From positions 32,001 through 96,000 of the IMG/VR virus record IMGVR_UViG_3300043777_000086: a DNA stretch of 64,000 bases. The stretch is one strand, 5' to 3'. A program made the translations under genes and the position numbers. Shown piece by piece: positions 1 through 64,000 of this stretch; position 1 is the stretch's first letter, and each line of letters opens with the position of its first letter. The stretch comes from a virus. The notes beneath the pieces are model-generated. The model ran no database searches and had not been told where the DNA came from. It saw nothing but the letters and a program-made list of their open reading frames with translations.

Positions 1-2
1 GC

Positions 3-728
3 CGCCACCCCGCAACGATAATTGTCTGAGGAGTTGATACTAAACTGCATCGAGGCGGTGTAGTTGGTCGCCACGGATACGATTTGATCCTGACTTGCAG
101 CAGGCTGAAAGCTTGAATCGTTGGTTTGCTGATTCTGAATGGTGAACCCGGTTGCCGCCGTAAAGGTTGCTGTTCCGCTACCTCCGTTTGAAACCGAGCA
201 TGCTCCTATAATCACGTCATTGGCGTTGGTTGTGGTGATGGATCCGGGACTCATTGGAGTTCCGCCGGTACACGGAGCACAAGTGCCTCCCGCCCCGGCT
301 GAGGTATCCACGGGAGAGGAGCTTACCACGCCGGAGTACTCCATCACTAGCGCCGTCAGGAATGCTGTGGTTCCGGCCTTGCAGGTCACTGTGAATGTTC
401 CGGTTGACCCGCTCACTATACTCCACCAGAGCCCTATGCTTACATCTGTGGAGCCGGCCTGGTTGCCGGTAGCGGCAGCTACGTTGTTGTACGTATTACC
501 GGACTGATTGTCGGTTGGGGTCGTCCAGGTCTGCGTCGTGGCAGCCGAGCACCAGATTACGATTAGATTCCCAACTGTTGGGGTTGACGTGAATGAACAT
601 GCCTCGGAAGTAACGGCACTACTAGAGGAGCACACGCCTTGGGTTGTGGACCCGGATGTAGCTGGCTGAATGCGCGTAATTGTCGCCCAGGCGGGCAGGG
701 AACATAAGACCAATAGAAGAGCCTTCAT
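3..728 (-). CDS. Secreted Ser/Thr-rich beta-sandwich protein, fibre-tip-like (partial, runs off left edge)
   Basis: Not in ORF track; manual translation from ATG 728: MKALLLVLCSLPAWA|TITRIQ...PTVGNLIVIWC...TDNQSGNTY...MEYSGV; frame open to window edge; 1 nt after upstream stop. Confidence 0.8.
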   Translation of the reverse strand, partial: MKALLLVLCSLPAWATITRIQPATSGSTTQGVCSSSSAVTSEACSFTSTPTVGNLIVIWCSAATTQTWTTPTDNQSGNTYNNVAAATGNQAGSTDVSIGLWWSIVSGSTGTFTVTCKAGTTAFLTALVMEYSGVVSSSPVDTSAGAGGTCAPCTGGTPMSPGSITTTNANDVIIGACSVSNGGSGTATFTAATGFTIQNQQTNDSSFQPAASQDQIVSVATNYTASMQFSINSSDNYRCGVA

Positions 729-729
729 A

Positions 730-3700
730 TTAGTTCGCCTGGACCGCCAGGAGCCTGGGGATCGTTACCGTAACTAACTGAAGATTAGCCACCGCGGTAG
801 CCGACGAAGTCGAGGCAATCTTGATATTCATCACATTACCTCCGGAGCAATTAGTCATGCTGGTCGAGTTCAACTGAAGCGTTTGGGTGTATGGCGTGTT
901 GGCTGTGGTGCCCGTCGTCGTGGTGGTGAATGTCTGTGCTGTCTGAAAGCTAGGGTCGTCTGTGGTGGTAGAGCATCCGATCGCCACCGAGAATGCGATC
1001 ACCTGGGATCCAGTTGCTGCGTTCTGCGTGTAGTTGATGCGGACGTAGGGGTCGGTGGCGGTATCCCAATCCGAGGGAACCTCGAGCTGGGATTGGGCGC
1101 TCTGGACGCTTGCGGCGAACTGAAGATAGCCGGTCTGTAGATTGGTGCCGGTGCGGCAAAACGGGGTCGGTGCCGCGCTGGTTGGTAGCGACATTCCAGC
1201 TCCCGCCGTGGTGTTATTGCAGTTGGCCGGGACGATCTGCTTGACGTCAGGGAAGTCTATGAAGGTTGGGGATCCAGCCCCCCCGGATAGCGCTACCTGC
1301 TTGGCTGTGCCCGCAGCGCTTGAGCTTATGGCGGACGTGCTTGATCCGTATACGATCCCTCCGCTGGTTACCGAGGCCGGAATCGTTAACCCATTAATGC
1401 TCGTCTGATTCGCAAGGGCGGCCGGTAGATCAGCAGTCCCGATCGACTCATAACCCGGTGCCGCGGTCGACCCGGTGTTATTCATCCAGGCTTTATGGGC
1501 ACCGGCCGTGGCGAGCGTGGCGGTGATCGCCCCGGTCGAAGAAGAGTTCGAAATAAACGTTCCGTCCCCGCTGAATGAAGTTACCGGGGCTCCACCGATC
1601 GTCCCGGTGGCGATCTGCCCGGTGATCGAGGGCGATCCCGTTGCTGTGCTCCACGTAGCCTGGAAGTCAATCGTATGGCTCGTAGTGGTGTTAATGCTGA
1701 ATGTGGCGGTGTTAGCTAAGGACCCATCCGCTGGCGTCAGGGATGTTACTGAAGACGGATTGATCTGGAATGCACAAACAGCAATCGCCGTTCCTCCGGA
1801 TCCCGTGGTACGCGTGGTGATCTGACAGCCAGGCGTATTCCAGGATCCGTTCGTGACGGCTGTGGAAGGTAGAGTCAGCGCGCCGGTAGTGGCGATCGAA
1901 GATCCGTCGATTAATAACGTGATCGTCAGCGTTCCGATGTAAGCGCTCGGGATCGATACAACCCCTCCGAAGTTCAGGCTAAGCGGAGTATTCGTGATCA
2001 GCGTATTAGCGGGGATAGTCTGGGCTCCTCCGCCGATTAGGGAGGTGGCGGAAGTTCCTGTGTCCGTAGCTGAGGAGGTCGCATTGAATACGCTCGCTCC
2101 GGCAGATCCACCTCCGCCACCCCCGCTCGATGCGATCGTGAGTCCATTGGAGGCCGGGGTGAATGTCACGTTCGTGCCAGCTACGGGGGGAGCATTTCCG
2201 AAATAATTGGTGCCGTCCGACCAGAACGCGATCGGCTGATAGGAGATCAAGACAGGGACGCTCGATGCCCCATTGAAGTTCTTGGAATTTAGGGAAACCG
2301 TAGCTACTGAACTGCCGATGGACTCGATCGCCCCGTAGTATCCGTTGGTCGGGGATCCGTACAGGGTAACAGAGCAGGGAGAAGCGCAGTTCATTACCAC
2401 TGTCTTTCCAAGGTCCCCGGCAACTAGAGTGTAGTTTCCGGTCTGGGTATTTTCAGCCCCGCTCACCGTGCAGGTTGATCCGAGGGTGCAGGTCTGTCCG
2501 TTTACCGTGGAGGAGCTATTTGCCAGGGCTGCGTTCGGTACCGCCTCGTATGTGACGGTATTCGAGGCGGTGACCACAGGGACCGTATTTGTGGATGGCG
2601 TCGCCCCGTAGCTTACCCCGTTGACTTTAGCCACAGTGGCCGCCAGGGATCCGGCCGAGCTTATCACATCTCCGGTCAACTGAAGAGTGAACCAGGCGAA
2701 TTGACTAACGTTCGAGGTCGGCGCCGGGAACAACATGATCTGATTGGCGGCTGGAACAGCATTAGGAGTCTCAAGTAAGACCGAAGTGGTTATCGTTGTG
2801 GGGCAGGTCCACCCAAACGAGTTGCTACCTGCGGTTGCCGCAGTGCCCTGCGCGCACTGCCATGCTCCGGCTACGCCGCTGCCGGATCCTGTCGTAACTG
2901 AGGAGGTGGTGGAGATTGGCTCCGTGGTCGAGACCGTGGTTCCGTTGTCGGTTATGGAGGTGTTCTCGCAAGCCGAAGAGCCATTAGATGCCTGAACAAC
3001 CCCCGCTGATCCCGAGGGGATACACCCAGATCCAGACCCGGTGTACTGCGGGATATTCAAAGTCCCGGAGGTGAACGTGGCTGCACCTGAAGTACCCGTG
3101 GTGGTGAGGGTGAATGGTGCCGTGAAAGCCCCGTTGCCGTTCAGGAACGTGGTCGTGGTTCCTGGGAGGATCGGAAGGAATCCGTGGGCGCTAGTGGAGG
3201 CGTTGTTCGTGGTGATATTGGTCAGTGCCAATGCCGCTTCCGCTAAAGTTCCCCCTCCGGCCGAGTTCTGATGGTTATGGTTGGCATTTACGAACGAGGC
3301 GATCGTAGGCGTGGTCAGGGTTTTATTGGTAAGGGTATCGGTTGTGCCGCGACCGACAAAAGTGTCCGTCGCATCCTGAATAGTCCAGACCCGATTCGCC
3401 GTAGGAGTGCCAGTCAGCTCAATCGAATCGGTACCAAAGGTCGACGACCCATAGAGATAGATATTTCTCCACGCAGTCGCCGCGGCGCCGAGGTCGAGGG
3501 TGGTCTGCGGTATCAGTGATAGGTTAATGGAAACAGAAGCCAAGTTCGATAGGGCTGTATTAGCACCACCCCCACCACTGCCGCAATCCGATCCGGTACC
3601 GGTGATCAAACCTGCGGAATTGGCGTGTAGACATTGGATTCCGGAAGCAACATCACTGAGCGTCAACCCCGAAGCCGTGGGGTTGGTCAACGTCTTGTTG

Positions 3701-4806
3701 GTTAGTGTGTCCGTGGTAGCCCGACCCACGAATGTGTCAGAGGAATTCTGGATGGTCCAGACACGCGCAGCGGTCGGGGTCCCGGTGATTTCGATCGAGT
3801 CCGTCCCGAAGGTGGTCCCTCCGTAGAGAAATATATTAGTGAACGGAGTTGAGGCGGCGCCCAGCGCTACTCCGGCCTGCGGCACGAGCGACGTGTTGAT
3901 CGAAACGGACGCGAGGTTTGACAGTGCCGTGTTAGCTCCGCCGCTACCCGTTCCGCAGTCAGTCCCCGTGCCTGTTATGAGGCCGGCTGAGTTGGCATGC
4001 AAACACTGTATCCCAGAAGCCACATCGCTCAGCGTCAGCGCCGATACGCTCGGGGCTGTGATCGTTTTATTGGTTAGAGTTTGCGTAGCTGCGATTGCAG
4101 TCAGAGTCCCACCCCCCGTAGGGAATGTCCACGTACTCGAAGAGGGGATCGCAAAGGTGGGGTTGAAGGCGCCCGTGAAGGTTACGTTCCCGGATAGGGT
4201 CAGAGTGTCTGATCCGTTATTAACCCCCGTCCCTCCGTTGGTGCCCCCAAGGATCCCGGTTACGTCTGCGGTAAGGGACACCAGCGAGCTAGTACAGACC
4301 TGCGTGCTGCCCGCGAAGTGGCAGATGCCCACACCTGGCGCGATTGCCGTCACCACATTGGCCGTGACGATGCCACTGTCCACTGGTGTATTGGTGGCTC
4401 CGAACCCGACCAGGTGGCCGTTGGTCCCAGCAAAAGCCGTGCCGTTCAATAGACCGGCATTGATAATTCCACCGCCCGTAAAGGTCAGCGTCGTCCCCGT
4501 GCCGACCGTGTACGTGTTGCCGGTGGTGTTGGTCCCTCCGGTTAGCGTCGTCCACGCCGCGGATACCGTGCCGCCGCCCATCGTACTCCAGGTGTTTGTC
4601 GCAGAGCAGTAATAGGGTGTGGCGGCCCCCGCCGTGAAGACCACATACACCTGACCGTTACCAGGTACGCAGGTGGACGGAAGCCCAGACCCTGTGACGA
4701 TCCGGCGAGTGATAGCAGATCCTCCGCCTGGGGTGATCTGGGCCTGCAAAAGTCCGAACCCGGACAAAAGCAGGACCAGAACCTTAAAGTACGTCGCCAT
4801 CCGCAT
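730..4806 (-). CDS. Long mosaic tail-fibre-like protein with N-terminal signal peptide (1358 aa)
   Basis: MRMATYFKVLVLLLSGFGLLQA|Q; TLTNKT fibre repeats, NTQTGNYTLVAGDLGK module, G/S/T-rich; AGGAG RBS. Confidence 0.8.
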   Translation of the reverse strand: MRMATYFKVLVLLLSGFGLLQAQITPGGGSAITRRIVTGSGLPSTCVPGNGQVYVVFTAGAATPYYCSATNTWSTMGGGTVSAAWTTLTGGTNTTGNTYTVGTGTTLTFTGGGIINAGLLNGTAFAGTNGHLVGFGATNTPVDSGIVTANVVTAIAPGVGICHFAGSTQVCTSSLVSLTADVTGILGGTNGGTGVNNGSDTLTLSGNVTFTGAFNPTFAIPSSSTWTFPTGGGTLTAIAATQTLTNKTITAPSVSALTLSDVASGIQCLHANSAGLITGTGTDCGTGSGGANTALSNLASVSINTSLVPQAGVALGAASTPFTNIFLYGGTTFGTDSIEITGTPTAARVWTIQNSSDTFVGRATTDTLTNKTLTNPTASGLTLSDVASGIQCLHANSAGLITGTGSDCGSGGGGANTALSNLASVSINLSLIPQTTLDLGAAATAWRNIYLYGSSTFGTDSIELTGTPTANRVWTIQDATDTFVGRGTTDTLTNKTLTTPTIASFVNANHNHQNSAGGGTLAEAALALTNITTNNASTSAHGFLPILPGTTTTFLNGNGAFTAPFTLTTTGTSGAATFTSGTLNIPQYTGSGSGCIPSGSAGVVQASNGSSACENTSITDNGTTVSTTEPISTTSSVTTGSGSGVAGAWQCAQGTAATAGSNSFGWTCPTTITTSVLLETPNAVPAANQIMLFPAPTSNVSQFAWFTLQLTGDVISSAGSLAATVAKVNGVSYGATPSTNTVPVVTASNTVTYEAVPNAALANSSSTVNGQTCTLGSTCTVSGAENTQTGNYTLVAGDLGKTVVMNCASPCSVTLYGSPTNGYYGAIESIGSSVATVSLNSKNFNGASSVPVLISYQPIAFWSDGTNYFGNAPPVAGTNVTFTPASNGLTIASSGGGGGGSAGASVFNATSSATDTGTSATSLIGGGAQTIPANTLITNTPLSLNFGGVVSIPSAYIGTLTITLLIDGSSIATTGALTLPSTAVTNGSWNTPGCQITTRTTGSGGTAIAVCAFQINPSSVTSLTPADGSLANTATFSINTTTSHTIDFQATWSTATGSPSITGQIATGTIGGAPVTSFSGDGTFISNSSSTGAITATLATAGAHKAWMNNTGSTAAPGYESIGTADLPAALANQTSINGLTIPASVTSGGIVYGSSTSAISSSAAGTAKQVALSGGAGSPTFIDFPDVKQIVPANCNNTTAGAGMSLPTSAAPTPFCRTGTNLQTGYLQFAASVQSAQSQLEVPSDWDTATDPYVRINYTQNAATGSQVIAFSVAIGCSTTTDDPSFQTAQTFTTTTTGTTANTPYTQTLQLNSTSMTNCSGGNVMNIKIASTSSATAVANLQLVTVTIPRLLAVQAN
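3337..4080 (-). repeat. Tandem internal duplication (~372 nt, ~124 aa) in the fibre gene
   Basis: Two copies of TLTNKT...LTLSDVASGIQCLHANSAGLITGTG.DCG...ANTALSNLASVSIN...FGTDSIE.TGTPTA.RVWTIQ...DTFVGR.TTD. Confidence 0.9.
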
Positions 4807-5191
4807 GACATGAATCTCCTGCGCTCTCGATCACGATCTGAAACTGACCCGCCCAATACACGTTTGCTTTTTGAGAATCGCCTATCGCCCAAGCTTCACC
4901 GGGGTCGATCGCTCGAATTACGCCGCCCGTAATTGGGCCACCGGGGGTCTGTATGAATGTGCTGCCTTCATTGAAGGGGGCAACCCCCCAGCACACAAAA
5001 ATACGCCCGGTGTTATTTGCATTCGCCTTGATCTCCAGTTTATTGAGTTGTAGATCATCCTGGCTGTTAGGGTTGCCGAAGGCATTGGCTGGTAGATTAG
5101 AGGTGAGCCGTAGCGCATGCGTGTCTCCGATCCCGGTCGGGGCCAGAAGTCCAAAGAACACCGGCTTAGAGAGTGGTTGAAATTGTGCCAT
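4784..5191 (-). CDS. Small cytoplasmic virion protein, possible fibre-docking jelly-roll
   Basis: 135 aa, IKANANNTGRIFV motif typical of small phage beta-sandwich proteins; directly upstream of fibre; no signal peptide. Confidence 0.55.
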   Translation of the reverse strand: MAQFQPLSKPVFFGLLAPTGIGDTHALRLTSNLPANAFGNPNSQDDLQLNKLEIKANANNTGRIFVCWGVAPFNEGSTFIQTPGGPITGGVIRAIDPGEAWAIGDSQKANVYWAGQFQIVIESAGDSCHADGDVL

Positions 5192-5194
5192 ACT

Positions 5195-5395
5195 TTAATC
5201 CCTGCGCTTTGCGCGCTTCCCTTTCCTCTTACCTGAAGATCTTCCGACAACCGCATTGGCGGCCCTAATGGCGCTACCTTCGGATGCCCCGCGCTTGAGC
5301 ATCGAATCCGCTACGTGCGACCACTGCCTTTTCTTCTTTGGGCTACTGGCTTTACGCGTGAACCTCTTGGCTGACTGTGGAGTCCATGGCATCAC
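5195..5395 (-). CDS. Small basic ChaB-like protein
   Basis: MPWT...QWSHVADSMLKRGASEGSAIRAANAVV plus K/R-rich tail; overlaps upstream stop. Confidence 0.6.
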   Translation of the reverse strand: MMPWTPQSAKRFTRKASSPKKKRQWSHVADSMLKRGASEGSAIRAANAVVGRSSGKRKGKRAKRRD

Positions 5396-7065
5396 TGCAC
5401 CCTAGCTTTCGGCGGAGTACTTGGCCTACGCGCGTACAGCAATAGGTCAGTGATCGCGGAGATGTACTTGTCGAGATCATCAACCAAGTCCGCCTTGTGG
5501 ATCGGATACTCACGCCCCTCGCTTGGCCGTTCTCCCATCTGGCTTTGAATGTGCGCCTCGCCTACCCTACGCGTAACCGATGCCTTCGGCTCGTCCTGCG
5601 CGATACTGAACGTGATCTCACCCTCATGGCCTAGAAGCGACCGCTTGATGACCTGGAGTCTCTGAACCTCCTGCACGAGCTGCTCGTTTGGGATCGAAGA
5701 GAAATCCACGATCGCACTCGCCGGTACGCCGTGTTTTTCTGCGATCTGATTCGCTTCGTTGGCGGATACCCTGGTCTGCGCTCGGGGGTCTGGCACGTAC
5801 CCGCTCGGACCTTCTTCAATCGCACCGCGCACGGGTGGCGGTCCGCCGATTGATTCCTGAATCCTGCCGGGAGTGGGGATAGTCTCCCCCGAGGCGCTGC
5901 TGCCGACAATCTGCCTGGATCGTGGCGCAGGCGTTGGGGGTTCTTCGTAGCCAGGACGTACGGTAGGCGGTCCGACTTTCTGTTCTGGCTGCCTCGCTAC
6001 TTCCCTAGGTCCCACTCTGACTAGCTCTCCGCCTGGGGGCCGCTTGGATTTAGCTTTGGAAGGCGCCGGGATCTCCTTGGGTTTTTCTCCTTCGCGTACC
6101 GGACCCACTTCCTCGCTCTCAATCCCCATCTTTTTGATCGTCTCGGACACCTGAGAGTTAAGCTGCTTAAACCGCGCCTGCGCCTCCGGGGGTAGGGATT
6201 GGGAAGACTTGTACTGGTCCATCTCGCGCAATAGATCACGGAGCTTGGAGCGCGCTTCGCGGGCGGCTGGGGGTATTCCCTCGTCTGCTTTCGAGAGCGG
6301 TCCGGATTCCTTATCGAGACCCATTGCCCGCTGCCCTGTCTTTGTGAATGGCAACGCCGCGAGAGTCTGGCTGATCGCGGAAATCACCTTAGCCGCGCCC
6401 TCTGGGGTCCTATTAGGATCCTGAGCCCATGACAGAGCCATATCAGCAGAGTCTGCCGCCTTGTACGCCGAATAGAGTCCTGCGCCTTTTTGCCCGATCC
6501 ACTTCATGAGACCGGCGATCCGCGGCGCATACTTTCCGAGCACGCCTTCGATGGGGCCGGCTACTAACGCGGTCGCTATGCCGGCAGGAGTTTGCGCGGC
6601 ATCCATCGTCTTGCCCGTCTCGCGCATCAATCCCTCAACAAACCTCCCATGGCTAATCAACGGCAGCGGCCCGTACATCGTCGATTCGACCGCCGCCTTA
6701 ACCACAGGAGGAGCTTTCTCGGTGAATCGCTTCACAGCCCCTTCGGCCGATACATCCGAGACTCCCGCTGCATTCCCGATCTGCTGGGTTACGGGAGTGA
6801 AGGCAACATCCTTGGCCTTCTGGGTCCCCGCTCCCGGTCTGACCTCGGGAGGTTTGGATTCATCAGCCAACTGGTAGCGGCTCGCAAAACTAGGCTCGGA
6901 GGTGATCGCCTTCAGGAGTTGATCCCTTGATACCCCGCCGGGATTGCTCGACTGGAGCTGGCGGAACAACTGCCGCGCGTGATTGTTCTGCGGGTCGGGA
7001 TCCTTAATCATCCCCACAAACGATTCGATCACCTGATCCGAGCCAATTTGTTGCTTATCGGCCAC
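5392..7065 (-). CDS. Putative ejection/internal virion protein (557 aa)
   Basis: Helical Ala-rich N-half, Pro-rich C-half; last gene of ejection cluster. Confidence 0.55.
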   Translation of the reverse strand: MADKQQIGSDQVIESFVGMIKDPDPQNNHARQLFRQLQSSNPGGVSRDQLLKAITSEPSFASRYQLADESKPPEVRPGAGTQKAKDVAFTPVTQQIGNAAGVSDVSAEGAVKRFTEKAPPVVKAAVESTMYGPLPLISHGRFVEGLMRETGKTMDAAQTPAGIATALVAGPIEGVLGKYAPRIAGLMKWIGQKGAGLYSAYKAADSADMALSWAQDPNRTPEGAAKVISAISQTLAALPFTKTGQRAMGLDKESGPLSKADEGIPPAAREARSKLRDLLREMDQYKSSQSLPPEAQARFKQLNSQVSETIKKMGIESEEVGPVREGEKPKEIPAPSKAKSKRPPGGELVRVGPREVARQPEQKVGPPTVRPGYEEPPTPAPRSRQIVGSSASGETIPTPGRIQESIGGPPPVRGAIEEGPSGYVPDPRAQTRVSANEANQIAEKHGVPASAIVDFSSIPNEQLVQEVQRLQVIKRSLLGHEGEITFSIAQDEPKASVTRRVGEAHIQSQMGERPSEGREYPIHKADLVDDLDKYISAITDLLLYARRPSTPPKARVQ

Positions 7066-10000
7066 CGACCACCTGTCCCTTTACGTTGTACACCTCCGGC
7101 AGGGGCTGCGCTCTCTTGCGCTGCGTGCCCAAGTACTTGCGCCATTCCTGGATGATCGCGCGAGGGCTCAGCTTATTCGAATCGGCAACCTTGAGGATAA
7201 TGTTGGCCGCCTCTATATCGTTGGATTTCATGGCTGAAATATAGGCTTCTTTTGCGCGAGTATAGCTGAGTCCCTGCCTCGTCGGTAGACCGGCCACATT
7301 AAATAGCATGCTCGCCCCGCCCGGCATCGGGTAGAGCTGGGAGAAACGCTTATCGTTGATAGCCCTGATGGGATCCCTGGCGGAGAAGGGCACGAACATC
7401 GGAAGCGCCAACTCCATGCGTTGAATGTTCTTCTGGAGGGGGGTGCCGTACTTATCGACGTACTCGAATCCGGTTACGGGATCCACGCCGTACGCCGCGG
7501 CTCCGGCCGCCTGTACCGGCCCAGAGAGGGCGTTCATCATCCAGTCGTGCGGGTCCATGGCGAGCTTCACTGGATCCGTAAGGCCCTTTCCCCAGTTGAC
7601 ATACCGCTCGGATCCGTTCGGCATGTAGCCCATCGGAATCGCGAAGGAGTTGGATGTCAGCCCGGTGTCGTGACTCCCGAACCTAATCGGCACTCCCGGA
7701 TTGTCCCAGGTGAAGTGCCCGCCCTCCTTGCCGTTCTTGTCCTTGTTCTTGAAGATCGAACTCGATAGATACGATCCAACCTGCATACTGAGGAACCAGG
7801 TCAGAGCCGCGCCGCGAGCATAATTCGTAGCGACCTCCCGGCCGAGCGACCCCTCAAACGCCTGAGTGAATACCCGAAGGTTTGAAATCTTCCATCCAGG
7901 CGCAAGAAAGATCCAGTTCATCATTTGGGCGACCTTGGGGTTGACGAGCATTTTCTCCCAACTGATGGCTCCGTATGCGTCGTTCACCTGGGCGGCCACG
8001 GCGCGCTTGATCGCCGTAACCTCCGCAGGAGTTCGCGGCTGGGCGCGCTCGATCATACTCGACACTCCGGATTCGTAGGAGTGCGCCATATTGGCCGGCA
8101 AATAGAAATCCCATAGAGACTTCTCGATCACGTGGTTCATGTGCCCCATGGCGCGGATGGGGGCCGTCACGGCCTTCTTCCATCCGGTCTGGTCCTTGCC
8201 CATGTTCTGCATGAAATTACGTGAAGATCGTTCGGCATCATCGATCTCTAGGCGCACGCCGTGATGCAGCATGTCGCGAACAAAATCCGAGTTCAGTCGG
8301 AAGATCGGAAGCTCATCGCCCTTGCCTTTGCCTATCACTTCCGCGATGCCTGTACGTGCGCCCTTGTAGATTTCAGGATCCGCGAACCACCATCTCGTGA
8401 GACCCTTGAGGGCTCCGGATGTAGATGCCGTCATAGCCTGGGACTGCTCGGTGATCGCCCAGTTGTGGAATAGTGAACCATAGAGGTTTAATCTCTTCCC
8501 AAATGAACGGACCTGGTCGATGGTCTTGAACGCAGGGGAATTGAATCGGCTTCCGAAGATTGCCTTTGCGGCCATCGCCATCTGGGGGTGAACGTACACC
8601 GGCTGGTAGCGATAGAAGGACTTTTCGATACGAACGTCCTTGCCGCGGATCTGCTTGATCTCTTCCTCTGAGGCTTGGAATGCCGCGCGGTTCAGTGCCG
8701 GGGCATCGTCTAACTTTACCCAGTCATCCAAATGGAGCGCGTTCTTCTGCTGCTCGGTGGCGACTGCTCCGATGTCATTTAGAGTGTTAGCCATCCTCTG
8801 GTTGGCAATGACGCGCGTCAGGTAGTTCCAGCGTACGCGTACGACGTCGAGGACGTCATTGTACTTAGGGACCCATCCGGCCTTGATGCCAGCCTCGTAG
8901 TCCTCGAACACCTTTTGTTTTAGGAAGCGATCGTGCATCAGCGTCTGTGCTGCGCGACCAGCCGGAGTTCCGCGGTTGGGCATCTCCCAGATCTGAGTCA
9001 GGTACTCATTGGGATCGGCCAGTTGCAGATCATTGCCGTAGTACTGCTTCAGAAGATTAGCGGATTCGTGATTTAGCTTCTGAATCACCTCAACGGCCTG
9101 CTGGCCCTTCGGCGACAAAGAGCTTTTGGGGGCAGTGCCCTGGATGACCGCCGCCATCTGGTTAGTGGGCTCTGGCTTGCCGTCAGCACCCATTTTGTAG
9201 ATGGTGCGCTCCTCCGCTGGAACAGATTCCTTAATTGGATGGAGTACGCTTTCAACCCGGAACTTATTCTCAGACTCAAATGCAGCTCGGTCCTCGACAA
9301 AATCCTTAGAGATGGACACCAACTCCGGGGTCTTTATATGAAGCATACGGGCTACGTCGCCCACAATCGGAGTCTGATGAACCGCGTCGAGTTTGAGCTT
9401 CTTCTCCCAGAATCCCTTGGGCGCAGCGATCTCATTCAGGACGTCGACTTTACTCTCAAGGATCTTGGTAGCGCTTGGGGGTTTGTCGCCCTCTTCGGTG
9501 TACGGCGCCGTACTCTTTAGGCGCTCCACTGCCTCACGGCGTCCGACTTCGGATTTTGCGCGCTCCCCCACGGACTCCTTGAGCCTAGCCGCTGCGGCAG
9601 GCGCTTCGATCTTCTCGATCGTCTTTGCCCCTTTGACGCCCGAGTACGCTTGGGCAAGGGCCACAACCACATGCGAGAGGTTCTCGGGACGAGGATCGTC
9701 CCTGTAAGCCTTAAGCGCATCCACAGCCTGCTTCCCCGCAAAGGCCGTGAATCCATAGTCGAGGATCGGCGCGAAGCGTCTCGTCTGCGGAGTAACGTGT
9801 AGCGTGATAAGCCCGATACCGGCCGGGGAGGTCATGAAGTCCAGCGCGCCAGGGGCCGCCTTGTAGGTTTCCGCCAGGAACCGGGAGATATAGTCCCCCT
9901 CATGGGACTGCCGCACAGACTCGGGGATAATGGCTTCGAGCGCTTTACGGAACCCAGAGTCTTCGTAGCGTTCCGAAAACCCCTTACCGCCTCCAATTGT

Positions 10001-10228
10001 CAGCACGGACTTAGTCAGAAACGAGCCGGTCGTTTTCGCTGGACGCTCCGGCGGAGGGGACGCCGCGGAGTCCTTTTTTAGGTAACGATCGAATGAGGAT
10101 CCGAAGTCGCCGACTGGAGCGGGGGGCTTGTCAGGCTTCTTGGGTTGGCTATCAGGCGGGTTCCCAGCCTTTTTTTGCGACAGATAGCGATCAAACGCAG
10201 ACCCGAAGTCACCCTGCTGGTCCGCCAC
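7055..10228 (-). CDS. Large ejection (DNA-injection) protein (1057 aa)
   Basis: Size, helical composition, N-terminal DFGSxFDRYL repeats, hydrophobic C-terminal segments, position after GNAT/pilot genes. Confidence 0.7.
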   Translation of the reverse strand: MADQQGDFGSAFDRYLSQKKAGNPPDSQPKKPDKPPAPVGDFGSSFDRYLKKDSAASPPPERPAKTTGSFLTKSVLTIGGGKGFSERYEDSGFRKALEAIIPESVRQSHEGDYISRFLAETYKAAPGALDFMTSPAGIGLITLHVTPQTRRFAPILDYGFTAFAGKQAVDALKAYRDDPRPENLSHVVVALAQAYSGVKGAKTIEKIEAPAAAARLKESVGERAKSEVGRREAVERLKSTAPYTEEGDKPPSATKILESKVDVLNEIAAPKGFWEKKLKLDAVHQTPIVGDVARMLHIKTPELVSISKDFVEDRAAFESENKFRVESVLHPIKESVPAEERTIYKMGADGKPEPTNQMAAVIQGTAPKSSLSPKGQQAVEVIQKLNHESANLLKQYYGNDLQLADPNEYLTQIWEMPNRGTPAGRAAQTLMHDRFLKQKVFEDYEAGIKAGWVPKYNDVLDVVRVRWNYLTRVIANQRMANTLNDIGAVATEQQKNALHLDDWVKLDDAPALNRAAFQASEEEIKQIRGKDVRIEKSFYRYQPVYVHPQMAMAAKAIFGSRFNSPAFKTIDQVRSFGKRLNLYGSLFHNWAITEQSQAMTASTSGALKGLTRWWFADPEIYKGARTGIAEVIGKGKGDELPIFRLNSDFVRDMLHHGVRLEIDDAERSSRNFMQNMGKDQTGWKKAVTAPIRAMGHMNHVIEKSLWDFYLPANMAHSYESGVSSMIERAQPRTPAEVTAIKRAVAAQVNDAYGAISWEKMLVNPKVAQMMNWIFLAPGWKISNLRVFTQAFEGSLGREVATNYARGAALTWFLSMQVGSYLSSSIFKNKDKNGKEGGHFTWDNPGVPIRFGSHDTGLTSNSFAIPMGYMPNGSERYVNWGKGLTDPVKLAMDPHDWMMNALSGPVQAAGAAAYGVDPVTGFEYVDKYGTPLQKNIQRMELALPMFVPFSARDPIRAINDKRFSQLYPMPGGASMLFNVAGLPTRQGLSYTRAKEAYISAMKSNDIEAANIILKVADSNKLSPRAIIQEWRKYLGTQRKRAQPLPEVYNVKGQVVGGR

Positions 10229-10229
10229 T

Positions 10230-11906
10230 TCACGGCCTCTTCTTCAGCCACGGTAGCGTTGAGTCGATCTCGTCTTCTGGAATAGGGGCGTCTGCGTGAT
10301 CGGCATCGTCCTTAATTGAGTCAGACTCATCCTTATTCAGGAAGGCAAGCCCAGCGGTACCGAACGCCGCCCCAATCGCATTGATCCTTCCCCTGGCATC
10401 CTGCTTAATGAGATTCGCGCGCTCCTCGATCTCGCGCTGGATCTGATTCTGCCGGTTATTGAATTCTTCCGAGGTGAGTTGGCGCTTAACTGGGGGATTC
10501 TTCGTGGTGTCAAGGATCGTTGGATCTTTTCGCAGTGCATCGATTTTGGACTCGCGCTCCTTGTATAGCGCTTCAAGCCGACGCGAGGTGTCCGCTTGCT
10601 CAGCTATCGCGGCCTTGCGTGCGTAGTTGAAGTTTGCCTGGAAAGTGTTGGTCTGATCCTTCCACTGACGGAGTGGCTTGCCATTATCGTCTTTGGCTAC
10701 CCGCCACTTACCCTCAGGACTTCGTTCCTCGATAACGTTCTTTCCGGGGCTATCCGGGTCCTGAACCACGCGCGTGGCATAGGGGGCCTTGTCTGGTTTG
10801 CGGTAAACCGAAGGCTGCTCGCTCGGCGGTAGGAACTGCCCGGTCTGCGCGTCTACAAACCCCGCCGGGATCCCCGGTCCTCCCATTGAGTACTGAAGCT
10901 GCCTGGGCTTACCATCGACCATCATCTCCTTGGGCTCAGTGACTAAGTTATTGGTGTTTAGCCAGTCGCGCTCCTCATCAGCCAGCCGCTGTGTACGGAC
11001 CGCTGGCAGCGCAGGCTCCTTAGTCGGCGGCGGCGCCGCAGAGCCGGCCTCCACGGGAAGCGGAGGGGCGCCCTGCGCAGCCGTAGGGGCGGATTGATCT
11101 GAACGCACAGGAGGAGGAGCGCCTCCCGCAGTACGGTTATGAAATTCCGCAAGCCTCTTATCCGCGTCGATCTTCTTCTGCTCGGCCTCGGTTGGCTGCC
11201 GCGGCTTGGGCTTCGTGTCATACGGAGATAGGATCTGAGAGATCGATTCCTTACCGCCGCCGAAGCGATCGAAGGCGGGGATGAACGGCTGCACCGCCTT
11301 GGCGGCATCCTCCTTTGTGAATGGCTGCCCAGCCTGCTTGGCTGCGTCCTCGGCATCCGCCACGGCCTTCTGGGCCTGTCCTACCAGTTGCGTGCGCTGA
11401 CCTTGAATTGTATTCTGCGGAAGCGATAGCTTCGCACCCCAGTCCGCCATGACTTTCTGCATTGCCCCGATGTCGGACTTGGATTTAGAGACCTCACCGC
11501 CAGCTAGGCCGCTGAATACCTTATTGAGCGTTCCGAGGATCGGATTCTGTTTGGCTCCGTCCTTAGTGGCGTCCTGAGCCTCAGAGATCATCGCTTTGGC
11601 GGCATCGCGCTCAAGCTGCGACTTGAGTTCCGGAGGCACCTCTGGGTTCGACATCTGCGCGTTCACCCAGTTAGAGAAACCCTGAGTGAATTGGTACTTC
11701 TGCATCTCAGTCGCCATGGCCTTTTGTGCGCGGCCCTTGCCGACGCCTTCTAGGAATTTAGATAGGATGCCGAGCGTTGCACCCCCCTTACCTTGATAGC
11801 CACTGAATGGTGTGGTGCTCTCATGGGGCGACTGAACGATTTGGGGTTGGATCGCCTGAGCGAATGGTCCGGTAAATTGCTGAGGTCCGTAGGGATTATC
11901 AGGCAT
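10230..11906 (-). CDS. Putative ejection protein
   Basis: Start reassigned to ATG 11906 (GGAGGT RBS); Q/A-rich helical and Pro-rich regions; synteny. Confidence 0.6.
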   Translation of the reverse strand: MPDNPYGPQQFTGPFAQAIQPQIVQSPHESTTPFSGYQGKGGATLGILSKFLEGVGKGRAQKAMATEMQKYQFTQGFSNWVNAQMSNPEVPPELKSQLERDAAKAMISEAQDATKDGAKQNPILGTLNKVFSGLAGGEVSKSKSDIGAMQKVMADWGAKLSLPQNTIQGQRTQLVGQAQKAVADAEDAAKQAGQPFTKEDAAKAVQPFIPAFDRFGGGKESISQILSPYDTKPKPRQPTEAEQKKIDADKRLAEFHNRTAGGAPPPVRSDQSAPTAAQGAPPLPVEAGSAAPPPTKEPALPAVRTQRLADEERDWLNTNNLVTEPKEMMVDGKPRQLQYSMGGPGIPAGFVDAQTGQFLPPSEQPSVYRKPDKAPYATRVVQDPDSPGKNVIEERSPEGKWRVAKDDNGKPLRQWKDQTNTFQANFNYARKAAIAEQADTSRRLEALYKERESKIDALRKDPTILDTTKNPPVKRQLTSEEFNNRQNQIQREIEERANLIKQDARGRINAIGAAFGTAGLAFLNKDESDSIKDDADHADAPIPEDEIDSTLPWLKKRP

Positions 11907-11920
11907 ACGCCACCTCCGCG

Positions 11921-11975
11921 GTGGTAATCTTAGTATCGAGCTGCCGTAGCGGGCTAACGCCACGGCAACTCTCAC
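11921..11975 (+). promoter_or_regulatory. Probable -10 element and 5' hairpin for the HNH gene
   Basis: GGTAATCT followed by the stem GAGcTGCCGT...ACGGCAaCTC upstream of the GGGAG RBS. Confidence 0.45.
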
Positions 11976-12000
11976 CAGAGCGATCTACAGGGAGACCGTC

Positions 12001-12588
12001 GTGGCTAAACGTAAGTTTATACCGATGCCGACCATAAGCCCCGAAGAGGAAAGACTCTTCTGGAGTTTGGTCAGGAAATACGAAGATCCAAGGAAGTGTT
12101 GGGAGTGGCTGGGGAACCTGCATAGCGACGACAGAGGCAGGATCTGCCTCAGGAGTCAACACTATATAGCTCCGCGCATGTCCTTCCACCTCACCTACGG
12201 AGGTGATCCGGAGTGGCTCTTTGTGTGTCATACATGCGACAACCCGATCTGCGTAAATCCCGATCACTTCTTCCTCGGTACGCACGGGGACAATAACAGA
12301 GACTCTATCGCCAAGGGTCGCAGGTGCGGCGTGTATGAAAAATGGAGGAATGATAATCCACAGGCAGCGCACGCCGCCGCCCAGCGCGTAGTTCAATGGA
12401 GACAGCAGCACCCAGAAAGTAATCGCGGTGAAAACGCAAACGGAGTAAAGCTTACAACGGAGTATGTTCTCGCTATACGGGCGAGAGCAACTAAAGGAGA
12501 AACTCATACTTCTCTCGCTAGGGAATATGGAGTTGCACCGCAAACCGTGGATGGCATAGTCAGCAGAAAACACTGGAAGCATATTTGA
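12001..12588 (+). CDS. HNH homing endonuclease with C-terminal HTH
   Basis: FWSLV...CWEW.G...VCHTCDNPICVNPDHFFLGTHGDN; GENANGVKLT...LAREYGV...WKH; antisense insertion. Confidence 0.92.
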   Translation: MAKRKFIPMPTISPEEERLFWSLVRKYEDPRKCWEWLGNLHSDDRGRICLRSQHYIAPRMSFHLTYGGDPEWLFVCHTCDNPICVNPDHFFLGTHGDNNRDSIAKGRRCGVYEKWRNDNPQAAHAAAQRVVQWRQQHPESNRGENANGVKLTTEYVLAIRARATKGETHTSLAREYGVAPQTVDGIVSRKHWKHI

Positions 12589-12592
12589 AATT

Positions 12593-13411
12593 TCAGCATT
12601 TTGCATGCAGCGCTGTGTTCTCCGTTACCTGAGTGGAAATCGCGGTTCGTAAGGCGAAATCAAACACTGGCCTAAGCGCCCAACGCATGACTACGCTGTG
12701 CTTTGCCTTAGCGGCAACCGACTTACCAACCCGGCAGTACAGCCACATAACTATTCCACCAAACACCGTCCGCCTGAACGGGCCGTTAAGGAATTCGCGC
12801 ACGATAAATGTACGCGGATCATGGGTTCCATAAATCACTTCCGCAATCCAACATCCGACACCCGGAGCAAATACGCTACCAAGAGCACCACCGGCGCTTC
12901 CTGCCAACTCTCCGAGGAAAGATAGAGTTGACGCCTTACCTTGACTCTGCGCCTGCATCGTAGCTGCATTGGAACTCGACGCCCCTCCGGCCGCTGAGAT
13001 CGCAGCGCCCACGTCGCTTAGGCCGAAGGACTCAATACCCTGCCCCAGTTGCGCAAGCTGCGCCGGAGCGCCTTGAGTTAAAGCATTCCTAGTCTGCGCG
13101 ATCTGCGTCTGCGTTCCGGTGTCCACGTTCGCCAGAGCCACCTGCTGTGCGGCCCCTGGTCCAATATCCTCCATAATCTGACCCTTAGCTTGCGAGGCCC
13201 CCTGCGTAATGTTTGTGAGGTACGGAGCGAGGGCTGTAGAGATCGCAGTGGGGTTATTTGAAGAGAGGGCCGTAAGTTGACTAATAAGCGGCTGCATCAA
13301 CTGGGAACCCTGCGCCTGGTTGTCCTGAGCCAACTGATTTTGCTGGCTTTCAATTGCCAACTGCTGGGCTGTGATTTGCTGCTGGGTTCCTGTGCTACTT
13401 GGTGACGACAC
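12593..13411 (-). CDS. Pilot/DNA-transfer ejection protein with C-terminal CFI-box-CTERM-like domain
   Basis: Q/G/A-rich body, amphipathic FLGELAGSAGGALG segment, then GCWIAEVIYG...VREFL...LYCRVG...ALRPVFD; GGAGGTGA RBS. Confidence 0.7.
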   Translation of the reverse strand: MSSPSSTGTQQQITAQQLAIESQQNQLAQDNQAQGSQLMQPLISQLTALSSNNPTAISTALAPYLTNITQGASQAKGQIMEDIGPGAAQQVALANVDTGTQTQIAQTRNALTQGAPAQLAQLGQGIESFGLSDVGAAISAAGGASSSNAATMQAQSQGKASTLSFLGELAGSAGGALGSVFAPGVGCWIAEVIYGTHDPRTFIVREFLNGPFRRTVFGGIVMWLYCRVGKSVAAKAKHSVVMRWALRPVFDFALRTAISTQVTENTALHAKC

Positions 13412-14327
13412 GTCGCATCACCTCCTCTGCTTTTGCCTGATCCTCTGGATGATGCTCTAGCCAATGTCTTAGGCGGTGACAGACAACGCACAGCATGTCA
13501 CATTTAACGACTTCTGCCTGGTAATCTTCACGTGTCAAACACTGAGATAAACACCTAACCTTGTCTTGCGGATCCCGATGGTCAAAGTCGAACACCGCCG
13601 GAATCGTTGAATGTAGGCCACAGGACTGGCAACGGTCATGCCTGGACTCCATAGCCGCTCGCTTCCACTGCTCTCTTTGTATTTGATTGGCGGTCTTCTT
13701 GCGTGGGGCTATATTCCGTTTACGTTGCTCGCGTAACTCATTTCTAACCTGCTGTTTAGATCTGAGGCGACATTTCATACATACTGAATTGCAAGTCTTC
13801 ACTCGATCACACCGAGAGCACAAATGACATTTACGCTGTCTCAGCTTGTCGAATTCACCTCTACACGATTCGCATAAGCGAGCGCGGTATTCCTCAGGGG
13901 TGGTGTATACCACAACGCGGCAGAGTGAGCACAATGGCGGAAGTCTGTATTTAAATTTATGGAGATCAGCGAAGCAATCGGAGCAAAACCTTCTTCGGTA
14001 CTGTACGCCCTTGAATGTAGCTACCGGAAATTGATCGATGGGTTTTACTGTAGCGCACTTTATGCATTGCCCTTCTGTAGCTCCGGTATCCCAGCGCCTT
14101 CGGCGTGGAGCGGCAGGTTTTTCTCCTACGCTAATTCTGTACCTCTCATGCTTATATTTACTTTCGCAGGAGCGACACATTCTTCTACGATTGCCAGATC
14201 TACTGGCCAATGCAAAGTTTTCAATTGGTTGGCGTTGGCCGCATTTTAAGCAGGAAAACTCCAGCAATCCGGTATCCCAACGACTTCCACGGCGCTTAGA
14301 GTAATCGTGTTGGGCGGTAGCTTGCAT
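13395..14327 (-). CDS. HNH endonuclease with repeated Zn-finger modules
   Basis: Two RWDTG...CxKC...F...CxxC repeats; C-terminal CQSCG...FDFDHRDP...KCDMLCVVCHRLRH. Confidence 0.85.
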   Translation of the reverse strand: MQATAQHDYSKRRGSRWDTGLLEFSCLKCGQRQPIENFALASRSGNRRRMCRSCESKYKHERYRISVGEKPAAPRRRRWDTGATEGQCIKCATVKPIDQFPVATFKGVQYRRRFCSDCFADLHKFKYRLPPLCSLCRVVVYTTPEEYRARLCESCRGEFDKLRQRKCHLCSRCDRVKTCNSVCMKCRLRSKQQVRNELREQRKRNIAPRKKTANQIQREQWKRAAMESRHDRCQSCGLHSTIPAVFDFDHRDPQDKVRCLSQCLTREDYQAEVVKCDMLCVVCHRLRHWLEHHPEDQAKAEEVMRRVVTK

Positions 14328-14999
14328 CTAAACCTCCACGAGATCCTCTGCGTGAATCATGTTCTTTGCGAGCCCCCACTGCTCCCTTGTCATCACGGCA
14401 GATTGGTAGTCGCAGGGCTCGATAGTGCCGTCCTCCTTCATCCAGGGTCCGTACACCGGCAACACTCCGACCACCTGGAATCCCACGCGCTCCGCAAACC
14501 GGCAGGCCATTTTATTGGGCTTCGGTGTGGTGCCGTACAGGACTTGTAGGTTCAGGGTCCTGAATCCCCAGTCGATCATCATCTCGGCGAACTGGTACGG
14601 CAGCATCGTGCGATGAGCGAAAGGTAGGAACGCAAATCCAACTTCAGCTTTGAATCGCGGCTGCTCCTTGATGTTCCCGAGGAATGTGATCGTGGCGATC
14701 GTCCCGAACCCAGCGATATCCAACTTCTCTCCGTTCTGGATCAGGCACCCGATTACCACATTCCTTGGGCTGCCGTCAGCGTTCGCATCCGTGGCCCAGT
14801 CAAGTAGCCAGCGCAACGTCGGGACGTGGCCGGGCCACACGATATGCAAGAGCTTGGCGGTGCTCAGGGCGATCCAGATCCGCGCCATCATGATCTCGGA
14901 AACGGCGCTCTTATCCATTCTCAGGATGTGCAGGATCGTCCCGTCTTCGAGCTTCTTAGAATCCGTCCAGTTCCAACCGTTTGCGTCAGCCATTGGCAT
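14328..14999 (-). CDS. GNAT acetyltransferase-fold protein preceding the ejection genes
   Basis: AEVGFAF...MIDWGF...LYGTTPKPNKMACRFAERVGFQ; typical podovirus position; start ATG 14999 or 14993. Confidence 0.8.
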   Translation of the reverse strand: MPMADANGWNWTDSKKLEDGTILHILRMDKSAVSEIMMARIWIALSTAKLLHIVWPGHVPTLRWLLDWATDANADGSPRNVVIGCLIQNGEKLDIAGFGTIATITFLGNIKEQPRFKAEVGFAFLPFAHRTMLPYQFAEMMIDWGFRTLNLQVLYGTTPKPNKMACRFAERVGFQVVGVLPVYGPWMKEDGTIEPCDYQSAVMTREQWGLAKNMIHAEDLVEV

Positions 15000-15010
15000 T
15001 ATGATACCCC

Positions 15011-15039
15011 TTGACGATGACGGTATACTCGTCCACAAT
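15011..15039 (+). promoter_or_regulatory. Sigma70-like promoter, possibly leaderless, for 15048
   Basis: TTGACG-17nt-CACAAT, 8 nt before ATG, no SD. Confidence 0.45.
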
Positions 15040-15047
15040 TATTAGAT

Positions 15048-15707
15048 ATGACCCCCATCCGTCGCGCCCTCGCTGCTATCTCCCGCTTTGTCCGAGTTCG
15101 GATCTTTAGGCGTCCGGAACCTCCGATCGTAGAGCGGCCACCTGACGGCGCGATCGTATTCCCAGAGCTTCCCTCAAGTAGAGCGCTTGAAGAGTATGGA
15201 TCCGGAACTCAGGCGGTGGCTATCAGCACACTTCCTCGGCCGCCGATATCTGACCTCATTCCGCTTAGGCCGGCGTCCTGTCTCTATGAGGTCACCTTCC
15301 AGCCACGGCCGTACTGGCTATTCGACTCGATCCACCTAACGGCTATCTGCGGGTCCGCGCTGCGGGTGATCGCGTTCCATGAGGACGTTTCGCACTGCAT
15401 CTTCCAGGTGACCGTCACTCCGATCCCGATGCAGCTCGACCACGCGATGCTATTGGGGTTGCATCGCGCGCGGGCAGAGGCGCCAGTCACGCTACGGATT
15501 GAGAGCCGGGTTACGTTTGAGGTCTACGAACTCCGCGCCACCTACCTGCGACCGGACTTCCGGCGCGAGCAGGCTTCGGACGGGACGATGATGCTGGTGT
15601 TCAACGACCCGTTCTACAAACCGATAGCCGAATCCGAATTCGGATTACTTCCCTCAGCGCCGCACCACCGCAAGATCTACGGACCCGGCGCGGACGTGGG
15701 GTACTAG
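15048..15707 (+). CDS. Hypothetical protein (antisense insertion)
   Basis: 219 aa ORF filling the gap between two minus-strand operons, with own promoter. Confidence 0.6.
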   Translation: MTPIRRALAAISRFVRVRIFRRPEPPIVERPPDGAIVFPELPSSRALEEYGSGTQAVAISTLPRPPISDLIPLRPASCLYEVTFQPRPYWLFDSIHLTAICGSALRVIAFHEDVSHCIFQVTVTPIPMQLDHAMLLGLHRARAEAPVTLRIESRVTFEVYELRATYLRPDFRREQASDGTMMLVFNDPFYKPIAESEFGLLPSAPHHRKIYGPGADVGY

Positions 15708-16021
15708 GGCTTAGTGACAGCCGGCGGGACTGTAGGGCAATTCCAGGTCTTGTCTTTGTTGACATGACATCCGGGACCGGCCCCATATTCCTTTATGAGC
15801 GTATTCTCGTAATCGACCCAGATCTTTTCTTCTTTTTGAGCCTCTTCGCGAGCCGCCACAAGGCGCAACTGGGCCTGCTGAAGCTCTAACTCCGCGCTCT
15901 GTACCGCCAGCATCTTCCTGGAGATTTCCTCATAGCGCTTCTCTGGGATAGGCGTAGGGGTGGTCGTAGGGGCAGCCTTATCATCCAGAAACATACAGAT
16001 CGCCGCAACGAATAAAATCAC
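15704..16021 (-). CDS. Exported coiled-coil protein, possible fibre chaperone
   Basis: Hydrophobic N-terminus, central heptad coiled coil, C-terminal Cys pair; AGGTGA RBS; follows fibre gene. Confidence 0.6.
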   Translation of the reverse strand: MILFVAAICMFLDDKAAPTTTPTPIPEKRYEEISRKMLAVQSAELELQQAQLRLVAAREEAQKEEKIWVDYENTLIKEYGAGPGCHVNKDKTWNCPTVPPAVTKP

Positions 16022-16031
16022 TAGGTCACCT

Positions 16032-17417
16032 CTAGCAATGCGTTATGATTCCGTCAGAGCTTGCGAACAAGGAGGTCGGGGTTCCTGTACAGGTAACTCC
16101 CGCTACTCCGCCGATTGTCATCCCCGTGGGCGTGAAGTTCCAGATTAGGGACCCAAACCCAGAGGTGTAAACCTGTAAGGCAATTGTGGATTGCGTACCA
16201 TTAGGCCCCATGTCCGCGATAGCAGCGCCGGAACCATTGAATATTTCCACCGCCCCTCCCGACCCTGAGAAACTTATCTCTACCTGGTTGGTGCCCGCAT
16301 TCTGCATGAAAATTCCGGTGGAGTTCGCAACCACCATATTCTGACCGGATGAGTTATTCAGGATCAACTGTCCCGCGCCCGCTCCACTAGGGGTAATAGA
16401 AGCTAGTTCGATACTAAATCCTGAATTCCACAACTCTAGGTCGGTGCTGGATTGAACTCCGGTAGAGGCACCCATAGATGACTTAGCCGCCCCAGTGTTG
16501 TCGAAAACTATTAATCGACCTCCCACGCCGGCTGTGAATGTGCCTTCGATCTGATTTACGCTGGTGTTTTGAACAAAGAATCCAGAGGAGTTAGCTATAA
16601 ACGTATTACTTGCTACGTCTAAATCCACAGCTACATCGAGCTGATGAGCCGGGTTAGTGGTTCCAATTCCCACGAGACCTCCGGAGGTGATCCTCATCTT
16701 CTCGATGTTATTACCACCACTCAGGGCAGTAGCGAAGATAAGAGTTCCAGAATAGTCTCCCGCTATAGAGTTCTCCTTATACCCCCAAATTTCGGCGGAA
16801 TCCGCAAACGACCCGGTGCCTACGTAATCAAACCCGAGAGAGATATGCCCACCAATTCCAGTCGCATGAGTTGAGGAACTATCCCGGATGACTGCCTGGC
16901 CGATGTTGGCAGAGCTTATACCCTGTACAGTTAGAACACCTATGGGGGCTACTCCGATTCCCACCTTACCGCCGAAGAAGTCGAAATTAAAGGCATTGGT
17001 ATTGAATGTCATATCGCCGGCGTTTGAATCATCTATAGACCACACAGTACCGCCAGTGGGATTCTCTAGGCGAATTCCATTCGACGCATTCAGAACATTA
17101 TCCTGTAAGACCAACCCAGGTTCCGTGGGACCCGGAGAAAGAACAATGACCGAAGACAGGTGAGCGCCGCTTACATTTCCAGGACTCAGTACGATCGATC
17201 CATTACTGGACGAACGACCGGTGATTACTGAGGCGTTATTGCCGGATATCCCAAGGTCCATATAGGTTGCGCAGGAAGGGGTCTCATCACAGATCCGCAA
17301 TTCTCCAGGGGCTGGCCCAGTCGGAACGGCTAGGATTTTTACCGGAGAGGATAGGCTTATCTGTGCGTGAGCGCACGAAGCCAGCGCTAGAATGGAAAGA
17401 ACTAATGCGTATATCAT
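16032..17417 (-). CDS. Signal-peptide-bearing triple-beta-helix-type fibre (461 aa)
   Basis: MIYALVLSILALASCAHA|Q (LASC could also be a lipobox); GKVGIG and MRITSGGLVGIGTTNP repeats typical of fibre shafts. Confidence 0.75.
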   Translation of the reverse strand: MIYALVLSILALASCAHAQISLSSPVKILAVPTGPAPGELRICDETPSCATYMDLGISGNNASVITGRSSSNGSIVLSPGNVSGAHLSSVIVLSPGPTEPGLVLQDNVLNASNGIRLENPTGGTVWSIDDSNAGDMTFNTNAFNFDFFGGKVGIGVAPIGVLTVQGISSANIGQAVIRDSSSTHATGIGGHISLGFDYVGTGSFADSAEIWGYKENSIAGDYSGTLIFATALSGGNNIEKMRITSGGLVGIGTTNPAHQLDVAVDLDVASNTFIANSSGFFVQNTSVNQIEGTFTAGVGGRLIVFDNTGAAKSSMGASTGVQSSTDLELWNSGFSIELASITPSGAGAGQLILNNSSGQNMVVANSTGIFMQNAGTNQVEISFSGSGGAVEIFNGSGAAIADMGPNGTQSTIALQVYTSGFGSLIWNFTPTGMTIGGVAGVTCTGTPTSLFASSDGIITHC

Positions 17418-17424
17418 AAAACCC

Positions 17425-18033
17425 CTACACTCCTAATTGAGTTGCAAACTTCCACCAGTTTCCATCTGACCGTCCGACGAACAAGTAAAAGTTCTTTTGG
17501 TTTGCGGCATTCCCTATGTCATTAACTGACGTGTTTTTTAGATGTGAATCCCAGGTAATCTGATCCCCGTCAGTTCCGTCACAGGTTAGCACAATGAGAA
17601 GTAGGGCGGCGACCGTTGGGGAGATAGACGCTACGATGTTCGTGGTCGAGCTATGAGATAGTGCAATCTCCTGGAGGGTAAGACTGCCGCTACCGCCACC
17701 TCCTCCGCCGCCACTGCCGCCACTGGGAAAAGGCACTGGATTCTGGCTGAGCGCTGTATTTACCAACTGATTACTCGATCCGAACAGCTTCTGTGCGGCG
17801 ATAAGCGTCAGTAGCGCAAGCGGGTTGGTCGGGACCGAATCGTCCTCGGAGAAGAAATCCGGAGCCGTCACGGTATTCCCAAGGGTGATCGGGCCTGTAC
17901 CGCCCTGTACCGATGCGATCTGCTGCGCCAGGAAGTTCAGAACGTAGTTTAACTGGAATAGTTCAGGATCTTGAAGGTCTTGCGGCGTGATCCGTATATT
18001 GACGCCCTGCTGCTCTACGGTGGGCATCTTCAA
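17425..18033 (-). CDS. Tail protein downstream of the nozzle (needle/fibre-dock candidate)
   Basis: N-terminal helix, poly-Gly linker, C-terminal beta domain; overlaps nozzle stop; no signal peptide. Confidence 0.6.
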   Translation of the reverse strand: MKMPTVEQQGVNIRITPQDLQDPELFQLNYVLNFLAQQIASVQGGTGPITLGNTVTAPDFFSEDDSVPTNPLALLTLIAAQKLFGSSNQLVNTALSQNPVPFPSGGSGGGGGGGSGSLTLQEIALSHSSTTNIVASISPTVAALLLIVLTCDGTDGDQITWDSHLKNTSVNDIGNAANQKNFYLFVGRSDGNWWKFATQLGV

Positions 18034-19950
18034 TTCACCTGCGGCTGCGTCAACTCAGACCACTTGAATTCCGCATACGATGCACGCTGCTGCCCTGAGA
18101 GCGGCAAGGACTCGACTCGGCTACTATCGGCGTAGATCTTAAACGGCGTGACCCCGTCGATCGAGGTCACCACGATCCGGTATACCTTGCTCTTGTTGTA
18201 CTGACCGTTCGCTTGATCCGGAAGGAAGAACCGTTCAATGTCCCGGTCGGCGTGCGCCGGTAGCTCCACCTGATAGAAAAGCGCATCGCCAGCCACGTAC
18301 ACAGAAACCACGATTGCCGCCGCGCATAGATACTCCACCCACATCTGCCGGATCACCTTGAAGCCGACGTAGCCAAGGGTGTTCTCGTAAAGGTCTAGGA
18401 TCGTGCGGTAGCACGGCTCATTCCAGACGTCGTAGGTGACCTTGAAGATCTGAGCTTTCCCTCCGGAGCCTGGAGTTGGTATCATCCGTGCGAGGCGCCC
18501 GATCAGGTTTGAGTTGCAGGTCAGAATCCTAACTCGATCCACGTCGGTGGTTGTGATTGTCCAGGTCTGGACAATTGACCCATCCAGTTCTAGTTGGAGC
18601 TGGCAGGCTACCCCGCCCGTATCGATATCCACTTCGATCCCGCGCCAAACCTTCTCGCACTTCCATCCATTATCGGACCACTCGGTTGCCGGTACGATGT
18701 CGGGCGGATAGTCGATCTTGGTAAAGGTGTACTTCCATACGCGCAGTGAAACGGTGGTCGATTGCGGGTAGATCCGAACCATCTTTACGATCGTGTCGAT
18801 TGTGATCGAGAACGACTGCTTGCAGCGCCCGGTTCCAGATAACACGAAGGATTGTACGGCCGTATTCAATGTGCTGCCCTGCACTCCGGTGACGGTATCC
18901 ATTAGCATAGTGGTCGTGGTGCCCCCGGTATCGTACTCAAACGAGACTGTTATGAGGCGCTTGTCGAACGGACTCCCGAGATCGTCGTAATCAAACGAGT
19001 GGTCGACCGCGGCCTTATCGGCAGGCATCGTCACGAAACTCGCCCCCCACAACTGGAACATGCCGTTCGTGGGGACCGTGCCCAGTAGAATCCGCGCCTT
19101 GCGCCCCATGATATCCGGATTGAGGGTGATCGTCACGTCGCGGGTATTTAGGGTTGCGGTGACGGTAACGGTTTGTACGATTGTGCCGTCGACCTCGATC
19201 TTGACGGGAATTGCGATGCCATTGGTATTCACATCCAAAACGAGCTGTTGGAAGTATTTCTCGAACGGAGATTTGCTATCGTCGTACTCCGTGAAGTTTA
19301 CGATGTCCGGTGGGTAGTTCTCGGCCTTGATCTGATAACCGAAGATCTCGAAGTTTGTGGTGGTTGTCTGGGCGCGCAAGCGCAACTTCTTGGCGATGAT
19401 CCCGTCTATGATCGCAAACTCTTGCTGTGACCGATCCGCGCCGGAGATCTGGAGCGTTTGGACTGCGAGTGTCTGTGTGTTCCCTCCAACGCCTCCGATT
19501 ATGTCCAAGAACAAGTCGATCGCCTGCCCGTACGTATTGTAGTCTAGGGTGATCGCGTAGATTCTCTTATCCCAAGGGTGTCCGTTGTCCTGCCAATCCG
19601 TGATCCGGCCTCGCTGAAGTTCAGCGAGGGGGATGTAGGTCATCTGAACAGAAAAGATCTGGACTATTCCGATTGAGCTGCCAGTGAACTGAATAGCAAA
19701 AACTCGGGCCTCTTTACCAAATACAGTTCCGCCCGACACGCCAAGCTGCAACGGTACGAAGCGTCGGTTAGTAGTCGCAGTCAGGGTGAATTGATCTACC
19801 GGATCGAGAGTCCCGGAGTAATCGTAAAATAAGCCAACCGTGACCGTGTCATGGGGGTTGCTTAATTCAACCAGCAGCTCCACGTATTGCTTATTGAGGG
19901 CTCGTCCCTCCGGGGCCATAATCCCAGTTGTGCCGCTCCATACGATCGGA
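18030..19950 (-). repeat. Six tandem ~100-110 aa beta-sandwich repeats at the nozzle C-terminus
   Basis: Repeat heads MAPEGRALNK, WQDNGHPWDK, YDDSKSPFEK, YDDLGSPFDK, WSDNGWKCEK, ENTLGYVGFK at ~300-340 nt spacing. Confidence 0.8.
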
Positions 19951-22700
19951 TTTCCGCTATTCGGGGCACCCGTGTAATGATCCGAGGTTCCCATCTCAAG
20001 CAGATGAAGCTCGGAGGTTCCGGGACCGTTTAGGAAGATTGCTCCAACGAGGCGCCCGGTGTCCTTCTCAACCATCATGGATGTTAACGCACCCTGCGCG
20101 GCCACGCTTGTGTAGACCACCGGCTCCCAGCGTTTGTAGATCAGGCTGTAGCGGAGTTGATTGATCAGATTCGACGTGTCCCGGTAGCTTAGGTACACGT
20201 AGTTATCGAATGATTGAATGAATATCTGATCCAGTTGAGTGAAGTCGATCGGATTGAGCCCCTCCGCCCCTATGCCTACGAAAATAAGGTCAAGATCCTC
20301 AGTGACCTTAACGCACCCGCCGCCGGCCCAGGCGTAGATGCCGTCGTAGGAAACGAACCAGATCTGATTGTTGACCTTGCACCACAGGTGCTTTCCGATC
20401 ATCCCGCGGTCTGCTGGCGTCTCGGTGATGTTCAGGAACTGACCGAGCCAGATCTGGAAGATGAAGATTGATTTCAGATTGAGCGAGACGTATCCGCCGC
20501 CGTAGTCCAACAGACCCATGATCGGGTTGTCGGGGCTACCGATGATCTGCTGGTGGGAATTCCCGGTCTCCAGATTTATGATCGGCCACTCTCCGGGATA
20601 TCCGGCCTTGGACCGGTAGCAGATATGCGGGTTGTTGACGTCACCGGCGAGTAGTAGGCTGTTTCCTGCCTGGCACACAATATCGCAAGGCTGCCCGATT
20701 CTTACGCCGCAGGTGAGGGTCTCGCCCACGAAGTGTTGATTCTGGAGCCACACCTGCACGAACCCAAGTCCGACCGAGAATACATTGGCGATCTCCTGAT
20801 TGGATCCGGATCCGATCGTAAGCTGGGATCCGACCGTGAAATATAGGTGTGCGGATCCACCGATGTCTACCGAGTAAAGATTCGGATACGGATTGGATCC
20901 TCCGACAGGAGTCGGGGCTATCCCTAGCGTGGTGTTTAATGGCGTCGGCAGAGAACTCGCTACGGGTGGGTAATTGTCCACCTCAAGCTCGTCGTTACCG
21001 GCAATTAGCAGATCCGGGAAATTATCCACAAAGGTGGCGGTGAGCGGGAACCCATTGGAGTCCACACCCGGATTAGTGGAATACCCCAGGAACCTGAAGA
21101 GTCCGTCTGCGAACGTGCCTCCAGCGCGATACACAGCGATCGACCCGAATCCCGTTAGCGCAGGATTCCCGGTGGCACTATTATCGAAACCGTAGACTGT
21201 TACCTGTACAGCCCTGAGCTGCACGGTCACCATGTTCTGGGTGGCCATGTATGGGCAGGGGTTACCCATCTCGCCGGTCACTGGATTGCGGAGGATGTAC
21301 ACGTATTGATACGGCAATGCCGCCGCATCGGTGACATTGTCAGGCCCCTGCGCGCCATGTGCGTAGATCGCTCCGACTTCTACTGAGAACGCCGGCGAAC
21401 CCGTCACGGTCGCCGAGAGCGCCCACACCTGCACCCCGGTAACCTGCTTCCAGGAAAACGGACCATTCCCGGCGTTGCCCACCGGCAGGAAGTCGCTCTT
21501 GGCGATGTCGAACTCCATCCATACCGGGGCGGCCTGCGGGGCGATCTGGATAGGCTCCAACTGAGATCCGAACTCGGACGGGAAGATAACGTTTCCGATT
21601 GATCCGGCGGTGATCGCCGCCGCCACGGCCGCCTGGATCTGGGCTGCCAGGGTGGCGTTGTTGACGTAGGTCTGCACCGAGGAGGGCGCCACAGCCTTCA
21701 GGTAGTAGTCTGTATGCGAGCCGTTCACCAAAACCTGGATGTTGAGCTGCGTGATGTATGCCGGGTTTGAAACCCAAAGTCCGATATGCACCAGGTCGTC
21801 GCTCGAGTAACCGTCGTCGGGGCTCCCGGTAAACGACCAATCGACGCTGTTGTCCCACTCTCCGTAGTAGTTACTTCCGTTGGCGGTGAGCGTCGGAGCG
21901 GATCCGCCGGTCGAGGTCAGGTTTACAAGTTGGTAATACGAAACGATGGATCCGGTTGGAATGACTGTAGAGTACACATTAAAGGTGGTGGCGGTGATCG
22001 TGTCAACGAGCCCAAGCACCCCGTTCATGTACAGGTACATGCCGCTCAGGATTCCGTTCATGGACGACGGCGTAACCTGAAAGTAGTCCTGGCTGATCTG
22101 TGTCGCGCTTGTGACGGTCGGAGATCCGCTGAGCCGGTTAGACCCTCCGATCTGCGTCGTGAGGATCACGTATCCGGGATTCCCTGGCAGGGCTGGGTTT
22201 GTTGGCGTAGCCGTCGCCGGGAATAGCGCGGCCGTGATTCCCCATGGATAGAGTTGGGTGAATGTTCCGTTATCCCACCGCATAGCAGTGGCCTGAGCAA
22301 AGAAGATGTACGGGGTGCCTGATGTCCCTGAGTTAAACGTAGCCGACTCCCAACGCGAGGTCGGTAGTGATGAAGGAGCTAGGAAGGTGGTGGCGTATGT
22401 GTTCACGGTTGTGAACGTCGTGTACGGCCCCGTGCAGCGCCTCATCAAGGAGCCATCCCCGCAGTAGCGTGGATCAGTGGCGTCGTTGCCAAGGGAGAGC
22501 TTGGCAAGCGAGTGGATCACACCCAGAGGCGTATTGGCCGTGAACATCTGGGATCCCCGGCGCGGCCCGATAGCCCCCTCTTGTAAGCTAGTCAGGTTTA
22601 TGGTCGAGGAAAAAGCGCCCTCGGGCAGCAGGGCCGGCTCTTGCTTGAGGTTGACCCCTTTGAAGATTAAGGGGAAAGCCTTGTTTTTGGTCTCGGCCAT
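18030..22700 (-). CDS. Tail nozzle / tubular protein B (P22 gp10-, T7 gp12-like), enlarged to 1556 aa
   Basis: N-terminal FKGVN...GAIGPRRGS, propeller motifs (RGMIGKH...IWFVSYDGIYAW.GG), C-terminal D.G.P..K platform domains. Confidence 0.8.
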   Translation of the reverse strand: MAETKNKAFPLIFKGVNLKQEPALLPEGAFSSTINLTSLQEGAIGPRRGSQMFTANTPLGVIHSLAKLSLGNDATDPRYCGDGSLMRRCTGPYTTFTTVNTYATTFLAPSSLPTSRWESATFNSGTSGTPYIFFAQATAMRWDNGTFTQLYPWGITAALFPATATPTNPALPGNPGYVILTTQIGGSNRLSGSPTVTSATQISQDYFQVTPSSMNGILSGMYLYMNGVLGLVDTITATTFNVYSTVIPTGSIVSYYQLVNLTSTGGSAPTLTANGSNYYGEWDNSVDWSFTGSPDDGYSSDDLVHIGLWVSNPAYITQLNIQVLVNGSHTDYYLKAVAPSSVQTYVNNATLAAQIQAAVAAAITAGSIGNVIFPSEFGSQLEPIQIAPQAAPVWMEFDIAKSDFLPVGNAGNGPFSWKQVTGVQVWALSATVTGSPAFSVEVGAIYAHGAQGPDNVTDAAALPYQYVYILRNPVTGEMGNPCPYMATQNMVTVQLRAVQVTVYGFDNSATGNPALTGFGSIAVYRAGGTFADGLFRFLGYSTNPGVDSNGFPLTATFVDNFPDLLIAGNDELEVDNYPPVASSLPTPLNTTLGIAPTPVGGSNPYPNLYSVDIGGSAHLYFTVGSQLTIGSGSNQEIANVFSVGLGFVQVWLQNQHFVGETLTCGVRIGQPCDIVCQAGNSLLLAGDVNNPHICYRSKAGYPGEWPIINLETGNSHQQIIGSPDNPIMGLLDYGGGYVSLNLKSIFIFQIWLGQFLNITETPADRGMIGKHLWCKVNNQIWFVSYDGIYAWAGGGCVKVTEDLDLIFVGIGAEGLNPIDFTQLDQIFIQSFDNYVYLSYRDTSNLINQLRYSLIYKRWEPVVYTSVAAQGALTSMMVEKDTGRLVGAIFLNGPGTSELHLLEMGTSDHYTGAPNSGNPIVWSGTTGIMAPEGRALNKQYVELLVELSNPHDTVTVGLFYDYSGTLDPVDQFTLTATTNRRFVPLQLGVSGGTVFGKEARVFAIQFTGSSIGIVQIFSVQMTYIPLAELQRGRITDWQDNGHPWDKRIYAITLDYNTYGQAIDLFLDIIGGVGGNTQTLAVQTLQISGADRSQQEFAIIDGIIAKKLRLRAQTTTTNFEIFGYQIKAENYPPDIVNFTEYDDSKSPFEKYFQQLVLDVNTNGIAIPVKIEVDGTIVQTVTVTATLNTRDVTITLNPDIMGRKARILLGTVPTNGMFQLWGASFVTMPADKAAVDHSFDYDDLGSPFDKRLITVSFEYDTGGTTTTMLMDTVTGVQGSTLNTAVQSFVLSGTGRCKQSFSITIDTIVKMVRIYPQSTTVSLRVWKYTFTKIDYPPDIVPATEWSDNGWKCEKVWRGIEVDIDTGGVACQLQLELDGSIVQTWTITTTDVDRVRILTCNSNLIGRLARMIPTPGSGGKAQIFKVTYDVWNEPCYRTILDLYENTLGYVGFKVIRQMWVEYLCAAAIVVSVYVAGDALFYQVELPAHADRDIERFFLPDQANGQYNKSKVYRIVVTSIDGVTPFKIYADSSRVESLPLSGQQRASYAEFKWSELTQPQVN

Positions 22701-22741
22701 TCCTTATAGTGTACCCCTCGGAATAAGGGACAATAATCCTA

Positions 22742-23446
22742 ATGTTTCCAGCCGCGCTAGCCTTTCTTGACGTCCACCACCCTACCCCCATAAAATACAC
22801 GTGGCTGGCGCTAATCGTAGCTGCGGCTGTATTGAAACTCCTGATTATAGGCATGCTCACGCTTCGCTCCACGAGATTCCCTGCCTTCAGGATTTTTCTG
22901 CTCATATCAGCCTGGGGCGGGCTAATACAGACGAGCAGACTGTGGAATCTTGAATGGGAGATCGCCCTGGCTGGAGCACTAGGACTCTTCGTACTCGAGA
23001 TTCTGTTCGTATCGGGATGGAGTGTGCGCGGACAATTCGTGCGCCGCTACGACAGGAACGTGTCGGCGTTCGCCGGTCTGATCCTATTCGCCGTGATGCT
23101 CATCGCGGCGCCGGCTCCGTATCCGGGGTATCCCCCGCCTCTATATTACACGCGACTCTATACCGCGATCATTGCGGAGGGGATGGTGATTGCGGCGGCG
23201 ATCTACTATTGGTTCGATCGGATCGGAAGGGAGGCGTGGGTCAAATGGCATAATGCCTGCGCCATTTTCTACATCGCCATCCCGCTGGCGGCAGCCGGAT
23301 ACCGCGGGTCGCATCGCTGGGAGGCGCGAATTGTCATCACCTCCCTGAATCTCGCCTGCCTTTCGGTGTGGCTGTGGCTCAGTCTTGCCCGCGAAGATCG
23401 CGTATGTCCCGATGTAGGTCCTGTATGTTCTGCCTCCATTCAATAA
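22742..23446 (+). CDS. Polytopic (~7 TM) membrane protein
   Basis: About seven hydrophobic segments, RFPAF motif after TM1; antisense to flanking genes. Confidence 0.7.
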   Translation: MFPAALAFLDVHHPTPIKYTWLALIVAAAVLKLLIIGMLTLRSTRFPAFRIFLLISAWGGLIQTSRLWNLEWEIALAGALGLFVLEILFVSGWSVRGQFVRRYDRNVSAFAGLILFAVMLIAAPAPYPGYPPPLYYTRLYTAIIAEGMVIAAAIYYWFDRIGREAWVKWHNACAIFYIAIPLAAAGYRGSHRWEARIVITSLNLACLSVWLWLSLAREDRVCPDVGPVCSASIQ

Positions 23447-23711
23447 CCAGGAGGGCATCCTTGGACTCTTTGTCGCGTCTCTCGCGATCCATATCATCCA
23501 GTCTTTGCAACACCGGCCTAAGTTCGCTGGCGATAGTCGCCCTGATCACAGCGTCCACTGTAACAGGCTTACCGTTACCGTTAGACTTGGCAAGTTTGGA
23601 CTTCATGCGTGCCAATAAACCACCCAGCACGCTGATGACCAATAGCAATGCGCCGATGACCCGCTCAAGTAAATTATTGGTATCGGCGCTGTTCTGGTTG
23701 GAGTCAAGCAT
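23379..23711 (-). CDS. Holin-like single-TM coiled-coil protein
   Basis: N-terminal TM, charged coiled-coil C-terminus. Confidence 0.55.
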   Translation of the reverse strand: MLDSNQNSADTNNLLERVIGALLLVISVLGGLLARMKSKLAKSNGNGKPVTVDAVIRATIASELRPVLQRLDDMDRERRDKESKDALLVIEWRQNIQDLHRDIRDLRGQD

Positions 23712-23712
23712 C

Positions 23713-23976
23713 TCAAGGCCATGGGGGTCCGGGCGGGTCGTACAGCACGTGCGCGGTGGCGACCTCGTACACCCATTCTCCCACGAGCACGTCCCCTTCT
23801 ATAACTTTTACTGCCTTGACGTTAAAAAATTTCCTGTCAGGGCTGTGCTCGAGCACGGCAATGATGATGGCCGTCCAAAGATTACCCTGATCGTCTTGAT
23901 AGGGCGCGAACTGATCCGGTTTAGGCGGTTCGCCCGTAACAGCAAGAGGTGGATTGGCAATGTAGTTTTGTGACAT
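23713..23976 (-). CDS. Hypothetical protein
   Basis: 87 aa, tightly packed in the operon. Confidence 0.55.
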   Translation of the reverse strand: MSQNYIANPPLAVTGEPPKPDQFAPYQDDQGNLWTAIIIAVLEHSPDRKFFNVKAVKVIEGDVLVGEWVYEVATAHVLYDPPGPPWP

Positions 23977-23978
23977 TT

Positions 23979-24320
23979 CTATTGTCCCTTTCTCAAGAAA
24001 TACAAAATTAACGCGCCTATCAGCATCTGAATAATAACCCCAGCCCCCAGTCCGATGTAGATGAACTTCCAGACGTTTTCCATTTGCTCGACAACGCGTT
24101 GATGTCGGCTATTGTATTCGTCCTTCGAGACCATTTCTTTCTGCATCTCGCGGTTCTCCGAACGCAGATTGTTCATGTCCCGAAGGCGTTCGTCCATGAG
24201 CTTTTGCAGCAGCGCCGTTTGTCCGTCGCGTAATTCAAAGACCTCCCTTAGGTGTTCAAAACGAAGCCTGATGATCTCGGTTAATTGCTCAACGTCATGA
24301 CTCCTTGTTCCCGAAGGCAT
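23979..24320 (-). CDS. XhlA-like coiled-coil plus C-terminal TM holin-like protein
   Basis: Coiled coil, VSKDEY motif, C-terminal TM ending in RKGQ. Confidence 0.65.
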   Translation of the reverse strand: MPSGTRSHDVEQLTEIIRLRFEHLREVFELRDGQTALLQKLMDERLRDMNNLRSENREMQKEMVSKDEYNSRHQRVVEQMENVWKFIYIGLGAGVIIQMLIGALILYFLRKGQ

Positions 24321-24326
24321 TGCTCT

Positions 24327-24770
24327 TCAGTGCTCAACGGAAACCACCAGATGCTCATCGATCGGCTTGCCAGCGGCATCGTCCTTTTCGGCTGGCACGA
24401 GCGTTACTTCTTTCGGTTTCTTTACGACATTTTGAAACATCCACTCCTGGCCAGCCCGCTGCGCAGCGAAACGAATGAAGCCGTCGTAAAGCGCATGCAG
24501 GGATGGGGTCGATCCCGTGAAGTGCCATCCGGTTGACGCGTCTCCGCTGGTTATGCTAATCGTGCCTTGTACGAACAGCGCCGTCCCGAGTGCGGCTCCG
24601 GTGGACACCCAACGCGTCACGCGATCGGAGTTCGCACTAAGCCACGGGAACCAGCGCGCACGCTTCAACCACTGAATCACGTAAACTGTGATCACTACCA
24701 AACCGGCTTGGTGCGCCATCGCGTCTAGCGCGCGCATCAGATCCGGGTTGGAGATATCTTCGGATTGCAT
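24327..24770 (-). CDS. Holin-like membrane protein
   Basis: VIQWLKRARWFPWL motif and 2-3 hydrophobic segments. Confidence 0.6.
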   Translation of the reverse strand: MQSEDISNPDLMRALDAMAHQAGLVVITVYVIQWLKRARWFPWLSANSDRVTRWVSTGAALGTALFVQGTISITSGDASTGWHFTGSTPSLHALYDGFIRFAAQRAGQEWMFQNVVKKPKEVTLVPAEKDDAAGKPIDEHLVVSVEH

Positions 24771-25051
24771 TACTTTACTGGCGGGATGGGGTCTACCTGT
24801 TCAACTTTTATGACCGGCTGCTGGGTGTTCGCTGCAATCACCTCCGGGCTCGATGGTTGAGGGATCTTTCCGCCCGACACCTGCGAATCCTTGGCATTCA
24901 CCCCGAAGCTCGCTAACCCACCCGCCATCGCGAACATAGCGATCGCCATAATCCAATTCGGAAACGTGATGAAGTGGAGCTGCTGAGCGAATAGAACAAA
25001 AGACGCGGCAGCCGATATGGATGCCGCTACTGTGGTTCTCCAGCTCTTCAT
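24770..25051 (-). CDS. Holin-like 2-TM protein
   Basis: MKSWRTT...two TMs...AKD; strong AAGGAGG RBS before ATG 25051 (alternative start 25084). Confidence 0.7.
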   Translation of the reverse strand: MKSWRTTVAASISAAASFVLFAQQLHFITFPNWIMAIAMFAMAGGLASFGVNAKDSQVSGGKIPQPSSPEVIAANTQQPVIKVEQVDPIPPVK

Positions 25052-25177
25052 AGAACCCTCCTTGATCCTTACCAGGATCTGCATTTGGCTAACGATAACA
25101 TAGCCCTACCGGGCTCGAATTAATGTGGACAAAAATATCCGAGGCGTGATATCCTAGCCCCCAGAAACCGCACAGAC

Positions 25178-26767
25178 ATGCCGATAAATCCCACCATAAT
25201 CTTCTGCACAACCTGCAAGGGACGCACGCAGCATTTAGCGCAGACGCTCCCTATGAATCTTCGCGACAACGCCAACTACCCGAACTGTAAATTCGTTGTG
25301 CTGGATTACGGAGACCCTGGTGAGTTGAAGGAATACCTGAGGGCGGTTCATCCTCCTGACATTGCCAGCGGCCGCCTTAGCGTTTATCGTTTTGAGACAG
25401 AGGAGCCCTTTCATGTCTCGCACGCCAAGAACATCGCGGCCCGTTGCGGTATTTTAGAGGGCGCTGACATCCTCGTCACGCTCGATGCCGACAACTTCAC
25501 CGGGCCAGGCTTCGCGCAATACATTGCGGATCACTTTCAAGTTTTAGACTACGCACCACCGGGGCAGTTTTTGGTCCCCAACCACCTCTACATCCAGAGC
25601 CTTCCGCACGGCCCCGGACGACCCTGCCGGGGTTTCGCCGGCCGCTTGGCGATCCGCGCACAGGACTTCATCAAGATGGGCGGGTACGACGAGACTTACA
25701 ACACCTGGCGCGGAGAGGACATCGACCTGATGTTTCGAATGATGCGTTCCGGCTACGCACTGCGGCATATCGACAACCGATTTCTGAATACGATCCCGCA
25801 CAACGCCGCGGTCCGATTCAAGGAGTACCCCGAGGCTCGGCAGTACGAGAATCCGGATGAGGTCAAGGTGATCCGCGCCCGTACGGAAACCGTCGTCAAC
25901 TATGGCAAGTTTGGTATGGGAACGGTTTACCGCAACTTCAGCTCCAGACCCATTGAACTTACTGCCGTTCCCACTAGGATCTTCGGAATCGGAATGCATA
26001 AAACCGGTACCACTAGCCTGAACGCGGCGTTTCAGATCCTCGGTTTAGATAGCCTCCATTGGGGAGCCGGTGAAGCGCCTCGGATCTGGCAGGAGATGAA
26101 CTCTGGAGAATTTTCTAAGACGCTCGAGCAATGGTACGCGCTTTCCGACCTTCCAATCCCTCTGCTTTACAAGAAGCTCGATCGCGCTTACCCTGGATCG
26201 AAGTTCATCCTCACGGTGCGCAACGAGGAGAAGTGGCTCCGGAGTGTCGAACGGCTATGGAGCCCGAGGTTCAACCCGACCAGGCACCTCTGGAACATCT
26301 GGCCGTTTAGCAACACCATCCATCGCGTGCTGTACGGACAGGATACGTTCGACGCAGATATATTTCTTGAAAGATACCGGCGGCACAATCGAGAGGTGAT
26401 AGAGTATTTCCGCCAGCGCCCGCAGGATCTACTCGTGCTAGATATGGACGCCGAGGCGAAGTGGGCGCCTCTTTGCATGTTCCTCGGATTGCGCTATCCG
26501 GCAGTCGAATTCCCTACGCAAAATCAGACTCAGGCGTTTGAGTCGCTAAAGGTATACTCTGCCCCCGAACCGTGCGATGACGTCGACAGCGATGAAGAGC
26601 TTCTCGCAAGAAGCCTTCGTGAGTACTGGAGGACCGCACCCCCAAGTGGACAGCCGACACCAACTCAGCCGATGACCACGCATCATAAAAGAAGAATGCG
26701 CCGGATCCGGCGTAGGAGAGAGGTGGAGGCTAATACCCCGATCAAGGGACCGGAGGAAATAGCGTGA
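25178..26767 (+). CDS. Glycosyltransferase (GT-A, GT2/GT7-like) fused to a sulfotransferase domain
   Basis: VVLDYG, HAKNIAA, LDAD (DxD), MGGYDE...WRGEDID; then IFGIGMHKTGTTSL (PAPS loop), YPGSKFILTVR..EKWLRS, WAPLC.FLG. Confidence 0.9.
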   Translation: MPINPTIIFCTTCKGRTQHLAQTLPMNLRDNANYPNCKFVVLDYGDPGELKEYLRAVHPPDIASGRLSVYRFETEEPFHVSHAKNIAARCGILEGADILVTLDADNFTGPGFAQYIADHFQVLDYAPPGQFLVPNHLYIQSLPHGPGRPCRGFAGRLAIRAQDFIKMGGYDETYNTWRGEDIDLMFRMMRSGYALRHIDNRFLNTIPHNAAVRFKEYPEARQYENPDEVKVIRARTETVVNYGKFGMGTVYRNFSSRPIELTAVPTRIFGIGMHKTGTTSLNAAFQILGLDSLHWGAGEAPRIWQEMNSGEFSKTLEQWYALSDLPIPLLYKKLDRAYPGSKFILTVRNEEKWLRSVERLWSPRFNPTRHLWNIWPFSNTIHRVLYGQDTFDADIFLERYRRHNREVIEYFRQRPQDLLVLDMDAEAKWAPLCMFLGLRYPAVEFPTQNQTQAFESLKVYSAPEPCDDVDSDEELLARSLREYWRTAPPSGQPTPTQPMTTHHKRRMRRIRRRREVEANTPIKGPEEIA

Positions 26768-27279
26768 CGGTTTTGATGACAGGTCTACCGTGCTCTGGAA
26801 AGACGACGCTCTCCTTAGCGCTCTGTAATCTTCTACGCAACTCCGGACGCCGCGCCGAGATCCTCGACGGTGACGTGGTGCGCTTCGAGCTATGGAAGGA
26901 GCTTGGGTTCAGCCAGTCTGATCGCGAGGAAAACGTTCGCCGCCTTGGTTATCTTGCGCGTATGCTCTCCCGGAACGGCGCTATTGCCATCATAGCGGCG
27001 GTGTCCCCCTACCGCGCCTCCCGCGACCATATCCGCAAAATATCCGACAACGGATTTATGGAGGTATACGTTAAGGCGCCTCTTTCTGTTTGCGAGACCC
27101 GCGACGTAAAGGGAATGTATGCCCAGGCGCGCGCCGGTAAGCGACCACACTTCACCGGCATCGACGACCCCTATGAGGCGCCGGTCAATCCCGAGGTAGA
27201 ATGCCTAACAGATGAAGAGAGCGTCGCGGAGATCGTCGCCAAGATCGTGATCGAGCTTAAAAAGCAAGGAGCCCTCTAA
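26764..27279 (+). CDS. cysC: Adenylyl-sulfate (APS) kinase
   Basis: MTGLPCSGKTT, LDGDVVR, LGFS..DREENVRR, VSPY, CETRDVKGMY..AR.G...FTGIDDPYEAP. Confidence 0.96.
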   Translation: MTVLMTGLPCSGKTTLSLALCNLLRNSGRRAEILDGDVVRFELWKELGFSQSDREENVRRLGYLARMLSRNGAIAIIAAVSPYRASRDHIRKISDNGFMEVYVKAPLSVCETRDVKGMYAQARAGKRPHFTGIDDPYEAPVNPEVECLTDEESVAEIVAKIVIELKKQGAL

Positions 27280-28106
27280 TGAACTACCGCCTCGGAAAGC
27301 GCCCGCCGGTTGTCGACGCGCGCACACTTAAATTCAGGAAGTACACTACTACTTTACCGCCAGTTCCGCTATTAGTTGATTTCATGTCCAAGGTCCCGAG
27401 TTTCCCGATGTATCTCAATGATGTTGAGGGCGACTGTGTATGCGCCGCCGCGGGCCACATGATTCAGAACTGGACGCAGTATTCCGGCAAGTACTTCCAG
27501 CCAACCGACGCTGACATTCAGACGTTCTACGAGTTCAGCGGATTCGATCCCGGCAATCCGTCGACCGATCAGGGATGGGAACTCCTGCCTGCATTGAAGG
27601 TGTGGCGCAACAAAGGCATCGGCGGTCATAAGATCGTCGCCTTTGCGCAACTCACCACCGGAGACTTCGGGGAACTCCTGGATGCGATCCGGATCTTTGG
27701 AAATGCCTACCTGGGGTTCAGCCTTCCGGATTACGTAGTGCCCAACTCCGGACCGGACTGGACAACCATCCGGTGGCTGTACGAAGAAGGCAACCCTCCC
27801 GATCCAAATAACGGCCACTGTGTGCCGGCTATGAAATTTTCCCTTAAAACCGCATACGGTCATCGCGTGTGGTTCGTTTCCTGGGCGGCAAGGATGGTGA
27901 TGAACCCCCCGTTCTACCAAGCCTATAGCGATGAAGCCTGGGTGGCGATCACGCAGGACTGGATAGATGCGGATGCTAAGTCTCCGAGCGGGTTCAATAT
28001 GGCAGCGCTTACCGCCGACCTGGCATTAATTACCGGGAAACCGCAGGCGGCGACCGCGATCCAACCCAAGAGTGCTGATAGAAAGAAATGGTGGAGCCGG
28101 CTATGA
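27279..28106 (+). CDS. Papain-like cysteine peptidase
   Basis: MYLND..GDCVCAA (Cys), NGHCV (His), VSWA; TAATG-coupled to cysC. Confidence 0.75.
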   Translation: MNYRLGKRPPVVDARTLKFRKYTTTLPPVPLLVDFMSKVPSFPMYLNDVEGDCVCAAAGHMIQNWTQYSGKYFQPTDADIQTFYEFSGFDPGNPSTDQGWELLPALKVWRNKGIGGHKIVAFAQLTTGDFGELLDAIRIFGNAYLGFSLPDYVVPNSGPDWTTIRWLYEEGNPPDPNNGHCVPAMKFSLKTAYGHRVWFVSWAARMVMNPPFYQAYSDEAWVAITQDWIDADAKSPSGFNMAALTADLALITGKPQAATAIQPKSADRKKWWSRL

Positions 28107-28471
28107 CACCCTCTCAATTCAGAACCGATCGCAACAATAACCCCACGGCCATGATCGTGCAGTTGGCCCAGGAAGGCGGGCTCGTTGAAGGTACCGACTA
28201 CACCCAGGGGGACGCTTTCGAATCCGGAGGTAGGACCTACTACACCGCCAAGCTCCTTGGGGATCCGGTAGCCCTCACAATCAAAGTGATCGACGAAGTG
28301 GGATTCTACTCTGAACCGCCGCATGCCCGCTGGAACTACATCGCTATACCGCACGCCCTGTGGATGAGCCTGAATACAATCCAGAAGTCTTACGTGATCG
28401 GCTGGATGTATTCACAGGAGGGTGGAGTGGCGATGAGGAATCTATTTCCGGTTGCGCCTTATAGCGCGTAA
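28103..28471 (+). CDS. Small RNNNP-motif protein, lysozyme-like/endolysin candidate
   Basis: RTDRNNNP...F...MYSQEG resembles phage RNNNPGN-type proteins; ATGA overlap. Confidence 0.5.
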   Translation: MTPSQFRTDRNNNPTAMIVQLAQEGGLVEGTDYTQGDAFESGGRTYYTAKLLGDPVALTIKVIDEVGFYSEPPHARWNYIAIPHALWMSLNTIQKSYVIGWMYSQEGGVAMRNLFPVAPYSA

Positions 28472-28492
28472 CGCGGATACGGCGGATTTGGA

Positions 28493-29167
28493 TCACGGAG
28501 CCACCGCGTTAATCGCCTGAGCGTACAGCGCAGAAGAATGCCAGGCGATCGGGTCGATGTCCTTCAGGTCCAAGAATCCGTCCGGTGCCTTAGTCACGTG
28601 CGTGAGCGGGATGTTCTTGTACGCGAATGCAGGCGGCAAAGGTAGGGGCAGCATAGGGACTGGGTCGCCATAGAAGCCTGCCGCGTTCCTGTAATTGCGC
28701 CATTCCACTTTGGACAGGAAGTCGAGGAATGCTTGGAATCCCGGAGCTGGGCCTGCCATTCCGATTATGCGAAGCATCGAAGGATCGGGTTGGTACTGAT
28801 CTAGGAAGATCGCGCCGGCTTCCGCCGCGCGTTGGCTTCCTAGGCTGTGTCCCGTTAAGGTGGTCTTCAATCCCAAGTTCAAGAGGGGGACGATCCGCGC
28901 CATCGTCTCGGGCATCCCACAGAATGATCCAGAGTGGACAGGTCCGAATCTGGCGTGCTGGTAAGGCTGTGGGTAGGCCATAAGATCCTGCAACCAATTC
29001 TGAAGCTCAGAGGGAAGCGTGCCGCGAAATACTACTACGTTCTCATCTGGGGTCAACAATACCGCACAGCATATGGAGAAGCCCTCCTCTGGGTAGTATT
29101 TGGTGAACCCCGCCGCGCCAGAGTAGATTGCGTGGCTAAGTTGCGCGGCCTGTGCGTCTGATATCAT
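28493..29167 (-). CDS. Class 3 lipase-like alpha/beta hydrolase
   Basis: VVFRGT, VHSG, TGHSLG nucleophile, DPVP, terminal His; start ATG 29167. Confidence 0.9.
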   Translation of the reverse strand: MISDAQAAQLSHAIYSGAAGFTKYYPEEGFSICCAVLLTPDENVVVFRGTLPSELQNWLQDLMAYPQPYQHARFGPVHSGSFCGMPETMARIVPLLNLGLKTTLTGHSLGSQRAAEAGAIFLDQYQPDPSMLRIIGMAGPAPGFQAFLDFLSKVEWRNYRNAAGFYGDPVPMLPLPLPPAFAYKNIPLTHVTKAPDGFLDLKDIDPIAWHSSALYAQAINAVAP

Positions 29168-29289
29168 GATCGCCACTGAATCGCCAGCCAACCAGCCGCC
29201 CCAAGAAGTGCCAGCAATGCAAATACAATCCAGCATGCCAGCCAGAAGCGCTGTACGTCGTTAGGGGTGTGCGGGGATTGGTGGGTCAT
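29164..29289 (-). CDS. 41-aa single-TM micropeptide
   Basis: MTHQSPHTPNDVQRFWLACWIVFALLALLGAAGWLAIQWRS; TAATG and ATGA overlaps on both sides. Confidence 0.7.
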   Translation of the reverse strand: MTHQSPHTPNDVQRFWLACWIVFALLALLGAAGWLAIQWRS

Positions 29290-29693
29290 TAGGCCACGCT
29301 TTCGTTCAATAGGTTATCGGACGCCCATTCACGCATCCGCAACCAACGGTGCTCTGGTGTCTCAGGGCCGCCCTCATCATTCTGATAAGCGATCTCCATC
29401 GCGAGCTGTCGCGCGATATCGAATACCGCAGCAACCTGCTCGGGTTCCTCTGGGTCGATCTCCTGCATTTTTATGCCACGCATCCGACCGACAGCACCGA
29501 GAGCGCAAACTTGACCGTCTGGGGTTTCCAATTCCGAAGATACGAGAGCCTTTTCGGGCATTAGATCGAGCGCAGCAACCATATCAGCGAGTAGTTTTTG
29601 GCCGCGCTTGCCACGAATAGCGCTCGCAACTTGGCCGCGCCATTTAATAAGATCCCATTGGTCAAGATCTTCAGAATATCCCGATCTGCTCAT
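29289..29693 (-). CDS. Conserved phage hypothetical protein
   Basis: MSRSGYS.D...WRGQVASAIRGKRGQ...CALG...EIAYQND...RW..MR.W; AGGAG RBS. Confidence 0.8.
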   Translation of the reverse strand: MSRSGYSEDLDQWDLIKWRGQVASAIRGKRGQKLLADMVAALDLMPEKALVSSELETPDGQVCALGAVGRMRGIKMQEIDPEEPEQVAAVFDIARQLAMEIAYQNDEGGPETPEHRWLRMREWASDNLLNESVA

Positions 29694-29788
29694 GGACACA
29701 CTCCTATTTCATAGCAGAACCATCTCACGGGCACGTCCCAGTCTTCTGCCACGTCACGGTAAGTGCAGGCAGAGCAATCGTCATTGAA

Positions 29789-30526
29789 TCAGTCATTGCA
29801 GACCACCTGCTGATCGCACAGCAGAGCGCTAGTCGATTCTAATACAGATCGTACGGCCTTCATGTCCAGCGCTCGGTCGTCTTCGGTACGCACCCGTCGC
29901 TCCATGTCGATCCAGTATGGTCGCGAGAACCCCTCCTCGAATAGCGCCTCAATTTTCTGCACCTGATTTACTACATTCTGTGGACCTAACCCACCAGCAT
30001 AGCCGCACCAGAAGGGCACGTTCCGTGAAGAAGGCCACTTATCAGGAAGAATCCCCGCGCCTCCCGACGTGTCGAATAGTGCCGCCACATCAAGGCCGTG
30101 TGCGTGGACGCCGAGCGATAGGTGGTTGTTGACGCCGTCCCACTGAAAAATAAACTGCTTGCCTGAAAGCGAGCGCAGGCAATCGATCAATCCCATCGTC
30201 GAAACGTGCTCCTCGGCGTGCGTGTTGATTTGAATGCGTTGCGAAATATGCACGCACTCGGGCAAATCCGGCCAGTTCAATTTCCCGACGAACATGTCCC
30301 GAACCCAACGCCCGCACACATGCGTCGAAACTTTGAGTTTTTTCGCAAACGCAACGGTAGAAAATCGATCGATCCAGTCACGGCCCGGAAAGCGCGGAGA
30401 ACCCTCCAGTCGCTGCGACACCAGAATGCCCCACTCCACAAATGGAAACTGATGAGCCAAATCAACCAGCTCGATTATGCTCGTGCTGTCATCGGCTCCA
30501 GTAATCGTAACCGCCTTCAGGTTCAT
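29789..30526 (-). CDS. Phage TIM-barrel protein (PRAI/TrpF-like)
   Basis: TITGADD, EWGIL, LFDTSGGAG, GYAGGLGP.N, WIDME. Confidence 0.75.
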   Translation of the reverse strand: MNLKAVTITGADDSTSIIELVDLAHQFPFVEWGILVSQRLEGSPRFPGRDWIDRFSTVAFAKKLKVSTHVCGRWVRDMFVGKLNWPDLPECVHISQRIQINTHAEEHVSTMGLIDCLRSLSGKQFIFQWDGVNNHLSLGVHAHGLDVAALFDTSGGAGILPDKWPSSRNVPFWCGYAGGLGPQNVVNQVQKIEALFEEGFSRPYWIDMERRVRTEDDRALDMKAVRSVLESTSALLCDQQVVCND

Positions 30527-30544
30527 GTTATTCTACCTTTCTCG

Positions 30545-32695
30545 TTATGGGCACTTCACCGCTTGCCACGATGGCGTGGTCACAATCGTAAGCACCAGTG
30601 GTTTCCCGTTCGGACCAGCAGGGAAGGTCTGCGTCGTAGTCACGGCCTTGCCGGGGCAGGTCTGGTAGGTGGTTGTTGCCGGCGTAAGCGTAACCGTCGC
30701 GCTCGCGGAGACACCCGACACCGTGGCCGTAATCAAGGCCGAAGATGCTGTCGGGATGCTCGCAGGGGCCGTGTACAGCCCCGAGCTTGAGATTGCGCCG
30801 ATGTTGGCGCTCCACGTCGCGCCCGATGGCGTCGCCGTGAACTGCTGCGTTTGACTGGCGCTCAAGGTTGCCGTGGAGGGCGAGATCGTCACGGTAACGG
30901 GCGTAGGCGGCGTCAGGCTGATCGTGGCCGTCGCGCTCACACCAGACGCTATCGCCGTGATCGTCGCGGTGCTGGCGCTGGTGATCGACGCGGGCGCGGT
31001 ATACAGTCCGGTCGCGGAGATTGTCCCTGTAGACGCGCTCCAAGTCACGGCGGTGCCACTCGGCGTCACTGTGGCCGTGAACTGCTGAGTCCCACCCTGC
31101 CCAAGCGTGGCGCTCGTCGGCGAGATTGTAATGCTCACAGTCGGCGGCGGGGTTGCTCCTCCGAGGTTCGCGCCGATGCCCGCAAGCGCGGTATTGCCCA
31201 CAGGAAATGTCGTCAGGTTGCCGAACGTCGGGTTCAGGTTTGTGCTGCCCGTCAGGTTCTTGACTGCGGTCGGAACTCCCGCGCCGAAGAAATTGTTCGC
31301 GGCCCCGCTTACTGTACTACTGGTGGTCGTGATATCCGAGCCCGATCCGCTGCTCAAGATCTGCATGTACGGCGTCGTGCCATCCAGAATGTTCGATCCG
31401 AAATTGACCGTCCCTACGCCGCTTTCCGGGTAGTAAAGGAACTCGGGCGCTCCCCCCAAGGCTCCGTTATTGTAGAGCGTGTTGTTTTTGAATGTCGCCG
31501 CCCCGTTGCCGGTCACGGACCACGTCTGCAAATACACGCCCGCGAATGCCCCGCCATCAGGAGGTTGAGGACCTTGGCCGGTGTTATAGACCACGTTATT
31601 GTATATCTGCACTCCGGTCCCCCTGGACGCGTCCATATTCACGTAGACAATGCCGTCGCAGGCCGTGTCGTGGATGATGTTGTTCGCGATGATGACCGAA
31701 TACGAGGTATCCCCGCTTACCGATGAATTTTGCTGAAAACCTCGACATCCGTTAACGTACGCAATTGTGTTCCACTCGAAGTCAAACGAAAAACTTTCGT
31801 CACCCAGGTAAAAGCCTTGCTGAAGAGCCGTAACGCTGCCTGCCGCGAGGTTCGTGCTGACGTTGTGGAGATTATTGCCATACCAGGTCGTGTTTGTCGC
31901 ATTGAAGTTGCTTGCTCCTCCCTGCTCTCCGTTGGCGTAGGTCGCGGAGATGTTATTGCCAATGATCCGAATCCGCTGCGCTCCGTTCGGCCCCCAGCCC
32001 TGAATCCCTATGGCTTCGCTGCCACCACCAAGTAGCGTCAGACCGCCAATGACCCAGTCTGTAACCGGCGTCGAAGCGCTGCCGGAAATATTCATCAGGC
32101 TAAGCGCCCCATGCCCGCACGCTGGATTGGCAACGTCTGTTCCGATAGTCACTGTCGCATTGGGATAAGCCAAGAGTGCTTTCGGCGCAGCCTGCGTGCC
32201 CGACAGGTTCTGATTTATCTGGACGCAGTTATCGTATCCTCCGATGGCGTTAGGGTCTGGCGTCGTCGCGGTGACGTTGTTCTCGGCATAGATAATGTCA
32301 CCAGGCGAGATCGAGTTAGTGGCGTGAGGGATCGTCGCCCACGGCGCAGCTAGCGTCCCAGCATTTGCATCACTTCCGCTTGTCGCTACAAAACGAAGGT
32401 TCCCAGCGCGTACCGTGAATGGAATGACATTCTGCGTCCCGGCCTGAAGTCCAATCTGGATTGACGCTACGCCCATAGGTATACTCGCCGGAACCTGAAA
32501 GGTGACCTTCGTCGGCGTCCACGTCTGACTCGCGGCTGTGATGCCCGCGATGCTGACCGCGCCTGTCGTTGATCCGAATCCTGTTCCGTAGACGCTCACG
32601 TAGGCGAGCGCGGGTCCACTGGTTATGTCGGTAAATTGAATGGTTTGGGCGAGCGCGGCGGTCGCGAACAATCCGATAAGTAAAAACCGTCTCAT
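30545..32695 (-). CDS. Secreted IPT/TIG + right-handed beta-helix + two Ig-like (Big_2) protein; candidate depolymerase/adhesin
   Basis: MRRFLLIGLFATAALA|Q; VYGTGFG; FVATSGSD.N.GT..APWATI; NNxxYN repeats; two ISPxxATL...TQQFTAT...W...G.Y.AP. Confidence 0.85.
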   Translation of the reverse strand: MRRFLLIGLFATAALAQTIQFTDITSGPALAYVSVYGTGFGSTTGAVSIAGITAASQTWTPTKVTFQVPASIPMGVASIQIGLQAGTQNVIPFTVRAGNLRFVATSGSDANAGTLAAPWATIPHATNSISPGDIIYAENNVTATTPDPNAIGGYDNCVQINQNLSGTQAAPKALLAYPNATVTIGTDVANPACGHGALSLMNISGSASTPVTDWVIGGLTLLGGGSEAIGIQGWGPNGAQRIRIIGNNISATYANGEQGGASNFNATNTTWYGNNLHNVSTNLAAGSVTALQQGFYLGDESFSFDFEWNTIAYVNGCRGFQQNSSVSGDTSYSVIIANNIIHDTACDGIVYVNMDASRGTGVQIYNNVVYNTGQGPQPPDGGAFAGVYLQTWSVTGNGAATFKNNTLYNNGALGGAPEFLYYPESGVGTVNFGSNILDGTTPYMQILSSGSGSDITTTSSTVSGAANNFFGAGVPTAVKNLTGSTNLNPTFGNLTTFPVGNTALAGIGANLGGATPPPTVSITISPTSATLGQGGTQQFTATVTPSGTAVTWSASTGTISATGLYTAPASITSASTATITAIASGVSATATISLTPPTPVTVTISPSTATLSASQTQQFTATPSGATWSANIGAISSSGLYTAPASIPTASSALITATVSGVSASATVTLTPATTTYQTCPGKAVTTTQTFPAGPNGKPLVLTIVTTPSWQAVKCP

Positions 32696-33255
32696 GCAAG
32701 CACCTCCAGGCGCAGTTTCCGCTTAATCTCCTGCTGAATTTCCCAGTCTCTCCGCAGGCAGCCGAATAGCAGTTCGTCTATTACTTCTCCGTCAATGACA
32801 AATCTAGACTTGAGCGTCCCCTCAAGGGTCATCTCGTCCTGCATATGGACTGATGCCGGGTTACTCGACAGCGCCGATGATTCGACCCGTCTAGCATCAA
32901 GTTCCTCGAAGCATTTACGCGTGAGCATCCGCGCGGCTACGGAGCCTAATCTCTGCCCTCGATACAATTCCAGAAGGGCAAGCTCAATGAAGCATACGTT
33001 ATTCGCTAGATCCTCTTCTATAACAGCCACGCCGATTGACGCCGTCTGACCTAGGCGTATCACGAATTTATGCAGTCGGAACCCTGGCTGGTGACATAGA
33101 TGGTCTCCGAACATTCGGAATCTGGTAATAGAGGATTCGATGTTACCGAAGCGCTTCTCATATCCAGGTTCGGATGTGAGTACCTTCCAAATGTCATTGT
33201 ACCGACGACGGTATTCAAGCGCTGGAGCGAGCGTGACTAATTGAGTCCCGATCAT
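32692..33255 (-). CDS. RimJ/RimL-family GNAT acetyltransferase
   Basis: YRGQRLGS motif A, FEEL...RV, N.AS, EG.L, D..LFG.L..DW; start ATG 33255. Confidence 0.85.
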   Translation of the reverse strand: MIGTQLVTLAPALEYRRRYNDIWKVLTSEPGYEKRFGNIESSITRFRMFGDHLCHQPGFRLHKFVIRLGQTASIGVAVIEEDLANNVCFIELALLELYRGQRLGSVAARMLTRKCFEELDARRVESSALSSNPASVHMQDEMTLEGTLKSRFVIDGEVIDELLFGCLRRDWEIQQEIKRKLRLEVLA

Positions 33256-33383
33256 CGTGGTGATGGCGTGATGACAAATAAAATCACAGCTAGCGCGGCG
33301 ATGATTAGTAAGACCGGGACCACTAGAAATGGCCACACGCTGCCATCTCCGCCCCCGCCACCTCCCCTATGTCGGTGAGCCAC
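33252..33383 (-). CDS. 43-aa single-TM micropeptide
   Basis: MAHRHRGGGGGGDGSVWPFLVVPVLLIIAALAVILFVITPSPR; overlaps both neighbours. Confidence 0.6.
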   Translation of the reverse strand: MAHRHRGGGGGGDGSVWPFLVVPVLLIIAALAVILFVITPSPR

Positions 33384-33808
33384 TATTTGATCCTCACACA
33401 CGCCCCCAACTGCCCCGCAAGAGCAGCCGGTGGTTTGAAACCTTTTTCGTGATGCGCCAGCAAAGCCTTTGCGGACGCGGGAGTCAGATTAGGCGCTGAC
33501 GTAAACTCCGCAACACATCCCGCGCCTTTGTAGCCTGTTTTGGGATCTGCTCCGTGAAGGACAAGCCAATACCACTTGCTCCCCGTGTAGGCGTAACCCT
33601 CGACGCGAGTAGGTGGGATGGAGATCTGAGTAGACAGCGTATTGATCTCCACGGGATCGCGGCCCAACGTGAACAGCACGACATTGTAACCGACGTTCGG
33701 AACTGTCGTTGTGACTCGGAGTGTGAACCCAGCAGGATTCGCGTTTGAGATCGTCAGGCTCTGCGCCGAAGCGAGCGCCGCGAAAAGAATGAATGCAAGC
33801 GTTTTCAT
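33383..33808 (-). CDS. Secreted hypothetical protein
   Basis: MKTLAFILFAALASA|Q; two Cys. Confidence 0.75.
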   Translation of the reverse strand: MKTLAFILFAALASAQSLTISNANPAGFTLRVTTTVPNVGYNVVLFTLGRDPVEINTLSTQISIPPTRVEGYAYTGSKWYWLVLHGADPKTGYKGAGCVAEFTSAPNLTPASAKALLAHHEKGFKPPAALAGQLGACVRIK

Positions 33809-34059
33809 GCTGCCTCCCGATGCCTACGTAGTTTATTGTCGGTCAGTCTGCGCTGCAAGTCCGCGATTAGCACTCGCGCCGAATGTAGTTCGATATCGAC
33901 CTCGCCGAGTACCCGCCTCAACATAGCCTGATTTGCCAACAGGTCGTTCACGCGCAGGGCGGTGGCATCCATTTGCCCCTGGAGCATCTCCCTTGTTCGT
34001 GCGTACGCCTCACGGACAGTAAGGCTCTCTTCAATTTTTTTTCGCTTGGTCGTCTTCAT
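33805..34059 (-). CDS. Coiled-coil hypothetical protein
   Basis: Start MKTTKRKK after GGAGG. Confidence 0.6.
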   Translation of the reverse strand: MKTTKRKKIEESLTVREAYARTREMLQGQMDATALRVNDLLANQAMLRRVLGEVDIELHSARVLIADLQRRLTDNKLRRHREAA

Positions 34060-34235
34060 CGTCGTCCTCCCCAAATCCTCCGCGATCCCCAATACCACTC
34101 AACGATGGGCGGATCAAACTCCACCCCATCTTCAGCACACAATTCGCTTCTGTGTGGAAGGTAGCGCTCCACGATGAGTAAGTGGAAGGTTTCGCGCCAG
34201 CCGAGTTGTTGAACTGCTATGAGAAAGGTTTTCAT
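34056..34235 (-). CDS. Hypothetical protein
   Basis: ATGA-coupled both sides. Confidence 0.5.
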   Translation of the reverse strand: MKTFLIAVQQLGWRETFHLLIVERYLPHRSELCAEDGVEFDPPIVEWYWGSRRIWGGRR

Positions 34236-34585
34236 TTGAACATATCCTCTATATCCCACGCTGCCGCGACCGCTTCATCCTGCACTAGCGACAGACTATG
34301 CACGGCACCATTTCCATCCACCCGCTCAATCTTTGCGAACTGCCTACCATCAGGGCCGGAACCTTCTGGATAGGTGAACTGGCTGACATACACTCCCTCG
34401 GGGCGCGGGTCGGCTTTAGCAGGAGGTAGGTGCCGGAATTGATCCGCGACGAAGGCCACCTGCTCCGGGTCGAGCTTGATCTCTGCCGGCGCCGGTCCGT
34501 GCTTGATGACGAACACCATCGGCACGCCGTTTTCAACCTCGACGCCGACATCTATATCCGCGCCATTGATCTTTGCGTTAGGCAT
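34232..34585 (-). CDS. Hypothetical protein
   Basis: 117 aa acidic ORF in coupled operon. Confidence 0.6.
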   Translation of the reverse strand: MPNAKINGADIDVGVEVENGVPMVFVIKHGPAPAEIKLDPEQVAFVADQFRHLPPAKADPRPEGVYVSQFTYPEGSGPDGRQFAKIERVDGNGAVHSLSLVQDEAVAAAWDIEDMFK

Positions 34586-34793
34586 TGGCCCTCACCCACA
34601 ATTCCACTTCCTGCTTAGCCTCTTCCTGCGTCTGATGCAGTCCAAGCGTGGAATCCTCCCAGTCCTCAAGCATCCCATACGCCCACCAGCCGCGACCGAA
34701 GGAGTCCTGGGCCACACTGCCGACGATGGCCCCGTCAAGCACCAGTAGATCATGTCGCCAGTGGAGTTTGAATTGTGCTTCAGCTTTCGGCAT
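34578..34793 (-). CDS. Hypothetical protein
   Basis: Start MPKAEA after AGGAGG; ends EEAKQEVE.W. Confidence 0.6.
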   Translation of the reverse strand: MPKAEAQFKLHWRHDLLVLDGAIVGSVAQDSFGRGWWAYGMLEDWEDSTLGLHQTQEEAKQEVELWVRANA

Positions 34794-34860
34794 CCCCGCA
34801 CTCCCTCCTTCGCCAGTCCCAGTACTGCTCTTCGGTAAGGTCTTCGTCATCGGTGGTCAT
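34780..34860 (-). CDS. 26-aa acidic micropeptide
   Basis: MTTDDEDLTEEQYWDWRRRECGDAES; ATGA overlap with upstream stop. Confidence 0.35.
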   Translation of the reverse strand: MTTDDEDLTEEQYWDWRRRECGDAES

Positions 34861-35558
34861 AGGCTGCATACTCGGCATATCTCCCCCTGTTTACCATCTC
34901 CGCGAATCGGCCTGCCGCGCTCAAACTCTGCCGCGAGTTCCGCAAGCGACGACGGCCATGTATCGCGACCGGGCGAGCGAAAGGTATGCCCCATCCTAGC
35001 TTCTTGCGCCACTGCGTCGGCGTAAATTTCTGGATAATCGCGCCACAGATCACGCCATTCGCTTAGGCGCTGGTGGTAGCAACGCGCACAGTCCGTCCGC
35101 TTCGGGATTGTAATGCCGCGCTCCGCAAGATAAGACCTAACTTCCGTGATGCCCCATCCCCATTCGCGGAACGGGAATCGCGACTGAACCAATTCTCCAT
35201 AAATACCTTCGCGCTCCTCTTCATCCGCCCGTAATCCGACGTGGTTTATAACCGGGGCATTGCGAACACACCACGCGATAGTAGGCTCGATTTTAAGTTG
35301 CCGCGTACACCACCGTTGCCTGAAGTTTGGTAGGGCGCTGTGAATCTGAATCAGACCATTGAGAGTTTGAGCCGATACGCGTATAAACGACTTCCCGAGC
35401 AAGCGCTCCAGATTGGACCAGTGCTCCAGCATCGGCGGCAATTCATCCCCAGTCGGCGTGATGAGATATTCCCAGTCAGTTTCCGGCTCAACCTCGCGAA
35501 GTCGCAGTGCGAGCGCCACAGAATCTTTCCCGCCGCTGACGCCGACGATATGTCTCAC
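34857..35558 (-). CDS. PAPS-reductase-family (PP-loop) protein
   Basis: VSGGKDS, TGDE, RWCTRQLKIEP, GLRADE, RTDCARC, terminal CRVC; GTG 35558 after GGAGGTGA. Confidence 0.88.
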   Translation of the reverse strand: MRHIVGVSGGKDSVALALRLREVEPETDWEYLITPTGDELPPMLEHWSNLERLLGKSFIRVSAQTLNGLIQIHSALPNFRQRWCTRQLKIEPTIAWCVRNAPVINHVGLRADEEEREGIYGELVQSRFPFREWGWGITEVRSYLAERGITIPKRTDCARCYHQRLSEWRDLWRDYPEIYADAVAQEARMGHTFRSPGRDTWPSSLAELAAEFERGRPIRGDGKQGEICRVCSL

Positions 35559-36208
35559 GGCCTCACCTCCCACTGATTTGCCGGTGGAGTAATCCACGCT
35601 TCCCAGTCCTGCTTAGGCACAACAGGTAACGTTGCAGGCTGATTCACAAGCGGATCTATCCGTCGCATTGGAATTGACGCAGGCGCTTTCCCGAACGCCG
35701 CGAGTGCCGTGTAGTCCGCGCACTGTCCAGCCCCGAGAGCAATGATGGCCGGTGGGGGATTGTCGATCGCGTACTTGGGAATGTTTTTTGAGAACAGCGC
35801 TTGCGCGGCAGGGATCAGCAAGCCGCCTGCCGTGATGATCGGCCCCAGTTCGCTGGGGCTCTTGTGTAGCGTGTTTTCGATCGTCACACCTAGGCCGATC
35901 GCCGCGCCGCCGTATCCGAGTACCTGAGTCGCGCGATACGCAAAGGAATGATCGACTCGCGCGTTTAAGATTGCCGTTGACTGCGAGAATGTGTAGAAAT
36001 TCACCTCAGGAAAGTTCGATTCCACCAAGGCCCACGGGATCGGTATGGGAGTTGGGCCGATGGCGCAGACCCTCAGATTCCAAGCGTAGGCTGACAGGCC
36101 CTTGCCGAGCAGCGGAGCGGTACCCGCTGAACTCATGAGGTTCATGCTTACGGTGATCTGCGCCGTGAGCGGCAGGCAGAGGATTCCAAGATGGAGCGCT
36201 AGTTTCAT
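35555..36208 (-). CDS. Secreted hypothetical protein
   Basis: MKLALHLGILCLPLTA|Q; internal hydrophobic hairpin. Confidence 0.7.
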   Translation of the reverse strand: MKLALHLGILCLPLTAQITVSMNLMSSAGTAPLLGKGLSAYAWNLRVCAIGPTPIPIPWALVESNFPEVNFYTFSQSTAILNARVDHSFAYRATQVLGYGGAAIGLGVTIENTLHKSPSELGPIITAGGLLIPAAQALFSKNIPKYAIDNPPPAIIALGAGQCADYTALAAFGKAPASIPMRRIDPLVNQPATLPVVPKQDWEAWITPPANQWEVRP

Positions 36209-36720
36209 TTGGGCTTAGGCAGGCATCGCGCTAGTTCCAAGCGCCGCGCGTCCGCTTGTCTCCGTTCCTCTTCGCGGCGTGCCGCCTCCGTCTCCGCTTG
36301 ATTGTGCCCCGCTGCTTTCTCTCTTGAGACCCGCTCTATGTCGTCGTACTCGCGGCGATACGTGTCCAGCCAGTGATTGTAAGCAGCCTGAACCTTGGCG
36401 TCCTTTATTGCTGCCGTGAAGTCCTCCATTTTATGCAGACGCTCACGGGCGTAACCGAGCTGCGCAGCATTTGGTGTGTAGCTCCCATCAAAGTAAGTCA
36501 GGTGAGGGAACAGCACGTCCAGCGCGGCGTTGCTGAGATCCTCATCCGAGAACGGCTTATTGTCGCAGAGGATCGGCTCATCAGGCTTGGGTGTCATCGT
36601 CGCGACAACCTTGCTAGCAACCGAAGTCGTACCGCTAGACAAAGCGTGTGGGCCTTCCTGGTGCGTGGGCTTGCATCCGCAGAGCACCAGCGAGAGCGCG
36701 AGGATCAGAAGGCGGGTCAC
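36205..36720 (-). CDS. Lipoprotein
   Basis: MTRLLILALSLVLCG|C lipobox; helical C-terminus; GGAGG RBS. Confidence 0.75.
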   Translation of the reverse strand: MTRLLILALSLVLCGCKPTHQEGPHALSSGTTSVASKVVATMTPKPDEPILCDNKPFSDEDLSNAALDVLFPHLTYFDGSYTPNAAQLGYARERLHKMEDFTAAIKDAKVQAAYNHWLDTYRREYDDIERVSREKAAGHNQAETEAARREEERRQADARRLELARCLPKPK

Positions 36721-37424
36721 TTTCCCTCCGGTAGAGGTCCTAACCAAAAATACGACGGCGCTCCGAACAGCCCGGTCCCGTAATCAAGGAACGTGTAGGC
36801 TGGATTTCCAGGGCACGGCGTTCCATTCGGCAGCACCACGCCCTTCTCTACCGCGTACACACCCTGCACAGGTCCAGCGATCCCCATCTCGGTGGTGGTC
36901 GCTTCAAAGGCCCCGATGAGCTGCGGGGTCACTGGGGTCGGGGGAGCAACGGGCGCGAATGGCTTATAGCTCGAGTCCGCTACGCTCGATATGAAGGCGC
37001 CTACCGGAGGGTTCAAGGGAGGATAGGTGAGCATCCCTGGAACCGCGTCGCCTGGGGGCGCGTACGGATTTGGAGTCCCCGCGGGGAGTGTCCATTCGTA
37101 TCCGTCCTGAATGCGAAAGAATTCTACCGCGGTCGGCGTCTGATCTCCGATCCCCACAATTTGTAGATCAACCGAGAACCCTTTAGCGGCTAGCGAAAGG
37201 GCGGCCTCCTCGCGTAACGTACCGGCAGGCATATCGAAGACCGCCCGAACTTTTGGCGATAGCCACTCCCTGTATGCCTTGTCGATATTCTGAACCGGAT
37301 ACGAAACTCCGAGGTTGTTCCCGTTCGAGTCTCGGCCGGCCCATTGCCCTTGAGCGTTCCAGGGCGATATGACGACGTTCGGCAGCGTGAGGGTGCCGGT
37401 GGTGATGGTACCTGTGGGTGACAT
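36717..37424 (-). CDS. Pro-rich hypothetical protein
   Basis: Start ATG 37424 after AGGAG; first gene of accessory operon. Confidence 0.65.
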   Translation of the reverse strand: MSPTGTITTGTLTLPNVVISPWNAQGQWAGRDSNGNNLGVSYPVQNIDKAYREWLSPKVRAVFDMPAGTLREEAALSLAAKGFSVDLQIVGIGDQTPTAVEFFRIQDGYEWTLPAGTPNPYAPPGDAVPGMLTYPPLNPPVGAFISSVADSSYKPFAPVAPPTPVTPQLIGAFEATTTEMGIAGPVQGVYAVEKGVVLPNGTPCPGNPAYTFLDYGTGLFGAPSYFWLGPLPEGK

Positions 37425-37464
37425 TGGATCTCCTGGGTGCAGTATAGCCTTGTCCGAGTTCGGA

Positions 37465-37519
37465 CGCAAGATATTTTGTGCAGATAAATCTTGCGCGCTC
37501 GCGGAACCTGTGCGACTAT
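37465..37519 (+). promoter_or_regulatory. Divergent promoter with inverted repeat
   Basis: CGCAAGAT-N15-ATCTTGCG; TTGCGC-17-GACTAT (TG extension) 6 nt before GTG 37526. Confidence 0.55.
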
Positions 37520-37525
37520 TTCAAT

Positions 37526-37639
37526 GTGAAGACTAAACCACGCGGCAGGCCGGTACGCGTATCCTATTGTGTCCGCTGCGGAAAGAAGTGCCCGTCTGCT
37601 CGTGAAGCGCGGGAGCATTGCAGGAGAACACGGAAATGA
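37526..37639 (+). CDS. 37-aa AT-hook plus zinc-finger miniprotein
   Basis: MKTKPRGRPVRVSYCVRCGKKCPSAREAREHCRRTRK; ATGA overlap with next gene. Confidence 0.7.
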   Translation: MKTKPRGRPVRVSYCVRCGKKCPSAREAREHCRRTRK

Positions 37640-37953
37640 TGCCCGCTCCCAAGCTGAGCCGCTCTCAGCGTGCTGCCGACGTGGTGACGGAGTTCTGTGG
37701 GTCGTGGACGTTCATCATTGCGTTCTCGCTAATCACTTTCGGATGGATGGCGCTCAACACCGTAGTGGTGCTATTCCGCATCTTTGATCCCTATCCGTTT
37801 CTGCTGATGAATCTGTTTCTTACCGTCATCAGCACATTCCAAAGCCCGCTCATCATGATGAGTCAGAATAGGCAAATGGAGAGGGATCGGGACGCCGTGC
37901 AGGGACTACACGAAAAGCTGGATGAGTTGAAGAAACAATTGGAGCGCGGATGA
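37636..37953 (+). CDS. DUF1003-family membrane protein
   Basis: GSWTFII...W...N...FDPYPFLLMNL.L......QSPLIMMSQNRQ..RD; AGGAG RBS. Confidence 0.9.
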   Translation: MMPAPKLSRSQRAADVVTEFCGSWTFIIAFSLITFGWMALNTVVVLFRIFDPYPFLLMNLFLTVISTFQSPLIMMSQNRQMERDRDAVQGLHEKLDELKKQLERG

Positions 37954-37968
37954 TTCCAAGCCCTAGGC

Positions 37969-40900
37969 TTAGTAGATCGAGCGAATCGGCTGTGAGATTA
38001 CGGTCGACCCGTTCTTCAAATCCTCGATGATCCACGCGATGAATCCGGGGATCTTTGGCACGGAGATCGTACATCCGCTTGAGCACGTCACGTAGGATGT
38101 GGTGTTGTAAGTGGATTCCGTGGTCGGTCCGAACAAATACGGCGTCGCGCCCGTCCCGTCCGTAGCGCAGTTGTCCGTACGGTTCGTGCAGTAGAAATTA
38201 GATGGACTACTTCCGGTCCACGTTGTCCCGGCCGGCGCGAACTCAGAGTAGGCGAATCGGATCCTGCGCGTATCCCCCGATGCCCCGGCGCCGTACTTAA
38301 TCTGGATCTGCTGGAAGTCCGGAGAGGTTGGGTAGTTCATTTGCGGAGTCGGTGGGAGCTTATAGGCCCAGATGTCGATCCGGCCGCCACCGCTGCACCA
38401 GTCGCACACGAACATCGCCCATTGTCCGGTTGGTTCGGGAATAAACGTCGAGAATGAATACTGACGCCCCGGCCCCATCAAACCCATGCCGATCGATCGA
38501 AGTGTCGAACCGGTATAGTCCGAAAAATCGATGCGCTGCTGGATCATCATGGCCCCAAATGGAACGAAGCTATATACGCACGGGTAGTTATCGTCGTACC
38601 AGTTGGAGACGCACGCAGTAGAGAGCCTAGCCGAAGGGACCGTCATATAGGAGTCGCCTGGGCTGGATCCGGCGACACACTCCCCAGAAAGGTAGGCTCG
38701 ACAACCCTGCCAAGGGACGCTGCTGCTCAACACTGAAGATGGCCCGCTCACATCCTTCAGTAAGTTCGGACCTGCCCAGAACACCGGAGGGCTCACTTTG
38801 TAATTCGCCGCGGTCGAAGACCCGCACGCGCTTCCGTTTGCGACCTTATAGATTATTCCACTCACTAACGTCACTGTTATTGGGCACGTTCCGGTTGCTG
38901 TCTCGTTAGATAGCCCATCGGATGGATTCCAGTGATTGAAGTCAGTCATCCAGGTTCTGTCGTAAATCGGAGCCGTATACTGATGCACAGACGGATAACC
39001 CTGAAGAGACCCACCTATAGACACCCCAGAACCAACCCCATGAAACACTGGCTTGCCAATCGTCGTTGAGTACGGCTGACCAACCTGAGTTGTGAATGGA
39101 ATATTATACCGCGCCTGTAGGCTTTGAACGTAATTCGTTGCTCCCGGCGTGGGTCCAGGGCTAAGATCGAAGTGCCCACTAAAGGCCATCGGATCGTTAA
39201 GAAATGTGAGTGTTGATTTTGTTACGTCAAACCAATTACCTACACCCGGAAGACAGCACACAGCGCCGGGCGGAGTTGCATAACCCGTCCATCCGGTACT
39301 CGAATTCTTAGTCGAAGCATTGAATGAACCCCAGATCGGAAACTGCGCGCGCGCCCATGTCACCACGAGACACTGCACTCCGCAACCTACATCCGTTACC
39401 GGAGCTACCGTGAGTGCCTGTAGGGTCTCGTTAACAGCGTGCAGAGATAAGGCGTCACCAGGTGCCAAACCCTGAATCTGCGACCACGCTGAATTCTGCG
39501 GCGTCGGCCACTTCGCCAATTCCGCAGTGCTCGGACTATGGGACGCCACATCCGGCATGTGGACCGTCACACACAGATTCCCTGTAATGCCGAATGAATT
39601 AGTCGGGCACGTATCTAGTGGGGACGTCGTGGTCATCGACGTGTCCGTCGTGAACACACCGCCTTTGAGCATGCTGTAGGGCGTTGACTGCCACGGCCCG
39701 ACACCGGTTACGCTTGGGGTCGCCACGAAGGAGTATGCTCCGCCGAGAAGATTACAGATAACGGAATAATATCCCCCAGAGGCATCGGCGGAATGATTAG
39801 CGCACCAACGCTGCGGAAAATGAGAATAGATGTTATCCGTTGCTGTAATAAGGCCTGTGGAGACATTGAACACATTGATTAGCGTGATTGTCTCGCCACC
39901 GGTAGGCGGACCGTTGCTGACCACCGCGAAGCCATTCGTGAACCGGTCAACGATAGCTGGGTGCGAGGACGTCCCCACATCTGCAAATACCGAGCTATCC
40001 CAGTATGGGTTGGTCGCGTGGATCTGGTTATTTATGTCCAATCCAGCGCTTGCCGGGGTCAGGTCGGTCCACGTGAGGTTTTGATCGGACCATTGTGGCC
40101 CCTGAAACCAATTCTGCGTTGTGTCCTGCCCAGGAGAACAGCCGCCACCACCCGTACAATTATCGGATGATGGGTAAAGGCTGTGGCCGTACGCTTTGAA
40201 CTTACCGGCGGTGGGGTTGTACACAACCTTGAAAATAGAGGGCGTTAGAGCGCTCCCTGTCTTGGCCGGAAAATCGAATGTGTTCGGATCGAACTGATCC
40301 CATGAGTCGATGAGCGGGACGAACCCACTTACCTGATTTGCGGGCGGATCCGAGCCATTAAAGAAATATAGCGGTGTAAGGTGTCGGACCTCACCAGTGC
40401 CCGGAATGAACAGTGCTAGGTTTTGAGCCCCTCCGCCAGACCTATCAAAGGTACATAGCTCGCCGGTTTGCGGTGGAACAAGCGACGTAGATCCGTCCGC
40501 CATCGTGGAAATTGTCTGAGAATTTACCGTGCAGTAGGCCGTATTTCCCTCGGCCGGCGCGATGAACACGTCGCTAAAGGCCCAATCGAAACTCACGCTG
40601 ATGTTCGCGGTCCCGGCTGCGGATCCGCTCGCCACCCAGAGCAAAAGTCCGGGCATACTGGTACCCGTCGCACTCGAGACACCGGGCGTCTCTACGACGG
40701 TCATGCTTTGACTTGTTGCTGGCGCCGCAGCGAGAGTGCAGAGGTGGTTTGTGCAAGAGCTTGACGGAATCTGATACTTCATTCCCGCGGGCCACTGGAC
40801 GTTGAAGTTTAACCCCGTGGTTGTAGAGCCATTCGTGACAGCGCTACCCGAAATCGTTATGGTAGAAGCTGTGGGTGTTAGCTGCCACGCCGTTGGAAAC

Positions 40901-41838
40901 GTCGTCAGGTTCCAATCGCAGAAATAACAGGCTTGGCCGATAACCGTTCCGGGCCAGTTCGCGTTCGAGGGGAAGCTACCTGCCGGATTTCCAAGGGTGG
41001 TCGGAAGCGTTACCAAAGCGCTTGCCGGGAAGGTGCAGCTTCCGATCGCCGGGACCTCCGTGAGGCATCCCTCGATCACCATGCCGGAAACCGAACCGTT
41101 GCCGAAGATATGGACGCGTATGTCGTCGAGCGTCGGACCCACCGCCCACCCGCCGATCTGACTTCCGGTGAAGCTGATGATCTGCGGAAAGGGGATGAAA
41201 ATCGGCGCTCCGTTACCCGTGCCGCTGTAGGTGTAAGAAGCAAGGGTCGATGCCGATCCACTAATAACGTTTGCTGGGTTCGTCCAGGCACTCGCCACGT
41301 CGAGCCAGTTCGTAGCGAGTTTATTGTGCTGGCTTTGTCCCCACCAGCCGGGCTGGGTAATCGGTATCAACGGAGCGCCCGTCATCGGATCGGCAACCGG
41401 AACGCGCGCCGACGGATTGACGATCGGCCAGTCGTAGTTGAAGGTCTTAGCCGAATTAAACGGCGGACTCTGTGTGTAGGCGCTTGGCTCGAGCGTCTTT
41501 GTCGTGAACGTGATGCTTCCGGTGTCAGCGCCGCTATTACATGTGACCGTCGCCGTGGTGCGGGAGTTGTAGAACAGAGTCGCCTGGGAGGAACCGGTGC
41601 CGAAGATCGCGTGCGTTGTTCCGTCGCCGGGAAGGACGGTCGTCAAATTCGACGCATCGATCGTAACTGGTCCATAGAAACTAGCACCGAACACATTTGC
41701 GCTTATAGAATATGTGCATGGTCCGACCGTGGGTGTATAAATGACTTCCGCCTGGCGCGCGGAAACGGAGCCCAACTTGAGTGGGATTGTGGCGGAAAAT
41801 ACCGGGAGCGCCAACAAAGGAATGAGAAGACACCGCAT
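37969..41838 (-). CDS. Large secreted Cys-rich beta protein (1289 aa), candidate receptor-binding/spike
   Basis: MRCLLIPLLALPVFSA signal peptide; many Cys pairs; last gene of fibre operon. Confidence 0.7.
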   Translation of the reverse strand: MRCLLIPLLALPVFSATIPLKLGSVSARQAEVIYTPTVGPCTYSISANVFGASFYGPVTIDASNLTTVLPGDGTTHAIFGTGSSQATLFYNSRTTATVTCNSGADTGSITFTTKTLEPSAYTQSPPFNSAKTFNYDWPIVNPSARVPVADPMTGAPLIPITQPGWWGQSQHNKLATNWLDVASAWTNPANVISGSASTLASYTYSGTGNGAPIFIPFPQIISFTGSQIGGWAVGPTLDDIRVHIFGNGSVSGMVIEGCLTEVPAIGSCTFPASALVTLPTTLGNPAGSFPSNANWPGTVIGQACYFCDWNLTTFPTAWQLTPTASTITISGSAVTNGSTTTGLNFNVQWPAGMKYQIPSSSCTNHLCTLAAAPATSQSMTVVETPGVSSATGTSMPGLLLWVASGSAAGTANISVSFDWAFSDVFIAPAEGNTAYCTVNSQTISTMADGSTSLVPPQTGELCTFDRSGGGAQNLALFIPGTGEVRHLTPLYFFNGSDPPANQVSGFVPLIDSWDQFDPNTFDFPAKTGSALTPSIFKVVYNPTAGKFKAYGHSLYPSSDNCTGGGGCSPGQDTTQNWFQGPQWSDQNLTWTDLTPASAGLDINNQIHATNPYWDSSVFADVGTSSHPAIVDRFTNGFAVVSNGPPTGGETITLINVFNVSTGLITATDNIYSHFPQRWCANHSADASGGYYSVICNLLGGAYSFVATPSVTGVGPWQSTPYSMLKGGVFTTDTSMTTTSPLDTCPTNSFGITGNLCVTVHMPDVASHSPSTAELAKWPTPQNSAWSQIQGLAPGDALSLHAVNETLQALTVAPVTDVGCGVQCLVVTWARAQFPIWGSFNASTKNSSTGWTGYATPPGAVCCLPGVGNWFDVTKSTLTFLNDPMAFSGHFDLSPGPTPGATNYVQSLQARYNIPFTTQVGQPYSTTIGKPVFHGVGSGVSIGGSLQGYPSVHQYTAPIYDRTWMTDFNHWNPSDGLSNETATGTCPITVTLVSGIIYKVANGSACGSSTAANYKVSPPVFWAGPNLLKDVSGPSSVLSSSVPWQGCRAYLSGECVAGSSPGDSYMTVPSARLSTACVSNWYDDNYPCVYSFVPFGAMMIQQRIDFSDYTGSTLRSIGMGLMGPGRQYSFSTFIPEPTGQWAMFVCDWCSGGGRIDIWAYKLPPTPQMNYPTSPDFQQIQIKYGAGASGDTRRIRFAYSEFAPAGTTWTGSSPSNFYCTNRTDNCATDGTGATPYLFGPTTESTYNTTSYVTCSSGCTISVPKIPGFIAWIIEDLKNGSTVISQPIRSIY

Positions 41839-42711
41839 CTACTGGACCCCGGAAATTACCTGATAAAGCATCGTGACTACGATAGATGCTCCCGCTCCGC
41901 CGGTGCAGTTGGCGGTTGAACTGCCAATATACAATCCCTTATTGACGACCGTGGCTGTAGCGGCTGTGCCATTGGTAGCAAGAGGGAAGGCGCTCTGCGA
42001 GGCGGTAAATTCAATCACGGTATTCTCAGAATAAGAAGTTGCAAAGACCGGAGACATGTTATACGCACTATCAGCCATTGAGGAACTATAACCGAGTCCG
42101 AAATTATGCCCGCAAGTAAACAACGCTCCGGCGTACACGAAGTTAATAAATATATCAACTGGCTCGATAACCGTACCGGTGCCTAACGCGGCGAGTATCG
42201 GCTGGGGGGTTGTGAAAAGATTGGTGACTTGGCTAGCGCTTAGAGTTATGGTCACCGACTGGACTGCCGAGGCCCCGGAGCTCGCTGCCACACCAAGGTT
42301 CAGCACCGTCCCTGTCGCGTTCGCTGCCGCTGTGGTCTGTGCTTGCCCGTACCATCCGCTTGTCGGCAGAGTTGTTCCGACATCCGTACAGCGTCCTGTG
42401 GTCACTGTCAATTGAACATAGTGGCCCTTGGTATACCCTGTCGCATCAGCCTGACATGGGCCTTCACTTCCAGGTCCAGCCATAGCGACGCTACCCGAGG
42501 TTCCCGCGCCGCTGACTGGGAGATAAAGCTGCGCGGCTGTCGCGGCAGTTGTGGCCGTGATCGCATTCCCGGAGGAATTGATTAGCGCCAGATTCCCCGT
42601 CGCGGTTCCCGTTGAAGTATCGTTCGTGGCGGTGATCTGGCGCATCACCCCTGGGGTCTGGGCATGCACCAACGCCGCGATTAGACAGATGGGAATGATA
42701 AGCCTTTTCAT
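41839..42711 (-). CDS. Secreted protein with cement-like N-domain and decoration-protein-like C-domain
   Basis: MKRLIIPICLIAALVHA|Q; C-domain aligns by eye with 50264..50878. Confidence 0.75.
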   Translation of the reverse strand: MKRLIIPICLIAALVHAQTPGVMRQITATNDTSTGTATGNLALINSSGNAITATTAATAAQLYLPVSGAGTSGSVAMAGPGSEGPCQADATGYTKGHYVQLTVTTGRCTDVGTTLPTSGWYGQAQTTAAANATGTVLNLGVAASSGASAVQSVTITLSASQVTNLFTTPQPILAALGTGTVIEPVDIFINFVYAGALFTCGHNFGLGYSSSMADSAYNMSPVFATSYSENTVIEFTASQSAFPLATNGTAATATVVNKGLYIGSSTANCTGGAGASIVVTMLYQVISGVQ

Positions 42712-42720
42712 GTTTTCCTT

Positions 42721-43473
42721 TTAGTTGACGATCGCACCATAGGTCAATGCACTTATAGTTGCAGTCGCTCCGGTGTAATTGCACGCACTAACGGTCACTG
42801 TATTCGCGGCCGATACGAACATCGCTGGCACCCAACTGGCCGGGAAGGCCGAGGGTATTTCTGGGCTGATCGCATTTCCGGTCTGCGCGCCAGTTAAGGT
42901 GAATGTCCCCGTCCCGCATCCGCCGTCATTAATTGAAGTGAATGTAATTGATCCACTACCCTGGAACGTCCCCACCTGGATCAGTGCTCCGTATGTAGCC
43001 ACCGCCGGAGTAAGTGGACCGCCGGAAGAATTAAAGATTCGTACGTCTATAGTATTGGCCGCAGAAACGAATACCGTTGGCGTCAATCCGCTCGCTAGCA
43101 CCGGAAGAATGGGGCTCACCGCCGAACCGGTCGCCGTTCCAGTCAGAGTGAAGGTCTGATCAGCGCTCGTCCCATCGGGTATCGACGGGAATGTAAGCGA
43201 GGCCGTCCCGATCAAGCCGCCACCTCCGCCACTAGCCTGCGCCGTCCACGTATTCGTAGCTGTGCATTTATAGAGAATCTGGCTCGTTGAATTGTAGTAC
43301 CAGTCGAGGTTCGCCGTACACGTGGCTGGTGCTGTCGCCTGAACGGTGAATGGGCGCGTAGTGCCAGCCGTCGACCAGTCCATCACTGCGGAGGGGGCCG
43401 CGGTTTGACTGCCAGTGGGGGTCTGCGCCACCAATGAGAACGCGAGCAATGATAACGTAATAATAATTTTCAT
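42721..43473 (-). CDS. Secreted short fibre protein with two tandem tip domains
   Basis: MKIIITLSLLAFSLVA|Q; PATC...YKC.ATNTW; two copies of SxTF.SI.DG...TFTLTG..TG.A.SP...FVSAANT. Confidence 0.75.
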   Translation of the reverse strand: MKIIITLSLLAFSLVAQTPTGSQTAAPSAVMDWSTAGTTRPFTVQATAPATCTANLDWYYNSTSQILYKCTATNTWTAQASGGGGGLIGTASLTFPSIPDGTSADQTFTLTGTATGSAVSPILPVLASGLTPTVFVSAANTIDVRIFNSSGGPLTPAVATYGALIQVGTFQGSGSITFTSINDGGCGTGTFTLTGAQTGNAISPEIPSAFPASWVPAMFVSAANTVTVSACNYTGATATISALTYGAIVN

Positions 43474-43474
43474 A

Positions 43475-46003
43475 TCAGTTCGTCACGTTATAGCTCAGGC
43501 AGGCGGGGTTCGATGAAGGCGAGCTTGCCACTGTGATAGTGAAGGATGTCCCCGGAGTCCTCGCTGAGATCCAAGAGTTGACGTAAGTTGTGTTGCACGT
43601 CACGCTGAGTTTAGTGCCTAGCGAAGAATCAAACGTTAGTTGGATCTGGCTATTCGCGGTCACGGCGGTAGTTGCCACAACGACAGTGGTGGCTGATACC
43701 GCTACAGTAACCGACCCCGCCGCTGCCGAACCGCATGTCCCGCCAGCGCTAGAGCAATTCGTACTTGTCGATATTGTCGGGAAGATCCCAGTGCTTGAGA
43801 TGGTGTTCACGCCCTTGGAATCTGGGGTTATGGAGATCCCCGCCCCTGGTAGTAGCGCGTCGGTAGAGAATGCCGCGAGATTATTATTTGTCGTGCTCCA
43901 CTGACTCGCCGTGCCCCCGGCCGTGCCGCTCGCGAATGGCTTGTATCCTATCCCTGGCCATGCCGTGGCTGTGGTGGATCCGAGCGTGAGGTTTGTTAGA
44001 GTCAGACCCCCCGATACGATCACGTTTGAGACATCCAAACGGAAGCGCTGGTTCTCGAGATCGTAGGTAATCCACCAGTTTGCGGCGGATGGAACCCAGG
44101 AACCGGAACCAACAGCTTTGAGCGTCAGCGCTCCGAGATTAGACGGGATACCCCCCGTCTCGAAGTTGGTCCCACCGGACGGCGATGTACAGATGAGCGT
44201 GTCGTTCGTTGTCGAGGTCGTCGAGATCAAACAACTATAATCCGTCAACTGATTTGCGGCCGCCGCTCCAGACCCACCTGCTCCGCAATTACCGTTTAGT
44301 AAAGGAGCGTTCGTCGTGGTGCTACATCCTGTGCCGGTCCAGAGGGCTGCGATGTCGCTGAAGGTTGCTATCGTAAATGGTCCGGTGCCGTTGCCTTTGA
44401 GGGGTCCTGTGAGCGTCCCCGCTCCGGATCCTCCGCCAGGAACGGCCAGAATCCCGGTGACTTGAAACTTTTCAATTTGCCCGCTCGAATTAGAGGGGAC
44501 GACGGTCTGCCCGTTATTTGCCACGCCGGTCTCGAAGTTGATGCCGGTCTGGTCTGAATTGGAAACGCTATTGGTTTGTACGGCGGATACGATTCCAGGC
44601 GTTCCGGCAGTGCCAGGCGCACCGCCTCCAGCCGCGTAACATTTTCCCGTGAAGGCCGCATCGAACAGACATGTCGGGCTGGTCGTATTCTGCCCGGTGA
44701 CGCGCTTAGGGTTTACGGAGTTGCCAGAGGAATCCTGAGCCGTGACAGCGGCTCCGATCACGGCGCCTGTTATCGTGCAGGACGTCGTCGCCACCAACGT
44801 ACATGACGCTGGAGTTCCGGATCCTCCGCCTGTCCCGCTGCCACACTGGGTCTGCCAATTAGTTGCGTCCGAGGTAATATCACAGCCCTGTCCGGTCGTC
44901 AGCGTCAAAGATGAGGACCCACCGATCGTACCTGAGGCTGGAGTCAGTGTCGCCGTTCCCGCCCCGATATCCTTAGCTGAAAACTTGAATCCAGCCGGGA
45001 AGGATCCGCCGGCCGCCGGGACGGTTACCGCAACAGCCGAGGCGTTATTGAACGTGACGAGCTTCTGGCAATCCGAAGCCAGGATCGTATAGGATGTACC
45101 GGTTTGCGGATTTACTAATTCCTGACCGGATATGGTCCCCGTTACAGTAATGGTTCCGCCGCTTAACCCGCAAGCAGCTACGATCGACGTGACTGTTCCT
45201 CCGGGAGCCCCATTCAGATTGGCGTACGGGTATCCGGTCGGGATATCCCCGATCAAAAGCGGCCCTACCGTTGGTGCGGCGGCAGCGGATCCCGACCCCT
45301 GCTCGATTACAAATTCACGTGTGGCGGTAGTGTTCCCGGCCAAGCGAGTCGGCGTCCCGCTCGCTCCTCCGTAGAGGAGATCACCTAGCGTTGTTAGCGG
45401 ATTATTTAGAATCGAGAACGTTCCCAGCCCAAGATTGGTCCTTGCTGTGGCGGTGCTAGTCAGATCGCTCAGGTTATTTGCCGTCTGAAGGAAAGATGCA
45501 GCGGGCTGCACCGCTGCGCTGCCGAGTCCAAGGTTGGTGCGCGCCGTCGCCGCGCTTGTAAGATCCGAAAGGTTATTAGCCCTTATGAGAAAGATTCCAC
45601 CGCCGCCACCTCCACCCCCGCCGATCCATAGGTAGCGCGTGCCGGCGTAGGAAATAGAAACTGATCCTGTGATTGCGAAGCTTATAAAGTCGTGGTATCC
45701 GGTTCCGACGCCGGCGCACGATGCGGAGGTGTTGGTAACTAAAGATCCGGTATCCGAAAATGACGTCCACGGGCCTGTATCCACACCGTCCTGGTATTGG
45801 ATTTGGGCAGACCACGTACCGGTTCCTGTTGCACAGAATGTGTGGGTTGTTGAGGCGTAAAGCGCCTGCGATCTATTATCTATGATTGTGGCAGAGCTAG
45901 TGATTCCTGCGACCACATTCGATCGGATGACCTCCGGTGCCTGTTGAGCGGAAATCCGAACTCGGACAAATAGGAGCGCTAGGATCAATAGAATTTTTTT
46001 CAT
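43475..46003 (-). CDS. Tail-fibre protein with signal peptide (842 aa)
   Basis: MKKILLILALLFVRVRISA|Q; two ANNLSDLTS.ATARTNLGLG fibre repeats; LTTLGDLLY; NPQTGTSYT module; ATGA-coupled to adaptor. Confidence 0.85.
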   Translation of the reverse strand: MKKILLILALLFVRVRISAQQAPEVIRSNVVAGITSSATIIDNRSQALYASTTHTFCATGTGTWSAQIQYQDGVDTGPWTSFSDTGSLVTNTSASCAGVGTGYHDFISFAITGSVSISYAGTRYLWIGGGGGGGGGIFLIRANNLSDLTSAATARTNLGLGSAAVQPAASFLQTANNLSDLTSTATARTNLGLGTFSILNNPLTTLGDLLYGGASGTPTRLAGNTTATREFVIEQGSGSAAAAPTVGPLLIGDIPTGYPYANLNGAPGGTVTSIVAACGLSGGTITVTGTISGQELVNPQTGTSYTILASDCQKLVTFNNASAVAVTVPAAGGSFPAGFKFSAKDIGAGTATLTPASGTIGGSSSLTLTTGQGCDITSDATNWQTQCGSGTGGGSGTPASCTLVATTSCTITGAVIGAAVTAQDSSGNSVNPKRVTGQNTTSPTCLFDAAFTGKCYAAGGGAPGTAGTPGIVSAVQTNSVSNSDQTGINFETGVANNGQTVVPSNSSGQIEKFQVTGILAVPGGGSGAGTLTGPLKGNGTGPFTIATFSDIAALWTGTGCSTTTNAPLLNGNCGAGGSGAAAANQLTDYSCLISTTSTTNDTLICTSPSGGTNFETGGIPSNLGALTLKAVGSGSWVPSAANWWITYDLENQRFRLDVSNVIVSGGLTLTNLTLGSTTATAWPGIGYKPFASGTAGGTASQWSTTNNNLAAFSTDALLPGAGISITPDSKGVNTISSTGIFPTISTSTNCSSAGGTCGSAAAGSVTVAVSATTVVVATTAVTANSQIQLTFDSSLGTKLSVTCNTTYVNSWISARTPGTSFTITVASSPSSNPACLSYNVTN

Positions 46004-46806
46004 TCTTGGTCGATCTCCTCGCCCATGACGGCCGCCGCTAGCATTATGCCCTCTTCATACCGGGCGTGAGCGTAACGCGCTCGCTGCACGTCCTTGAGTT
46101 CGCTGTCGGAGAGCCAGATCTTCTCGAGTACTCCGTACTTCAAGAAGTACGTCCAGTCGTCTGTCAGGGCCTCGATCGGGGAGTTGAGTGAGATATTCTC
46201 GCTCAATAACCCCACTGGTCCGATGGCGCATACGTTTCCGCGGCTGAACTGATTGATTGGGGTGCTCCCAAAGAACACCCCCGGAGAAGTAAACGCGGCC
46301 GTACCATTGGTCTGGATCATCGTGCCGATGAACGCCTGAATGGCGGTAAGGCTCTGCTCTGGAGCCCACGCGATTACCGCGCCATATTGACCCGGAGGGG
46401 GACTATTCGGAGATAGCGGGCTCACTACGGCTGGCGCTGGGAATAGGCTTACCTGATTTGGATACTGCTTGTCCTGCCGCCATGATCTTGGGGGTCCGAT
46501 CTTGCTCTGCCAGTTACGGTCGATCGAGGAGATGTCTCCCTCAAAATCCCTTCGTATGGCGACACCATCACTGAAAGCCGCGTCAGGTTGGCTGATCCAG
46601 TCGGGAAGCGTGACCTGAGGTTGCCCGTATTCCTGCGGCATCACGGCGATCGCCTTGACTAACCCCGTCCTGCCAAGGAAGTCGTCTAGTGTTCCCCGCA
46701 GATATTGTAGGAATTGGGGCTCCGTCAAGAGACCGAGCGACAAACCTGAGGGCTCGAGAAGGATATCGCAGACGTCGATATAAATATCATTCACGAGCGT
46801 ACTCAT
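46000..46806 (-). CDS. Head-tail adaptor paralogue 3 (P22 gp4-like)
   Basis: N-terminal helices, G.P..W...LFPAP, DDWTYFLKYGVL C-terminal helices. Confidence 0.65.
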   Translation of the reverse strand: MSTLVNDIYIDVCDILLEPSGLSLGLLTEPQFLQYLRGTLDDFLGRTGLVKAIAVMPQEYGQPQVTLPDWISQPDAAFSDGVAIRRDFEGDISSIDRNWQSKIGPPRSWRQDKQYPNQVSLFPAPAVVSPLSPNSPPPGQYGAVIAWAPEQSLTAIQAFIGTMIQTNGTAAFTSPGVFFGSTPINQFSRGNVCAIGPVGLLSENISLNSPIEALTDDWTYFLKYGVLEKIWLSDSELKDVQRARYAHARYEEGIMLAAAVMGEEIDQE

Positions 46807-47453
46807 GCGGCAGGCACCTCGGTAGCGCTCTCGATCTCAACCATCCAGCTCGGATTGATTTTTTTCTCCCAACGCTGGAGAGCCCGCACACGCTTGAGCC
46901 AACCCTTGTAATTAGAGGAGGCATCGGCGAACGGCTTGCCACCTTCTTTGAGGACTAGATTGACGAAGGCATAATCCACGATAAGGTCGGCATACTCGTC
47001 GTCCAAATTTAAAGTGTCAGTTTCATTCACCAGTAGCGCCGGCGTCGTGACACCCATCACACTCAGGGCCTTCCCCCCAGTCGGATCCACGTCCACAATC
47101 GCGAACATTGTAGTGCCCACCGGGATCCAGCTTCGGATCTGCTGGTTTGTGCTTCCTCTAAGCCAGCGTGGACTAACGTCGCTAGTGCTGGAAACCGAGG
47201 ATTTATTGAGTTCCCGGTTTTCGCAATACACCTTCATAGGGAATACGATCGGAGCTGGCACGCGATACCACTGCCAGTTCGCGATTGTGAGGCCAGCTAA
47301 GACCGTAGCTTGAGAGAATCCGGTGAATAGATTCAGGCAGCGCGCACCTTCATTAATCCGGCTATTGACGCTCGTCAGGGAATAGAGCTGCGTATTCCCG
47401 TCGAGGCGGGCGTAGACGCGGGCTTGTAGATCCTGCAACTCAACCTGCGGCAC
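46803..47453 (-). CDS. Head-tail adaptor paralogue 2
   Basis: LQARVYARLD...INEG; P.L....D...DEYADLIVDYA. Confidence 0.7.
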   Translation of the reverse strand: MPQVELQDLQARVYARLDGNTQLYSLTSVNSRINEGARCLNLFTGFSQATVLAGLTIANWQWYRVPAPIVFPMKVYCENRELNKSSVSSTSDVSPRWLRGSTNQQIRSWIPVGTTMFAIVDVDPTGGKALSVMGVTTPALLVNETDTLNLDDEYADLIVDYAFVNLVLKEGGKPFADASSNYKGWLKRVRALQRWEKKINPSWMVEIESATEVPAA

Positions 47454-47637
47454 CCTTGCTCCCTCCCGCCCTCATTGCGATCTCTAGCACCGGCATCCGT
47501 AGCAGATCCTTCACGGTCAGGCTCAGCGGAATCCGATCAATGTCGACCCCCGCCGCCTTGCACTCGTTAAGCTTGTCGAGGATCGCGCGCATGGACACCC
47601 TTCGTGGCTCGTGGATCTTGGACGCCCAGTGTCTCAT
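47440..47637 (-). CDS. Hypothetical protein
   Basis: 65 aa in coupled operon. Confidence 0.45.
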   Translation of the reverse strand: MRHWASKIHEPRRVSMRAILDKLNECKAAGVDIDRIPLSLTVKDLLRMPVLEIAMRAGGSKGAAG

Positions 47638-47915
47638 TCTCGTCCGGGTTCGGATTTCCCCTTGCCGTGGCCGGCCGCGAAGACCGTTCCGCGCTCGTAT
47701 GTCGACTTACCCTGGAGGGCGCCGTATTGCCGGTCGAACTCTTCGCGGTCGTGATAGTGCTGATACCAGTTCTCGTCGCCGATCATCGAGGGTACGTCAC
47801 CACCTCCAATCCGATCGCCGCGGTGTTCGGCTTCGCATCGCTCCTGCTGCCGGAAGTGTTCGGTGACTCCGGCTGCGATCACTGTCTCGGGAACTTGCTC
47901 GGGTTTATTTGCCAT
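47634..47915 (-). CDS. Hypothetical protein
   Basis: AAGGAG RBS, 93 aa. Confidence 0.65.
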   Translation of the reverse strand: MANKPEQVPETVIAAGVTEHFRQQERCEAEHRGDRIGGGDVPSMIGDENWYQHYHDREEFDRQYGALQGKSTYERGTVFAAGHGKGKSEPGRE

Positions 47916-47925
47916 GGTATCTCCT

Positions 47926-48105
47926 TCAGTTAACGCTAGGCCTCTCGACTAGAATACTAGGGTAGTTCGGTAGAGCGACGAATACTTTACCGTTGACGAC
48001 TTGAGCTGCCGGTAGCCCTTGGAACACCGGACAGAGGCTAAGGTGCGACGGCTCAGTTTCGGGCGTCAGGTCGTATTGCAAGTGGCACCAAGGACATTCT
48101 TTCAC
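47926..48105 (-). CDS. 59-aa C2HC zinc-finger protein
   Basis: Not in ORF track: MKECPWCH...SHLSLCP...; GGAGGT RBS, GTGA overlap. Confidence 0.65.
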   Translation of the reverse strand: MKECPWCHLQYDLTPETEPSHLSLCPVFQGLPAAQVVNGKVFVALPNYPSILVERPSVN

Positions 48106-48968
48106 TGGACCACCTCCGGCACTAGTGCCACCTTCGCCTTCGCCGCGGCCTTGGCCGCCTCAAGTGACATCGGCGGCGTGTTGACATCAGGAAAATTCAG
48201 CCGGTGCGCCGGGCAGCCGTGGAAGCGCATGACGGCGTCAAAGAAGATCGCGGCTTCGGTTTCGGTGTCGAAGCGACCAATGTATTGGGATTCCTGATTC
48301 AGGTAGGTCATGGCCATCCATTTGTCGCCGGAGGGGTAGACGCCCTTATACTTAGAAGCGCGCGTCGCTCTGCGGGTCATCCCGCTTTCGCGCTGGAGCT
48401 GTTCGGGGGATGCTGGTATGGAATGCAATTCTGGATGATTTAGCCGAGCCTCTGGGCCGACCAAGTAGAGCATGGCCCGATCATGGGCTATAGCTGCTTC
48501 TAGCTCTGTGTCATAACTACCCAGAAAGTACTGCTTGTAGTCTTTGTGGGCGACTGCGCGATAACGCTCCATCTTGGGTTTCTTTACGACTCCCATGAGC
48601 GGATCTCTGCCTTGATAGTGGACCTCACCCACGGCAATTGAGGCGACCCTCGGGGGGTGAGACTTACGCATGTTCTGCATATTCTGTTGATGAGTGACGA
48701 CGCGCAGATTAGCTCTGCGATTATCGAGGCCGCCCCCATTCCAGTGGTCGACCTCTTTACCTGACGGCGGATTCATTATCAGTGTGTGCATAAACAGTAA
48801 GCTCGAGTGGCCCTTATTCCCTTCCCTTGCGGGGATGAACGTTACCGCATACACATTGTTGCGATTGCGCTTGGCGCTCCAGTGATAGCTGAGTATCAAG
48901 TCTCGATCCTGGTGATCGAACAACACGGCCTCTCCGGTCTTTAGGATAAGCATTTCCGTTGGTTTCAT
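48102..48968 (-). CDS. HNH-AP2 homing endonuclease with two AP2 domains
   Basis: MHTLIM...VDHWNGGGLDNRRANLR; FLGSYDTELEAAIAHD...ARLN; SKYKGV...YIGRFDTETEAA...LNFP. Confidence 0.92.
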   Translation of the reverse strand: MKPTEMLILKTGEAVLFDHQDRDLILSYHWSAKRNRNNVYAVTFIPAREGNKGHSSLLFMHTLIMNPPSGKEVDHWNGGGLDNRRANLRVVTHQQNMQNMRKSHPPRVASIAVGEVHYQGRDPLMGVVKKPKMERYRAVAHKDYKQYFLGSYDTELEAAIAHDRAMLYLVGPEARLNHPELHSIPASPEQLQRESGMTRRATRASKYKGVYPSGDKWMAMTYLNQESQYIGRFDTETEAAIFFDAVMRFHGCPAHRLNFPDVNTPPMSLEAAKAAAKAKVALVPEVVQ

Positions 48969-48975
48969 GTGTTCG

Positions 48976-49004
48976 ATAATACATCAACTTAATCCTTAAT
49001 GCAA
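48976..49004 (-). promoter_or_regulatory. Sigma70 promoter, leaderless, for HNH-AP2
   Basis: TTGCAT-17-TATTAT, 7 nt before ATG, no SD. Confidence 0.7.
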
Positions 49005-49021
49005 TAACTAAGTTACTGAAA

Positions 49022-50197
49022 CTAAAAGCTCCAATCCAACTGCGACGGCTCGTGCCTCAGCCAGAAGGCGCTATTCTCTCCCGGCCCGCCGAGGAGCGAC
49101 GCGTACTGATTCTTGTAATCCTGGATCGCCAGGGTCTCATCTGCGTTAATCGCCGCGATCAGATCCTCCTTAGCCCAGCGCTCATAATCCTTGGCTAGTC
49201 TCGGATCAAAGAACGGATCATCCTTAGAGGTCCTGGTGGACAGCGCCTTCGATGCGGCCATATTCGTGAAGATCGTGGGCTCTAGGAACGGCGGCGGCAG
49301 GGAATCGTCGGTGATCATCTCAGGCCACTGTAATGAAGCCAGGAATGCGATCTGGCGCTGGCTGGTTGGGCCTGGGTAGATCTCCCACTGCATGAATCCA
49401 GCGGCACTGGGGCCGCGGGAGGCGAAGGCAATCGGATCTGAGTTGTCACTCCGCTGCGGATCCCGGATATCCAATTCCTCCTGGGTCATGTCGGTGTCGA
49501 GAGGGATCCCCTGTTGCTGATCTACGGCTGCGACGATCTTCCGGATGTTGGCATTATTAGAGCTGGCTAGGATCGAATAATACATCCCCATGATGTAGTA
49601 GTTAACGCCTACCAGGGGGAGCCCTCCCCATGGGGAGTCGATCAGAAGCGTCGTCGGCGTGGGCACCGCCAGAATAGTGAACACAGGGTACTGGTAGCCG
49701 GTCCGGAGTTGCTGACCAACGAGTGAAGACTGAACGGCTGTCGCGCCAGCGTTGTGTGCGAATTGGAACAACCCAACAACCGAATTCCCTTTAATTAGGT
49801 TGATTGGGACTGCCTCGGCGCTTGGGGTGCCTCCGTCTATATACAGTACGCCGTCAGGCTGTAACCCCAGCACGCTCGTGAGTTGGACCTCAGAGAACCC
49901 TCCAGGCGCCGTGACCGGCTCAGCGAGTGTGGTATTCACGATGTCGTTAGTTGGCCACCCCGTGCCGACGCCGACCACCTGTTTTGACCCTGTGGCGATC
50001 GAGATCGTACCCGTGATGGTCTGGTTCGGTACCGATACAATCCCTGATTTCCTCAGGTCAACCCAATACGGCCGCTTATTGATCACCCAGCGAATCGCAT
50101 CGTTGATGTACTGACGATAGCGCTCTCGTCCGAGGCTCGGCCTCACAGCCTGAACTCTTCCGATCATTGAGTAAAGATTTTCAGAAGTGAACGCCAT
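49022..50197 (-). CDS. Head-tail adaptor paralogue 1 with inserted beta domain
   Basis: YINDA N-terminal helix, TGTISIATGS...GTGW insertion, EIYPGP, DDSLPP C-terminal helices. Confidence 0.7.
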   Translation of the reverse strand: MAFTSENLYSMIGRVQAVRPSLGRERYRQYINDAIRWVINKRPYWVDLRKSGIVSVPNQTITGTISIATGSKQVVGVGTGWPTNDIVNTTLAEPVTAPGGFSEVQLTSVLGLQPDGVLYIDGGTPSAEAVPINLIKGNSVVGLFQFAHNAGATAVQSSLVGQQLRTGYQYPVFTILAVPTPTTLLIDSPWGGLPLVGVNYYIMGMYYSILASSNNANIRKIVAAVDQQQGIPLDTDMTQEELDIRDPQRSDNSDPIAFASRGPSAAGFMQWEIYPGPTSQRQIAFLASLQWPEMITDDSLPPPFLEPTIFTNMAASKALSTRTSKDDPFFDPRLAKDYERWAKEDLIAAINADETLAIQDYKNQYASLLGGPGENSAFWLRHEPSQLDWSF

Positions 50198-50202
50198 AAG
50201 TC

Positions 50203-50234
50203 AAAAACCCCGCCCCGGTCTCCCGAGGCGGGGC
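50203..50234 (-). terminator. Rho-independent terminator after the capsid cluster
   Basis: CCCCGCCTCGG-GAGA-CCGGGGCGGGG followed by TTTTT. Confidence 0.9.
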
Positions 50235-50263
50235 AGATCAATCGTAAGACGCGGACCTAACTT

Positions 50264-50878
50264 CTATGCTAACCCGGAATGCAGTCGATACTTCAACCGC
50301 ACATTCAAGGTGCTTCCGGTGCCGGCCGTGAAGGGCGCCGTGGCGTTCGACAGGACCAGCGGTTCATTTTCCACGGTGGATGCAGCAGCCGAAGCCAGCG
50401 CATCCGTCATCAATGCCACCTGATTAACGGTTGGCGTTGTCAGGAATGTGGCAGCTACCGTTGTCGAAGCCAGAGGCCCTGTATTCGCGCTATAGTACAG
50501 TCCGATGGCCCCGCCTCCGGCAAATACCGCGCTCCCATAAACCAGCTCCAGCAAACAGGAGACCACCTCGATCACCGTACCGGCGCCTTGCGCTGGCACC
50601 AGGACAAGAGGTGTAACGCTCATCGCGTCTACCTGAACCGCCGTGAAGGTGAACGCCACCCCCGCATTACCCTCGACCTCAATCCAGGTTCCCGGTGATC
50701 CAGCGGTTATACAGAACCACCCAAGTACACCACCCAATGAGGGATTGGTGTTCCAGATGAAATCCCCAACATTCAACTGAAGGCCGGCGGTATCGGAAGC
50801 CGAAGCAGGAGGCGCGGTGCCGTAAAACCTCCGATGGCCTTCACCGACCAGATCGTACTGCGATTCCCATACGCTCAT
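50264..50878 (-). CDS. Capsid decoration/head-fibre protein
   Basis: VGDFIWNTNP...GWFC..AGSPGTW knot plus jelly-roll C-domain; between capsid and terminator. Confidence 0.7.
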   Translation of the reverse strand: MSVWESQYDLVGEGHRRFYGTAPPASASDTAGLQLNVGDFIWNTNPSLGGVLGWFCITAGSPGTWIEVEGNAGVAFTFTAVQVDAMSVTPLVLVPAQGAGTVIEVVSCLLELVYGSAVFAGGGAIGLYYSANTGPLASTTVAATFLTTPTVNQVALMTDALASAAASTVENEPLVLSNATAPFTAGTGSTLNVRLKYRLHSGLA

Positions 50879-50887
50879 GCGATCTCC

Positions 50888-51403
50888 TTATCCCACCAGC
50901 GTTGGTGTCGAAACGTTTAGGTACGCGATCGTGATCGTCACCGACCCGGCTGTTGCTGTGCTCAGAGTGGAACTGCCGGGAGTGAAGGTCGCGAGCGGCG
51001 TGAACTGTGCCCGGCCGCCGGCCTTGAATAGCGCGGTCTCCTGGATGTTGGTGTCGCTCACTGTCTGCATGAGAGAAAACGCCGAAGTGAATAGCGTCAG
51101 GCTACCCAATCGACCGAGCGAAACGGTTAGCGAAGAGAACGTACCGGCGAAGGTGACCTGCTCCTTAACCTCGACGCCGATGATCTTCCCGCCCGCAGGG
51201 CTACTCACCACACTGGAAACTCCGGCCGCGCTCGGGATCATGAAGATCGTCGGTGCCCCGGCGCTACCGGTATTATCGGCATCGGTGAGGTTGATGCTCT
51301 GCGCCCCGGACCCCGAGATCGCCTGGAGATCCTTGTAGCTGATGATGAACTGGGTGTAGGAGAGCTTCCCGCCGGCCTGTAGAGCAATGTCTGATCGGTA
51401 CAT
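50888..51403 (-). CDS. Capsid decoration/cement protein
   Basis: Beta-rich, ends TAGSVTITIAY; directly after capsid. Confidence 0.7.
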   Translation of the reverse strand: MYRSDIALQAGGKLSYTQFIISYKDLQAISGSGAQSINLTDADNTGSAGAPTIFMIPSAAGVSSVVSSPAGGKIIGVEVKEQVTFAGTFSSLTVSLGRLGSLTLFTSAFSLMQTVSDTNIQETALFKAGGRAQFTPLATFTPGSSTLSTATAGSVTITIAYLNVSTPTLVG

Positions 51404-51412
51404 AAATTCTCC

Positions 51413-52396
51413 TTAGAACAGGGTTCCCGCCGTGCAGGTGAGCTTTGCGCAAGAGCGCGGATTGGGAAGCAAGAACTGGGTACCGACCAGGTACTGGCCG
51501 GCATAGTCGATCGAGTTAGCAGCTTCCTTGAAGCCTGTGAATCCCCACTGGAATAACGGCACCGTCGAGAAATACCACTCGACGTACTCGGTATTCAGAA
51601 GCCACATAGCGCCCGTCGTTCCGGTGGGCGCGTACCGGTCCATCACAACCTCAGCCGCGTTGAACCGGAATGCCTGGAAGCCCATCTTCCCGACGTCAGT
51701 GTTGGTCATGTCCGGATACCGCTGCAATGGTTGCAGTGAGTTCCAGAACAGGTTCCATCCGTTCGGGGTGGCAGTGATCAGATCCACGTGATCAGCACCC
51801 CAGGCGCTCTGCGTGTATCCATTCTGCACGGCCGCCAAATTGAAGCTGGTGAGATTCGCCACATACGAGTTGAGGCCGCCGACAGAGCCAACCGCCATCA
51901 CATCCGAACGCGTGATCCCGCCGATGGTCGGGTACAGATTGCCGTCATCGACCCAGGCGTTTAACCCTTCGAGGTTAAGGCTCCTGCCTGGATCCTGTGA
52001 GGAGAGAAATAGCGCCGTTCCCAGCAACTCAGCCATGCGCATTCCGGCGTTCTTGAACTTCAGCTCGATCTGGCTGAAGATTGCCGGGTCGCCGTTATTC
52101 AGCATGGCGTCGAAGCCGTAAAGGGTCATATTGACCGCGTAGAGCTTCATGTTGAGCTGGAGCGCAGTCTCGGTCACGACGTAGTCGATGTCGAAAGCCT
52201 GGCCGCGGCCGACCGCATCACCCCACAGCTTCCCAACGGTCAGGACGCGCTGGATCTGGTTGCCGCCCTCAAAACGCTCCATCCGGCGCGTGTGTAGGCG
52301 CGTGAAGGTGGGGCTGTTCTTGTAGACAACCTCGGTCGCCTTCGGCGCGATATAGACCGTCGTGAAAGCGTTTACGTCGACGATTGGAAATGCCAT
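51413..52396 (-). CDS. Major capsid protein (HK97 fold)
   Basis: 327 aa; GGNQI, LEGL...DDG...IGGITR, DLI, LQPLQRY...GF..F.FN.A.V..D, LLNTEY...NPR; AGGGAG RBS. Confidence 0.9.
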   Translation of the reverse strand: MAFPIVDVNAFTTVYIAPKATEVVYKNSPTFTRLHTRRMERFEGGNQIQRVLTVGKLWGDAVGRGQAFDIDYVVTETALQLNMKLYAVNMTLYGFDAMLNNGDPAIFSQIELKFKNAGMRMAELLGTALFLSSQDPGRSLNLEGLNAWVDDGNLYPTIGGITRSDVMAVGSVGGLNSYVANLTSFNLAAVQNGYTQSAWGADHVDLITATPNGWNLFWNSLQPLQRYPDMTNTDVGKMGFQAFRFNAAEVVMDRYAPTGTTGAMWLLNTEYVEWYFSTVPLFQWGFTGFKEAANSIDYAGQYLVGTQFLLPNPRSCAKLTCTAGTLF

Positions 52397-52410
52397 TTCT
52401 CAGATCTCCC

Positions 52411-53334
52411 TTAGTTGGCCTTGCCCGGAATTTTCAGCTCGCCGCGCCGATACATCTCCATCATCCTGGCGCCTAGTACGCCGCTGCCTAGTGGCGCATC
52501 GCCGGCCAGATCCGGCGGCGCGTCTGTCGCGTCAAGGCCCTGGATTTTGCGCTGGAACGGAGGTACCGAAGCACCCCTGCCGTCATCGGTGGGGGACGCC
52601 GCGGAGGTCGTCTTCGCATTGACCGCCTCTTCGCGTGTCTTCAGCTCTGCTTCCTTGGCCGCCAATTCAGCAGCCTTTACCTCGGAACGCTTAGGGGCGA
52701 CGAAGTCGTTATAAGCAGCAGTGAAATTTTTAACCGGAGTCTTGCCGGTCGGATCGCTCGGATCAACCAAGTAGCGTACCCCGTTCGAGACAACGAACTT
52801 CATGAACCCATCCATGTCGAAGTCGTCCGATCCGAACTCCTTCATGTACTTGAGTGGGATCGACGCGGCGCGCGTGAAGAAGAATTCCTGATTGAGGCTC
52901 TGCTGATTCAACTTACCGTCGACCGTCGACACTACCTCATCCTTGGCGCTCTTGACCAGCCCGGTCACGTCGTCCTTTTTGAGGTAGCCCTTGGCGATCA
53001 GTTCTTTTTCAAGCTCTGCAAAATCCATAGGGTCTCCAGTTGGCACGTACGTGCCGGCTTCCATCGAAGCTACCTTACCACGCAGCGTGGCGACTTCCTG
53101 CTCCGCCTGCCACTGCTGCTTGGTCATGCCGTGCTCTTCGTCCCAGTCGCGCGTTCTGAAATCTTCCCACTTCTTAACGAAACTGTCGGCGTTTTCGAAT
53201 GCCGCCTGCGCTCTGTCGAAGTCGGACTTGAGAGTGACCACATTCCCCAGTGGGTATTTGGCGGTCACAGCCAGGAACGTAGACCGGTCCTCTTCGGCCA
53301 TGTTGAGTTGTTTTGCCAGAGCCTCAAAATCCAT
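52411..53334 (-). CDS. Capsid scaffolding protein
   Basis: Helical/coiled coil, AAYND motif, disordered tail; directly upstream of capsid. Confidence 0.75.
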   Translation of the reverse strand: MDFEALAKQLNMAEEDRSTFLAVTAKYPLGNVVTLKSDFDRAQAAFENADSFVKKWEDFRTRDWDEEHGMTKQQWQAEQEVATLRGKVASMEAGTYVPTGDPMDFAELEKELIAKGYLKKDDVTGLVKSAKDEVVSTVDGKLNQQSLNQEFFFTRAASIPLKYMKEFGSDDFDMDGFMKFVVSNGVRYLVDPSDPTGKTPVKNFTAAYNDFVAPKRSEVKAAELAAKEAELKTREEAVNAKTTSAASPTDDGRGASVPPFQRKIQGLDATDAPPDLAGDAPLGSGVLGARMMEMYRRGELKIPGKAN

Positions 53335-53342
53335 GGTTCACC

Positions 53343-53705
53343 TCACGCCGCCGCCGGTGCTGGAGCATCAGTCGGCGAGGTTGCGGGCGGCTGCTCAGGG
53401 GCGGCCGACGAGCCTTGCTGCATCTGTTGCATCGACTGCATCACGGTTTGCTGCATCGACTTGCCGACCTCGATCATTTTCGCCACATCGCCCATCATTG
53501 ATGGCAGGGTCTTGTCCGCCATCTGCGCTATTTTACTCGTTGACTCGGCGATCTTTTTGACCTCGGCCATGATCTCCTGAGTGGCGCGAATGGTGGCGGA
53601 TTGAGACTCGGTCTGCATTTGTCCGACTCTGGACATCAGCGACTGAGGCGGGGCGTCTGATTGTTGACTGCGTATTTCGGGGGGATTAGGGAGCGACGGG
53701 GTCAT
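53343..53705 (-). CDS. Small helical head-morphogenesis protein
   Basis: Q/M-rich helix with Pro-rich ends between portal and scaffold. Confidence 0.6.
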   Translation of the reverse strand: MTPSLPNPPEIRSQQSDAPPQSLMSRVGQMQTESQSATIRATQEIMAEVKKIAESTSKIAQMADKTLPSMMGDVAKMIEVGKSMQQTVMQSMQQMQQGSSAAPEQPPATSPTDAPAPAAA

Positions 53706-53710
53706 TGCTA

Positions 53711-53998
53711 CTAGTCGGCTCCGCTTTTGCTGACTACGCCCTTAGCTTGGTTGGCGAACGGCCAGGTGGCTCCGCCGCGCCGTAGTTCGACTTCATCCGC
53801 GCCGCCCATTTGGACCGGTCCTTTGTTGCCGGGGTCCGAATACGGAGGCTTGATTTCCGATTCGTTGGTGTCGATGTAATCGGCGCCAGCGTATTGGAGT
53901 GGGCCACCAGACCGCTTCTGTGAATCCTCCGGTCGCAGGGGGCTGCTACCCAGATCGATTTCATCACTCGAGCTTTGAATGGTGCCTTTGTATGCCAT
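53711..53998 (-). CDS. Disordered small protein, possible internal head protein
   Basis: Probable start MAYKGT at 53998; upstream region forms a hairpin. Confidence 0.55.
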   Translation of the reverse strand: MAYKGTIQSSSDEIDLGSSPLRPEDSQKRSGGPLQYAGADYIDTNESEIKPPYSDPGNKGPVQMGGADEVELRRGGATWPFANQAKGVVSKSGAD

Positions 53999-54015
53999 GA
54001 GGGTTACAACCTGGA

Positions 54016-54090
54016 ATGCGGCGGGGTTGGATACGCGCAGGGCTCGTCCGTCGCTGTCCGAGCCCTGGCGTGGTTGCGGGATCACCGCAT
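54016..54090 (-). other. Long intercistronic RNA stem-loop
   Basis: CAGGGCTCG/CGAGCCCTG core with outer ACGC/GCGT and ATGCGG/CCGCAT pairs. Confidence 0.55.
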
Positions 54091-54094
54091 CAGA

Positions 54095-54145
54095 CTACTT
54101 GCGGTGCTTTTTGCGCCGGTTGGCGATGGGGCCGAAACTGTTCAT
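54095..54145 (-). CDS. 16-aa basic micropeptide (copy 2)
   Basis: MNSFGPIANRRKKHRK; SD AAGGAAGGGTGAT. Confidence 0.7.
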   Translation of the reverse strand: MNSFGPIANRRKKHRK

Positions 54146-54215
54146 TGCGTATCACCCTTCCTTTCTCGCGACCGACAACGCCAGGCCGCGTAATTTCAAC
54201 AAGATCGATGTGGCG

Positions 54216-54275
54216 CTACCGCATCTTCTTTTCGCGCTTTTTGCGCCGGTCGGCCGTTGGTCCGAAGGAAAACAT
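54216..54275 (-). CDS. 19-aa basic micropeptide (copy 1)
   Basis: MFSFGPTADRRKKREKKMR; SD AAGGATGGAT. Confidence 0.7.
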   Translation of the reverse strand: MFSFGPTADRRKKREKKMR

Positions 54276-54328
54276 CTGCGTATCCATCCTTTCCTGGCCC
54301 GACTACGCCAGGGCCTTTATTTCACATA

Positions 54329-54358
54329 AGAGTAATACGGAATTTGACGTAGCGTCAA
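54329..54358 (-). promoter_or_regulatory. Head-operon promoter overlapped by a palindrome
   Basis: TTGACG-18-TACTCT with AT-rich upstream tract; inverted repeat TTGACG-tag-CGTCAA (54344-54358). Confidence 0.65.
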
Positions 54359-54394
54359 GAAAATAAAATACTTGTGGACGATTAATGAGGAGGA

Positions 54395-56260
54395 TCAGGC
54401 GATTTGAGCGTTGCGTTGACCGCGGCTCATGCGCGGAGTACGGCCGGATTGACCGCCCCCGATGATACCCGCCTGGCGTTCTTTAGTGATGCGCTGGATC
54501 TCCGCAGCCACGTCTCCGATGTCACACTTTTTGAGCAGAGTCTCCAGGCTTAAAGCCCCGGATCTGAATAAGTTAATCGCCTTGATCTGCTCTCGGTCCT
54601 TGTTTGCTCCGTGTAGTGATCCAGGGGATATCGTTACCGTGAAATTCTTCCAGAAGCTATCGCGCGCCTGGTCGGCGGGAACCATGTTAGCGGGATCCCA
54701 AACGTAGTCGTCCCAGGTAACTCCGTCGTTGCCAAGGATATAGTAGCGCTGCTTGCGCGGAAAGTACTGAAGGATATGACTGACGGCAATCTCCCCGGCA
54801 TTGCGAAGCGAGACTTCTATATACCTTCCCTCTAATCGGATCGGGCCGCCTTGAGCGTCCCGGATCTGCTCCATCGTATCCCCGCCGGGAACCTGCTTCT
54901 TTCTAGAAATCGCCTGGACATCCATCGAGCCCGCGTGGCGGTCGAAAATAGAGAGTAGGTATTTGGCGTACTCAAACACGTAAGCCGGGAGGTTCGGCGG
55001 GTCTAGCGGCTTGACGTCTCCGATTTGAGCCGTCGCGTTCATGAGGAGTTTCTGGCCGGGGATCTCCGGGAAGAAGCGGTTCCAGTCGGCTTCATTTACC
55101 GATCCGCGCTTAGCGAGATAAGCCTGATTGATCGCTTTCTTGATCGTGTCGAACACACCGGCTGAGATCTCGTTCATGCCCTGATTGAGAGGCATCAGGG
55201 TGCGGTACTTTGAGAGCCCACCCGGACCCCATACGATCGGATCGAGTACGAACTTTACGAATGGGTAGGCGGTCGACCAATACGGAGAGGTGGTGTCGTA
55301 GAGATCCTCTCGGCCACCGAATACCAATAGGCGTTTACGGGGATAGAGCCGCTCGCCTCGCTTGACGGTGTACCAGTAATTATGCTGGTTGACGTCGTAT
55401 CTCGGATCCTTAACGAGGACATCGTGCAGGGATTCATTGGTCTGCCCGTCCTCGAACCAGATCTCCTCGAGTTCCGCTACCGGGAAGGTGTCGGTGTCCC
55501 GGCTCATCCCGTATTGTGGCGCCCGGTCTTTCATCATGTGGCGCATTGATGGAGAAAGGCGGGACCATGAGTACTCCGACATCATCATGTTCGGGTGGTA
55601 ATTCGATTCGTTTGGCTTGTATTGCTCCGACCCGCTACGCATCACCTTTTCAGCGACTGCGCGCCCCCACTTCTCGATAAAGTACTGAATGGGCTTGAAT
55701 ACCGTATAGCGAATCGCGCTCGATTCCTGGAGGTCCGAGGCGCAGTTGATTGGCATCACCGCGTCCATCCCGAGTGCGATTGCATTGAGACGGCCCAGCG
55801 ACGCGTTGATCTTCCAGTACCCTACCGAGAGCATCGCGTGGTCGAGCACTTCCGCCAGCCGTAGATCGAGATCCGACTTGATCCACTCGTGGATAATCAT
55901 CTTCGAGAGGATCTCGGCTGTCGTCGGCCAGGGTTCGGCCTTAACGGAAACACTCGGGCGAACGTCGGTGTACTGCGCTAAGGTCTCTCGCCGCGCGCGG
56001 TTAAGGTGGTTGTCTACGAACTTGGATCTAAACTGGGGTCGCTTCGCCGGCCACATCTCCCCCATCAGGGCTCGAATGTATTCGTTTAATTTAGCCCACT
56101 CCTTGTTTTGCTTCAGCTCCCTCGTGGCCTGTTCTCTAGTCCCCTCCCGGAAGGAGCGGAGCTTCGCTGAGTAACGATCCGTGAAGTCGGGAGATCCGCT
56201 CTTAGGTCGGTAGATAGGTCCGCGCGGAGCGTTATCAATGAGGGTGGAGCTGGGGGTCAT
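54395..56260 (-). CDS. Portal protein (P22 gp1-like)
   Basis: 621 aa between TerL and scaffold; FVDNH...RP, VGYWK, YPFV...WG, PLNQ..N, F.VTI.PGS. Confidence 0.88.
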   Translation of the reverse strand: MTPSSTLIDNAPRGPIYRPKSGSPDFTDRYSAKLRSFREGTREQATRELKQNKEWAKLNEYIRALMGEMWPAKRPQFRSKFVDNHLNRARRETLAQYTDVRPSVSVKAEPWPTTAEILSKMIIHEWIKSDLDLRLAEVLDHAMLSVGYWKINASLGRLNAIALGMDAVMPINCASDLQESSAIRYTVFKPIQYFIEKWGRAVAEKVMRSGSEQYKPNESNYHPNMMMSEYSWSRLSPSMRHMMKDRAPQYGMSRDTDTFPVAELEEIWFEDGQTNESLHDVLVKDPRYDVNQHNYWYTVKRGERLYPRKRLLVFGGREDLYDTTSPYWSTAYPFVKFVLDPIVWGPGGLSKYRTLMPLNQGMNEISAGVFDTIKKAINQAYLAKRGSVNEADWNRFFPEIPGQKLLMNATAQIGDVKPLDPPNLPAYVFEYAKYLLSIFDRHAGSMDVQAISRKKQVPGGDTMEQIRDAQGGPIRLEGRYIEVSLRNAGEIAVSHILQYFPRKQRYYILGNDGVTWDDYVWDPANMVPADQARDSFWKNFTVTISPGSLHGANKDREQIKAINLFRSGALSLETLLKKCDIGDVAAEIQRITKERQAGIIGGGQSGRTPRMSRGQRNAQIA

Positions 56261-56718
56261 ACGCTCTCCGCCGCCACTTTTTGAGCCTCGTGATTGGAGT
56301 GCTGCACGAACTCCTTAGCCTCTGAGTGAGATCCTGGCTTGAAAGTTTTTCCGTCCGATGAGATGAATCCGGACGACGTGTCACTCGGGAGCGCTAGTCC
56401 CTCGTTGTGGCAATAATCCCGCTGGGCCTGCCAGGTGTCTATGTAAACTGGTTCTGGTTTCCCGCTCACGGTATTGTTCTTCTTCCAGGCCCAGTGACCG
56501 CCGTCCTTCGCGTGGCCGCCCTCGAGGTTTTTGTCGAGATATCGGGATGTAATGGCACCCGAGAATGGCGTAGAGAACCGGCTTACTTGACGCTCAGTAG
56601 GGGATCCGCATTTCGGGCATGGGGGATCCGCGGACTTATATGTACTCGCGAGCCACTCGAATGTGCGCCCCCACCAAGGGCAATCCAACGAGAGGCACGT
56701 ATTTTCAAAGATGGGCGT
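56257..56718 (-). CDS. FmdB-like zinc-ribbon protein, probable ACG start
   Basis: (ACG)PIFENTC...C...FE...PPCPKCGS.TERQVS; AGGAG 7 nt before ACG. Confidence 0.75.
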   Translation of the reverse strand, partial: TPIFENTCLSLDCPWWGRTFEWLASTYKSADPPCPKCGSPTERQVSRFSTPFSGAITSRYLDKNLEGGHAKDGGHWAWKKNNTVSGKPEPVYIDTWQAQRDYCHNEGLALPSDTSSGFISSDGKTFKPGSHSEAKEFVQHSNHEAQKVAAESV

Positions 56719-56720
56719 AC

Positions 56721-57389
56721 TCAGTCTCCTATGAACGCGAGGTCGTCTTCCTCTTCGGTAGCCGAGGGATTATCCGAACTCGGATTTATCGTGATGACTT
56801 CCGAATCCTTCGGGAAGAATGAATCGGCCGTGATCGGATGGGGTTCCAGTGTACTCATCACCGGACCAGGTACTTCTATCTTTGGTCCAAGCCACCGCAT
56901 CAGAACATCCGTACTGAACGGCTCCCCAGCCACCTCTGATAGTTGCGCGTACTGTTCGCGGTTCAGGAAGAAGGTACTACACCGGGACTCGAGATCCCAA
57001 AACCAACCGAGCGCCATCGCCTGGTCCATCATCTCCTGGATCATCTGGTCGACGGTCATCCCCTGTACGTCCGCGCGCTGGCGCATTTCCTCGTGTAGTG
57101 ATGGATCGATCTTCCACCGACCAACCATCGCGCCTTCGCTCACCCCAAGTCCACGCTCGACCGCTTCGATCAAGGCATCACTATCGGCCATCCTCTCGTC
57201 TATGTCGCACAGCCGCTCAGCGGTCGCGGGAGACAATAGCATCGCGCCCCTAGAGATTCCATCAAAGACTTCGTTAGCGAACATTGAGATCTTCTGGGCG
57301 TCTTCGCCTTCACCCTCTACCTGTTCGAGGATCCTTTTGTAGGCCGCTTCGCTCAGTTCGATCGTGAGCGGGATCTTAACCTGATTCAT
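56721..57389 (-). CDS. Tandem ribbon-helix-helix-like protein
   Basis: LTIELSEAAYKRI and WKIDPSLHEEMRQRADVQGMTVDQMI; acidic tail. Confidence 0.55.
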   Translation of the reverse strand: MNQVKIPLTIELSEAAYKRILEQVEGEGEDAQKISMFANEVFDGISRGAMLLSPATAERLCDIDERMADSDALIEAVERGLGVSEGAMVGRWKIDPSLHEEMRQRADVQGMTVDQMIQEMMDQAMALGWFWDLESRCSTFFLNREQYAQLSEVAGEPFSTDVLMRWLGPKIEVPGPVMSTLEPHPITADSFFPKDSEVITINPSSDNPSATEEEDDLAFIGD

Positions 57390-57405
57390 CGCCTCTCCTT
57401 ATTTG

Positions 57406-59643
57406 CTACAGCATATCGTACTCTGGCGTCTGCGCGGAAACTTCACTCTTCTTTTCCAGTCCAGGCAGGTCCACTTTGGTAATGATCCCCTCCTTGACGC
57501 CGTTACGTTTAGCCTTTAGGAGGATTGAGCTGCACTGCTCGCACCGGATATTCGTCCCTCGCGGCAATTCATCATCGTCGAACTCGTAGCCGCAGCGAAG
57601 GCACGTGATATGGTATTCCTTCTGGGCGTCTTCGTTGGATGTACCGCGGATCTTGCTGTATCCTAGATTCTCGTCGTGGTCGGTTTCACGAGCGCAATAG
57701 AGAGCTATAAGCGTTGCAATCAGCTCATCGTCATGGCTGCCCTTAGCTGCCTCAGCCTTCTTGTCGCTTTCATCATCGTCCTTCTGGAAGCGCTTCATCT
57801 CCTCGACGAGGTTGTCGGATTTTGGAATAAATAGCCCGGCCCTTAGCCTTCGAACTCCATTGCCCCATAGTTTGGGCTTCGAGTTACCCTGGGTGATCCA
57901 GTGCCACTTAGAACTCATAATATTGCTAGAGTCGAGGTGCTTCCAGCGATGAAGACTGGGGTAGTTGTACCGAATACGAACTTCGTCTCCGCAGGTCTGA
58001 TAGGTGTTGTACTCGATATTCGCCTGAGCTGTGTTGTACCAGTACCCCAAGTGGACGACCGGCAGCGCCAGGTCGTAGTGATTGATCGTATTCGATCTCC
58101 ACGTTGCTACCTGAACATCGGAGTTTGCGCCCCTGCCGACGCGGATTACGACGATCACGGAGTAGTCGTGCTTGCCCCCTAGGCCCTCGGCAACATCAAC
58201 ACCCAAGTGATACACGTGACCATCCTGAGGAAATTCCCATAGCCTCAATTGATGATCGTCAAATCGATGATCGGCGTCACACCACTCCTGCCAGCATTGG
58301 GATTTATAAACCTGCCCACTTTCATTACGAACGAACTTTTTTACGCCGTGAAATTTTCCGTTCTTATCGAGATGCCCAATGGCGATAGGATCTCTAACCT
58401 GCTTAACTGCGAAGTCTATAACATCCTCCGGGAAAACCGGATCTCCGGATATCTGAAATGCCTCCAGATCCGTCATGCAGACTTCTTGGCGCAATTCCTT
58501 TACGGACTCAATCCCCTTGCGTTCTGCTGTCTCCCTGCGCCACTCCATAAACCTTAACTGCTGGTCGTCAAGAACGTAAGGGCGTAGAGTTCCGGTCTTG
58601 CATTGCAGACATTTTTCATCTACAACCCGAACCCCTAGATGCACCGACTCGAACCACCTCTGACAGTCTGGGTTTGAGCACCGAGTCCACTTGTCCTGTA
58701 CTAACTCCCGTAGATTAGCCTCTGGCTTCTTTGGCTTCCATCCCAGAGATACCGTCCTCCTTCGACCATGCTCCATGAATCCCGGAATGAAAATTGTCCG
58801 GTACTCGGCATCATCGCCGGCCTCCTTATTAGTGCGCCATAGGTCCTCGTAATATGTACCCGCCCCCTTGGCGGTAGACTCGATAATCGCGAACGTCATC
58901 GGGGACTGGTCTGCTAGTGCGTTACCAAGATCTCCGTCGATCGCCTGACGCGCGGTCTTTTCCATAAAATCACTTAACTCAGATACGTGCGCACACGTGA
59001 CACGGATACCCTGCCCGATACCGCTATACTGCTGCGCCATCTGAATTTCAATTCGGGACTTAAGACCGGGATTGGTGCGGCGAAAATCCGGGTTAGGATT
59101 TTCAAAGAGCAGTCCGCCGTCGTACTTTCGATTGGCGCACATGGGCTTTAACCACCACGGCATCTGGTCGTAGATGTGCAGCATGATCGAGAACAGGTAT
59201 TCGGATCGATTTAGATCGGGACCAACCACGAGCGCGTTAACGTTCGGGAAGAACATCGTACGCCAGGCCACAAGAGCCTCGCACAGCGTTGAGATTCCTT
59301 GCTGGCGAGCCTTCAATATCAGTAATTTCTGCGCCATGCCCTGATCCCTAATCGACCACATGATTTCGAGGATCAACTCCTGCGATTCCCAGAGCGTGAA
59401 GAACTGGTCGCCGGTTTCCTTGTTGGTGATCTTGAAGTAATTCTTGCAGGCGTAAACGAAATCGTCCTGGCAGTGATCCAGCTCTTTATAGATCAGATCC
59501 CAGTCAGATCTTGATAGCGCGTCCGGATCTCCTTGCGGCCCACGGGGGGTGCTTATGACGAACTTAGGCTGGTCGAGGTACTCTACTAGTTCGTCTATTC
59601 CGACGTCGCGCTTCCAGCGGGAAGCTGTGGATTTGATGAGCAC
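57406..59643 (-). CDS. terL: Terminase large subunit
   Basis: ILKARQQGIST (Walker A), AHVSE (Walker B), IESTAKG, LGVDVAEG...DYS, NIEYN, HDDE. Confidence 0.96.
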   Translation of the reverse strand: MLIKSTASRWKRDVGIDELVEYLDQPKFVISTPRGPQGDPDALSRSDWDLIYKELDHCQDDFVYACKNYFKITNKETGDQFFTLWESQELILEIMWSIRDQGMAQKLLILKARQQGISTLCEALVAWRTMFFPNVNALVVGPDLNRSEYLFSIMLHIYDQMPWWLKPMCANRKYDGGLLFENPNPDFRRTNPGLKSRIEIQMAQQYSGIGQGIRVTCAHVSELSDFMEKTARQAIDGDLGNALADQSPMTFAIIESTAKGAGTYYEDLWRTNKEAGDDAEYRTIFIPGFMEHGRRRTVSLGWKPKKPEANLRELVQDKWTRCSNPDCQRWFESVHLGVRVVDEKCLQCKTGTLRPYVLDDQQLRFMEWRRETAERKGIESVKELRQEVCMTDLEAFQISGDPVFPEDVIDFAVKQVRDPIAIGHLDKNGKFHGVKKFVRNESGQVYKSQCWQEWCDADHRFDDHQLRLWEFPQDGHVYHLGVDVAEGLGGKHDYSVIVVIRVGRGANSDVQVATWRSNTINHYDLALPVVHLGYWYNTAQANIEYNTYQTCGDEVRIRYNYPSLHRWKHLDSSNIMSSKWHWITQGNSKPKLWGNGVRRLRAGLFIPKSDNLVEEMKRFQKDDDESDKKAEAAKGSHDDELIATLIALYCARETDHDENLGYSKIRGTSNEDAQKEYHITCLRCGYEFDDDELPRGTNIRCEQCSSILLKAKRNGVKEGIITKVDLPGLEKKSEVSAQTPEYDML

Positions 59644-60047
59644 TCTTCCGCCTCCTCTACGGCCGCCGCGATATCCACCACCATGCGCTTTTCGACCGCG
59701 CGGTCGCGGATATAGGCGTCGAAGGTCTTGTGGCCTCCCACGGCCTCAGCGGCCGCGGTATTCGAATTGTTCTGCGTAACGCTGATCCCGCTAACCGGCA
59801 GGATCTTGAAGCTCTTTAGTAGAATCTCGGCAGCCCTTGTATCTCCGATCGCTATGTTTTTCCGCAGAGAATCCAGGGTTTCCGGAAGCATGACCGGAGC
59901 GACGGCCGCAAGTAGCGATTCCACGTACTTCGGGAGTCGTTTGAATGTCACCCGCTTACGTGTGAGTGCTGGGTGTTCGATCGGTTCCAATTGCGGACGC
60001 GGCTTGGCTCTCTTCTTGAGGCGAGCCGGGTTACGAGCCGCGGCCAT
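59595..60047 (-). CDS. Probable terminase small subunit
   Basis: 150 aa directly upstream of terL; GDTRAAEILLK...VTQNN. Confidence 0.6.
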   Translation of the reverse strand: MAAARNPARLKKRAKPRPQLEPIEHPALTRKRVTFKRLPKYVESLLAAVAPVMLPETLDSLRKNIAIGDTRAAEILLKSFKILPVSGISVTQNNSNTAAAEAVGGHKTFDAYIRDRAVEKRMVVDIAAAVEEAEECSSNPQLPAGSATSE

Positions 60048-60901
60048 TATCCCGGCCTCGACAAACTCATGTCGTCGTCGTCAATGAAGGTTATTGATGC
60101 CCCGCCGCCCTTAGGTTTGTTCTGGGTGTTGCTTCGAATCAGACGGTGCTGGTCCATTAATCCCGGACCCGCCGGCGCGCGACCCTCGATATACTTCGGC
60201 CTCTGCCGGTAAAGCTCTACCGCTTGGGCCTTGATCCGGCCGAGTAGTTCGGGAACATCCGGGAATCCATCCTGGAAATCGGCCACTCTAATCGGCACTC
60301 CCGCCTCCAGATCCGACCCCACACTAGGGTGTTTATACACGACCTTGATCGTGGACTCCTTTTCGTAATTGCGCCCATCCCCGGTCATCGGGAAGATCTT
60401 CACCTGAAGCTCTAGTTCGATCTCGTGATCCACGTCACGCGGTACGATACGGATCGTGCGTGGAAAGGAATGGTTGGCCCACTTCGCAAGATCCTCCATC
60501 CCGACGCGCAGCTTACCTCCTACGTAGAGGCTTTTCACTCGTAGGCCGTTAGGTTGTTTCTTGGGTGCGTTGATCTCCCTGACTAGCGCCGCTTCGTCGG
60601 CGATCACTACGGACTTGGGGTCTGGAGAAAGGTCCGGGTCCCTTGCTGGAGGAGACAAAGTCGGATCCATTTGCGTAGACAGGGTATCGAGCACAGCTCT
60701 TGGGTTGGGTGGAAGCACCACCTCCTCGGGCTCCATCTCTACGACTTGCGTGGATTTTCCATTTACCTGCGGGGTGAGTGACCGCTCCAGTTCCATGGCC
60801 ATTTCGATCGCATCCGCGATGCACGGAGCTGGAGGAAGGCTTCTAGCCTGCGCCCTCTTCAGCCCCATCGTGATGGCGCTCTCAAGCGTTGTGCGGTTCA
60901 T
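60047..60901 (-). CDS. Hypothetical protein
   Basis: 284 aa, TAATG-coupled. Confidence 0.65.
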   Translation of the reverse strand: MNRTTLESAITMGLKRAQARSLPPAPCIADAIEMAMELERSLTPQVNGKSTQVVEMEPEEVVLPPNPRAVLDTLSTQMDPTLSPPARDPDLSPDPKSVVIADEAALVREINAPKKQPNGLRVKSLYVGGKLRVGMEDLAKWANHSFPRTIRIVPRDVDHEIELELQVKIFPMTGDGRNYEKESTIKVVYKHPSVGSDLEAGVPIRVADFQDGFPDVPELLGRIKAQAVELYRQRPKYIEGRAPAGPGLMDQHRLIRSNTQNKPKGGGASITFIDDDDMSLSRPG

Positions 60902-61524
60902 TAGTTGGCCTCGATGTTGAACCCGTCGTAGTTGTCGTGTGCCTTATCGGCCCTGCTCATCCGAATCTGGATCTCGGCGTCGCGCCGCGAGGACCCCTCG
61001 GACATCAGATGCCTGATCTCGGTTTCCTCCTCGATCGTAAGGTCGGAACCCGGCGGTCGTCCGTTGGCTCCGAAGGCATTCTGCGTGTAGGACCGAACGG
61101 TAGTTTCGAGTTCGATCAACGCAGAAGTCTGGGCCTTAGCGGCCTTGATTAGCCCCGACCCCATTGCCTTTAGGAACTCCCCGTGGGCCGACAACGCCTC
61201 AATAGATTTACCCTGTGCCGCGTGGCGGGCGCCATCGGAATCGAACTGTGCGGATAGCGCCCTGGATTGAGAATCCAGGCTTTGTTTGAGTGTCTCGATA
61301 TGCGAGGAGAGGACTTTCGTGCAGTCGGATATGCTATCCAGACATTTGATCTGTTCGGAGTTAGAAGTCCGAACTCGGACAAAATCGCGATGAAGTTTAG
61401 ATAACTGCCCGTAGAGGAGCAATCCTATAACAAGGACCGCCGCGATGAGCAGAAACAGGAGGACGCCTATGATGGTTGCTTCGATCAACGATCTATTGTT
61501 GTTGACATTTAATCCCAAAGTCAA
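60901..61524 (-). CDS. Membrane-anchored coiled-coil protein
   Basis: N-terminal TM then helical region; true start probably ~12 codons downstream of 61524. Confidence 0.65.
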   Translation of the reverse strand: MTLGLNVNNNRSLIEATIIGVLLFLLIAAVLVIGLLLYGQLSKLHRDFVRVRTSNSEQIKCLDSISDCTKVLSSHIETLKQSLDSQSRALSAQFDSDGARHAAQGKSIEALSAHGEFLKAMGSGLIKAAKAQTSALIELETTVRSYTQNAFGANGRPPGSDLTIEEETEIRHLMSEGSSRRDAEIQIRMSRADKAHDNYDGFNIEAN

Positions 61525-61531
61525 GTAGCCT
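61502..61531 (+). promoter_or_regulatory. Divergent sigma70 promoter; leaderless for 61539
   Basis: TTGACA-18-TAGCCT, 7 nt before ATG; opposing TTGACT at 61524-61519. Confidence 0.7.
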
Positions 61532-61538
61532 GAACGAC

Positions 61539-61754
61539 ATGGATCAGATAGTCTCCGTGCCTGAAGTGCGGAAGCGTGGCCAGCCGAGGATCCCTGAAGA
61601 GAAAAAGAGGGTCCCTCTTCATGTGCGGGTCATGCCCTCAACGCGTGAGTTCCTTAAACGCGCGGGGGCTAAGAACAACGGGCGGGCGGTTGATATGGTG
61701 GTGTCGGCTTACCGGAGACTAGCGGCTAAGATGAAGGCGCTGGAGAAGAACTGA
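61539..61754 (+). CDS. Small DNA-binding protein (AT-hook-like plus RHH)
   Basis: RKRGQPR...KRVPLHVRV.PST..FL...GRAVD. Confidence 0.7.
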   Translation: MDQIVSVPEVRKRGQPRIPEEKKRVPLHVRVMPSTREFLKRAGAKNNGRAVDMVVSAYRRLAAKMKALEKN

Positions 61755-61757
61755 ATA

Positions 61758-61859
61758 GTGCATACCCCAAGCGATGTACGGAAATTCAGAATCATAATAT
61801 GGGTATTCCTCGGTGGAGTAGCTCTACTGCTGATATGGATATTCGGAAAGACCTCCTAA
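61758..61859 (+). CDS. 33-aa single-TM micropeptide
   Basis: MHTPSDVRKFRIIIWVFLGGVALLLIWIFGKTS; fills the gap between convergent genes. Confidence 0.65.
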   Translation: MHTPSDVRKFRIIIWVFLGGVALLLIWIFGKTS

Positions 61860-61862
61860 TTT

Positions 61863-62435
61863 TCACACCTTACTTAGCTCCCCCTCCGCCCCAATCTCCG
61901 CTCTTAACTTCTGCTCCGCGATCTTCTGCCGGCCGCGTTCGGTGAGCACAAACCGTCCGTACTCCGCGAGTGTCTTGAACCCCTTCGATAACCTGAAGAA
62001 TATCGCCGCCCGGTCCAACTCCATCGCGGTCCCGAATTCCCCCTGCTGCAAGTCCGAGTTCAGAAACCTGTCAGCGAGCTTCAGGTTTGCCATCCTCTGG
62101 TTCTCTCTCCCGGCCGTCAACTTCACCATGTTAGTGGGTATACCTAGATAGCGGTAGAGTCTGGCATCGACCAGCAGCTTCATCACGGACGGAGTGAAAC
62201 GCTTCTCGTTGATGAGGTCCGGTATCTTGTGGCGCTTAACCTCCGGGCTCACGTTGACCTTGGCGGTCGGATCTAGGCTCCTTGCGCAGTGCGGGCACTT
62301 CTTGGAATTCTTGTGCTTGCGCCATTCGTGACCGCAGTGCGGGCATATCGAGGGCTTCTTCAGTTTGCTGGCTGGGTTGCGTGTCTGCTTCAGGCGTCCC
62401 AATACAACAACTCCGGTATTTTTATGTTTGGCCAA
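61863..62435 (-). CDS. Zinc-ribbon basic protein
   Basis: CPHCGHEW...KCPHC. Confidence 0.65.
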   Translation of the reverse strand: MAKHKNTGVVVLGRLKQTRNPASKLKKPSICPHCGHEWRKHKNSKKCPHCARSLDPTAKVNVSPEVKRHKIPDLINEKRFTPSVMKLLVDARLYRYLGIPTNMVKLTAGRENQRMANLKLADRFLNSDLQQGEFGTAMELDRAAIFFRLSKGFKTLAEYGRFVLTERGRQKIAEQKLRAEIGAEGELSKV

Positions 62436-62436
62436 G

Positions 62437-63207
62437 TTACTCCTCCTTGGCCTTGATCCGGATCTCTAGAATCCGTTCCTTGTCGGACTCGACCATATCG
62501 ATCGAGATGTACTCGAAATCCTTGCCGACCTTCTTGCCGATCACGCGCACCTTGGCGTTCTTTCGCGGAAGCAGCATCGCCACATGCCTAGCGTTAGAGA
62601 ATATCGCTGCGATCTCCGGCCAACTGATCTTCCCTGACTGAACCCATTCCTTGAGTGTGCGGACTCGCTCCCCGACCGGATCGCTATCCTCGACGACTTC
62701 CTCGTCCACTGACGGTGGGGACGGGGGTTTCCGTTTGTGCTTCTTGACCTCGACATCTTTCTCCTCGCCCTTGCGGACCTCGGCCACAAGACCAGGGCTG
62801 ACACCGCACAGCGTTGCCAGCGCGCGATCGCTGCGGCGCCGGAGGGTCTTGTCGGCTAGCGCTCTCTCTACTGCGTTGCGCTTATCGGCCGGGGTGAGCC
62901 TGAGTCCATGCTGGCAGTTTCGTTCTAGGCTCATCTCAAGAGCCTTCGTCAGGGCCTCTTCTGGCTCACACTCGTGGATCTCTCCCTCGATCGATTTAAT
63001 GCTGCGCTGCTGCGCGGCGAGGAACCGGTGCGCCCCATCCGCCAAAATCAGCCGGTCGTCGCCATCACGGAAGAGGTCGATCGCAGAGAACTTGACGCCC
63101 TCCTTCATGGCCGCGGCGTATTCATCAATCACTTTCGATGAGATCTTCAGGCGAATCTGGATCTCCGGCAACATCACGATGTCTTTCAATGCGATCTGTT
63201 CGGGCAC
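62437..63207 (-). CDS. ParB-like N-terminal domain protein with HTH
   Basis: LADGAHRFLA, N..HGLRLT.ADKR.A, SDRALA..CGVS..LV..VR. Confidence 0.85.
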   Translation of the reverse strand: MPEQIALKDIVMLPEIQIRLKISSKVIDEYAAAMKEGVKFSAIDLFRDGDDRLILADGAHRFLAAQQRSIKSIEGEIHECEPEEALTKALEMSLERNCQHGLRLTPADKRNAVERALADKTLRRRSDRALATLCGVSPGLVAEVRKGEEKDVEVKKHKRKPPSPPSVDEEVVEDSDPVGERVRTLKEWVQSGKISWPEIAAIFSNARHVAMLLPRKNAKVRVIGKKVGKDFEYISIDMVESDKERILEIRIKAKEE

Positions 63208-63217
63208 TTAGTCTCCT

Positions 63218-64000
63218 TTACTTTTTAAGGAACAACAGCGCGGAAGCTCTAGCGGTAGAGGTATCGGGGTACTCTACAAACCCAAGCGTACGCAGACGGC
63301 CTATAGCGTTCTTGAACCCCTTGCTGAGCACGTTAGAATATCCCGCGAGTTCACCCAGGCGCACGCGGTTGATCGAGTGCGGGTAGGCTGAGATCAATTC
63401 CCTGATGATCTTCTCGTGCGCCCCTCCGAGCATGCTCATGATCCGTTCTTGGTGTTCTCGTTCGGATCCGGGAACATCGGGATAGTGAGCCGCGGAGCGT
63501 CCGGACTCGGTTAGTGTGACCGTGTCCGAGTCCGGATAATCAATCAAACCAGCCGAGCGAAGGGATCCAGACGCATTCTTAAATCCCTTACTTAGTAGGT
63601 TTGTGTACCCGGCTCTGAACCCCACCTGCACACGAGGAGCGCGATCCACTCCCAGTACTTCGAGTTCAGCGATAGCGTCTAGGATGGACTGCTCCGTGGA
63701 GGATATTTTTTCGTTTCCGTTCCCGCTCGACAATGGGGTGCTTATCTTTTGGAATCCCCCTCCTCTGGATTCATACACGCCCTCTCTGGCGATATGGATC
63801 GCAGCGGGAGCGGAAGAAACCTCACGGACAATCTTATCTAGGTCGGGTATCGTAGGTAGCTCTATCTCGCAAAGCTCACGATGAAGAGACCCGCTCTTGG
63901 AGGACATCTCCCCTACGGTGACAATCACACGCTCCAGGATCTTGCGATAATCCACATGGAGCTTACCAACACTCTTTGCGAGTTCTTTCCTGATAGCTAT
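63218..64000 (-). CDS. C-terminal tandem winged-helix region of a larger protein, probably a HerA-like ATPase (partial)
   Basis: Frame open to right edge; two AGY.N.LSKGFKNA.G.LR..G...YP repeats. Confidence 0.6.
   Translation of the reverse strand: MAIRKELAKSVGKLHVDYRKILERVIVTVGEMSSKSGSLHRELCEIELPTIPDLDKIVREVSSAPAAIHIAREGVYESRGGGFQKISTPLSSGNGNEKISSTEQSILDAIAELEVLGVDRAPRVQVGFRAGYTNLLSKGFKNASGSLRSAGLIDYPDSDTVTLTESGRSAAHYPDVPGSEREHQERIMSMLGGAHEKIIRELISAYPHSINRVRLGELAGYSNVLSKGFKNAIGRLRTLGFVEYPDTSTARASALLFLKK

Follow-up and report, generated by a model that had tools for sequence, protein, structure and literature searches.

A virulent soil podovirus encodes its fibre and spike proteins with predicted export signals

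The window analysed here is a stretch of 64,000 nucleotides (positions 32,001 to 96,000 of IMG/VR virus record IMGVR_UViG_3300043777_000086) from a complete phage genome of ~106 kb that has direct terminal repeats and ~136 ORFs. On its minus strand lie the genes for the terminase large subunit (57406..59643; phrog_5989, E 2.6e-15), the portal protein (54395..56260; phrog_1216, 76% identity to relative G001) and the major capsid protein (51413..52396; phrog_9953, E 2.7e-21, 28% identity to Myxococcus phage Mx8), the last of which has no signal and two cysteines. No tyrosine or serine recombinase, integrase or resolvase was found in the complete genome, and no prophage copy was present among 185,579 species genomes. 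The phage is a virulent podovirus from soil. A Terriglobia MAG contains a copy of TnpB with 67% identity to that of the phage, and the host is probably a member of the Terriglobia (Acidobacteriota).

The gene at 43475..46003 (minus strand) encodes an 842-aa tail fibre that is predicted to be exported. A signal (residues 1-19, predicted cut ..RISA|QQAP) is followed by a jelly-roll N-domain (residues ~20-125), a Gly9 linker, two NLSDL..ARTNLGLG shaft repeats and a variable, Cys-rich C-terminus that weakly matches K1-lyase_C. The protein matches phrog_158 and phrog_2282. Its shaft repeats are homologous to gp92, the virion short tail fibre solved in PDB 9zd7 (E 1.5e-18), and also match 234 phage records, including annotated fibres of Pseudomonas phages. 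The fibre hallmarks listed in an earlier note on this DNA are real: 43475-46003 contains NLSDL and ARTNLGLG twice each, 730-4806 has three copies of TLTNKT, and 16032-17417 has a single GLVGIGTTNP. The fibre nature of 43475-46003 and its kin is supported by sequence comparison.

Further genes on the minus strand encode proteins predicted to be exported. The 250-aa protein at 42721..43473 (cut ..SLVA|QTPT), whose gene starts one base past the upstream stop, has a small N-terminal two-Cys knot (..TC..YKC..NTW), two repeat domains and four mature cysteines. The C-terminal 137 aa of the 290-aa protein at 41839..42711 (cut ..LVHA|QTPG) form a 33% identity paralogue of a signal-less 204-aa protein at 50264-50878. 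A 1289-aa fibre/spike-like protein (37969..41838; cut ..VFSA|TIPL) contains 32 mature cysteines and has no match in Pfam, PHROG or PDB sequences; in relative L011, a 1279-aa signal-bearing homologue comes after the N-domain fibre. Three ORFs absent from the earlier note encode a predicted lipoprotein of 180 aa (36205..36747; lipobox LVLCG|C; no Pfam family match), a 217-aa protein (35555..36208; cut ..PLTA|QI) and a 141-aa protein with two cysteines (33383..33808; cut ..LASA|QS). The 716-aa protein at 30545..32695 (cut ..AALA|QTIQ) has a Big_2 Ig-like domain and is a 41% identity paralogue of an exported 655-aa protein just beyond the window edge, and a 461-aa fibre-like protein (16032..17417; cut ..CAHA|QISL) contains the GLVGIGTTNP motif and four mature cysteines. 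The 1358-aa fibre at 730..4806 (cut ..LLQA|QITP) has an N-terminal two-Cys knot and TLTNKT repeats at 124-aa spacing; its near relatives bear signals, whereas distant ones are classical fibres without a signal. Lastly, the 5' part of a gene for a 259-aa protein (1..728, ORF 3-728; cut ..PAWA|TITR; eight mature cysteines) lies in the window, and the gene extends beyond the window start.

Signals were called by a rule of our own together with inspection by eye, the rule asking for a positively charged n-region, then ~7-15 hydrophobic residues without charge, and small residues at -3 and -1. All eight fibre- or spike-like ORFs to which the earlier note assigned type I signal peptides (3-728, 730-4806, 16032-17417, 30545-32695, 37969-41838, 41839-42711, 42721-43473 and 43475-46003, minus strand) do carry one: in each, a positive n-region leads into 8-14 uncharged hydrophobic residues, and a small-x-small site follows. 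Genome-wide, 14 of ~136 ORFs are signal-bearing (13 type I and one lipobox) and together amount to ~7,100 aa, or ~20% of coding capacity. Those beyond the window are, in genome coordinates, 19521-20309, 29173-31140, 31137-31952 and the 5' part of 31949-32728. The signals measure 15-23 residues and lack the long n-region and S/T-R-R-x-F-L-K motif of Tat substrates; only 30545-32695 starts with MRRF, and the rest of the motif is missing there. Good ribosome-binding sites or stop-start coupling back the long start codons (in 730..4806, AGGAG lies 9 nt upstream of the ATG), and the signal-bearing genes are translationally coupled within late operons. Gln directly follows the predicted cut in 9 of the 13 type I signals. 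The Terriglobia MAG with the closest TnpB, from which the host is inferred, encodes a glutaminyl cyclase (Glu_cyclase_2, E 1e-90), and ~10 of its 47 rule-called signals have [AGS]Q; the published Q-rule survey covers no Acidobacteria.

Only peripheral parts bear the signals. Such parts attach last in other phages, as the fibres of T4 do. That no long cytoplasmic fibre is encoded, first stated for the window, holds for the whole complete genome with two signal-less exceptions, a 1556-aa nozzle-like protein and the 204-aa protein, which is fibre-tip-like.

The family to which the 842-aa fibre belongs comprises at least 150 clusters (50% identity) and combines a constant N-domain with swapped C-termini, some of them with beta-helix or pectate-lyase domains. 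Among 145 members with an intact N-terminus, 133 pass the signal rule, with the signal directly before the conserved N-domain, and in 130 of these 133 [AGSC]Q follows the hydrophobic core. The 12 failing members comprise four with a clear signal containing one charged residue, six whose start lies within the signal shortly upstream of AQ, one upstream mis-start and one ambiguous case. The signal sequences themselves diverge within the family. Because signals are conserved across at least 150 clusters while their sequence drifts, they are more than chance occurrences. A survey of related phages found the same pattern in relatives and in the cultured phage Tunturi_1. An AF2 model of the N-domain (pLDDT 87) is a jelly-roll, and a profile of this N-module compared with PDB sequences showed no sequence relation to known particle-binding domains.

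Cysteines in these proteins tend to come in pairs. In the N-domain, Cys57 and Cys96 occur together in 16 sequences and are both missing from 6, with no sequence having a single one (Fisher p 1.3e-5, kinship not corrected for). Additionally, 20 of 22 homologues (p 6e-5) and 13 of 14 phage proteins (p 9e-4) have an even number of cysteines in their mature form, while the signal-less virion proteins are Cys-poor and six have no cysteine at all. The conserved signals, the Gln at the cut site, the Cys co-variation, the even counts and the scarcity of Cys in signal-less virion proteins all support the idea, put forward in the earlier note, of export with oxidative folding. Judged from these sequence features, the proteins very probably pass through the inner membrane, with cleavage following the small-x-small site. 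Folding and trimerisation outside the cytoplasm with disulfide bonds, supported by the covariation, is likely.

The ATGA overlap upstream of the fibre gene (46000-46003) is real, but the gene it joins, which the earlier note took for the adaptor, is a different one. It encodes a 268-aa signal-less protein with no family assigned (46000..46806, minus strand), which has 4-nt overlaps with the adaptor gene upstream and with the fibre gene downstream. The putative head-to-tail adaptor is a 216-aa signal-less protein (46803..47453, minus strand) that resembles the SU10 adaptor (PF24175, E 4.3e-5, at 24.5 bits below the curated cut-off of 27) and matches Tunturi_1 gp30. The 268-aa gene lies directly upstream of the fibre in six of the seven phages that have it, and the order adaptor, 268-aa gene, fibre is kept where identity has fallen to ~35% for the adaptor and 25-30% for the 268-aa protein. 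The AF2 model of the 268-aa protein is poor (pLDDT 52), and hhalign found it unrelated to the adaptor and to the 391-aa protein. The 268-aa gene is tied to the fibre through position alone.

Two other signal-less proteins could belong to the tail. A 1556-aa nozzle or tail-hub candidate with 15 cysteines (18030..22700, minus strand) has as its sole phage matches gp31 of Tunturi_1/2, a 'virion structural protein' encoded beside adaptor-like gp30; in relative L124, its homologue directly follows the fibre gene. The 204-aa protein (50264..50878, minus strand) carries a tail-fibre C-terminal tip motif (phrog_21471, phrog_23059). The latter was one of the small cytoplasmic proteins proposed earlier to dock the fibres, a role that finds no support for it, as it is itself fibre-tip-like and a paralogue of the C-terminus of exported 41839-42711. 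A second, 4784-5191, has no counterpart beside the homologous fibre in the closest relative, and no relatives or family were detected for a third, 17425-18033; docking by these two likewise lacks support. Among the four candidates, only the 268-aa gene, taken earlier for the adaptor, is consistently linked to a fibre.

The layout of the fibres has known parallels. T7 gp17, P22 gp9, the spikes of multi-spike phages and gp92 likewise join a constant N-module to swapped C-modules and are encoded in the tail module near the adaptor. However, classical podovirus fibres and tailspikes are signal-less, fold in the cytoplasm and are Cys-poor, whereas all long fibres here combine a Sec signal with paired cysteines. 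The modelled N-domain resembles XepA and YomS (PDB 6i56, 6i5o; Z 9.7, rmsd 2.3-2.5 A over 91-95 residues; Foldseek E 2.9e-3), the structure match being labelled PF27453 XepA and corresponding to the jelly-roll fold of the XepA C-domain. At the sequence level, identity is 11-14%, with no Pfam match at E 0.01 and no PDB sequence match with the profile. Similar to the fibres described here, XepA is an exported phage late protein, but it is a 279-aa pentameric dumbbell from the lysis cassette of PBSX, a Gram-positive defective prophage, has no fibre and is absent from particles; YomS comes from SPbeta. Host export is also used by fOg44 Lys44, SAR endolysins, spanins, lambda Lom/Bor and T5 Llp, but these are lysis or exclusion factors rather than a whole fibre repertoire. 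Pantoea WceF, unlike the set here, is a single bacterial enzyme with a Tat signal and a tailspike fold.

Three further published systems are comparable. MAT fibres of Bdellovibrio bacteriovorus (Caulton et al. 2024, PMC10769870) have a signal, a beta-rich ~130-aa N-domain, for which the authors found no PDB homologue, and a mosaic trimeric phage-like fibre with diverse tips. Compared by architecture, they resemble the fibres here in signal, conserved N-domain and mosaic fibre, but they are cellular genes displayed on the predator surface while ours lie in late operons of a virulent phage. In Porphyromonas gingivalis phages (Matrishin et al. 2023, PMC10367356), a predicted cut exposes an N-terminal Gln, taken as an adaptation to host Sec; the five Q-rule proteins there have no assigned function, come from temperate phages and are seen as envelope modifiers, with no mention of tail parts. 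Tunturi_1/2 (Demina et al. 2025, PMC11924767) are cultured virulent podoviruses of Acidobacteriota (Tunturiibacter), lytic and without an integrase, and their published description says nothing of signal peptides or virion proteomics. We find AQ-ending signals on Tunturi_1 gp12, gp13, gp16 and gp17, four large proteins with 10-32 Cys, and a signal-peptide-like start on gp14 ('tail spike'; ..VLANA|TAY). The Tunturi_1/2 genomes (63 kb) share with our phage the match of gp30 and gp31 to the adaptor and the 1556-aa protein but lack the N-domain family.

According to textbooks, tailed phages assemble entirely in the cytoplasm. We propose, tentatively and with somewhat less than even confidence, that a large clade of soil podoviruses, some of them cultured on Acidobacteriota, instead splits virion assembly across the inner membrane, docking a Sec-exported, disulfide-bonded and pyroglutamate-capped host-recognition apparatus after holin opening. 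All fibre, spike and accessory host-recognition proteins would be made as Sec/signal peptidase I precursors, which would cross the inner membrane and be cut after the small-x-small site, usually exposing Gln. They would then fold and trimerise beyond the cytoplasm with disulfide bonds, the N-terminal Gln possibly being cyclised by the host. Meanwhile, a signal-less DNA-retaining core (capsid, portal, adaptor, nozzle-like and ejection proteins) would be built in the cytoplasm, and the exported fibres would meet it only once holin breaches the inner membrane. We infer this last step; that exported fibres join virions after lysis is, in our judgement, possible but short of probable. Attachment could be via the jelly-roll N-domain of the first fibre, perhaps also with the 268-aa protein encoded just upstream. 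The likely gain would be disulfide-stabilised, exopeptidase-resistant fibres and long survival in acidic soil.

In favour of this route, the complete genome has no long signal-less fibre and the 842-aa fibre lies inside the core tail module. Against it, we know of no tailed phage that assembles virion parts from the periplasm, so topology poses a genuine difficulty. The best N-domain fold match is XepA/YomS, and XepA is exported and absent from mature PBSX particles. The signal-less 1556-aa nozzle-like and 204-aa fibre-tip proteins could be the true receptor binders, and Tunturi_3, which shares the host of Tunturi_1, has ordinary signal-less fibres. Additionally, N-domain and adaptor are not obviously co-diverging, since in distant relatives they are 51% and 34% identical, respectively.

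A rather doubtful, though still quite conceivable, reading is that the proteins are exported but never enter the virion, acting late in the infected-cell envelope or being released free. By cutting or masking exopolysaccharide, LPS or receptors, they would let progeny escape trapping and superinfection, while the signal-less nozzle-like and/or 204-aa fibre-tip protein would be the receptor binder of the particle. Acidobacteria are known as exopolysaccharide producers. The export and disulfide evidence fits this reading, as do the XepA precedent and the beta-helix or pectate-lyase domains of some family members; Pantoea WceF, an exported enzyme, combines a tailspike fold with a P22-like head domain, and MAT fibres place a signal, a conserved N-domain and mosaic tips on a cell surface. 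However, the fibre gene lies between genes for the adaptor and the nozzle-like protein, to which it is translationally coupled; non-virion proteins would take up ~20% of a virulent genome; and free enzymes would hardly need long shaft repeats or exported partners that are small (141-290 aa) and not enzymes. The C-termini show no sorting tag for the outer membrane. An improbable variant is partial export, in which a cytoplasmic pool, with or without signal, builds the virion and the exported pool serves as free depolymerase, adhesin or receptor blocker. Some phages do make soluble and virion-bound forms of a depolymerase, and this variant would reconcile the tail-module position with real signals; nevertheless, the co-varying Cys pairs and even counts suggest selection for a fold acquired under oxidising conditions in another compartment, and no internal start past the signal is evident in the 842-aa gene.

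That the proteins are not exported at all, the N-termini being pro-peptides, inner-face membrane tethers for assembly or longest-ORF artefacts, is more unlikely still. The signals are rule-called, the public gene call of the 1358-aa protein begins 75 aa further downstream and so loses the signal, and signal-like N-termini of capsid proteins were taken as protease substrates in the Porphyromonas phage paper (PMC10367356). In contrast, the hydrophobic cores of 8-14 residues are too short to span a membrane, the small-x-small plus Q site recurs in 130/133 family members, ribosome-binding sites or coupling back the long starts, the Cys evidence points outside the cytoplasm, and a like N-terminal design is present in Tunturi_1 as annotated by its depositors. 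The alternative offered in the earlier note, lysogenic-conversion surface adhesins, now appears highly unlikely. Exported morons such as lambda Lom and Bor do sit among tail genes, and Porphyromonas prophages carry Q-rule signal proteins; yet this complete genome with its direct terminal repeats has no tyrosine or serine recombinase, none of 185,579 species genomes contained a prophage copy, Tunturi_1/2 are lytic and lack an integrase, and the many large genes concerned are coupled to late ones.

Here, a complete virulent phage has its entire fibre and spike repertoire built for predicted export, as does a family of at least 150 clusters and a cultured Acidobacteria phage; our literature search found no description of signal-bearing tail fibres. 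If the exported proteins are virion fibres, this would be a new assembly pathway, undescribed for any tailed phage, such fibres would need periplasmic expression to fold, and phage yield would come to depend on Sec and Dsb function in the host. If they are instead non-virion proteins, these phages would secrete an unusually large arsenal of fibre-like proteins acting on envelope or matrix, with relevance to soil biofilm and carbon turnover. The question is now testable because Tunturi_1/2 and their host are in culture. Gene callers that trim signals would conceal the pattern.

All eight long fibre- or spike-like ORFs that the earlier note had credited with a signal peptide (3-728, 730-4806, 16032-17417, 30545-32695, 37969-41838, 41839-42711, 42721-43473 and 43475-46003) open with a positively charged n-region, followed by 8-14 hydrophobic core residues free of charge and a small-x-small site, and the fibre motifs quoted for them are present. 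Signals were called by an explicit rule and inspection by eye; the predicted cut exposes a glutamine in six of the eight. Further signal-bearing ORFs lie in the window at 33383-33808, 35555-36208 and 36205-36747 (a lipoprotein), with four more beyond it, and the total stands at 14 of ~136 ORFs (~7,100 aa). The long, signal-bearing starts are credible, since several lie 0-1 nt beyond the upstream stop or share an ATGA with it, and others are preceded by AGGAG-like sites. Automated gene calling can mask the pattern: the public record of the 1358-aa protein (730-4806 (-); P0168, 1283 aa) places the start 75 aa further downstream than the signal-bearing ATG, so that the signal is lost. From these sequence features, we predict with high confidence that the signal-bearing fibre/spike-like proteins are exported. 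By eye, no PEP-CTERM, T9SS or similar C-terminal sorting tags were seen on them. Pfam and PHROGs returned no match for most exported proteins, nor for the small docking proteins proposed to attach them to virions, and PDB sequence searches returned none for the 1358-, 1289- and 1556-aa proteins or the N-domain profile described below.

Several exported proteins carry a smaller second N-terminal module behind the signal, a ~35-aa knot with two conserved cysteines (..TC..G..Y....Y(Y/K)C..(T/S)NTW). Its carriers are 730-4806, 42721-43473 and the relatives P0172, P0175 and P0176; the knot is similar to the fibre-tip motif in the 204-aa protein (50264-50878 (-)). Two otherwise dissimilar exported proteins of 655 and 271 aa, encoded beyond the window (genome 29173-31952, segment L001 of the same record), share the C-terminal tag GGGS(V/T)ISG(K/S)AT(V/I)SG..V(Q/K).

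The 842-aa fibre (43475-46003 (-)) comprises a signal peptide, a conserved N-domain of ~105 aa, a Gly9 linker, two NLSDL..ARTNLGLG repeats and a variable C-terminus rich in cysteine. When residues 1-140 served as query in a word-indexed search, 22 proteins (538-1439 aa) were recovered, most of them on ~100-kb contigs; their C-termini are mutually unrelated, with beta-helix domains in some, and in 21 of the 22 the N-terminal signal has AQ or GQ at its end. For an exhaustive phmmer search, the mature domain alone served as query, so the signal could not bias the search. This yielded at least 150 clusters at 50% identity, with the N-domain always starting at around residue 17-80. The signal rule was passed by 133 of 145 members with an intact N-terminus, and [AGSC]Q follows the core in 130. 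Each of the 12 failures was inspected: four carry clear signals that contain a single charged residue, in six the sequence begins within the signal immediately ahead of AQ, one is an upstream mis-start and one is unclear. A cruder second count gave 112/141; we prefer the anchored count, in which failures were inspected singly. The signal-bearing fibre recurs among relatives, both across this family and at the individual loci G001, L010 and L124 described below. Because the signal sequences diverge freely while signal properties and cut site are kept, the signals of the N-domain family appear to be under selection for function. One metagenome contig (L130) seemed to place the N-domain in a bacterial setting, where a fragment of the domain runs on in frame into the C-terminus of an MrpA-like antiporter (1678-4704) beside an IS integrase; we set it aside as probably a chimera or IS-mediated rearrangement.

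The cysteines of these proteins are distributed in pairs. In the 22-sequence alignment, 16 sequences have N-domain Cys 57 as well as Cys 96, six have neither and none has just one (Fisher p 1.3e-5, uncorrected for phylogeny). Mature cysteine counts are even in 20/22 homologues (p 6e-5) and in 13/14 signal-bearing proteins of this genome (p 9e-4), while the signal-less proteins of at least 100 aa divide into 55 even and 37 odd. Cysteine is entirely missing from six of the virion-region proteins without a signal, namely the three large ones encoded at 5392-11975, the 391-aa protein, the 171-aa protein (50888-51403) and the 307-aa protein (52411-53334); the capsid and portal proteins each contain two. 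Together, the paired N-domain cysteines, the even counts and the cysteine-free signal-less proteins support folding of the exported proteins in an oxidising compartment, and we consider it likely that they form disulfides.

The shaft repeats match the solved virion short tail fibre gp92 (PDB 9zd7, E 1.5e-18) as well as annotated tail fibres in 234 phage records. Close relatives of the 1358-aa protein bear signals, whereas its distant relatives are classical signal-less fibres. In the closest relative, G001, a 35.5-kb IMG/VR contig with 91% capsid identity, the order adaptor (65% identical), 268-aa gene (70%; 46000-46806 (-) in the window) and fibre is kept; the fibre has a 60% identical N-domain, a different yet valid signal and an unrelated C-terminus. 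The 268-aa gene occurs in seven phages (IMG/VR and metagenome loci), directly upstream of the fibre in 6/7, an adjacency that persists even at 25-30% identity of its product. Locus L124 has the order adaptor, 658-aa signal-bearing protein, 268-like gene, fibre and a 1799-aa homologue of the 1556-aa protein, and L010 has adaptor, 646-aa signal-bearing protein and fibre; in every locus, additional large signal-bearing ORFs lie beside the fibre gene. The conserved order of adaptor, 268-aa gene and fibre, followed in L124 by the 1556-aa homologue, indicates that the fibre gene is embedded in the core tail module. In the window, an HNH-AP2 homing-endonuclease-like gene (48102-48968 (-)) is an insertion that separates the adaptor gene from the 391-aa structural gene; it is missing at the matching place in G001, where another insert sits.

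Among the proposed docking proteins, we found no support for 4784-5191, 17425-18033 or 50888-51403, and 50264-50878 is itself fibre-tip-like. Judged by gene position alone, the 268-aa gene is the only consistent candidate for a signal-less fibre partner. By hhalign, its product shows no relation to the adaptor or the 391-aa protein, nor does the adaptor to the product of the gene upstream of the fibre in another locus, L012. An AF2 model of the 268-aa protein (pLDDT 52) was too poor for a fold search. The 204-aa protein has two adjacent paralogues in G001 (L007 11438-12118 and 12129-12758), one without a signal and the other with a hydrophobic N-terminus (MKNTTKIFAVLGVLLTVGVLAAF..); the same fibre-tip-like domain thus exists with and without an export or anchor signal.

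The 106,152-bp record, of which the window covers bases 32001-96000, has direct terminal repeats and a completeness rating of 100%. Its minus-strand, podovirus-like late region includes the terminase large subunit (57406-59643 (-)), portal (54395-56260 (-)), major capsid protein (51413-52396 (-); phrog_9953, 28% identical to that of Myxococcus phage Mx8) and an SU10-adaptor-like protein (46803-47453 (-)). Because the complete genome contains no tyrosine or serine recombinase and no related prophage was found among 185,579 species genomes, the phage is most likely virulent, and the suggestion that the exported proteins are lysogenic-conversion adhesins is unlikely to be right. The sole phage matches of the 1556-aa protein (18030-22700 (-)) are gp31 of Tunturi_1 and Tunturi_2, cultured virulent podoviruses of Acidobacteriota that grow lytically and have no integrase (PMC11924767). 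Since gp31 adjoins gp30, which the window adaptor matches, we read the 1556-aa protein, by gene position only, as a putative nozzle or tail hub. In Tunturi_1, signals with AQ at their end are present on gp12, gp13, gp16 and gp17, and the start of gp14 ('tail spike') looks like a signal peptide (..VLANA|TAY). Cysteines number 10-32 in its four large signal-bearing proteins and are few in those structural proteins of Tunturi_1 that have no signal. The fibres of Tunturi_3, a phage isolated on that host strain too, are of the ordinary kind and lack signals. The Tunturi phage paper mentions neither signal peptides nor virion proteomics (PMC11924767).

We tentatively favour a reading in which the exported proteins are the phage's own host-recognition proteins and would not attach to the core, itself assembled in the cytoplasm, until holin has opened the inner membrane. 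Position in the tail module and coupled translation argue for it, as do the conserved N-domain with swapped C-termini, a complete genome without any long signal-less fibre, and the restriction of signals to peripheral parts, with adaptor, nozzle-like protein, capsid and ejection proteins signal-less. The main rival reading, rated slightly less likely, is that they are secreted envelope or matrix factors, the true binders being the nozzle-like protein and the 204-aa fibre-tip protein; XepA, Pantoea WceF and Bdellovibrio MAT fibres (PMC10769870) are precedents for this rival. Literature searches turned up no account of tail fibres that bear signal peptides; the nearest paper deals with Porphyromonas phages and their Q-rule signal proteins, to which no function is assigned (Matrishin et al. 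2023, PMC10367356).

The N-domain fold fits either reading. Its AF2 model (42-sequence alignment) is a confident jelly-roll (pLDDT 87) that best matches the XepA C-domain and its homologue YomS (Z 9.7, rmsd 2.3-2.5 A), followed by a trimeric capsid cement protein (Z 8.2), Ena pilins (~8) and BclA/TNF/C1q heads (~7.4); a BFVD search returned only unnamed small phage jelly-rolls. The modelled domain could serve as the oligomerising base of a fibre, as a module that decorates the virion or as one that is exported and stays off the particle. As XepA is exported during PBSX development and absent from mature particles, the fold does not decide between virion and non-virion roles.

The best host lead is a solo TnpB beyond the window (genome 20399-21571; L001 8399-9571), which shares 67% identity with a Terriglobia MAG copy; the second-best match stands at 47%. 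That MAG encodes a Glu_cyclase_2 glutaminyl cyclase, and within a 400-kb sample of the MAG, [AGS]Q closes ~10 of the 47 signals called by the rule.

Within the minus-strand late region, a plus-strand island (25178-27279 (+)) carries genes for an APS kinase (E 3e-56) and for a fusion of glycosyltransferase and sulfotransferase (Sulfotransfer_4, E 1.7e-36), which might modify the exported fibres or host polysaccharide; a PAPS-reductase-like gene (weak match; 34857-35597 (-)) lies nearby. A Lipase_3/esterase-like protein (28493-29236 (-)) and a GNAT acetyltransferase (32692-33336 (-)) are encoded among the exported late genes, and an acetyltransferase is also found in the Tunturi_1 tail region.

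Follow-up and report, generated by a model that had tools for sequence, protein, structure and literature searches.

The 64,000-nucleotide stretch of phage DNA analyzed here (the window) encodes a 529-amino-acid protein in which a GT-A glycosyltransferase (GT) is fused to a PAPS-type sulfotransferase (ST), and sequence analysis confirmed it as a predicted cytoplasmic bifunctional enzyme with domain identities and motifs intact. The fusion probably carries out both sugar transfer and PAPS-dependent sulfation, with PAPS coming from CysC, the APS kinase encoded by the translationally coupled gene that follows (Table 1).

The source IMG/VR record is a complete soil phage of 106,152 bp with direct terminal repeats and an estimated completeness of 100%, and portal and large terminase genes lie close to the sulfation unit within the window, all of which agrees with the phage origin given to the unit in the initial annotation. 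The fusion/cysC operon sits inside the structural and late region, with a gene for a 1,556-amino-acid protein on one side and one for an Ig-domain structural protein on the other. The TGA stop of the fusion gene is overlapped by the GTG start of cysC (GTGA), and a GGAGG Shine-Dalgarno sequence is found at 26753-26757. Likewise, the cysC stop and the ORF3 start share a TAATG overlap, and ORF4 starts inside the end of ORF3. The initial annotation had described the fusion and cysC as their own plus-strand unit, 25178-27279; the strand and the GTGA coupling stand, and the end does not, since TAATG leads into ORF3 and ORF4. Promoter and terminator scans of the region gave nothing exceeding chance and, because the number of promoter-type sites was not above the shuffled expectation, the sigma-70-like site upstream of the fusion is only a candidate. 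Directly upstream of the unit, the opposite strand encodes small membrane proteins of holin-like and spanin-like type. A megablast search with positions 24000-30000 found no match among deposited phages, and no operon protein matched a defense-system model in PADLOC. A search for sequencing runs listed soil-metagenome DNA runs and no RNA run.

Table 1. Features of the sulfation unit and its immediate neighbors, in window positions
Feature	Position	Strand	Details
Small protein with two hydrophobic stretches, holin-like	24770..25084	-	phrog_29636; divergent neighbor, outside the sulfation module
Candidate sigma-70-like promoter	25126..25155	+	TGGACA-18-TATCCT with TG, 9/12 positions; in the 93-bp gap before the fusion
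GT-ST fusion, 529 aa	25178-26767	+	Pfam Glyco_transf_7C and Sulfotransfer_4
GT-A half, residues 1-255	25178..25942	+	DxD D103-A-D105; W177..E180-D181; H208
Conserved linker and PAPS-type sulfotransferase half, residues 256-455	25943..26542	+	G270-S280 loop; R348...S356; D324
C-terminal tail of fusion, residues 456-529, nonconserved	26543..26767	+	Polybasic helix (HHKRRMRRIRRRRE)
cysC, APS kinase, 171 aa	26764-27279	+	GTG start; APS_kinase 3e-56
ORF3, papain-fold (C1-like, xylellain-like) cysteine protease with N-terminal pro-region	27279..28106	+	phrog_19005 4e-26
ORF4, 127-aa ORFan	28088..28471	+	Overlaps the ORF3 end
Class-3 lipase/esterase	28493..29236	-	Pfam Lipase_3 3.7e-9; phrog_21992; convergent neighbor, context

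Both halves of the fusion were recognized by Pfam, Glyco_transf_7C at residues 153-208 (1.1e-8; 35 bits against a cutoff of 23) and Sulfotransfer_4 (PF17784) at residues 267-454 (1.7e-36; 126.5 bits against 22.8). In the GT half, D103-A-D105, W177, E180, D181, and H208 were invariant across 30 homologs, so that the GT-A fold and DxD motif are accompanied by the C-terminal W..ED and the distal His metal ligand. The structure of this half was predicted with a pLDDT of >90, and Foldseek matched it to K4CP chondroitin polymerase, heparosan synthase 2, B4GalT1, and GalNAc-Ts at 1e-8 to 1e-6; in profile and Foldseek searches, members of GT2, GT7, and GT27 all matched weakly and with similar strength. 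In the sulfotransferase half, the 5'-phosphosulfate loop reads G270-I-G-M-H-K-T-G-T-T-S280, and both G270-x-G272...T278-x-S280 and R348...S356 (3'-PB) were invariant or at least 90% conserved in 30 homologs and aligned with the motifs of Schistosoma SULT-OR. The family profile matched solved sulfotransferases at 1e-18 (SULT-OR) to 7e-15, Cpz8 and SgdX2 among them, with the motifs aligned, and Foldseek gave TM scores by target of 0.69 to 0.73 to Cpz8 and SgdX2. The domain score, the fold, the 5'-PSB loop, and the 3'-phosphate Arg...Ser pair all place this half with the solved members of the family. D324, also invariant, corresponds in the alignment to the Asp in the SULT-OR "TTDLP" stretch, a candidate catalytic base. 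A scan of the fusion for a signal peptide or hydrophobic segment found none. The initial annotation had proposed a GT-A glycosyltransferase fused to a PAPS-loop domain, in an enzyme with no signal peptide and hence predicted to be cytoplasmic, and these data bear out both points. Its start codon, ATG 25178, is also retained; the database gene call P0003 (504 aa) begins 25 codons downstream and would drop the conserved N terminus.

CysC scored 190 bits against PF01583 (cutoff 21.1) and 206 bits against TIGR00455 (cutoff 138.7). It is a predicted APS kinase with every expected motif present (P-loop GLPCSGKTT, LDGD, DREENVRR, SPY, RDVKGMY, and FTGIDDPYE), and the P-loop, LDGD, DRxEN, SPY, and RDxKGxY motifs were invariant among five viral CysC sequences; cysC is thus intact as well as GTGA coupled, as first annotated. 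Profile searches of the complete phage found no cysH, cysD, or ATP sulfurylase (no PF01507 and no PF01747), and therefore APS must come from the host. PAPS_reduct, ATP-sulfurylase, and GT2 domains were likewise not found in the source phage, which carries neither cysH nor other assimilation genes with its cysC.

In the literature, viral cysC has been published as an assimilatory sulfate reduction gene, with sulfotransferases unmentioned (10.1101/2021.01.05.425418; PMC10914622). Following that standard reading, the cysC studied here would be an ordinary assimilatory auxiliary metabolic gene (AMG) and the sulfotransferase beside it unrelated. A host CysH could indeed use extra PAPS, and all four metagenome-assembled genomes (MAGs) that carry the fusion gave some APS-kinase match, two of them weak or partial. 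Against it stand the GTGA coupling to the fusion, the missing cysH, cysD, and sulfurylase, and natural triple fusions in which the APS kinase is covalently joined to GT-ST in both orders, C-terminal in P0033 and P0014 and N-terminal in P0034. The genomic company of viral cysC elsewhere, described next, also speaks against an assimilatory role, which we consider very unlikely here.

A survey of cysC and sulfotransferase co-occurrence, of the kind suggested in the initial annotation, was run on the 50 other viral cysC records closest to the phage CysC, drawn from at least 209 viral cysC stretches. A sulfotransferase above the cutoff was present in 27 of the 50, at a median distance of 1.6 kb (no more than 500 bp from cysC in 11 records and no more than 3 kb in 19), compared with a PAPS-reductase-family (PAPS_reduct) gene in 5 of 50. 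Among 50 control viral records no sulfotransferase was found, a contrast that is strong and yet not matched, because the cysC sample consists of the closest 50 and the controls come from a different (soil) phage population whose records add up to about half the length (Fisher P = 1e-10 and 4e-6 for the survey comparisons). These counts indicate that the usual genomic partner of viral cysC is a sulfotransferase, and they make it well supported that CysC would feed the PAPS donor to the fused sulfotransferase. That CysC is a PAPS supplier and not an assimilation enzyme had already been suggested in the initial annotation; the coupling, the fusions in two orders, the lack of cysH, cysD, and sulfurylase, and the joint travel of viral cysC and sulfotransferase now all favor it.

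The kinase gene is nevertheless an optional accessory of the fusion, found in about 1 locus in 10, a point missed by the initial annotation. It adjoins the fusion in 7 of 68 loci (~10%), and when whole records were searched, cysC was present in 6 of 45, beside the fusion in 5 of these 6 and as a weak match ~85 kb away in the other (G003). Because cysC is missing from the vicinity of ~90% of family members, the kinase would be dispensable where the host makes PAPS.

The fusion family is nearly restricted to viruses. It was found at 63 IMG/VR loci, compared with 4 matches in ~185,000 species genomes; a phage DNA-ejection gene lies next to at least one of these 4 copies. The family search returned 1,296 matches, and the best 120 of the 1,296 were all fused forms (57 to 75% identity). 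No full-length copy was present in 50,697 deposited phage genomes, and a literature search found no paper describing the GT-ST fusion family. Phages ranging from 40 to 265 kb carry the fusion at 45 to 67% identity, with no detectable similarity among the genes that flank it. Across 67 related loci the context differs, and no consistent adjacency to structural, capsid/tail, or DNA-modification genes was seen; because the genes around the fusion vary widely and for the most part lack annotation, genomic context cannot name the acceptor.

In the mechanism that we propose, the metal-dependent DxD GT-A domain would take a sugar from its nucleotide-sugar donor and attach it to an acceptor, the PF17784 domain would next move sulfate from PAPS onto the added sugar or an adjacent group, and the strongly conserved linker would keep the two domains together. 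We infer both the order of the two reactions and the sugar as the sulfated group. CysC would phosphorylate host-made APS to PAPS, and the phage would thus secure the sulfate donor itself. The occurrence of PF17784 domains inside ~1,450-amino-acid multi-glycosyltransferase proteins supports a glycan as the substrate. The substrates that the solved relatives of the sulfotransferase half sulfate are small molecules and not glycans, which counts against the main explanation. The product might then be a sulfated glycoside or a soluble metabolite or signaling molecule, serving for example in counter-defense, and not a polymer. Besides the small-molecule substrates of all the solved relatives, this would suit a gene that behaves as a mobile unit of its own and has no partner pathway conserved with it. 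However, the embedding of PF17784 domains in multi-GT assembly proteins, the lack of a match to any defense or anti-defense model, and the membrane anchors of some members, unexpected for a soluble-metabolite enzyme, make small-molecule or nucleotide sulfation quite unlikely.

For the glycoconjugate that we favor, we place the acceptor tentatively on the cytoplasmic side of the inner membrane, where it would be an envelope-glycan intermediate linked to lipid or some other molecule associated with the membrane. Late in infection, or in lysogens, the phage may in this way alter a glycan of the host surface, for instance masking receptors. This placement is the least certain step of the mechanism. 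Past the conserved core, the C terminus consists of a single transmembrane anchor or DUF2061 in 10 of 120 homologs and of a polybasic run in 5 of 120, the phage protein studied here among the latter. Such tail-anchored and polybasic relatives point weakly to the cytoplasmic membrane face, and because the tail-anchored ones exist we favor a membrane-proximal acceptor, a possibility that the initial annotation named just as "lipid-linked." Most homologs have no tail (median, 14 amino acids), and the lack of a membrane-targeting tail in most members counts against a membrane placement. DUF2061 was also seen flanking viral cysC.

Mycobacteriophages decorate capsid and tail or tail-tube proteins with their own GT-A enzymes (cited in PMC11256854 and PMC11600133), and a sulfated sugar might similarly be placed here on phage capsid, tail, or fiber proteins. 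The operon does sit among structural and late genes, the GT half of the fusion has look-alikes in stand-alone phage GT-A proteins, and a few relatives adjoin an adaptor or terminase gene. Set against this, relatives show no consistent capsid or tail gene adjacency, tail-anchored members would stay at the membrane, and an enzyme 45 to 67% identical across phages of such different sizes with dissimilar flanks is more in keeping with a conserved host molecule than with virion proteins, which evolve fast. We therefore judge virion glycosylation unlikely.

Some phages glycosylate their own DNA, and one relative of the fusion adjoins a C-5 cytosine methylase, so that sugar and sulfate could conceivably be added to a modified base of phage DNA as an anti-restriction measure. 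Against this, the recurrent neighbors include no hydroxymethylase, base-modifying kinase, or other DNA-modification gene, the GT half is like protein and glycan GT-A enzymes and unlike T4-type DNA glucosyltransferases, and membrane-anchored members would be kept off DNA. We know of no sulfated DNA, and DNA hypermodification appears extremely improbable.

The product of ORF3 is recognizable as a papain-like (clan CA, C1-type) protease by its fold, by the Cys-then-His order of its catalytic residues, and by an oxyanion residue that precedes the Cys by 6 positions. N47, C53, H180, and W202 were invariant among 18 sequences; the pattern scan itself used 7 sequences, the 18-sequence alignment being too divergent. 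The AF2 model (pLDDT 80.5; Foldseek 1.6e-9) superposed on xylellain (3ois) with VIA Z = 20.6 and an rmsd of 2.7 over 209 residues, and procathepsins gave Z values of 14 to 18. ORF3 is a frequent co-traveler of the fusion and may act as a processing partner or as a lysis enzyme. Alternatively, ORF3, perhaps with ORF4 and the lipase, would form a lysis enzyme set, the GT-ST/cysC pair would be cargo inserted at a lysis cassette, and the protease would have no part in sulfation. The holin-like and spanin-like genes upstream on the other strand fit a lysis set, as do the neighbors of ORF3 elsewhere, which include two holins, two cell-wall hydrolases, and a GDSL lipase. In phage MW202816.1, which lacks GT-ST, the ORF3 homolog and the end of an amidase endolysin gene overlap, and overall ORF3 mostly occurs without the fusion, GT-ST being present in only 2 of the 80 best ORF3 loci. 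Conversely, an ORF3 homolog lies beside the fusion and in the same direction in 21 of 68 GT-ST loci with otherwise differing genes, and P0077 is a GT-ST fused to a complete ORF3-type protease with Cys and His intact. On balance, a lysis set with the sulfation genes as cargo is nearly as probable as its opposite. A complex prediction of GT-ST (residues 1-455) with ORF3 scored 0.00; it was made without control runs and counts neither for nor against a partnership.

ORF4 belongs to no family in Pfam, PHROG, NCBIfam, or PADLOC, its Atlas matches were below meaningful scores, and no related locus carries a homolog. A GT-A enzyme, a papain-like peptidase, and a short precursor together could suggest a RiPP-like or glycocin-like system, a reading that we rejected, as ORF4 is conserved in none of the relatives.

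In eukaryotes, sulfated glycans play a central part in host-microbe recognition, and a few bacteria are known to sulfate their surface glycans. A literature search found no description of a sulfated bacteriophage product. It is an evenly balanced proposition that soil tailed phages make a sulfated glycoconjugate through a nearly virus-only bifunctional enzyme and that the "assimilatory" cysC of viromes mostly feeds phage sulfotransferases. If true, this would be a phage sulfation biology undescribed so far, possibly rewriting host surface charge or receptors. More narrowly, our results suggest that phage cysC often feeds sulfation and not host sulfur assimilation, and viral contributions to sulfur cycling would then need reinterpreting, phage cysC being routinely scored as an assimilation gene (10.1101/2021.01.05.425418; PMC10914622). 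A conserved, mobile, and nearly phage-only GT-plus-sulfation enzyme would offer a compact, clonable entry to phage sulfation, and it could serve for making sulfated sugars.

Each component has known counterparts. The published viral cysC AMGs are intact, conserved phage APS kinases like the one described here; they have been read as assimilatory (10.1101/2021.01.05.425418; PMC10914622), whereas in the phage studied here, as in 27 of 50 other viral cysC records, the partner gene near cysC encodes a sulfotransferase. ORF3 resembles xylellain of Xylella fastidiosa (3ois) in its papain fold, its N-terminal pro-region over the active site, and its papain order of Cys and His; the identity is 16 to 19%, the oxyanion residue of ORF3 is Asn and not Gln, and the triad Asn of papain is not conserved in ORF3. 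The mycobacteriophage virion-glycosylation loci are similar in that cytoplasmic phage GTs are, or here would be, expressed with late genes, but they are not known to contain a sulfotransferase or PAPS gene and are fixed by structural genes, while the phage fusion moves among unrelated contexts. With K4CP, heparosan synthase 2, B4GalT1, and polypeptide GalNAc-transferases, the phage GT half has in common the GT-A fold, DxD, W..ED, and His ligand, at an identity of only 11 to 17% and TM scores by target of ~0.3 to 0.6. Schistosoma SULT-OR (4mua, 5tiv), Cpz8 (9kf1), and SgdX2 (8y9p) share their fold and PAPS motifs with the sulfotransferase half, yet these enzymes consist of a single domain and act on drugs or on intermediates of secondary metabolism, and none is GT-A fused or virus encoded. 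A parallel in organization is rhizobial NodPQ-NodH, along with similar bacterial cassettes in which PAPS synthesis is paired with a dedicated sulfotransferase; there, as here, a PAPS-making gene and the consuming sulfotransferase share one operon, and the product is, or here would be, a sulfated glycoconjugate, not cysteine. The GTGA overlap, and the fusions in relatives, give the phage genes the one-unit arrangement of such a cassette; an ATP sulfurylase of its own (NodP/CysD with NodQ/CysN, or Sat) is absent, so that the phage supplies the APS-kinase step only. Compared with NodH, the phage sulfotransferase comes from another family (PF17784), is fused to a GT, and is carried by a phage.

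The GT-ST fusion, a GT-A glycosyltransferase joined to a PAPS-type sulfotransferase, comes from an IMG/VR virus record of 106,152 bp that has direct terminal repeats and a completeness estimate of 100%; the window spans bases 32001-96000 of this record. Around the fusion and its neighbor cysC are genes for a portal, a large terminase, and tail-like proteins. The sequencing runs that contain the stretch are soil metagenomes only. The initial annotation placed the fusion and cysC in a plus-strand unit of their own, coupled by GTGA. The coupling stands, with the GTG start of cysC overlapping the TGA stop of the fusion and GGAGG located directly 5'; the end at cysC does not, as the cysC stop overlaps the ATG of ORF3 in the sequence TAATG and the unit runs on into ORF3 and then ORF4. 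This four-gene unit is bounded by minus-strand genes at each end.

Features of the GT-ST/cysC unit and of the genes just upstream (window positions)
Feature	Position	Strand	Description
Small membrane protein	23379-23711	-	N-terminal TM and coiled coil
Small membrane protein	23979-24320	-	Coiled coil and C-terminal TM
Small membrane protein	24770-25084	-	Two hydrophobic stretches
GT-ST fusion	25178-26767	+	529 aa; Glyco_transf_7C, residues 153-208, 1.1e-8; Sulfotransfer_4, residues 267-454, 1.7e-36 (Pfam)
cysC, APS kinase	26764-27279	+	PF01583, 3e-56; TIGR00455, 206 bits against a cut-off of 138.7
ORF3	27279-28106	+	275 aa; phrog_19005; start overlaps cysC stop
ORF4	28088-28471	+	Fourth gene; overlapped by the end of ORF3

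The proposed fusion of a GT-A domain to a PAPS-loop domain was borne out by the Glyco_transf_7C and Sulfotransfer_4 matches and by conservation of the DxD motif and the 5'-phosphosulfate loop. In an alignment of 30 fusion homologs, the invariant or at least 90% conserved residues include the DxD motif (D103-A-D105), W177, E180, D181, and H208 in the GT half, and the 5'-phosphosulfate loop (G270...T278-x-S280), the 3'-phosphate residues R348 and S356, and D324 in the sulfotransferase half, and a large part of the interdomain linker is likewise conserved. The family profile matched the Schistosoma SULT-OR (1e-18), along with Cpz8 and SgdX2, and in these matches the PAPS motifs line up; it gave only weak matches to GalNAc-transferase, B4GalT1, and chondroitin synthase. 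Foldseek searches with the AlphaFold model (mean pLDDT of 76.5, above 90 in the GT half) agreed with the profile search on both sets of relatives. The public gene call for this protein (P0003, 504 aa) begins at the internal Met26, omits positions 25178 to 25252, and is without the conserved first GT-A strand (IIFCTTCKGR).

The cysC product carries the complete set of classical APS kinase motifs, and its role was taken in the initial annotation to be donor supply rather than sulfate assimilation. That view is supported by the GTGA coupling and by three natural proteins in which APS kinase and GT-ST are covalently joined, with the kinase C-terminal in P0033 and P0014 but N-terminal in P0034. It is also supported by the complete source phage, in which no PAPS-reductase/CysD family member was found, nor any ATP sulfurylase or second GT2. 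Where present, cysC is tightly linked to GT-ST: a search of the 8 kb around the fusion placed cysC at 7 of 68 loci, each time adjoining the fusion. Among 45 whole viral records, 6 gave an APS-kinase match, 5 of them beside the fusion and the sixth (record G003) weak and approximately 85 kb away. Given these frequencies, cysC is an optional accessory.

The co-occurrence survey proposed for cysC and sulfotransferases, run here in reverse, gave a further argument for donor supply. An alignment of viral CysC proteins recovered 209 cysC stretches in IMG/VR, from which 80 loci were taken. Genes around cysC were then classified by Pfam (58 nonredundant loci without the fusion; 113 proteins), and this census contained Sulfotransfer_1, _2, and _3 in 6, 5, and 6 members, respectively, PAPS_reduct in 1, and CysN-like GTPases in 2. 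When the 50 cysC records closest to the source-phage CysC were searched over their whole length, 27 had a sulfotransferase that scored over the Pfam cut-off and 5 had a member of the PAPS_reduct family. The median distance from cysC to the nearest sulfotransferase was 1.6 kb; counted cumulatively, 11 records had one at up to 500 bp, 19 at up to 3 kb, and 25 at up to 10 kb. The three sulfotransferase families were found in 0 of 50 control records picked via an unrelated gene, which represent a different viral population and total about half as many bases as the cysC set (Fisher tests, p = 1e-10 against the controls and p = 4e-6 against PAPS reductase). Two published accounts read viral cysC as assimilatory and leave sulfotransferases unmentioned (10.1101/2021.01.05.425418; PMC10914622). 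Phrase searches of the literature returned nothing on phage or viral sulfotransferases, and one paper describes sulfotransferase function in phages as unclear.

Two arrangements near viral cysC are of separate interest. At locus L092 (record G065, approximately 1143 to 3643), three sulfotransferase genes in tandem (1667-2320, 2419-3063, and 3137-3643) come directly after cysC. Of the 113 census proteins, 25 have a cytidylyltransferase-like domain (PF01467) that is either fused to APS kinase or right next to it. An example is L072:9647-10504, where PF01467 (residues 8 to 60) is N-terminal to the kinase (residues 116 to 262). With the kinase, such a domain might form a mini PAPS synthase, acting as a very small partner that resembles ATP sulfurylase.

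A word-indexed search found 1,296 fusion relatives among 8,000 candidates scored, and the best 120 were all fused forms, with 57 to 75% identity. An exhaustive profile search against representatives of 50%-identity clusters gave 1,327 matches at E <= 1e-30; among the matches listed, about twenty were full-length fusions and the others were stand-alone GT-like or sulfotransferase-like proteins. The fused form is thus numerous but compact in sequence space. Pattern scans located 63 fusion loci in IMG/VR, on contigs of 4 to 265 kb, and only 4 in prokaryotes (~185,000 species, one genome each), one of these adjoining a phage DNA-ejection gene on a 3.1-Mb alphaproteobacterial contig. No full-length homolog was present in 50,697 deposited phage genomes. 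Stand-alone GT halves occur (P0125, 64% identity), as do PF17784 domains within multi-glycosyltransferase proteins of ~1,450 aa. Four further proteins (P0175, P0184, P0189, and P0191; 949 to 1181 aa) contain up to five stretches matching the GT half, as tandem GT-A arrays related to it.

The genomic context of GT-ST does not name the acceptor. Genes flanking 67 related loci are mostly unannotated and vary between loci; the annotated neighbors include a few methyltransferases and a single adaptor, terminase, glucosaminidase, and DNA methylase. We infer a ranking in which modification of virion proteins is unlikely, a soluble small molecule is slightly more doubtful, and DNA is highly improbable. 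The tentatively favored acceptor is one close to the membrane, for example a lipid-linked intermediate of an envelope glycan, because tail anchors seen in some homologs would keep the two catalytic domains on the cytoplasmic side of the membrane. Among the 120 closest homologs, the tail after the sulfotransferase core has a median length of 14 aa, and most proteins stop right there; 10 end in either one transmembrane anchor or the membrane domain DUF2061, and 5, the source-phage fusion included, have a polybasic C-terminal run. In the source-phage protein, no hydrophobic segment was found, and the last 74 residues are unconserved, with a polybasic helix. The predicted membrane domain DUF2061 also turned up in the census around viral cysC, where 14 of the 113 proteins, encoded at that gene or next to it, contain it. 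The GT-ST family member P0004 (608 aa) has DUF2061 fused at its C terminus.

ORF3 matched no Pfam family. Its model (pLDDT of 80.5) matches xylellain with a Z of 20.6, pro-region included, and procathepsins with a Z of 14 to 18, and N47, C53, H180, and W202 are invariant in its family; ORF3 is thus predicted to be a papain-fold cysteine protease. Its link with GT-ST is one-sided. Seen from GT-ST it is frequent, with a co-directional ORF3-type gene adjoining in 21 of 68 loci and a complete ORF3-type protease fused to GT-ST in P0077; seen from ORF3 it is rare, as IMG/VR has 146 ORF3 loci and among the best 80 a fusion lies nearby at only 2. In MW202816.1, an ORF3 homolog and an amidase endolysin gene overlap at the end of the latter, and among neighbors elsewhere are two holins, two cell-wall hydrolases, and a GDSL lipase; in the window, a class-3 lipase converges on the unit from downstream. 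These neighbors hint at a role in lysis, as do the small TM proteins on the minus strand just upstream (23379-25084), which resemble holin-like and spanin-like layouts; no canonical endolysin was found among the genes scanned around them. ORF3 may act as a lysis-type enzyme or, alternatively, as a processing partner. Several ORF3-family proteases (L007:10960-11805, L008:10143-11015, L018:5231-6229, L019:7001-7807, and L034:9172-10167) have His/Arg-rich runs at one end, for example HHHHH stretches or RRKKRW-type tails, that echo the polybasic tail of the source-phage GT-ST. No relatives of ORF4 were found, related GT-ST loci included.

The wiring of PAPS synthesis to its consumer follows the same logic as bacterial sulfation cassettes, NodPQ-NodH among them. 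The phage unit differs from these in being without the ATP-sulfurylase step, in using another sulfotransferase family fused to a GT-A domain, and in having a phage as its carrier. Compared with the virion-glycosylation loci of mycobacteriophages, the phage GT-ST has a sulfation arm and moves among unrelated contexts.
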